From contig JBHLMN010000031.1 of the NCBI GenBank assembly GCA_048938105.1, positions 1 through 27,255 on the forward strand: a stretch of 27,255 nt of DNA, read 5' to 3'. This DNA is from Promethearchaeota archaeon. GTDB taxonomy: Archaea; Asgardarchaeota; Heimdallarchaeia; Hodarchaeales; Hodarchaeaceae. The position numbers and the translations under genes are program-made. Below are positions 1 through 27,255 of this stretch, one piece after another (position 1 is the stretch's first letter; each line of letters begins with the position of its first letter). The notes beneath the pieces were generated by a model. The model saw nothing but the letters and a program-made list of their open reading frames with translations, was not told where the DNA came from and searched no databases.

Positions 1-169
1 TCTAGGCCCGACTTTATGAATCAGGAATGATCTGCTTTTATTGTAAGCAATAAAAGCATAGGTATCAAGGAACGGTTGACGGATTGGACACGAAAAAGAA
101 AAAAAAGGCAATTAAAGATATTTATTTGATCAGCCATATTACGAAAGAGATTTATGAAGGATTTAGCTC

Positions 170-1306
170 CTATTCAAAATCATATGGATAGTTGGTTAAT
201 ACCAGAGGTTTGTTCTTACCAACTACAACGGTATCTTCTATTCTGACTCCCCAAGCATTTGTATAAATTCCACAATTACCAATCGCTACAGGAATGTTTT
301 TTACAAGAGGTGGAGGTGCTTTTTCTCCGTGAAAGAAAGCATGACCAGGCGGTAAAGGAGCTTCTTCAAAGTTTATTCCAATACCATGAATAGGGGGGCC
401 AAAGATGTTATCTCCATACCCCGCGTCTTGTATCACACCATGAAGTGTTTTTTCAAGTTCGACCATTCCGATTCCCGTAGTAGCTCTTGCTGTAGTGTTT
501 TGTAATGCTTCTAAGTATACTTCATGCGCCTTAACTTGTTGAGATGATGGTTTTCCCACACATGACATCCGACAAATGTCTGAGGAATAGTTGTTTACTA
601 TCGGGTGAAGATCAATCATGATTATGTCACCAGTATTGACCTTTCGATTGGTTGGTATTCCATGAGCAATACGTGTTCTGATTCCACTTGCCACATAAGA
701 TCGCCAGAACCCTTCAGCACCAGCTTGACGCATAACATACTCCCCTTCTCCAACAATTTGGCTTTCAGTCATACCTGCTTTTATCGTTGACAGAGCAGCT
801 TCCATTCCAATTGCAGCAACTTTAGCTGCTTCTTGCATCAATTCAATCTCGATTGGTTCCTTGATCATCCGCATTTGGGAAAGAATATCTGTACAATCCT
901 TAATTGCTACCTCTTCTGGTTTAGCATGTGGATGAGTCATCATTCCCATCATGGATTTTGTTAGAAAAGTATATTCTAAACCGACAACACCTTTCTGGAT
1001 GCCAAATTGTTTAAAGAAATCAGCTATCGAGTGAAGCATCCCTACTTCATCTTCAAAAGTTGTTATATAATTAAATCGAGCAAGATCAGTTACATCTTCC
1101 TTATCTGTTTGTGGTACTCCTATTGCTACTTCTCCATTGCTTGTAATTAGTGTATATGCACATAATCGCCCATCCCCCGTTAGATAGAACATATTTGAGG
1201 GTTTAGTTAGCAAAATTACATCCATACTTTCATTCTTCATTTTTTGGGTGCATTTTATCACCCGCTGATCAAAGGTTTTTTTATCCAGTTTTACATTCAT
1301 TCTCAT
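170..1306 (-). CDS. M24 family Xaa-Pro peptidase-like protein (creatinase N-domain + M24 domain)
   Basis: Motifs IAHG, DLHPIVNNYSSDICR, IHGIG, GVRIEDT; abuts the upstream fprA stop (operon). Confidence 0.9.
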   Translation of the reverse strand: MRMNVKLDKKTFDQRVIKCTQKMKNESMDVILLTKPSNMFYLTGDGRLCAYTLITSNGEVAIGVPQTDKEDVTDLARFNYITTFEDEVGMLHSIADFFKQFGIQKGVVGLEYTFLTKSMMGMMTHPHAKPEEVAIKDCTDILSQMRMIKEPIEIELMQEAAKVAAIGMEAALSTIKAGMTESQIVGEGEYVMRQAGAEGFWRSYVASGIRTRIAHGIPTNRKVNTGDIIMIDLHPIVNNYSSDICRMSCVGKPSSQQVKAHEVYLEALQNTTARATTGIGMVELEKTLHGVIQDAGYGDNIFGPPIHGIGINFEEAPLPPGHAFFHGEKAPPPLVKNIPVAIGNCGIYTNAWGVRIEDTVVVGKNKPLVLTNYPYDFE

Positions 1307-2497
1307 TTATTCTCCTTTTAATATTCCTAACTCTTTATGTTTCGTAACAATTTCTTCAGTTAATTGATCTAATCTGTGAAAATCTTCTTCTCGTGGTTTA
1401 CCTTTGACAATTACAGGATTTAATAACTCTAATTTCAATTTCGGGATCAGTTTAACAATTTGATCAACCACACTCCCTTTCCACCCAAAGGAACCAATTA
1501 CAGTCGCATATTTAGCTTTGGGCTTAATTAAATTTGCGAGATATGCTGCATAGACAACAGCAGGATGAGGGCCTGTTAATACTGTGGGAGAACCGATTAT
1601 AATTGTAGCAGTATCAACTAAACTCATTGCTAATTCCCCAATATCAGTTGCTGTTAACGGGAAAACTTTCACTACTATTCCTTTCTGAATTAGTTGGTCT
1701 GTAAGATAATTAACCATCTTTTCTGTGCTCTGATACATAGAAACATATGGAATTACTACCTCATTCTTAACCTCATCAGAGATCCAATCTCGATAAGCAT
1801 CAATTATGAAGTCTGGGTCATTGTAAATTAGTCCATGACTAGTAGCAATCATTTCTAGTTCTAAATTGCTAAGAACATCAATATATTTCTTGATCATTTT
1901 TCGAAAAGGCATCATGATTTCAGCATAATAACGCTTTGCAGCATAATAGACTTTAGAATTATTTGATGCAAAAATTTCACTAGATGCGATATGATTCCCC
2001 AAAAAATCACAGGTGAAGAGTATTTTTTCACTCTCAAGATAAGTAAACATTGTTTCAGGCCAGTGAACCCAAGGAGCTATAATGAAAGATAAAATACGGT
2101 CACCTAGATCCAGTGTACTTTCTTCTGTAACAATAGTAAAATTCTCTTCATCCATAAGAAGTAAATCTACCAAAATAGACTTGCATTTTTCAGTACAGAC
2201 AACTTTTGCCTCTGGATATAGTTCTAACACCTTAGGGATCGCACCAGAATGATCAGGTTCTGCGTGGTTTGCTACGATATAATCAAGTTTTTCTAAAGAT
2301 AAAGATTTTAGATCTTTAAGAAATGGATCTATTTTTCTTATATCAGAGGAATCAACTAATACAGTATGTTTTGTTCCTTTAATCACATAGGCATTATAGC
2401 TAGTTCCATCTGGTAAAGGAATTAATTCATCAAACAGTCTTCTTTCCCAATCTCTAGTATTGATAATCCAAATATCTTTTGCAATTTCACTTAGCAT
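1307..2497 (-). CDS. fprA: FprA family A-type flavoprotein (flavodiiron protein)
   Basis: GTSYNAY, NHAEPDHSG, HWPET, CDFLG, SHG diiron motifs plus C-terminal flavodoxin domain (YVSMYQST, GSPT, GSFGW). Confidence 0.95.
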   Translation of the reverse strand: MLSEIAKDIWIINTRDWERRLFDELIPLPDGTSYNAYVIKGTKHTVLVDSSDIRKIDPFLKDLKSLSLEKLDYIVANHAEPDHSGAIPKVLELYPEAKVVCTEKCKSILVDLLLMDEENFTIVTEESTLDLGDRILSFIIAPWVHWPETMFTYLESEKILFTCDFLGNHIASSEIFASNNSKVYYAAKRYYAEIMMPFRKMIKKYIDVLSNLELEMIATSHGLIYNDPDFIIDAYRDWISDEVKNEVVIPYVSMYQSTEKMVNYLTDQLIQKGIVVKVFPLTATDIGELAMSLVDTATIIIGSPTVLTGPHPAVVYAAYLANLIKPKAKYATVIGSFGWKGSVVDQIVKLIPKLKLELLNPVIVKGKPREEDFHRLDQLTEEIVTKHKELGILKGE

Positions 2498-2498
2498 C

Positions 2499-2873
2499 TC
2501 AATTATCTCTTAGATCCTCATATAATGAAATAATTGGGAAAATAACTTGTTCCATCTTAAGTTTCATTACCTGAATTAATTGGTCAAGTACTGCTTTCCC
2601 ATGCTTTGTGAGCTCATATTTTCTCTTTGTTCTACCACTTTCGTGTAAGGTCGACTTTACAAGTGTTTCAGATTCCATTTTTCTTAATTCTGAATAAATT
2701 GTACCTGATTTAGGAATAATATAATTGTCAGTATGTTTTTGGACGTAAGACATCATTTCATAACCGGTTGAGTTTGGGTATTGAGCTATGATGACTAAAA
2801 GGATGATTCTGATAATAGGTAACGATTCTAGAAGATTTACACCGGAACCTTCAGTGTTTATTCTACTTTTCAT
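2499..2873 (-). CDS. PadR family transcriptional regulator
   Basis: TGYEM...SGTIYSELRKMESETLV...RKYELTKHGK winged-helix signature; first gene of the operon. Confidence 0.9.
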   Translation of the reverse strand: MKSRINTEGSGVNLLESLPIIRIILLVIIAQYPNSTGYEMMSYVQKHTDNYIIPKSGTIYSELRKMESETLVKSTLHESGRTKRKYELTKHGKAVLDQLIQVMKLKMEQVIFPIISLYEDLRDN

Positions 2874-2874
2874 T

Positions 2875-2910
2875 ATATCTAGATCCCAAATAGGTAGCTA
2901 ATCTAGATAT
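2875..2910. promoter_or_regulatory. Perfect inverted repeat ATATCTAGAT-N16-ATCTAGATAT, candidate PadR operator
   Basis: 10-bp arms at 2875-2884 and 2901-2910, directly upstream of the PadR ATG. Confidence 0.55.
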
Positions 2911-2949
2911 GTAAAAGTTTCTTTCTACGAATAACAGAAATCATCTACG

Positions 2950-2970
2950 AACTCCGTCAAAGGCTGGATT
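2950..2970 (+). repeat. Dispersed GGCTGGATT-core repeat, left arm + core only
   Basis: AACTCCGTCAAAGGCTGGATT is identical over 21 nt to 14681-14701; the right arm is replaced by unrelated sequence. Confidence 0.9.
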
Positions 2971-2975
2971 GATAA

Positions 2976-3167
2976 GCTGGATCAAAAGTCACGACAAAAT
3001 CGCACTTTCGGGATGAATTCACGACGAGTGTCCAGCATCGTACCGTCATGAGCGGCCTCGTGGCACCTGGGTTTTTTGGCTTCTTCTACAGGAAACTCGG
3101 TAGTTCCAGCATGGGAAATGCCTTCTTGAAGGCACATAAGACCTACTTCGAGAAGCAAAACGAGTGA
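2976..3167 (+). pseudogene. 5'-truncated, GC-rich gene fragment (C-terminus of an unknown, possibly SRPBCC-like protein)
   Basis: Open frame AGSKVTTKSHFRDEFTTSVQHRTVMSGLVAPGFFGFFYRKLGSSSMGNAFLKAHKTYFEKQNE*, preceded by an in-frame TAA; about 48% GC by hand count (2981-3160); third codon positions mostly G/C. Confidence 0.6.
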
Positions 3168-3283
3168 ATCCACGGATGTTTGAAGAACGACGAGGATATC
3201 ATTCTCGAATGGTAAAGTAATTTAGCTAAATTCTGGAAATTTTTGTTATTCTCACTTTTAGATGTAATTGAATTAAGGAAGGG

Positions 3284-3291
3284 AAAAAAAA
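3284..3291 (-). terminator. Oligo-T tract, archaeal-type terminator candidate
   Basis: T8 immediately after the stop of 3292..4515 on the minus strand. Confidence 0.4.
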
Positions 3292-4515
3292 TCAACCGCC
3301 TCTATATGTCTGGTAATACATTCCTCCAATTATTAATCCTTCCTGCGTTACGAATACCACTTTATCTTCTAATTTAATTCTCAAAGCGGGTAAAGCACTG
3401 GATACATATGGTTGCATTGATGTCATAACAAATTCTGTTTGGATATTTTGCAAATTATAATTTCGATCTAAATTCTTTTTTACAATAGCAATTGCTTTTT
3501 TTTCGGAAATGTACGAAACTGGTCTTGAAAATACACAAAGTTCTTCAAATTGACCTGTATAAGCGTTTATAAGAACACTGAATTTCGTTTTTGGATAATC
3601 AAATTTAGATACTTCATATTTATTTGCAAATGGGACAATATAGTAATGGGGCAAACCTTCTGGAGACTTTAGAGGTGATTTTACAGATAATTCGGAAACT
3701 AGCATAGGACGCGAATCTTGGACGCCAGTGAAATATTTCAATAAAAATCTAGATTTATCTCTTAATCGTTCTTTAATATACTTTCGAGCCCTCTCAGCAG
3801 CTGCTTCTGGTTTTATGAAGGTTTCACCTACTCTTGTAATTTTCTCAACCTGGATTTGACCTTCCTCTTCTGGTGGTTCACCGATACCAACCCATTTATT
3901 ATACCACTCTTGACCACAAGTATTTGATGTCCCATGGAGGCCATTACAAGGTAATCCCCAATAGTAGGGGCCCTCCATCCATGCGGAACCTGCAATTTCA
4001 CGATAATCTACCGTCGGACCACCTAACCATTCCGAATAATACGGTACGTATAGTCCAATATATTCCAATGTTGGATTTGTCATTTGTCGAGGATCATCTG
4101 ATGTCTTATAATAAACTATAAGTTCCCAAAAATCATGCAAATGTGGACTGATGAGTGAAGCATATTTATAATTGGCCATCCAGCGCAATAACTTGAATAG
4201 AACTTCCTCTTTATTTGTGTCAGATACATCAACCCAATGATGTTGGGGAGGACACAGATCATTCAATGCTTTAGTTACTGCAAAAGGATCTGAGTACCAA
4301 CCAATTCCCCAAGGACCAGTTCCCCCTTCTTTATTGTTTGTCTGTATATAGTTCCAGATAGTAGTCTGATCAATAAAACAGGATGTTGCATTTGGAGGAT
4401 AACCATTCATTGCCATCTGACAGCAGGCAGGTCCACCCCAATCAGGTTCTTGCGTACCATATGAATCATCATGGGGCACTTGTTCTGTTAAATCCACTTC
4501 AAACATTTGATTCAT
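3292..4515 (-). CDS. Papain-fold C39-like domain protein with PepSY-like C-terminal region; catalytic residues appear substituted
   Basis: QEPDWGGPACCQM resembles the C39 Q-x-CGPAC-x-M motif; C-terminal YYIVPF...VLINAYTGQ; starts 1 nt after the VWA gene stop. Confidence 0.6.
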   Translation of the reverse strand: MNQMFEVDLTEQVPHDDSYGTQEPDWGGPACCQMAMNGYPPNATSCFIDQTTIWNYIQTNNKEGGTGPWGIGWYSDPFAVTKALNDLCPPQHHWVDVSDTNKEEVLFKLLRWMANYKYASLISPHLHDFWELIVYYKTSDDPRQMTNPTLEYIGLYVPYYSEWLGGPTVDYREIAGSAWMEGPYYWGLPCNGLHGTSNTCGQEWYNKWVGIGEPPEEEGQIQVEKITRVGETFIKPEAAAERARKYIKERLRDKSRFLLKYFTGVQDSRPMLVSELSVKSPLKSPEGLPHYYIVPFANKYEVSKFDYPKTKFSVLINAYTGQFEELCVFSRPVSYISEKKAIAIVKKNLDRNYNLQNIQTEFVMTSMQPYVSSALPALRIKLEDKVVFVTQEGLIIGGMYYQTYRGG

Positions 4516-4516
4516 C

Positions 4517-6922
4517 CTACCTTAAAGTCTGCTCCTTTTCAGTAAGGTTTAATTTCCAGATTTTTCCTTTATATCTTATTTTAAATCTTGCATCTGGAAG
4601 AATACATTCTGGGATATCAAAAATTTGAATATATGTCCCATCTGAATTGTCTTTTAATTCACTTACAGGTTTTGCCCACTGATATTTGATTGAAAAATAA
4701 CCTGCGTGACCTGGACCGATAAAGTGTCCAAATTCATCTTTGGGAATAAGTGTAAGTTCAATTCGAGCAATTTCATTTTTAATCCGTTTCTTCACGTGTT
4801 GAATGATGCTATTTCTGGGTGAGAACTTACCGTGGAGAAATTTTGTGATTCTCTGATTCCTTTGTAAGGAAATTCCATCCTTTGTTGCTTCATTTACCAT
4901 AAAAGTAAATGTAAATTTTCCATCTATCTTTGTATCTGCGAAGATTCCTTGATAAATCCCAGGGGAATATTTCGAATCTTTATCCTGTGAAATTTCCTTT
5001 AGCTGTACTTTTATGAGTGAATCTTTCTCTCTAGGAAAAGGTATTTTCTTATCCCGTATAATTCTCATTTTTCTGTGAAAGGGAACAAGAAGCTCATTCT
5101 CGATTTTTTTCGGATATTTTAGGAATTCTTCTTTACTTACTTTATTCTGATAAAACCATGTTCCTAGGCTTGTTTCTGGAACCCTGATAACAACCTGTAC
5201 ATTGTGTAAATTGGTGATAGGTTTCCCATTACGCTCAATATATAGCTGTAACAGAATTTTAGCTCCTGTTTCAAATGATAAAGCTCGCACATAAGGCCTA
5301 AATTGAGTGAAAGAACTACCGATGACACTGAAGTGATATTTTTCTGTCTCAGCTGACTTAAATTTGTTAGGTATAATTTTAATTTTCCAAGGATTCGTAT
5401 TTACTTTCTGATTTTGTCTTAAAAACGATTCATCGATCGTTACTAAAGTATACGTGCCACCATGTTTTGAAGTTACTCCAATGCCGTCTAATGGTACCAA
5501 TTGGCCGTCAGATGATGAAATCTCAATTATTAATCTTTGTTTTTGCATTGATACCCAGCTTAAGTAAAAGGTCACTAAATTCTCAGCTGTACTTATTCTA
5601 ACTTCTTCCTCATAAGTATCAGAAGCAGCTAATATTCCTAATGGATCAATAATACCCTCTATTCTAAGGCAATCAACAAGAATCTCTTTATAAACCTCAT
5701 GGAGTTCAGTTGCAGGATCCCATATCATTGGATCAAAACTCTCACCTGTGACGTCATAAAACAATCCTCCAGTTTCAGAGGCTAAAAATTCTAACAGAGG
5801 ATGATCTAAGTCTGAAGGACGGCCAAATCCTATTACGTAGACTCTTATACCACGTTCTTTCAAAATTTTAACAAGATCTTGTACCTCAGAAGAGCCTGGA
5901 TCAATAAAACCTGGACAATTATGATAACCATCAGATAACAACACAATTGCCTTATTTGAAGTAGGGTGGAGGATTCCTGAACATAATTCCCCTAAATTTT
6001 CTATAGCTGTTGAGATTCCTGCTAAAAGAGGTGTATTCCCCTCAGCAACAAGTTGAGGTAAAATGGTGTTTTGAGCATAATTGATTGTAAAATCTGTAAT
6101 ATCTAAAAGATTTAATAACAATTGACCAGTACATCCAGTACCAGATTGCCAAGGATGATTGGGAAACGTTGCCATTCCTAATTTTTGTCCAGTACCGTGA
6201 ATACCTAAGAGATCTAAAAATGGAATAATCGCATTTTTCGCGTGGTTTAACCTCTGTTTTTCAGGGGGGACCCCAGTATTACCCTCATGGCTCCAAGCCA
6301 TGCTTCCCGAGGTGTCAATGAGTAGACTTACTCCTGAAACTGCTTGGGTAGTACTCGTGAAGGGTTGTTCAGTAGAATACAAAATTAGCTCATCTAAATT
6401 ATTTTCAGCAAAGTCTGTTGTAACGTGTAATTCTTCTATACCCAACGGATCTGTGAACTGAAATAAACGCCAACTACCAGCAGAACCACGGTAACCTTCA
6501 ATCTGTTGATCTTGATCACGATTACGATAAGCTCTTACCGAGAGAAATGGTTGTGGATGGAGTGATGTGTAATCTGTAGAAGCTTTTATGCTTAAAGCAA
6601 AAATTCGCTTGTAAACCCAAGTAGAGGGATCATCTACCAACCAACCTGCGGCTTGACTATCAACAAAGTGTATTCTGATTTCTCCTCTTTCTGGAAATGG
6701 ATAAGTTCCATTACAATTAATATTTGAAAACGCAAACCATTTTCCTGTAGGGGGTGTATCAAAATTCCATACAACGGATCCTTGTCCAGAATCAATTGTA
6801 AAAACGATTTGCGTATCAGGATTACCATCTTCGTCCAAATCGACTAGGACAGAAATATATTCACCTTGACAGTGAACAAGATTTACTTCACCAAATTCAT
6901 CTATTACATCAGTTGTGGTCAT
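4517..6922 (-). CDS. Large VWA domain-containing protein
   Basis: MIDAS motif LLIDTSGSM, GNTPL, IVLLSDG, VYVIGFG, LASETGG; GGAGGT ribosome-binding site upstream. Confidence 0.9.
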   Translation of the reverse strand: MTTTDVIDEFGEVNLVHCQGEYISVLVDLDEDGNPDTQIVFTIDSGQGSVVWNFDTPPTGKWFAFSNINCNGTYPFPERGEIRIHFVDSQAAGWLVDDPSTWVYKRIFALSIKASTDYTSLHPQPFLSVRAYRNRDQDQQIEGYRGSAGSWRLFQFTDPLGIEELHVTTDFAENNLDELILYSTEQPFTSTTQAVSGVSLLIDTSGSMAWSHEGNTGVPPEKQRLNHAKNAIIPFLDLLGIHGTGQKLGMATFPNHPWQSGTGCTGQLLLNLLDITDFTINYAQNTILPQLVAEGNTPLLAGISTAIENLGELCSGILHPTSNKAIVLLSDGYHNCPGFIDPGSSEVQDLVKILKERGIRVYVIGFGRPSDLDHPLLEFLASETGGLFYDVTGESFDPMIWDPATELHEVYKEILVDCLRIEGIIDPLGILAASDTYEEEVRISTAENLVTFYLSWVSMQKQRLIIEISSSDGQLVPLDGIGVTSKHGGTYTLVTIDESFLRQNQKVNTNPWKIKIIPNKFKSAETEKYHFSVIGSSFTQFRPYVRALSFETGAKILLQLYIERNGKPITNLHNVQVVIRVPETSLGTWFYQNKVSKEEFLKYPKKIENELLVPFHRKMRIIRDKKIPFPREKDSLIKVQLKEISQDKDSKYSPGIYQGIFADTKIDGKFTFTFMVNEATKDGISLQRNQRITKFLHGKFSPRNSIIQHVKKRIKNEIARIELTLIPKDEFGHFIGPGHAGYFSIKYQWAKPVSELKDNSDGTYIQIFDIPECILPDARFKIRYKGKIWKLNLTEKEQTLR

Positions 6923-7367
6923 TAATTTCTACCTCCAATAACTTTAATTTACTACTGGATACTCCAAGAATTATCTGTAAGAGTAAAACTTTCTTTCAAT
7001 TTTCTAGTTTTTTCAAACCTCACGATATTGGTTCTGTAATACAATTACATTAAAAAAGGTAGCAGCAAAAAAATTACATTTTTCAGTGCTTCTTTTGCGA
7101 TGAAATTTTGCTAGTAAATCTAATCAAGCTTGTTTTCAATGCGGTTGAAAGAAGTTAATCTTTGATTGATTGATTTTGGGTCACATTCCTCGTTCATTAA
7201 AGATACAATGGATGTTTGAGTAATAGAATTGATGACCTATCATTTAAAAACGCCAAACCTTAATTTCTCATCATTCTAAGATCCCTAGTGAGTAAATTGT
7301 GTATATTTTTGAACGTATTCTTATGTAGGATAGTTCCTGGGAATTGTAAAAGAAATGTTGAAATCTG

Positions 7368-7402
7368 TATGGTGGTAATCCAGCCATGCAATGTTCGATC
7401 TA
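7368..7402 (-). repeat. Dispersed GGCTGGATT-core repeat, minus-strand copy
   Basis: Reverse complement TAGATCGAACATTGCATGGCTGGATTACCACCATA; shares TAGATCGAAC and ATGGCTGGATTA with 14004-14032, left arm 2 nt shorter. Confidence 0.85.
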
Positions 7403-7445
7403 TAATTTTCAAAATCTCTTCATTTGTGTCTTTTAATTCATGTTT

Positions 7446-7607
7446 TTAGACACCATTCATGTTCAAAAAAGATTCTATCCTCTCATTGAATTCTTCAACG
7501 TTTTCTAAGTTTGTTACATGTCTTGCGTTTGATATTATATCTACTTAACAGTTATAGATAAAAACAAAGGGTTTACACTCTCCTTTTAGACTATAATAAA
7601 TAATCAT
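7446..7607 (-). pseudogene. Alpha/beta hydrolase remnant with large internal deletion
   Basis: Translates MIIYYSLKGECKPFVFIYNC*VDIISNARHVTNLENVEEFNERIESFLNMNGV*: a typical N-terminus joined to a typical C-terminus, with an internal stop. Confidence 0.65.
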
Positions 7608-7832
7608 TCACCATTACTTAAAAAAACATCATTAAATCCCTTATCACTCAAAAATATAGCTTCTTTGGCCGAATATGATAATATCCCTTGAAAGATAGGA
7701 TCGTAATTCTATATTTAATTTAATAAGGAAATTGATCTAACTGACTTTGAAGCAATTCTAATTTTTTTGGGTGTCATTTGAAAGGATTGTTAAATACCTA
7801 GACAAAAAAATGCATAATTAGGAAGGATTTGA

Positions 7833-8102
7833 ATGCCTTGTGGTTTATGGTTAAATGCTTATACCCCTAAATGCTATCTAGTGAAAGATGAAGCATTAAT
7901 TGCTCATGGAGAACAATGTTTACGAGATTACGGGAAATTAACTATGAAAACCTGGAGTTTTTACGTTGATAGATATAATAGGAGTAAAGGATTGAGTAAA
8001 AACTCCCATATTGGAGATATGAGGATTCATGGGCTCCCTGAGAGTGTTACATCTCGTTTTGGGAACTTTGGAAACTTTAAGCGATTGTGTGGTGCTATTT
8101 AA
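7833..8102 (+). CDS. Small hypothetical protein, weak resemblance to homing-endonuclease-associated repeat (P...RFGxF)
   Basis: 89-aa ORF with upstream GGAAGGA; LPESVTSRFGNFGNFKRLCG. Confidence 0.4.
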   Translation: MPCGLWLNAYTPKCYLVKDEALIAHGEQCLRDYGKLTMKTWSFYVDRYNRSKGLSKNSHIGDMRIHGLPESVTSRFGNFGNFKRLCGAI

Positions 8103-8105
8103 GGA

Positions 8106-8411
8106 TTACTGTATCTTCCTCAACTTTCCTTTGCAATATGGACAACCGAATATTCCAGTCTGAGCTTCATAACAAGAATTACACACAAGACGAGAACAAT
8201 CAGAGCATTGATATGCTGGATCTGTTGCGGGATGATTCTGTTGATCAATTTGACAGAAAAAAGAGACTCGGTGATAACCAAAAAAGACTGTACCCTCAGA
8301 AATAGCAAAATTAACCTTATTAGAATTGGAACTTAACCAGTCCCTAATAGCTTGGGCTAGAATCAATCGAGTACTTTTCCTCAGTGTCGTCAATCCAGCC
8401 TTCTTCCTCAA
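8106..8411 (-). CDS. RING-like zinc-finger protein, probably a C-terminal fragment
   Basis: CQID...H...YQCSDCSRLVCNSC...CPYC; TTG start is doubtful and the first codons overlap a repeat core. Confidence 0.6.
   Translation of the reverse strand: MRKKAGLTTLRKSTRLILAQAIRDWLSSNSNKVNFAISEGTVFFGYHRVSFFCQIDQQNHPATDPAYQCSDCSRLVCNSCYEAQTGIFGCPYCKGKLRKIQ
8392..8402 (-). repeat. Isolated core AAGGCTGGATT of the dispersed repeat
   Basis: 11-nt exact match, but the arms do not match the consensus. Confidence 0.4.
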
Positions 8412-8582
8412 AAGTATTTAGGCAATTTTTCAACACGTAAATTAAGGTCAAAAACAAATATGAAAACAACTAGTTAAAAGTTTTAATCCAAAGGCATTAA
8501 TTGGGGCTAAAGTACAATTGAATATATATACCTTTAAAAAATCCATATTCACGGATAATCAACCAATCCTCCCTAATGAAGG

Positions 8583-8888
8583 ATGAAAGAAGTGTTAACA
8601 AAAAGGAAAATCATAGATTATCTGGAAGCTGAAATTCCTTTTCTCATGGAGGCATATCATGTTAATACAATTGGTTTATTTGGATCTTATGCTCGCGAGG
8701 AACAGAATGAAACAAGTGAATTAGATTTACTTTTTGAATTTACGAAACCAATCAGCTATTTTGCTCTTTTCAAGTTAGAGGATTATTTATCTGATAAACT
8801 AGGCGTTCGTGTCGAAATTGTTACTCCAGGTGGATTAAAAGAATTAATAAAACCAAAAATATTGAAGGATGTAGTTTATGTCAAGTAG
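8583..8888 (+). CDS. Minimal nucleotidyltransferase (MNT) antitoxin
   Basis: IGLFGSYAREEQNETSELDLL...LSDKLGVRVEIV; 101 aa; overlaps a HEPN remnant. Confidence 0.9.
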   Translation: MKEVLTKRKIIDYLEAEIPFLMEAYHVNTIGLFGSYAREEQNETSELDLLFEFTKPISYFALFKLEDYLSDKLGVRVEIVTPGGLKELIKPKILKDVVYVK

Positions 8889-9040
8889 GACTTCAAATTG
8901 TTTTTAGATGATATTCTAAAGGCTATAATAAAATAAATCGTTACATAAATGATCTAAGTTATGAACAATTTCAAAAGGACGTAAAAACTGTCGACGCTGT
9001 TATAAAAAACTTAGAAATAATAGGGGAGGCTGCAAAAAAA
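8878..9040 (+). pseudogene. HEPN/DUF86 toxin pseudogene (frameshifted, truncated)
   Basis: Across two frameshifts reads MSSR/DFKLFLDDILKAI/INRYINDLSYEQFQKDVKTVDAVIKNLEIIGEAAKK; similarity ends before the R-x4-H motif. Confidence 0.85.
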
Positions 9041-9156
9041 TCGTCGAATATAACCCAGAATGAAAAGCAGTTTTTGATAGTTTATAAGCTATTTATGAGA
9101 ATTCCAAGGTAATCCAGAAGCTAGGTGAACTAGGTTACTTCCATTCGAGATATGAT

Positions 9157-10809
9157 CTAAGTATTTTCAATAATTGGTAAAATCAAATGCGATGGATACT
9201 CGGAATCATGGAATATAGTTTGATTAGCTTTAATAAAATCACTATTTAATTCATTATCACCACCAGTATTGAGATTCCTACTGATCCGGGGAAAATTGCT
9301 ACTTGATATTGCTAATCCGATCCTGTGTCCAATGAGAAATTCATTACTTGTATTCCATAAATCTATTTCATAACAATACACTTCATCAGGGATCAATAAT
9401 TCAGGATTTTCTATTCCATTGCGGAATCTAGCTCTAACCACACCATCTGTTAAAATCCTGGCATTTCCATCAAGTCCTATATCCATAAATTTTGCTGTGA
9501 AATCTGTATCTTTTGCTGAACTTGAAGCATATAATACTAATTTGATCGCTCCTGTGATTTCAAGTGGTTCTGTTAGTGGTTCACTATAATAAGTTAGAAC
9601 ATCTTTCCGAAGCATTACTATTTGTTGATCCCTTGGTCCTCTCTTCATTGGTAGTACAATAGCTGGACTGCTGTTTGCACCTCCCCATGTCAAAACTGGA
9701 TCAGCGGGATCATAAATGAATTTATCAGGTAATTCATCATTAGGTTTTTCTACAGATAATAACCCTTTTACCCAAGAACCAGATACATCTCCATTGCTAT
9801 GTAAATAAAATTTGGTTTCTTTGACCCTTGATAAAGGCCATTCTTGTTCATCACGCCATTCGTTTCTTCCCATCACAAAAATTCTAACAGGAGGTAAGGT
9901 AATAACCAAATCATTTCCTTTCAAATGCTTTTCAAAAAACTCTCTCTCAATAGAACGTAAATCTACCTTTGAGTTTGGTCCAAAATCATATTCATTTGCA
10001 GCATCACCAGCAACACTATGATCCCAAGGCCCAATTATAAGATGTGTATTTCTTTTTTGGTAATCAGAGCCCTCCTTCATTGTTTGCATAAAGAAATCTA
10101 TTGGTCCAGTTCCACAATGATCGTACCATCCTGTTACCATAAGATTTGGTGTATTTAGCTTATGAATCTTCTTAGGGCTCATATCTTCTTTCAAACCAAA
10201 CAAATGATAATTCCTCAAAATATAATGATATCTTTCAATTGGTCCATGTAGTTCATCAAGAACAGTAGTTATTGGCAATTTATAGAGATGAGGCATCCAC
10301 TCTACAGTATCAACGGGTCGGAATTCATTACTACTTTGAGCCATAAACATCCATTGAGGTATCTGACTAAACATGAATGCACCTCCGAGACGAGACATGA
10401 AACCATAAGGTAATACTTCTGGGGACATTGCTCGATGTGCAGGATGAGCTAAAAATGCAGTTTCAATTTGAACTCTTGCCAAAGCAGATCGACCGAAAGT
10501 ACCAACGATTTTATTGCTCCAAGATTGATTTATAATCCAATCAATTGTATCGTATCCATCTTCAGGATGGTTTTGCCTTGTAACTGGTCCACCTTCCGAT
10601 TTATTACGCCCCCGAATGTTTTGTAAGACAGCTACATAACCATTTTTCACCCAATATCTCGCTCTGTCATCAACCATTTCATGACCATAAGTACACCTAG
10701 CCAAAAGAGAAGGAAATTTACCATCATCATTTGGGAAGTACACAAGAGTTTGTAAATGAATTCCATCCCTCATTTTGAGCATAACTTCTTCTATTTTCAA
10801 AATTATCAC
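9157..10809 (-). CDS. CocE/NonD family hydrolase
   Basis: MRDGIHL, RGRNKSEG, DGYDTIDWI, GTFGRSA nucleophile elbow, GWYD, GPWDH, C-terminal SSSNFPR. Confidence 0.95.
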   Translation of the reverse strand: MIILKIEEVMLKMRDGIHLQTLVYFPNDDGKFPSLLARCTYGHEMVDDRARYWVKNGYVAVLQNIRGRNKSEGGPVTRQNHPEDGYDTIDWIINQSWSNKIVGTFGRSALARVQIETAFLAHPAHRAMSPEVLPYGFMSRLGGAFMFSQIPQWMFMAQSSNEFRPVDTVEWMPHLYKLPITTVLDELHGPIERYHYILRNYHLFGLKEDMSPKKIHKLNTPNLMVTGWYDHCGTGPIDFFMQTMKEGSDYQKRNTHLIIGPWDHSVAGDAANEYDFGPNSKVDLRSIEREFFEKHLKGNDLVITLPPVRIFVMGRNEWRDEQEWPLSRVKETKFYLHSNGDVSGSWVKGLLSVEKPNDELPDKFIYDPADPVLTWGGANSSPAIVLPMKRGPRDQQIVMLRKDVLTYYSEPLTEPLEITGAIKLVLYASSSAKDTDFTAKFMDIGLDGNARILTDGVVRARFRNGIENPELLIPDEVYCYEIDLWNTSNEFLIGHRIGLAISSSNFPRISRNLNTGGDNELNSDFIKANQTIFHDSEYPSHLILPIIENT

Positions 10810-10880
10810 CTAATTAGATAAACAGGACTTGTCCATGCCATGTGACCATCTTCTTGGGCTGTTTGAAAAATATAGAAACT
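10806..10880 (-). pseudogene. C-terminal remnant of a DUF3604/CehA-McbA-like metallohydrolase
   Basis: SFYIFQTAQEDGHMAWTSPVYLIR* resembles the Q-x-DG-x2-AW-x-SP terminal motif; its stop overlaps the CocE start (GTGA). Confidence 0.6.
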
Positions 10881-11151
10881 CTTTATTGAAAAAGAGAAAA
10901 TAAATTAAAACATAACTACTCCAGCTGCAGTAACGCCAATCTTTCTTTCTTTAAAAGGTTATTTCAATGCAAAGACGTCTAACGAACTCCTTGTAACGAT
11001 TACGAATCTCCCTCCAACATTGCCAAGTTCCTCTTGAATCCCTTCAGCTCTATATCCACCTACATTTTCTCGAAATTTTCCATAATAACCACCCACTATT
11101 AAATGTGAAAGATTAAGAGACTGGGAAAACGGCCTTTTTAGATTTTCCACT

Positions 11152-11268
11152 ATGGTTCAGATTTTGTTAACAAGAAGTCGCAAAATAACTATGGATCTAA
11201 ACGGAGATGGTAGGTTAACAGTTCTTGACCTTGGGTATATTTTCTTAAGAAACGATACTGTTCAATGA
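11152..11268 (+). other. 38-aa ORF or fragment with a single dockerin/EF-hand-like Ca-binding loop
   Basis: MVQILLTRSRKITMDLNGDGRLTVLDLGYIFLRNDTVQ*; DxNxDG-x5-D motif; ends 22 nt before a repeat copy. Confidence 0.5.
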
Positions 11269-11290
11269 ACTGACGAAAAAATATGATAGC

Positions 11291-11320
11291 AATGTCGTAA
11301 AAGGCTGGATTAGCACCAAT
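11291..11320 (+). repeat. Dispersed GGCTGGATT-core repeat
   Basis: AATGTCGTAAAAGGCTGGATTAGCACCAAT. Confidence 0.9.
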
Positions 11321-11451
11321 AAAGTTTTCAATTCAATTTGCTTTTACTTCTAGTCGCTGATTCTAAAAGATTATTGTTGTAAGAGTGAAATATTGAATTC
11401 CAATTCTTTTAGATTTATAATAGGAAGAGTATTCCAATTGTAAGTGGAGTA

Positions 11452-12492
11452 GTGTTAACTGAATTGCATCTAGAAAGAATCACACTAGAAAAAATTGTAT
11501 TAGGTGTGATACTGTTCTCCCAAATCCTCATTCTGAGCGCTTATTTTCTATTTCCAAGTCCCCTAAAATATACAAGCAGTTCATTTAGTTTAGAGGTAGG
11601 AAATGAAATACAAATAATAATACTAGCCCCTAATGATCAAGAATTCGCAATAGGAGACGTTCTGGGCAATATTTTAATCTACAATGTTAATGGTACATTA
11701 TTATCAAGCTGGGAAGCACATAATTTGGATGTCAGTTCGTTGAGTTATTCTGCTGATGACACAATTCTTGTTTCAGGAGGATATGATGGTTACGTTAAGA
11801 TGTGGAATGTGTCCACAAGGACAAATATATCGGAAATCTATGAAACAGGGGCAATTTCCAGTGTACATATCTTACTTGACAACAATGCATTGGTCTATCA
11901 ATATCTAGAAGGGAGCTCGTTAAACGATTTTCTCGTATTATGGAACCTAACCTCTGGAACGAGAACGTGGACAAAAAATGTTGGAAGACTAGAATTCATT
12001 ACCTTATCATCAAACGAAGAACTGATTACAAGCAAGTTTGTCCATCGAATAAAAGGCTGGAACGAATTACACCTCAGTTATACGAAAAATGCTTCAACAG
12101 CCTATAATTTAACAAATTTCGATGGAGCATTATATGCAGGAACATTCTCTCCCAATGGAAGACTTTTTGCAGCAGGAGGATCATTAGGGGAAGTTTATGT
12201 TTGGGATCTGGAACAAGTACAAATAATTCGCAGATTTAAAATGTTAGGCGTAATTAATGACGTTATATTCACATCCGAGGGAAGTAAAATATGTACAGTT
12301 TCAGGTGGCTATGAAAACGCCATCTGTCTCTGGGATCTAGAATCAGGAATAATGGAAAAGAAGTTAGTAATCAAATCAGAGCAGATCCCTAGTTATTTGG
12401 ATGATGTAGCTCAGATCCAAATCACTACTAATTTAACAGTAATATCGCGGAGATATTCAGGAAAGATCGAGTATTGGAGTCTGAAATCTTGA
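11452..12492 (+). CDS. Membrane-anchored WD40 repeat protein
   Basis: N-terminal hydrophobic helix; LVSGGYDGYVKMWNV, FSPNGRLFAAGGSLGEVYVWDL, ICLWDL. Confidence 0.9.
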   Translation: MLTELHLERITLEKIVLGVILFSQILILSAYFLFPSPLKYTSSSFSLEVGNEIQIIILAPNDQEFAIGDVLGNILIYNVNGTLLSSWEAHNLDVSSLSYSADDTILVSGGYDGYVKMWNVSTRTNISEIYETGAISSVHILLDNNALVYQYLEGSSLNDFLVLWNLTSGTRTWTKNVGRLEFITLSSNEELITSKFVHRIKGWNELHLSYTKNASTAYNLTNFDGALYAGTFSPNGRLFAAGGSLGEVYVWDLEQVQIIRRFKMLGVINDVIFTSEGSKICTVSGGYENAICLWDLESGIMEKKLVIKSEQIPSYLDDVAQIQITTNLTVISRRYSGKIEYWSLKS

Positions 12493-13136
12493 ACGAGGAA
12501 ATGAAAAAAATGTCAAGTGGGAGCCAGTTTTATCTCAAAGGGACAGGAATAGGTATCTTGATGTTTTGGCTTGTTATAATCCTATCTTTCTTGATAGATA
12601 TAAGATCATTAGAATTGATATTTAGACAGGCCCCTGCTCTTTTCTTACTTATCTTAATTTTGCCCTTTTTCCTAATCCTGATGTATTTCCAAACTCCGAA
12701 TGGTGTTCCTAGTATTCTATTACTTTCTTGGGAAGCAGTATGGATGCTAGGATTAATAGTATCTCATACAAAAATTATAGAGAAGAAAACTGTCTGGAAG
12801 AATACAATTTTATTTCTATTAATTTTAATAGGAGCTGCGCCATTCTTAGTTGTGCAAATTGTGGGAGTAGAATTCATTCCTTTAGTAAGCACACTGATTA
12901 ATGAAGCAGCTGTACACTATTCATTTGTATATCCACCAGCTAAATTTATACAAATCTATTGGGGAGTCCCCCTTTGGATAATAACTTGGTACTATGCATG
13001 GACGCTCAAAATTCCCCAGAATCTTGTCAGTAAAAAGTCGCTTGAAGCTACCCAACTTCAATGGTTAACTTGGTTGATAACACTCAGTGGAATCCTTATT
13101 GTGAACCCGGTACTTACCATTATTTACTTCCCTTAA
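12474..13136 (+). CDS. Hypothetical multi-pass membrane protein
   Basis: About 6 hydrophobic segments; true start probably the ATG at 12501 or 12510. Confidence 0.75.
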   Translation: MESEILNEEMKKMSSGSQFYLKGTGIGILMFWLVIILSFLIDIRSLELIFRQAPALFLLILILPFFLILMYFQTPNGVPSILLLSWEAVWMLGLIVSHTKIIEKKTVWKNTILFLLILIGAAPFLVVQIVGVEFIPLVSTLINEAAVHYSFVYPPAKFIQIYWGVPLWIITWYYAWTLKIPQNLVSKKSLEATQLQWLTWLITLSGILIVNPVLTIIYFP

Positions 13137-13239
13137 ACGTACATGAATTTAAAGACAAATAGAATCAAACTAGTTTTTCCTTTTTGAGTAATAATCAATT
13201 TATACCGAATCATTTTAGATTTTGCAATGAATTACAACG

Positions 13240-13269
13240 AACGTCGTCTATGGCTGGATTAACACCAAT
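13240..13269 (+). repeat. Dispersed GGCTGGATT-core repeat
   Basis: AACGTCGTCTATGGCTGGATTAACACCAAT; 13238-13261 is identical (24 nt) to 14009-14032. Confidence 0.9.
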
Positions 13270-13298
13270 ATTTTTTTAAGAAAACCAATCGTGTATAT

Positions 13299-13943
13299 GT
13301 GAATCCCATGTTAAAAGTTGTTTCCTTTGATGTGGTTGGCACCCTCCTAGATTCTAGCTTTGAAGATCATGTTTGGAATAGATTGATTCCCCAATTGTAT
13401 GCTAGGAAACAAGGTATTAACTTTGAAAAAGCAAAAGAATTTATTCAAATAGAATATGATAATATCGGAAATAAGGACATAAGATGGTATCTACCTTCAT
13501 ATTGGTTCAAGCATTTCGACTTAGATGAAGATCCAATAGAAGTTTTTAGATCTCAAATCAGTAAAGTGAAATTTTACCCAGAAACTCAGTTAGTGGTGAA
13601 AAAACTCAGTCAGAAATATGAATTAATCATTGTTAGCGGAACGACACGAGAAATCATTGAAATTATGATCGAGAAGGTTAGACATTATTTCAAACATATA
13701 TTTTCTCCCATATCGGATAGAAATGAAATCAAGAAGAAACCACAAATGTATGAAATGATCTGTAAGATTTTAGAGATTGAACCTAATAAAATGACACATG
13801 TTGGTGATGACTGGTATTCTGATTTCATTTCTCCAAGAAAAATGGGAATTAAGAGCTTCCACCTGGACAGAACTGGGAAAAAGAGCGGAAAATTTGTGAT
13901 CAGAGATTTAAATGAGCTAGAAAATCGCTTGAAAATCTTTTAA
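13299..13943 (+). CDS. HAD family hydrolase
   Basis: SFDVVGTL (motif I), IIVSG (II), KKKP (III), HVGDDWYSD (IV). Confidence 0.9.
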   Translation: MNPMLKVVSFDVVGTLLDSSFEDHVWNRLIPQLYARKQGINFEKAKEFIQIEYDNIGNKDIRWYLPSYWFKHFDLDEDPIEVFRSQISKVKFYPETQLVVKKLSQKYELIIVSGTTREIIEIMIEKVRHYFKHIFSPISDRNEIKKKPQMYEMICKILEIEPNKMTHVGDDWYSDFISPRKMGIKSFHLDRTGKKSGKFVIRDLNELENRLKIF

Positions 13944-14010
13944 CGGATAATAGATGAAAAATCCGATTTAGAGTTAAGTGGAAAGAGGTGTCAATACCTG
14001 TTTTAGATCG

Positions 14011-14040
14011 AACGTCGTCTATGGCTGGATTAGCATCAAG
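14011..14040 (+). repeat. Dispersed GGCTGGATT-core repeat
   Basis: AACGTCGTCTATGGCTGGATTAGCATCAAG. Confidence 0.9.
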
Positions 14041-14404
14041 AGTTCAAATTTATTAGTTATTCTTCATTTTCAAAAATACAAGGGTATATACAGTAAAATA
14101 TTCCCCGTACTTCCAACAATTCATTAAAATATTGTTTTTCTTCAAGGAAACATCCTTTTTATAAAAGTAGAGAGGAAACCGACTTAATTTCAGCTATAAC
14201 TTTATAAAGAGCTCAATTTGCTGGTTAATATGGTTTTCAGTTATATAGAATTTGATATTATAGCCTAGTTTTACAATTGTGGAATTTTAACCTTTATTAT
14301 TGATTTTTCTTCATTTTAAATGTTTGAAATTTATTATTGAGAGCAAAAGCAGAGATTTCTGGTTCTTTAGCGTGAAAACCAAACATACAATCAAAGTGAA
14401 TATA

Positions 14405-14563
14405 ATGAGTTTTGGAAATTCATACAATCGTGGACCACGAGAAATGCACAAAGTAGTCTGTGCTGATTGTGGAGTAGATACTGAAGTTCCTTTCAAACCC
14501 GATGGAATTAGACCAGTCTACTGCCAGGAATGTTATAGAAAACGCAGACCAAGAAGGTACTAA
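14405..14563 (+). CDS. CxxC-x17-CxxC domain zinc-ribbon protein (52 aa)
   Basis: REMHKVVCADCGVDTEVPFKPDGIRPVYCQECY; start moved from TTG 14300 to ATG 14405 to match the usual family size. Confidence 0.9.
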   Translation: MSFGNSYNRGPREMHKVVCADCGVDTEVPFKPDGIRPVYCQECYRKRRPRRY

Positions 14564-14605
14564 GCCACCCAAAGATTATCTAAGGATATTCTTTAATTTT
14601 CCTCC

Positions 14606-14614
14606 TTTTTTTTT
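14606..14614 (+). terminator. Oligo-T terminator candidate
   Basis: T9 tract about 40 nt after the stop at 14563. Confidence 0.4.
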
Positions 14615-14680
14615 GTTTCAAGATGATTTTAGGCTTATACTGTTCATCAAACAAACCTCTGGAATTTCGGGATAACATCC

Positions 14681-14710
14681 AACTCCGTCAAAGGCTGGAT
14701 TAACACCATT
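14681..14710 (+). repeat. Dispersed GGCTGGATT-core repeat
   Basis: AACTCCGTCAAAGGCTGGATTAACACCATT. Confidence 0.9.
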
Positions 14711-14942
14711 TTCTCTCCTAATTAGTAATTTGCTGGTCGTTTATATCGTGATTCTATCGTTTTCATCATTCTTCCTCAGTAATCTATTCAAGGTCAATCT
14801 GCTGTTTTAAGTTCTTCTCTAATAGCTAAACTTCCCTGAAAATATTTTAGTGCAAGATCGTAAGAGTAAAATGAAGAGTGAAATCTGCATTCTAATATAG
14901 TACACTTCTTAAGGAAGGAAATTCCTAGTTCAATTAGAAGGA

Positions 14943-15791
14943 ATGCTAGTAAATCAAACATTAATGTTATTAGTATCGTTCTTGTTTGTGGGGTCATATG
15001 TCATTATCCAAAACAGAAACCATGAGTGCTGTATCTGTAGACAAACCATAACCACAAATGACGAGATAGTCATCTGTCCCAATTGTCACACAATATATCA
15101 TTGGACACACTTGTCGATATGGTTGAAAATACGAAAAAAATGTCCGATATGCAAAAATATCATTAGAAATGGGTACAACTCTTTCTATTACGATCTGAAA
15201 GAGCGATATTCCGCGAGTAATAATGAAATCTCACAAACCAGTGTGATTCCACGGAGGAGAAACCAACGAGTTCCCACTCGAAAGCATTCCTTACGAGGAG
15301 ATTCCATCGTATTAGAGTGCCCCCATTGCCAAAATATCTTAGAACCATCTAACTTAGGGGAGGTAAGTCAATGTCAAATGTGTGGGTCACAGATATCCTG
15401 GATAAATGATCTTGAATCAAGGATCAAACATCTGAATAACCTACCTCTCTTCAGACCGAAGAAACATAAAAGAGGAAATGGAGGACGAAACGATAGTAAA
15501 CTTAGTTATCGAAATATTGAACAACAGAAAGAGAAAAAGCGTGAATTATTGCGAAAAGAGTTACAGGAACAGACACAATTAAAATCACAAGAACAAATGC
15601 TGGTACTCAACCAAGACTACTTTAGGAGAAAAATACCCCACCCAAGGTATGAACAATCTCTTCCGTTAAGGATAATCAACTTAGAAGAGATCAAGAAGAA
15701 TCCAAAGAAAATCAATTATTTGGGACTAGGAAGTTTTATATTGGTACTAACGGTTATCACAGTCTTTATTTTCGTCGCTATATTAGGATAA
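14943..15791 (+). CDS. RING-finger protein with second zinc ribbon, charged helical segment and C-terminal membrane anchor
   Basis: CCIC...CPNC...HWTH...W...CPIC; CPHC...CQMC; hydrophobic C-terminal tail. Confidence 0.8.
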   Translation: MLVNQTLMLLVSFLFVGSYVIIQNRNHECCICRQTITTNDEIVICPNCHTIYHWTHLSIWLKIRKKCPICKNIIRNGYNSFYYDLKERYSASNNEISQTSVIPRRRNQRVPTRKHSLRGDSIVLECPHCQNILEPSNLGEVSQCQMCGSQISWINDLESRIKHLNNLPLFRPKKHKRGNGGRNDSKLSYRNIEQQKEKKRELLRKELQEQTQLKSQEQMLVLNQDYFRRKIPHPRYEQSLPLRIINLEEIKKNPKKINYLGLGSFILVLTVITVFIFVAILG

Positions 15792-15827
15792 TTATCACTT
15801 TGATTTAATATTTAATCTCTTTTTTAC

Positions 15828-15858
15828 ATATCTGCTATCATTTAGCACTAGTAGATAT
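15828..15858. terminator. Inverted repeat between convergent genes
   Basis: ATATCTGCTA-N11-TAGTAGATAT (9/10 Watson-Crick pairs). Confidence 0.3.
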
Positions 15859-15879
15859 TTAATAATCTGATAAATCAAT

Positions 15880-16272
15880 TTACTCAAGTTTAAAATTATC
15901 AGAAGTTAACTTAATCATTTCTAAACGTGAAGGAGGTTCTCCCTCAAAAATCTCATTTGCATAGTAATCATAACTGAAGATAGCTAGATCAAACATGATC
16001 CTGTTCAGCGCTTGTCCTTTCTCAGTCAATTTATATCTCGCTCTCATCGGAGATTTGCTAACTATTCTCTTATCTATTATTCCATATTTTTCAAGCTCTC
16101 TTAACCTTTGAGACAAAACTTTACTACTTAAACCAAGATTGGCTTCTAAAATTTCAGTAAATCTTTCTTTTCCAAACCAAATATCCCTAATTACCTCAAT
16201 ACTCCATTTTCTGAAGAATTTGAGAGCGAATTTTGTTGGACATTTTTTCATTTCGACCATAAGTGGAATCAC
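15880..16272 (-). CDS. HxlR family winged-helix regulator
   Basis: CPTKFALKFFRKWSIEVIRD...RFTEI...LSSKVLSQRLRELE...YKLTEKG. Confidence 0.92.
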   Translation of the reverse strand: MIPLMVEMKKCPTKFALKFFRKWSIEVIRDIWFGKERFTEILEANLGLSSKVLSQRLRELEKYGIIDKRIVSKSPMRARYKLTEKGQALNRIMFDLAIFSYDYYANEIFEGEPPSRLEMIKLTSDNFKLE

Positions 16273-16349
16273 TTCTTCTTTTGCTTAAAACCTTGATATT
16301 ATCCCTTTCGTTTTTTCAAAGTTAAAGAATTTTCGTACCCAAAACGATT

Positions 16350-16369
16350 TGATTACTTTTTGGTAATCA
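16350..16369. promoter_or_regulatory. Palindrome TGATTAC-N6-GTAATCA, candidate HxlR operator
   Basis: Perfect 7-bp arms in the divergent hxlR/dinB-like intergenic region. Confidence 0.5.
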
Positions 16370-16485
16370 TCTAACCTAATGGTAGCAAAAATGATTTAAT
16401 GAGTTAATTTTATTGAATTTATTGATCTCTTGACTATCATGATAATGAATTCCGTTTTAAGTAGTTAAGAAAAGCTGGTATAGTC

Positions 16486-16947
16486 ATGGATTATCTAATA
16501 ATTTTGGAAAAGCAATATTCATACACTAAAAACCTTTTAATGGCACGAAAAGCCCAATTTCAAGAATCCTTTGAAAAACCTCTGTTTGAAAGAGAACAAA
16601 CGGCCGCTGAAGTATACATTCACGGACTCACTCCCCTTTACAGATCGTGTATGAAGATTCTTAACCCTGAAATAGATGAATCAACACTCAAACTTGAATT
16701 TAACTGTGAATTATCTTTGCCAGAGCAATATATTGATTTGTATAATCAAGTTCTGAAAATTCTCAAAGAAATAGAGGAAACCATGACATCCGAGGATTTA
16801 AAGGCGCATATTATGTATCCATTTGATCCTGATACTACAATTTCAAGATTAGAATGGATTGGGCTTAATATTATGCATGCTGTAACACATATAGGACAAG
16901 CATTACGATTACAATCACTTTATCTACATCATAAATTAAATAAGTAG
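16486..16947 (+). CDS. DinB/YfiT superfamily protein
   Basis: YIH...IMHAVTHIGQ histidine triad pattern; 153 aa, helical. Confidence 0.75.
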   Translation: MDYLIILEKQYSYTKNLLMARKAQFQESFEKPLFEREQTAAEVYIHGLTPLYRSCMKILNPEIDESTLKLEFNCELSLPEQYIDLYNQVLKILKEIEETMTSEDLKAHIMYPFDPDTTISRLEWIGLNIMHAVTHIGQALRLQSLYLHHKLNK

Positions 16948-17050
16948 GTAAAACATAACGGGTGGACCTATAATGATAAAAGATTCACAACATGGAATTT
17001 TCAAGCCAAAGTATATAGATCTTGTTCTTTTTGGTGAAAATGTGAAATAA

Positions 17051-17080
17051 TACTTCGCAAAAGGATGGTTTAGGTTGGCA
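17051..17080 (+). repeat. Degenerate copy of the dispersed repeat
   Basis: 17055-17072 TCGCAAAAGGATGGTTTA matches 18549-18566 TCGCAAAAGGCTGGATTA at 16/18; starts 103 nt after the DinB-like stop. Confidence 0.7.
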
Positions 17081-17306
17081 AAATATACACTAGAGTATAT
17101 ACTAAGACATATATTAACACATGGGAGAGGATAGCTTATAGATAATCTCGTTAGTTTCATTAAAGTTTTTCAACGGATATAAATTCCACCATTGAAAAGG
17201 TTCGGAACATTTGTGTGAAAATTATTAAAAATCCAGCAATAATTATAACACTAGAGAGAAATAAATGGACAATAAAAGTCATTAATCTTATCAATAATCT
17301 AAGAAT

Positions 17307-18512
17307 ATGCTAAATTCATTTAAATCACCTGTTTTCAACAAGCTAGATACATTTTTGTCCCAATTAGTAGAAGATAAGAAGGCACCAGGAATAATTTTTC
17401 TTTTATATGAAAAAGGAAAAACGAGATTTCTGCAAAAATATGGATGGCAAGATATAGAGAATGAAATACTATTAGAATTCGATGCTATTTTCAGAATTTA
17501 TTCAATGACTAAACCAATTATAACCATTGCATTGATGATGTTATTTGAAGAAAGGAAATTTAAATTAAATGATCCTATTTCTAAATTTTTACCTGAATTT
17601 AAAGATATGAAAGTTTTTGTGAAAGAAGAAAATGGAAAAATTATTACAGAGGAATTAGAACGAGAGATAACTATTCTTGATCTATTTACCCATACTTCAG
17701 GTTTAGGTTCTAAAGAGACAGATGATCCTATTGATAAACAGTATAAGGAAAAATTATCCTTTGATAAGACAAAGGTGATGTCATTGGAGCAAGTAATCAC
17801 GGTTATTTCTTCATTCCCGCTTCGATTCCAACCAGGTAGATATTTTAAATACAGCTATGGATTAGATGTACTGGGGAGATTAATTGAAGTTCTCTCTGAA
17901 AAACCTTTAGATGAATTTTTGAAGGAAAGGGTATTTCATCCTTTGGAGATGGAAGACACTGCCTTTTATGTTCCTAGAGAGAAATTAGATAGATTCATTA
18001 AAATCTATACCTATAACGAAGATAATACTCTCGAAGTTGTCAATACTCCCTCTGAAATTGAACGATATGATATCAGCCATAAATTCTTCTCAGGGGGAGG
18101 TGGTCTTGTCTCTACAATAAAAGATTTCTTTAATTTTGCGTCAATCTTTCTTAATAAAGGAATATTTAAAGGAAATCGACTATTATCTCCAGAGACAATC
18201 GATCTTATAACAAAAAACCATCTCAAGAATAACCAAACAATTCCAGATCTAGTACTGGACAGAGTACCTGATGACAACTATTTTCTGAATTTGACTGGAT
18301 ATGGGCAAGGCCTCGGAATTAGAGTATTGATTGAAGAGGGTATTAGACCAACAGCAATTGGGGAACATGGTTGGGGAGGTGCTGCGGAAACATTTTACTG
18401 GGTTGACCCTTTGAATAAAGTTCTTGGTATATTTATGACACAATTGATACCAGATCTTACAAACGAGATTTGGAGGGTAATGCAATTAGCATACAGCGGA
18501 TTAGGTCTATAA
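17307..18512 (+). CDS. Serine hydrolase, beta-lactamase class C-like family
   Basis: FRIYSMTKP (SxxK), LFTHTSGL, FKYSY, SGGGGL, GWGGAA. Confidence 0.95.
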   Translation: MLNSFKSPVFNKLDTFLSQLVEDKKAPGIIFLLYEKGKTRFLQKYGWQDIENEILLEFDAIFRIYSMTKPIITIALMMLFEERKFKLNDPISKFLPEFKDMKVFVKEENGKIITEELEREITILDLFTHTSGLGSKETDDPIDKQYKEKLSFDKTKVMSLEQVITVISSFPLRFQPGRYFKYSYGLDVLGRLIEVLSEKPLDEFLKERVFHPLEMEDTAFYVPREKLDRFIKIYTYNEDNTLEVVNTPSEIERYDISHKFFSGGGGLVSTIKDFFNFASIFLNKGIFKGNRLLSPETIDLITKNHLKNNQTIPDLVLDRVPDDNYFLNLTGYGQGLGIRVLIEEGIRPTAIGEHGWGGAAETFYWVDPLNKVLGIFMTQLIPDLTNEIWRVMQLAYSGLGL

Positions 18513-18544
18513 GAATATAATGAATTTTGAAGAAAGTAAATATC

Positions 18545-18574
18545 TTTGTCGCAAAAGGCTGGATTAACATCAAT
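18545..18574 (+). repeat. Dispersed GGCTGGATT-core repeat
   Basis: TTTGTCGCAAAAGGCTGGATTAACATCAAT. Confidence 0.9.
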
Positions 18575-18871
18575 AGTTAGGATGTACTTTTATCCCTCAT
18601 TTTTTAAAGACCTTGATTGATGTTTTAAGTACCTTCATTGCATTATGTAGGAGCAAGATTGTCAGAAAAACAAAAAGTAAATTTTAAATTGAACACACGA
18701 AGATTAGATCTTTACTGGTATGAAGACTCTCTTTCTCACGACATCAGATTTTATCACCTATTATTATTCAATCTGGTATTAATTTTATAATTAGTCGAAA
18801 AGCTCAAAAAATTGTATGAGACTCAATTTTTCATTTAAATTCCATATAAAAAAGCTCATAGGGTCATCCGA

Positions 18872-20020
18872 ATGGATTATGTAAATTTTGGTATTGTTGG
18901 TTGCGGAATGGCAGGATCATTTCATATTTTAGGAGTTAAAAAACGACTAGATATGAAAATAAGATATATTGCGGCATGTGATGTGAACAAAAGAAATTTA
19001 AAGAGGTTTACACGCAGAAATAAAGTGAAAGCCTATAGTAATATTCAGGATTTTCTTAAAGATGATGAGATTGAAGCAGTTCTTCTTGCGGTACCTCATT
19101 ATCTTCATGCTCCTCTTACTAAAAAAGTAGCTGAAGCTGGAAAACATGTACTTTGTGAAAAACCAATGGCTCCAACGTTAGAAGAATGTGATGTAATGAT
19201 TAATGCTACAAAAGAGGCAGGAGTCAAGTTTATGATTGCAGAAAACCATAGGTTTCTGCCTGCTCATCAATATATTAAGGATTGTCTTGAAAGAAATATT
19301 ATTGGAGATATTTACCTAGGACGAACATATGAAGGTGCTTTTTGTGAAACTTCTCAATTTCTAGACCCTAGCACTTGGAATTTCCGATATGATCAGGGGG
19401 GAGGAGGAGTTGTAGCTGATCAAGGCGTCCATAAATTCTCGATTTTAAACTGGTTTCTTGGGGAAGTCGACTCAGCACAATGTTGGTGTGGAAAAGCACT
19501 ACCTAGTCCTGATGTTAAGGGAGAAGATAATGCAATTGTCTTATTAAGGTATAAAAACGGAGCTATGGTTGATGTTGTAGTTAGTTCCATAACTATACAT
19601 CCTCTTAATAATAACACGGAACTTCATGGAACGAATGGGACAATCTTAGAAGATCATTCTTGGGATAATCCTGTTAAGATTTTTTCCGCTCATGAAAGCG
19701 CTGAAAAAAAAGGTGAATACTATACTCCTTCAACTCCAATCGAACACGGTCCCTATCCGAAGTATTATACGATTTCTGCTCGTTATGAGGATTCACATTT
19801 TGCAGATTGCATATTGAATAATAAAGATCCAGATTTTTCTCCAGAACAAGCCAAAGAAGCTGTTGCAGTTGTTCTATTAGCATATTTATCAACAAAAAAT
19901 GGAAGAATGACATCAATGGATGAACTGAAAGAAATTTATGAAAATTTGGGGACGAAGAGTATTTTACAAGGTTTAAATAAAGTTGTTCAAAAAAATTATA
20001 GATCCATCCAATGGAAATAA
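18872..20020 (+). CDS. Gfo/Idh/MocA family oxidoreductase
   Basis: GIVGCG, GKHVLCEKPMA, GGGVVADQGVH. Confidence 0.95.
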   Translation: MDYVNFGIVGCGMAGSFHILGVKKRLDMKIRYIAACDVNKRNLKRFTRRNKVKAYSNIQDFLKDDEIEAVLLAVPHYLHAPLTKKVAEAGKHVLCEKPMAPTLEECDVMINATKEAGVKFMIAENHRFLPAHQYIKDCLERNIIGDIYLGRTYEGAFCETSQFLDPSTWNFRYDQGGGGVVADQGVHKFSILNWFLGEVDSAQCWCGKALPSPDVKGEDNAIVLLRYKNGAMVDVVVSSITIHPLNNNTELHGTNGTILEDHSWDNPVKIFSAHESAEKKGEYYTPSTPIEHGPYPKYYTISARYEDSHFADCILNNKDPDFSPEQAKEAVAVVLLAYLSTKNGRMTSMDELKEIYENLGTKSILQGLNKVVQKNYRSIQWK

Positions 20021-20037
20021 TGATCTAGGACTGAGAT

Positions 20038-20922
20038 GTGATGTTTGGTAAACATCTAGTAGCAGTGTTAACACCCTTTACGATTAATGGAGACATTGAC
20101 TATGGATACATTCGGTCCTTTATACCATTATTAATCAAAGGAAATGTAGAAACTATTATAATTTGTGGTACAACTGGTGAGGGGCCCTCAGTAACCATAG
20201 CTGAAACTGAACAAGTTATACAAGTCGTTTCAGAATTTCAAAGGAAAATAAGGATCATTCTGGGCATTTTTCGAATGAATGTACCAGAAGTATTGAACTT
20301 TCTAAATTTAGGCGAGGAATACCAAATTGATGGAGTTCTTCTATTACCACCATTTTATTTTAAAAACTTAAGTGATGATGGATTATTTAACTATTTTTCC
20401 AAAGTTATGAATAAGTTTTCTATACCTGTAATTCTTTACAATATTCCAAAATATACGGGAGTCTCCCTGAGTCTTAATTTAATTAGAAAACTATCTGAAT
20501 TTTCCCAGTTATTTGGGATTAAGGATTCTTCTGGAGATATTACTCAAACTCGTCAATTTATTCAAGAATTTCGAGATATAAAAATATATTCTGGAAATGA
20601 CGCTTTAATACATAAATCACTCCTAGCTGGATCTCATGGAGTTATTACAGCTCTCAGTAACGCATTTCCTAATATTGTTCATGAGATAATTGAAACAACT
20701 TCAAATAACCAATTGCTAAAAGCAGAAAGTCTACAAACCAAGTTAAGCAAAATACGATCAGAAACAAAAAAATATCCACAAATAGCTAATATAAAAACTT
20801 GTGTAGAGCGATATCTTAATCTTCCACCCATGTATGTTAGACCTCCATTAATAAATCTAAATGAGGAACAGAAGAAAAAGATGGTCCTTTCAATAAACAA
20901 CATTTTAATGAAGAGATTGTAG
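20038..20922 (+). CDS. DapA/NAL family class I aldolase
   Basis: TPF, GTTGE, LYNIP, GIKDSSG (Schiff-base Lys). Confidence 0.92.
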   Translation: MMFGKHLVAVLTPFTINGDIDYGYIRSFIPLLIKGNVETIIICGTTGEGPSVTIAETEQVIQVVSEFQRKIRIILGIFRMNVPEVLNFLNLGEEYQIDGVLLLPPFYFKNLSDDGLFNYFSKVMNKFSIPVILYNIPKYTGVSLSLNLIRKLSEFSQLFGIKDSSGDITQTRQFIQEFRDIKIYSGNDALIHKSLLAGSHGVITALSNAFPNIVHEIIETTSNNQLLKAESLQTKLSKIRSETKKYPQIANIKTCVERYLNLPPMYVRPPLINLNEEQKKKMVLSINNILMKRL

Positions 20923-20938
20923 TAAAAGGAATGAAGAA

Positions 20939-21883
20939 ATGGTTGATATAGTAAGTATTGGGGAATGTATGATCGAATTATATATGGAACCTCGTTTTGG
21001 AGAAAATATTTATGTTAGAGGTTTTGGTGGAGATACTCTTAACACAATAGTTGCGGCTGCTCGTTTAGGTTCCTCAGTGGCTTATCTAACAAAAATTGGC
21101 TATGATCCTTTTAGTCAGTTTCTCTTAGCCTCGTGGAAAAAAGAAAAAATTGACGTTTCTCAGATTAAAAAGGTTAAGGGGGCGTTTATCGGGCTATACT
21201 TTATTAATTTAGATGAAAATGGAGAAAGAAGTTTCCAATATTATAGAAAAGGCAGTGCAGCAAGTACCTTAATTCCAGAAGATTTTGATATAGCATTCAT
21301 TAGGGAAGCTCTTATTTTATATTCATCAGGAATAACCCAAGCATTATCTGAAACCAATCAATATACAGTCAAAGAACTTTTTAGGAATTATAAAGCAAAA
21401 AGCTCTCATACAAAGCTTATCGCTTATGATCCAAATTATAGAGAACAACTCTGGTTTGATCGAAAAGAAAAAGCTATTGAAGCTCAAGAAGAAGTACTTC
21501 CTTATATCGACTTGATATTCCCTAGTTTTCCCTCAGATGCAAAATTAAGCAATTCAAATACTCCAGAAGAAATGATTAACTTTTATACAAGTAAAGGAAT
21601 AAATACAGTTATAGTAAAACTAGGAGCCAAGGGATCAATATTTACAAATGATAGGGGGAAAACTATTCAAAGAGTTCCAGCATTTAATCCCTCCAAAATA
21701 GTTGATACTACTGGAGCTGGTGATGCTTTTAATGGAGGAGTCTTAAGAGGTTTCATCAAGAAATTTTCAGTCGAAAAAGCGGTTAAATTTGGCACCCTTA
21801 TTTCTGGTTTGAAAATTCAGGGAAAGGGTGCCATTACCTCTCTTCCAACTTTAACAGAAGTAAATCGACATTGGAAAGGTTAA
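20939..21883 (+). CDS. PfkB family sugar kinase (2-keto-3-deoxygluconate kinase-like)
   Basis: IGECMIEL, FGGDTLN, YDPNYR, DTTGAGDAFNGG. Confidence 0.92.
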   Translation: MVDIVSIGECMIELYMEPRFGENIYVRGFGGDTLNTIVAAARLGSSVAYLTKIGYDPFSQFLLASWKKEKIDVSQIKKVKGAFIGLYFINLDENGERSFQYYRKGSAASTLIPEDFDIAFIREALILYSSGITQALSETNQYTVKELFRNYKAKSSHTKLIAYDPNYREQLWFDRKEKAIEAQEEVLPYIDLIFPSFPSDAKLSNSNTPEEMINFYTSKGINTVIVKLGAKGSIFTNDRGKTIQRVPAFNPSKIVDTTGAGDAFNGGVLRGFIKKFSVEKAVKFGTLISGLKIQGKGAITSLPTLTEVNRHWKG

Positions 21884-21895
21884 TACTAAATAAAG

Positions 21896-22705
21896 GTGGT
21901 TCATGTGAAAGATATGCTAAAATTAATTATAACTGCAACAACAGCAAACTCATGGATTTCTCCAGAGGTGAAGAATTGGGCAACAACTACCAACGAGCTT
22001 GTTAAAGATGTTGTTCAGTGTACTGAAGCTGGTGCATCAATTGCACATGTACATTTAACGAGAGGGCACGAAGCCGAAATAGTAAATAGAATCCGTGAGA
22101 ATACGGATGTTATCATACAAGCTGGAATGTCCAGTGATATTATCCCAGATCGTCAAGGAGATTTCGAAGCTAAACCTGACATGATGAGTGTGATTTTAAA
22201 CCATCATGACGAACATTTTACAAATCTTTCTTTAAATCGGTTACATCCCCGTGAAGAATTAGAAGAATATTGCTTAAAACTTAGAGAATTTCAAATAAAA
22301 CCTGAATGGGAAGTTTGGCACACAGGTTCTTATTATAACCTAAACTATCTCATCAAAAAACAGTTAGTTACTCCTCCCCATGTATTAACGCTGTTTTTCA
22401 ATTGGCCTGGTGGCACATGGTCCCCACCCACAGCGGACGAATATCTCCATAGGAAAAAGTATATGCCAGCTCATTCGGTTCATACTATTAGTGTAATGGG
22501 AGAAGAACAGACTAGGATTGCCACATTAGCAATAACTCATGGGGGAAATGTACGAGTCGGTACTGAGGATTTTCCTTATATAAAACCTAATGTTCCAGCT
22601 AAAAATAATGCCGAACTAGTCGCGCGAATGGTAAAAATAGCCAAAGAATTGGGACAAGAGATAGCAAATCCCAAAGAAGCCCGTAAGATTTTGGGATTAA
22701 TATAA
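21896..22705 (+). CDS. Beta-keto acid cleavage enzyme (BKACE/DUF849) family
   Basis: EAGASIAHVH, KPEWEV, GGNVRVGTED, NAELVAR. Confidence 0.93.
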   Translation: MVHVKDMLKLIITATTANSWISPEVKNWATTTNELVKDVVQCTEAGASIAHVHLTRGHEAEIVNRIRENTDVIIQAGMSSDIIPDRQGDFEAKPDMMSVILNHHDEHFTNLSLNRLHPREELEEYCLKLREFQIKPEWEVWHTGSYYNLNYLIKKQLVTPPHVLTLFFNWPGGTWSPPTADEYLHRKKYMPAHSVHTISVMGEEQTRIATLAITHGGNVRVGTEDFPYIKPNVPAKNNAELVARMVKIAKELGQEIANPKEARKILGLI

Positions 22706-22720
22706 CTAGAGAGGATAAAA

Positions 22721-23470
22721 TTGATGAAATTAAAGGACAAAGTTGCAATCATAACTGGTGCTGGAGCGGGAATAGGAGAAGCTACCGCATTATTATTTGC
22801 TAAAGAGGGGGCAAAGGTCTGTTGTAATTCGATTTCAGATTCAGCTTCCAAAGTAGTGGAAAAAATTAAACAGCAAAGGGGAGATGCGATTTTCATACAG
22901 GGAGACGTTTCTGAACTAAGAATTTGTAAGAAAATAGTAGAGGATACTATTGATAACTATAGTAATCTTGACATCCTTTTTAACAATGCTGGTATTGTGC
23001 TTCCAGGTAGCGTTGATACAATGGCTGTTGATGATTGGGATAGAACAATAGCTGTTAATGTTCGGTCGGTATACTTGATGTCAAAGGTTGCTTATCCATA
23101 TTTAAAAAAAACTAAGGGGACTATAATTAATACAGGTTCATCTGTTGCATTTAAGGGAGTCAAAAATCGTGCAGCTTACACTGCCTCAAAAGGTGCTGTA
23201 TTATCAATGACTCGTGCCATGGCTATGGACTATATGGAAGATGGAATCAGAGTGAATTGTATAAGCCCAGGTACCACTGATACTCCTTCCTTAGCAAACC
23301 GACTTGCTCAATTTGAGGATCCTATTGAAGCACGAAAAGAATTTGTTGCGAGACAACCAATGAAACGTTTAGGAACACCAGAGGAAATTGCAGATGGAGT
23401 ATTATATCTAGTACTAGCAGAATTCTGCACAGGAATATCATTATCCATAGATGGTGGCATGACTGCTTAA
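22721..23470 (+). CDS. SDR family oxidoreductase
   Basis: TGAGAGIG, NNAG, YTASK, SPGTTDT. Confidence 0.95.
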   Translation: MMKLKDKVAIITGAGAGIGEATALLFAKEGAKVCCNSISDSASKVVEKIKQQRGDAIFIQGDVSELRICKKIVEDTIDNYSNLDILFNNAGIVLPGSVDTMAVDDWDRTIAVNVRSVYLMSKVAYPYLKKTKGTIINTGSSVAFKGVKNRAAYTASKGAVLSMTRAMAMDYMEDGIRVNCISPGTTDTPSLANRLAQFEDPIEARKEFVARQPMKRLGTPEEIADGVLYLVLAEFCTGISLSIDGGMTA

Positions 23471-23474
23471 AAAA

Positions 23475-24251
23475 CTACTTAGTAGTCCATCCACCATCAA
23501 TTCGAAGATCAGATCCTGTAATATAAGAAGAAGCGTTACTAGCAAGGAATATTATCCCCTCCGCAATTTCTTCTGGTTTAGCCCATCGTCCTAGAACTCC
23601 CTCTTCTTCGAATTCTTTCTTTATTACATCAAAGGAAGCTCCTCGATCCTTTGCCTGTTTCATAACATCAATTCTAAGCATTGGAGTATCGGTTGCTCCT
23701 GGTGATACACTATTTACTCGTACATTATAGGGTGCAAGATCAAGAGCTAAAGCTCTTGTTAATCCAAGAATCCCCGCTTTGGTGGAACAATAGTTTGCAT
23801 GAGCAACCTGTCCGATATGAGCTGCTACGGAAGCCAGAGTGATAATAGATCCCGATTTTTGGTCTTTAAAATAAGGTACTGAGAATTTGCAACAATAAAA
23901 GGTACCTTTGAGATTGACATTAATAAGTAGATCATAGTTTTCGTCAGAGAATTCTTCTATGGGGCCAACACGTACAACACCAGCATTAGCAATTAGTACA
24001 TCAATTCTGCCATATTTCTTTATGACAGAATCAATGTGATTTTTAACTTCAACTGGATGAGTAACATCTACTTTTTCAACAAATGTTCGATTCTTTGCTT
24101 CATTGATTAGTGAAAGAGTCTCATTCAATCCTTCTTCATCAATATCTGAAAGAAATTGGATTGCCCCTTCTTTTGCAGCTAAAATCGCGGTAGCACGGCC
24201 AATACCTGATGCAGCTCCTGTTATAACTATTACCTTGTCTTTTAATTTCAT
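23475..24251 (-). CDS. SDR family oxidoreductase
   Basis: TGAASGIG, ANAG, YCSTK; start set at ATG 24251 (MKLKDKV), which removes the overlap with the M24 gene. Confidence 0.93.
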   Translation of the reverse strand: MKLKDKVIVITGAASGIGRATAILAAKEGAIQFLSDIDEEGLNETLSLINEAKNRTFVEKVDVTHPVEVKNHIDSVIKKYGRIDVLIANAGVVRVGPIEEFSDENYDLLINVNLKGTFYCCKFSVPYFKDQKSGSIITLASVAAHIGQVAHANYCSTKAGILGLTRALALDLAPYNVRVNSVSPGATDTPMLRIDVMKQAKDRGASFDVIKKEFEEEGVLGRWAKPEEIAEGIIFLASNASSYITGSDLRIDGGWTTK

Positions 24252-24270
24252 CTTATTTTTCACCAATACG

Positions 24271-25401
24271 TTATTTAACAAATATTTTCTTTTCAAGCGT
24301 TGACAAAGGTTTACATCCTGAGTCAGTAATTTGATAACAGTCTTCTATACCTATTAAACCAAAATTTCCAACAGGTTGCCATACTTCAATATCGCATACC
24401 ATATTTTTCTCAAATGGAGACTTCAACGTATGAAGTGCAGAGAAGATATGGATCTCTTCAACTTCTAATCCAATGCTATGGCAAGTAGGACTTGTTCGGG
24501 CAATTTTTGATAAACTTCTTGAAAACTTTCTTGCTGCTTTAAATACTGATCTTGGATCTATCCCTGGTTTTATTTCACTCACACAAAATTCTTGAACTTT
24601 TATCATGCGATCCATAGCTTTTTCTGCACGTTCAGGTATGGCTCCCAATACCATATGTCTACTAACATCGCTAACATATCCCTTCCAGACTGCACCGAAA
24701 TCTAATCTTGTAAGATCTCCTTTCTTCATAGTTGTTCCTATTCCAGGAGCTTCTGGATCAGCTGATCCAATTCCTAAGGTGAGATGATCCCACCCTTCTG
24801 CTCCCGCGTCAATTATTGTTTTACGGGCTACTTTTAATAACTCGTGGTCTGTAATACCAGCATATGCAGATTCGTAACACGCTTGAATCGCCTGTTCAGC
24901 GATTTCGGTAGATTTCTTTATCCGTTGGATTTCTTCCTTGGATTTTATTAACCTTATTTCAAGAAAAACTGGATCAGCATCCTGGAAGTGAATATCAGGA
25001 AATTTTGTTTTCAGGAATTCACTTTGATAACGGGGCATGTTGGACTCTAAGGCAACAGTTTTACCAGATAGTTCATTATCCGTTATTAATTTTTCAACCT
25101 CTTTAAGTGCATGAGAAACAGAAAGAACTCCATGGGTATTATCTGGATGAATCCAAGAATAGTGTTCTAAACTATTAAAAACCATCCAATAGATTAAGTC
25201 TACGTCACCAGATTGCTGAATTAGTGATAAAAATGGATATTGATTTTTTAAAACCCATAATATTGGATTATTTGCTACATGAAGAGTTGGTAATCCGGAT
25301 GTGTAAAAAACATTAACCCCCGAAGAAGCAATAAGCAAATCAATATCGTACTTTTTCAAAATCTCATTTACTCTTTTTTTATTATAACCAATGGCTTCCA
25401 T
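24271..25401 (-). CDS. M24 family peptidase-like protein
   Basis: RLIKSKEEI, DFGAVWKGYVSDVSR, HSIGLE, DIEV, GIED. Confidence 0.9.
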   Translation of the reverse strand: MEAIGYNKKRVNEILKKYDIDLLIASSGVNVFYTSGLPTLHVANNPILWVLKNQYPFLSLIQQSGDVDLIYWMVFNSLEHYSWIHPDNTHGVLSVSHALKEVEKLITDNELSGKTVALESNMPRYQSEFLKTKFPDIHFQDADPVFLEIRLIKSKEEIQRIKKSTEIAEQAIQACYESAYAGITDHELLKVARKTIIDAGAEGWDHLTLGIGSADPEAPGIGTTMKKGDLTRLDFGAVWKGYVSDVSRHMVLGAIPERAEKAMDRMIKVQEFCVSEIKPGIDPRSVFKAARKFSRSLSKIARTSPTCHSIGLEVEEIHIFSALHTLKSPFEKNMVCDIEVWQPVGNFGLIGIEDCYQITDSGCKPLSTLEKKIFVK

Positions 25402-25436
25402 ATTTTACGAGTCTTCCTAAATCTTTATAGAAAGTA

Positions 25437-25787
25437 TTAATCATCCTCATAATCCATAAAAATCTCTAATCGCTGGAGATCAGCTGGACTCCCTTTAGGT
25501 TGAAGTTCACCTTCCATGAAAGCTTCCATTGGATCGACATCACCTTTGAGAATACCATAAAACAAATCTGAATTTACAGTTAGACTCATATCAGGATTCT
25601 CCATAGTTCCTTCTTCTAATTGAGCTTTTTTATTCTCAAAAAGCATTTTAACAGAGAAACCAATGTCTGGAAATACGAAAAGGAAGACTTTATTGAAATC
25701 TTCGAATTCATCAGCTACTTCTGGTTCCTTTTCTAGTAAATCAGTCCATTTCTTTAAATGTGTCATAAGCTGTTCTTTTGTTGCCAT
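25437..25787 (-). CDS. SCP2 sterol/lipid-binding domain protein
   Basis: PDMSLTV...GDVDPMEAFMEGELQPKG. Confidence 0.88.
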   Translation of the reverse strand: MATKEQLMTHLKKWTDLLEKEPEVADEFEDFNKVFLFVFPDIGFSVKMLFENKKAQLEEGTMENPDMSLTVNSDLFYGILKGDVDPMEAFMEGELQPKGSPADLQRLEIFMDYEDD

Positions 25788-25863
25788 ATTTAAACCCTCA
25801 ATTTATTGTTTGGTTAAAGTTATTTATACACCACTTCTACTTTTTCTCTTTTGATCATACTTT

Positions 25864-26772
25864 TTATTGAATTTCTTCAATTTGAGCTTGCCTTTTTGCT
25901 AGGAGGAAGGAGCTAATAATAATTAACACAATAGCACAAAGGAAGAATAATAGTTCGATGATCCCAGGTGGAACTAAAAGAAAAACAATTAAATAAACAA
26001 GAGCTGGAGTGATTTGGATAGGAATTTGTTGAATCGGAATCAATATGGACGCTCTACCTACCTTGAACGAATCTTGAATATATTTAATACCATAAATATT
26101 TGTTAAAGTAAGTAGAACTGAAGCAAAAACGAATATTGCTACTTCACCTAACACAGCAACCATTTCAAAAACTCTGACAATAGTAGCCATCAGAGGAAAC
26201 ACCCAAAAGTTGGCTAAAGCAAAACAAAATCCAGAAACTATAGCCAAGTATAATCCTTTATATGAGTCACGTGTTGTCCTTCTCTGGCCAACGTCAAAAA
26301 CTATCATAAAGGCAAAACAACCGAATGTGAATAAACCTACTCTCACGAGGAAGTCTAGATTTAATACTTCATAATCTGCAATATCTATGGCCATACTACT
26401 TAAACCAAGCATAGTAATTGCACCAATCATAAGTAAGATTCCAATAACCTCTGGAAGCTCTAACTCCTCTCCTACTATTTTTAATGATCCTAATGCTAGG
26501 ACAATAAGACCTGCAGCCATTAAACCTGGGATTAAGGCTGGTCCGACGTATATTTGAGCCCACATGAAGAAGATAGCCCCTATACCATTCTGTAAAATGA
26601 GTCCGAATAACCATAGACGGTTTGTAAGAAGAGTTCTGTAAAATTTATCATCTCTGTGTTCCTGTGGAACATCATTAACCACTTTTTTCTGCAGAACAGT
26701 ACCGAAATTATTGACGACGCCTGAAGTGATCGCTAGAAAAACTCCAAACCAATACAGACTTGCCATCAACAA
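25864..26772 (-). CDS. DMT superfamily transporter (NIPA-like)
   Basis: About 9 TM segments; GTVLQKK, LWLFG, IVGEEL...EVIGI; start probably ATG 26766. Confidence 0.8.
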   Translation of the reverse strand: MLMASLYWFGVFLAITSGVVNNFGTVLQKKVVNDVPQEHRDDKFYRTLLTNRLWLFGLILQNGIGAIFFMWAQIYVGPALIPGLMAAGLIVLALGSLKIVGEELELPEVIGILLMIGAITMLGLSSMAIDIADYEVLNLDFLVRVGLFTFGCFAFMIVFDVGQRRTTRDSYKGLYLAIVSGFCFALANFWVFPLMATIVRVFEMVAVLGEVAIFVFASVLLTLTNIYGIKYIQDSFKVGRASILIPIQQIPIQITPALVYLIVFLLVPPGIIELLFFLCAIVLIIISSFLLAKRQAQIEEIQ

Positions 26773-26848
26773 ACAACAGCCAGTTTAAAGTGAGTGCCAA
26801 TCAAATAAAATAAAAAACCTAAAATACTTTTCGTTCAAAGCTAGGTTT

Positions 26849-27255
26849 ATGTCCAGATTTTTGTTTTTTCAAGCTCATCCAGATGATTTAGAGCTAAATT
26901 GTGCTCACTTATTACATTATCTTGCACTGAAAAGCCCGATTACTCATGAAATAAGAATTACCTCTCTTACGAAAGGTGAGTTTGGATTGCCTGGTATTGA
27001 ATATGATATGTATAAGGGGGACTATTTGGCGTCAATTCGAGTTAAGGAGTTATACAATGCAGCTGCAATTCATGGTATCCCCCCTCAAAATATAGATTGG
27101 CTTGGTTATACTGATGGATTTGTTGATTTTAATGGAAAATTAATAGAAGATATTACTCTATATTTGGATGAACATAAACCCGATGTGATTATAGCTCCTG
27201 AAGCCCTTTATACGTGGTATTATCACAAAGATCATGTGAATACAGGTCGGGCGAT
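26849..27255 (+). CDS. PIG-L/LmbE family deacetylase (partial, runs off the window)
   Basis: Manual translation: MSRFLFFQAHPDDLE...LTKGE...R...E...HKDH; absent from the ORF track because it has no stop in the window. Confidence 0.92.
   Translation, partial: MSRFLFFQAHPDDLELNCAHLLHYLALKSPITHEIRITSLTKGEFGLPGIEYDMYKGDYLASIRVKELYNAAAIHGIPPQNIDWLGYTDGFVDFNGKLIEDITLYLDEHKPDVIIAPEALYTWYYHKDHVNTGRA

Follow-up and report, generated by a model that had tools for sequence, protein, structure and literature searches.

Integrative elements exploiting Xer (IMEX), such as the CTX phage and the gonococcal genetic island, hijack the housekeeping Xer recombinases via dif-like sites with a degenerate arm. They are single elements beside the sole dif site and in this differ from the arrays described here, in which many small cassettes are spread across islands. 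In Acinetobacter plasmids, short 11-6-11 Xer-type sites surround small accessory modules, toxin-antitoxin modules among them; these pdif modules are bounded by inverted sites, carry no recombinase of their own, are moved by host XerC/XerD, needed in trans, and one module is found in varied contexts (PMC6449649, PMC13141974, PMC11705084). Archaeal dif has the 11-6-11 layout as well, and XerA recombines it in vitro without a partner (PMC2958812), an FtsK-like protein not being required (Cortez et al. 2010, PMC2958812; Serre et al. 2013, PMC3646895). There, each chromosome has a single conserved site, which possesses two good arms and serves segregation.

Integron cassettes are mostly promoterless and co-oriented and are expressed from a common promoter, Pc. 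The attC site is an imperfect palindrome of 57-141 nt which carries RYYYAAC and GTTRRRY boxes and folds as a single strand. The integron integrase (IntI) has a specific extra domain and is normally encoded beside the array; a cluster of attC sites lacking it is termed CALIN. The archaeal attC sites published so far are palindromic and rich in G+C, with a length of roughly 60-100 nt. For Hodarchaeum B3_Heim three attC sites and one IntI were reported (PMC9668308).

In this study, we describe short sites in the genome of a Hodarchaeum (Asgard archaea) which divide variable islands into small cassettes that are found singly and reshuffled in sister species. We consider it probable that they form a cassette system with dif-type double-stranded core sites and a recombinase acting in trans, most likely the host XerA.

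The window, i.e. the whole stretch of DNA analysed (27,255 nt), had been stated in a preliminary description to contain eight copies of the 9-mer GGCTGGATT. All eight are exact and in place; 100 shuffles gave a mean of 0.18 copies, and none reached eight. The 9-mer is the central part of a site of ~28 bp, with conservation confined to ~26-28 nt. An 11-bp arm, (A)TGTCGYMAAA, is followed by a 6-bp centre and a less conserved second arm, so that the site would appear to be built like the target of a Xer-type (chromosome-resolving) recombinase. Within the window the centre is invariably GGCTGG except for one CCAGCC, its reverse complement, and for GGATGG in the 'class B' variant at 17052; genome-wide, GGCTGG is the majority and CCAGCC the minority form. 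Symmetry between the second arm and the first is weak: 4-6 of 11 positions match the inverted first arm in the main classes (6/11 for the ATTAACACCAA class, 4/11 for the TTTAGATTACA class). Around other centres, the first arm also builds full 11-6-11 palindromes; there are 2-12 of them per genome, and congeners without GGCTGG arrays have them too. Inverted pairs of the arm occur in a few places.

The six direct copies described earlier, spaced 1949, 771, 670, 2370 and 1494 bp apart, are real, and the degenerate copy near 17055 (21 bits in the PWM) proved to be the class B variant, with a different right arm. Two copies had been assigned to the minus strand. The one at 7377 is indeed inverted but decayed, whereas the one at 8392 is a real site with the centre CCAGCC; since its consensus arm lies on the left of the plus strand, it is co-oriented with the other sites by arm. 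The arm is thus on the same side in all seven plus-strand sites as well as in the CCAGCC site at 8384, and the decayed copy is the sole inverted site of the window (Table 1).

Table 1. Sites and modules in the window, from left to right.
Feature	Position	Strand	Description
Site 1	2951-2978	+	Arm 2951-2961, centre GGCTGG 2962-2967, right arm ATTGATAAG-type 2968-2978; PWM 30.7 bits; array starts here
Module of minus-strand genes	2979-7368	-	Between site 1 and the inverted decayed site; 63-aa ORF, 407-aa protein without Pfam match, 801-aa VWA-domain protein; no homologue in G010
Decayed inverted site	7369-7396	-	Centre GGCTGG 7380-7385, right arm ATTACCACC, left arm poor; exact 9-mer; <12 bits in PWM scan
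CCAGCC site	8384-8411	+	Arm GTGTCGTCAAT 8384-8394, matching consensus; centre CCAGCC 8395-8400
MNT and peptidase module	8401-11291	+	Pfam
MNT-type nucleotidyltransferase	8583-8888		In module 8401-11291; Pfam; antitoxin of HEPN/MNT pairs
S15 X-Pro dipeptidyl-peptidase	9157-10809	-	Pfam
Site 2	11292-11319	+	Arm 11292-11302, centre 11303-11308, right arm ATTAGCACCAA; PWM 42.8 bits, genome maximum
WD40 cassette	11320-13240	+	WD40 beta-propeller protein 11452-12492; 220-aa protein 12474-13136 without Pfam match
Site 3	13241-13268	+	Arm 13241-13251, centre 13252-13257, right arm ATTAACACCAA; PWM 40.8 bits
HAD cassette, single gene	13269-14011	+	HAD-family hydrolase 13299-13943; Pfam
Site 4	14012-14039	+	Arm 14012-14022, centre 14023-14028, right arm ATTAGCATCAA; PWM 36.9 bits; beyond right arm, ~45-nt extension common to site C5:4498
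Zn-ribbon cassette, single gene	14040-14681	+	87-aa treble-clef zinc-ribbon protein 14300-14563; Pfam; TATA-like box of its own
Site 5	14682-14709	+	Arm 14682-14692, centre 14693-14698, right arm ATTAACACCAT; PWM 39.1 bits
RING/HxlR/DinB module	14710-17051	+	Prokaryotic RING-finger 14943-15791; HxlR regulator 15880-16272 (-); DinB-like 16486-16947; Pfam
Site 6, class B variant	17052-17095	+	Arm 17052-17062, centre GGATGG 17063-17068, right arm TTTAGGTTGGC; PWM 21.4 bits; AAAATATAC stretch after right arm, resembling BRE/TATA element
Serine hydrolase cassette, single gene	17096-18545	+	Beta-lactamase-family serine hydrolase 17307-18512; Pfam
Site 7	18546-18573	+	Arm 18546-18556, centre 18557-18562, right arm ATTAACATCAA; PWM 38.3 bits

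A PWM scan of the genome, as proposed in the preliminary description, revealed that the motif clusters in variable regions. The source genome has ~50 copies scoring at least 20 bits, 45 of them within ~175 kb of islands (contigs C39, C63, C5, C13 and C43). Of 44 island copies 43 are intergenic in islands that are 80% coding (binomial P ~3e-29). Neither distance nor orientation relative to genes is fixed: genome-wide, 25 sites have the same and 19 the opposite orientation as the upstream gene, and 20 and 24, respectively, as the downstream gene. The earlier statement that seven copies follow a co-oriented stop codon was not borne out, as only five of the seven plus-strand sites lie behind a co-oriented gene and the genome-wide picture is mixed. 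The cargo of the islands is highly varied (146 ORFs match 171 Pfam families, with no family in more than three ORFs), and no recombinase or transposase families are found among these ORFs. Array contigs reach 274 kb and include housekeeping genes, which suggests, in the absence of a direct replicon test, that they belong to the chromosome. The flanking operons had been placed outside the array; the right-hand one (from 18872) could be a large module in its own right, and contig C13, whose end overlaps the last 77 nt of the window, has two further sites.

Arm plus centre are found in 15 of 20 Hodarchaeum genomes, with 2-14 exact copies each, often in co-oriented runs; the reversed pattern, used as a control, gave 0-1 matches. 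Exact copies are absent from five of the 20, including the closest relative, G010. Class B is the most frequent form among the sister species. Outside the genus, 61 other Heimdallarchaeia genomes yielded six matches in total, i.e. chance level. Most genomes compared are incomplete MAGs.

Units of the window recur in other species, on unrelated contigs and with 80-93% identity, namely the HAD, Zn-ribbon, MNT, HxlR plus DinB and S15 peptidase units. The HAD, Zn-ribbon and MNT toxin-antitoxin cassettes recur singly, with neighbours that differ between species; the HAD cassette does so in at least four other species (87-91% identity, unrelated contigs). The MNT toxin-antitoxin part is found again at C63:21011-21545 (84%) and in G020 (90%), the S15 peptidase alone in G009 (93%), and the HxlR and DinB pair alone in G018 and in G014, there immediately behind a site. 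Cassettes of the C39 array are scattered likewise, three of them lying in changed order on G003:C109. Some cassette homologues elsewhere have no flanking site, or their homology stops at the gene border instead of the site.

Synteny breaks exactly at the core, a further proposed test, were found at the centre: in four independent comparisons homology ends at the edge of GGCTGG or CCAGCC, the evidence being comparative, not biochemical. Synteny with G010 (91% identity over 109-2970) stops at site 1, where G010 has a decayed site followed by unrelated DNA. HAD-cassette homologues in G003, G018 and G011 start at 13250-13258, the centre of site 3. In a seven-genome alignment, the Zn-ribbon homologues have left arm and GGCTGG in common, and their right arms differ from the very next base; at site 5, the window, G006 and G018 agree through CCAACTCCRTCAAAGGCTGG and split at the following base. 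The CCAGCC copies C63:21011 and C63:27150 have the same DNA up to CCAGCC and different DNA beyond, and the window, C63:21011 and G020 agree after CCAGCC and differ before it. Circular modules, which had been suggested as a test, did not turn up: the assembled contigs of public runs showed neither circles nor deletion alleles, and the joints in them had sides of <30 nt and were cross-matches between motif copies.

The recombinase had been assumed to be encoded elsewhere. In agreement, array-bearing contigs contain no recombinase gene, none of the three PF00589 genes of the source genome lies on them, and the genome has no IS110-type gene. XerA is encoded at C14:173949-174839 (283 bits against the recomb_XerA_Arch model, cut-off 220); a second full-length Xer-like gene, scoring 119 bits to the XerA model, lies at C56:201270-202139, and C45 carries a fragment. 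A XerA-like gene is present in 19 of 20 congeners, and no other tyrosine recombinase is found in nearly all of them. Moreover, 13/13 congeners have an arm upstream of xerA, 10-35 nt from the start codon, which is exact in 11, against a background per 60 bp of 0.0006 for exact matches and 0.014 with one mismatch. The XerA-like enzyme considered earlier thus has indirect support only, from the presence of the orthologue, its near-universality in congeners and the arm at xerA; XerA is probably the enzyme, use of the arm by XerA's own site not having been shown. The chromosomal dif of the genus has not been identified, and the arm in front of xerA might be that of a different regulator. As the second arm is weakly symmetric, a XerA homodimer might bind such sites poorly.

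According to the mechanism that we propose, the (A)TGTCGYMAAA arm would be the 11-bp recombinase-binding arm, GGCTGG or CCAGCC the 6-bp crossover region and the second arm a degenerate one. A tyrosine recombinase in trans, most likely the single conserved host XerA, would swap strands at the borders of the centre; both the strand exchange and the enzyme are inferred. Between two co-oriented sites the intervening DNA would be freed as a circle with one hybrid site, an equally inferred intermediate, which could re-enter any site whose centre is identical. Each cassette would hence start with a right arm and end with a left arm plus centre, arrays would gain, lose and reorder cassettes within and between Hodarchaeum species, and other centres would act as separate compatibility groups. 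The preliminary description had already suspected site-specific recombination of cassettes at a short non-attC site by an enzyme encoded elsewhere. Every proposed test that was run supports it, on the strength of site anatomy, clustering, intergenic position, interspecies cassette mobility, homology breaks at the centre and the association of the arm with xerA, all observed at the level of DNA sequence; the reaction itself is unseen.

With pdif modules the arrays share short sites, apparently of the Xer type, small accessory modules in varied contexts, toxin-antitoxin pairs among them, and the lack of an own recombinase, dependence on host Xer being inferred here. In contrast to them, they are archaeal and on apparently chromosomal contigs, would rely on one XerA instead of a XerC/XerD pair, have directly oriented sites with mostly one consensus arm and reach ~50 sites per genome, with centres that differ between site families. 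Archaeal Xer/dif has the XerA orthologue and, the weakly symmetric second arm aside, the architecture in common with them, whereas here dozens of one-armed sites surround mobile cargo. Integrons and CALINs, archaeal ones included (Ghaly et al. 2022, PMC9668308), also consist of small cassettes that are unrelated to one another and have a site at each junction; their cargo is highly diverse, and they mark the variable part of the genome. In both cases the crossover, here inferred, lies inside the site, so that each cassette end carries part of it. No integron integrase, attI or attC is found here, however, and the site is short, forms no palindrome across its full length and has no single-stranded fold. 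Promoterless, co-oriented cassettes are not met with either, as the genes lie in both orientations with TATA-like, promoter-like boxes of their own.

The same cassette system might be driven not by housekeeping XerA but by a dedicated or element-borne tyrosine recombinase, which we regard as unlikely. The source genome has the C56 paralogue and the C45 fragment, the C56 gene has arms with a CGTTGG centre in its vicinity, and a dedicated enzyme could be unassembled since most genomes are incomplete MAGs. Against this, the C56 type is rare (close relatives in only four congeners, 70% in one and 42% in three) compared with the arrays, several array-bearing genomes show only a XerA-like gene, and the arm is at the xerA promoter in every genome of the 13. 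Even less can be said for the motif as a regulatory operator or promoter element, e.g. for a protein also controlling xerA, without any role in recombination and with cassettes shuffled otherwise. This would fit the arm at the xerA promoter, the intergenic copies and the BRE/TATA-like AAAAGTATATAC stretch of class B sites, but not the variable orientation and distance to genes, the restriction to variable islands or the independent breakpoints at the same base beside the centre; moreover, copies have 13 nt in common, which is too little for homologous recombination.

It is very improbable that the copies are relics of one target gene's 3' end, left by repeated insertion of integrative or homing-endonuclease elements. 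Admittedly, one frame has a stop at the same place in ~45/51 copies (CTG GAT TAA/TAG/TGA), reading ...LRKRLD before the stop, and the arrays are largely co-oriented; yet no intact gene of the source genome ends with the motif, no gene stands at the head of any array, conservation spans only ~26 nt, the arm is found in palindromes with other centres as well, and the islands contain no recurrent endonuclease or integrase. The only gene end resembling the motif, that of a leuD-like gene (C42:110501-111082; 20 bits in the PWM), was rejected as a chance match because the ends of its orthologues show no such resemblance and the gene is not followed by any sites. A classical integron or CALIN, with attC folded as single strands and recombined by an integron integrase, is hardly tenable, despite cassette arrays with varied cargo, a toxin-antitoxin unit and reports of integrons and CALINs in Asgard MAGs (PMC9668308). 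As noted earlier, attC features are absent: 26-28 nt are conserved, without RYYYAAC/GTTRRRY boxes or a partner repeat. Single-stranded DNA of six sites, in three cases on both strands, folds no better than shuffles (z -0.7 to +1.7), and the best integron-integrase model score in the genome is 173 bits (cut-off 265). Without fold, boxes and integrase this is not an integron; in B3_Heim the motif array is on a contig not listed in PMC9668308. Termini of an IS element or MITE, which would have refuted the preliminary description, can be practically discarded: the repeat is short and the arm occasionally paired in inversion, but neither inverted ends paired at an element-like spacing nor transposase families in the islands were found, and both flanks of every copy are unique cargo DNA.

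Going beyond XerA-driven cassette movement as such, we tentatively raise the possibility that XerA, the chromosome-dimer resolvase, has been repurposed in Hodarchaeum as a genome-wide cassette-exchange engine, which would act on dozens of one-armed dif-like sites falling into compatibility groups by centre (GGCTGG, CCAGCC, CGTTGG and others), allow single genes to be cut out, taken up and passed between species, and control its own gene via the half-site. We found no published description of an integron-like gene-exchange system with sites of this kind in archaea. If true, the repurposing of XerA would be an integron-like pan-genome mechanism of independent origin in the archaeal lineage nearest to eukaryotes.

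All eight copies of the 9-mer GGCTGGATT which the preliminary description had counted by eye were recovered in the 27,255-base window (Table); dinucleotide-preserving shuffles contained 0.18 copies on average and none of 100 reached eight. The degenerate copy reported with them was confirmed at 17049 by a position weight matrix, and a repeat finder returned the co-oriented copies at 11291, 13240, 14011, 14681 and 18545 plus the copy at 2950. Scans of the window for tRNA genes and Rfam families found none. The source genome is assembled to 5.85 Mb in 65 contigs (35% G+C, 99% completeness), of which the window makes up one entire contig, C43. Over this genome, the matrix yielded approximately 50 copies of at least 20 bits. 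About 45 of these are confined to approximately 175 kb of variable islands (Table), and the six singletons outside are at chance level. The gap from one copy to the next is 0.45-11.4 kb (median 2.7 kb). Although the islands are 80% coding, 43 of 44 island copies are intergenic (binomial P about 3e-29).

Alignment of all genomic copies shows a conserved stretch of only about 26-28 nt without conserved flanks. The site begins with the arm (A)TGTCGYMAAA, followed by the centre GGCTGG and a second part which falls into several classes (Table). Only the combination of arm and centre is enriched, the arm alone giving 751 genome-wide matches versus 960 for its reversed control. The second arm is weak: of its 11 positions, 6 agree with the inverted first arm in the ATTAACACCAA class and 4 in the TTTAGATTACA class. 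About eight copies carry, behind the arm, the reverse-complemented centre CCAGCC in place of GGCTGG. Conservation of the class B right arm (AAAAGTATATAC; TTTAGATTACAAAAGTATATAC(C)) extends over about 23 nt. This arm resembles an archaeal BRE plus TATA box and is sometimes duplicated, and the genes downstream of it are not consistently co-oriented.

Around different 6-bp centres, the arm also builds complete palindromic sites of the form 11-6-11, about 12 of them in the source genome. Allowing up to three mismatches, five congeners contain 2-7 such sites each, compared to 1-2 for the control, including congeners without GGCTGG arrays. The centres vary by species, with TTGACA and GTCTTG/CAAGAC recurring, and no chromosomal dif of the genus could be assigned among these palindromic-arm sites. 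One perfect palindromic site with the centre TCATCA lies at the right-hand border of a stretch of about 2 kb that is inserted relative to congener G009, whose empty locus has a single site with the centre GTAAGG. A related arm, ATGTCGTATAA, accompanies the centre CGTTGG/CCAACG at three positions. Near an accessory Xer-like gene on C56, these sites may represent a second site family with its own recombinase.

Evidence for mobility came from comparison of the window with 20 congeners, in which individual window units are found again on unrelated contigs (Table). The expectation that synteny would break at the core was borne out by junctions at the first site, the HAD and Zn-ribbon units and the CCAGCC copies. 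In the closest relative, G010, homology to window 109-2970 (91% identity) stops at the first site, where G010 has a decayed site and then 5.3 kb of unrelated DNA. The HAD homologues of G003, G018 and G011 start at 13250-13258, the centre being 13252-13257, and their upstream arms differ. The end of the Zn-ribbon cassette is common to the window, G006 and G018 through CCAACTCCRTCAAAGGCTGG and diverges at the very next base; beyond it, the right arm is of class A or class B and the neighbours differ. A site is also located directly upstream of this cassette in G005, G006 and G018, so that in G006 and G018 the cassette is bounded by sites at both ends. Two copies within one island of the source genome, C63:21011 and C63:27150, have the 85 nt leading up to CCAGCC in common and differ beyond; for the window, C63:21011 and G020, it is the DNA behind CCAGCC that is common and the DNA before it that differs. 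Taken together, the junctions imply that the upstream unit takes arm and centre along when it moves and that the downstream unit takes all that follows the centre. As far as sequence comparison can tell, this is the pattern expected of exchange at a 6-bp crossover region.

Coordinates and properties of sites, islands, exchanged units and recombinase genes (C, contig of the source genome; G, congener genome)
Feature	Position or form	Properties
9-mer, + strand	window 2962, 11303, 13252, 14023, 14693, 18557
9-mer, - strand	window 7377-7385, 8392-8400
CCAGCC copy of the window (8392)	arm 8384-8394, centre 8395-8400	+ strand reading
Second-part class	ATTAACACCAA or ATTAGCACC	commonest form in the source genome
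Second-part class	TTTAGATTACAAAAGTATATAC	commonest form in sister species; stretch resembling archaeal BRE/TATA element
Second-part class	ATTGATAAG
Second-part class	TTTGACGACAT	first arm exactly, inverted
Class B right arm	window 17069-17095
Islands with about 45 copies	last 56 kb of C39; first 75 kb of C63; C5, C13, C43
Palindromic site, centre TCATCA	C14:250385-250410
Sites with CGTTGG/CCAACG centre	C56:188070, C56:194049, C53:230099
HAD hydrolase unit		87-91% identity, four or more other species
Zn-ribbon gene unit		81-86% identity, six or more other species
MNT toxin-antitoxin unit	C63:21011 (second copy in the source genome)	84% at this copy; 90% in G020
HxlR + DinB pair		79-82% identity in other species
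S15 peptidase unit		93% identity in other species
RING-finger protein	window 14943-15791
WD40 propeller	window 11452-12492
XerA orthologue	C14:173949-174839	283 bits against NF040815 (cut-off 220)
Arm upstream of xerA	within C14:173905-173950
Xer-like paralogue	C56	119 bits
Tyrosine-recombinase fragment	C45

Genes of a second array (C39:245-265 kb) show the same behaviour, being spread over numerous contigs in the relatives, three of them lying together on G003:C109 in changed order. Some cassette homologues lack a site and some homologies stop at gene borders, both of which are expected if sites decay. Within the source genome, flanks common to different copies are limited to short extensions of at most 70 nt, so there are no duplicated cassettes in which crossovers could be mapped. 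Joints at sites in assembled contigs of public runs are uninformative on excision, since their sides measure only 21-27 nt and the motif cross-matches. Another sample from the same study had a summed contig depth of about 15x over the conserved flank and 3-5x over the array. This fits strain-specific islands, though summed contig depth is a weak measure. No excision product was observed; strand exchange, the enzyme's identity and a circular intermediate are inferred. Apart from the sites, insertions of 0.7-1.9 kb separate a leuD-like gene from the conserved neighbour on its downstream side in three congeners (G005:C297, G012:C99, G006:C135); the motif is absent there, and this seems to be another variable spot with an apparently different mechanism.

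Concerning the contig ends, the final 77 nt of the window (27179-27255) are identical to the reverse complement of the end of C13. The window's contig therefore probably runs on into C13, which bears two further sites (C13:693, C13:9121), and the right-hand flanking operon of the window may be one large module. At window 1-77 lies a repeat of 77 nt that contains a perfect hairpin of 10 bp (GCTTTTATTG ... CAATAAAAGC). Further copies lie at or near the ends of C46, C38, C4, C64 and C50 and internally in C59 (two) and C14 (two), some of them near serine-recombinase fragments (C59:3-332, C14:393846-393992). Possibly, this repeat is the terminus of an element, IS607-like or another, that breaks the assembly.

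The site is conserved within the genus. Of 20 other Hodarchaeum genomes, 15 contain arm plus centre, CGYMAAAGGCTGG, in 2-14 exact copies per genome, and a single contig often bears a co-oriented run of them (reversed control pattern, 0-1); 61 other Heimdallarchaeia genomes contain six matches in total, about the chance number. A motif array was also found in B3_Heim, a Heimdallarchaeota genome of the same genus, named Hodarchaeum by GTDB (supplement, PMC9668308).

The cargo of the islands is diverse. Their 146 ORFs match 171 Pfam families, none of which occurs in more than three ORFs, and all-against-all BLASTP revealed only pairs and one trio. Besides toxin-antitoxin pairs (MNT), transporters (ABC) and enzymes (GNAT acetyltransferases, methyltransferases, radical SAM enzymes, peptidases), defence genes are represented by TIR domains, AbiEii-like AAA proteins, ResIII and HerA. 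No recombinase or transposase family was found among the 146 ORFs with Pfam, and a recurrent 'machinery' gene was sought among the island ORFs without success. Eukaryote-like domains also travel on mobile cassettes of the window, namely a prokaryotic RING-finger protein and a WD40 propeller.

Candidate enzymes are encoded elsewhere. None of the three tyrosine-recombinase genes of the source genome lies on an array contig, serine-recombinase genes or fragments are on other contigs, and no IS110-type gene was found in the genome. An XerA-like gene is present in 19 of 20 congeners; for the C56 type there are relatives in four, one at 70% and three at 42%. All 13 genomes examined provide the strongest link to the enzyme, and a new one: in each, one copy of the arm, exact in 11 genomes and in either orientation, precedes the xerA start codon by 10-35 nt. 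Against this stands a background of 0.0006 exact copies per 60 bp, or 0.014 when one mismatch is allowed. The 13 genomes are related, but the orientation and surroundings of the arm vary from clade to clade. Most simply, XerA would bind the arm and regulate its own gene, making the upstream copy a candidate autoregulatory half-site; both binding and regulation are inferred. The archaeal dif has the form 11-6-11, and XerA recombines dif in vitro without a partner (PMC2958812).

Were the sites classical integron attC sites, attC boxes and partner repeats should be present; these are absent, the sites do not fold as single strands, and the archaeal attC sites that have been published form long palindromes rich in G+C. 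Moreover, IntI is absent from the source genome, in which nothing reaches integron-integrase cut-offs. Three attC sites and one IntI are listed for B3_Heim by Ghaly et al. (PMC9668308), but on contigs other than that of its motif array. A regulatory element is hard to reconcile with base-precise breakpoints and with the mixed distance and orientation to genes. Sites have the same orientation as the upstream gene in 25 cases and the opposite in 19, and as the downstream gene in 20 and 24, which argues against a promoter or terminator. Ends of IS or MITE elements are opposed by unique site flanks and the absence of a transposase.

The copies could also be relics of a gene's 3' end, since about 45 of 51 have a stop codon (TAA, TAG or TGA) at one position, in a frame reading ...LRKRLD* (e.g. 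window 13252-13262). Yet the source genome has no intact gene with such an end, nor does any gene stand at the head of an array. The TTRR start of the second arm accounts for part of the stop-codon pattern; a full explanation is lacking. The motif was rejected as coding sequence, upstream open frames being only 2-52 codons long, and the end of a leuD-like gene (C42), considered as its source, is a chance match.

Judged by analogy, the dif-like site system seems closest in its working to the dif (pdif) modules of Acinetobacter plasmids and, in array form, to integrons, whose defining features it does not meet. It differs from the Acinetobacter modules in domain of life, replicon and recombinase number, and its sites are one-armed and mostly in direct orientation. 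We found no archaeal dif module, and no Asgard cassette system other than integrons, in a literature search which did not cover all journals. If true, this would be the first archaeal counterpart of bacterial dif modules as far as could be found, and it would show that integron-like arrays require neither an integron integrase nor folded attC sites. Among archaea, Hodarchaeales are placed nearest to eukaryotes, and their gene gain and loss bears on the assembly of the eukaryotic gene set. The accessory genome of this lineage is large and variable, and part of it would be explained by a cassette system requiring no more than a 28-bp site and a housekeeping recombinase.
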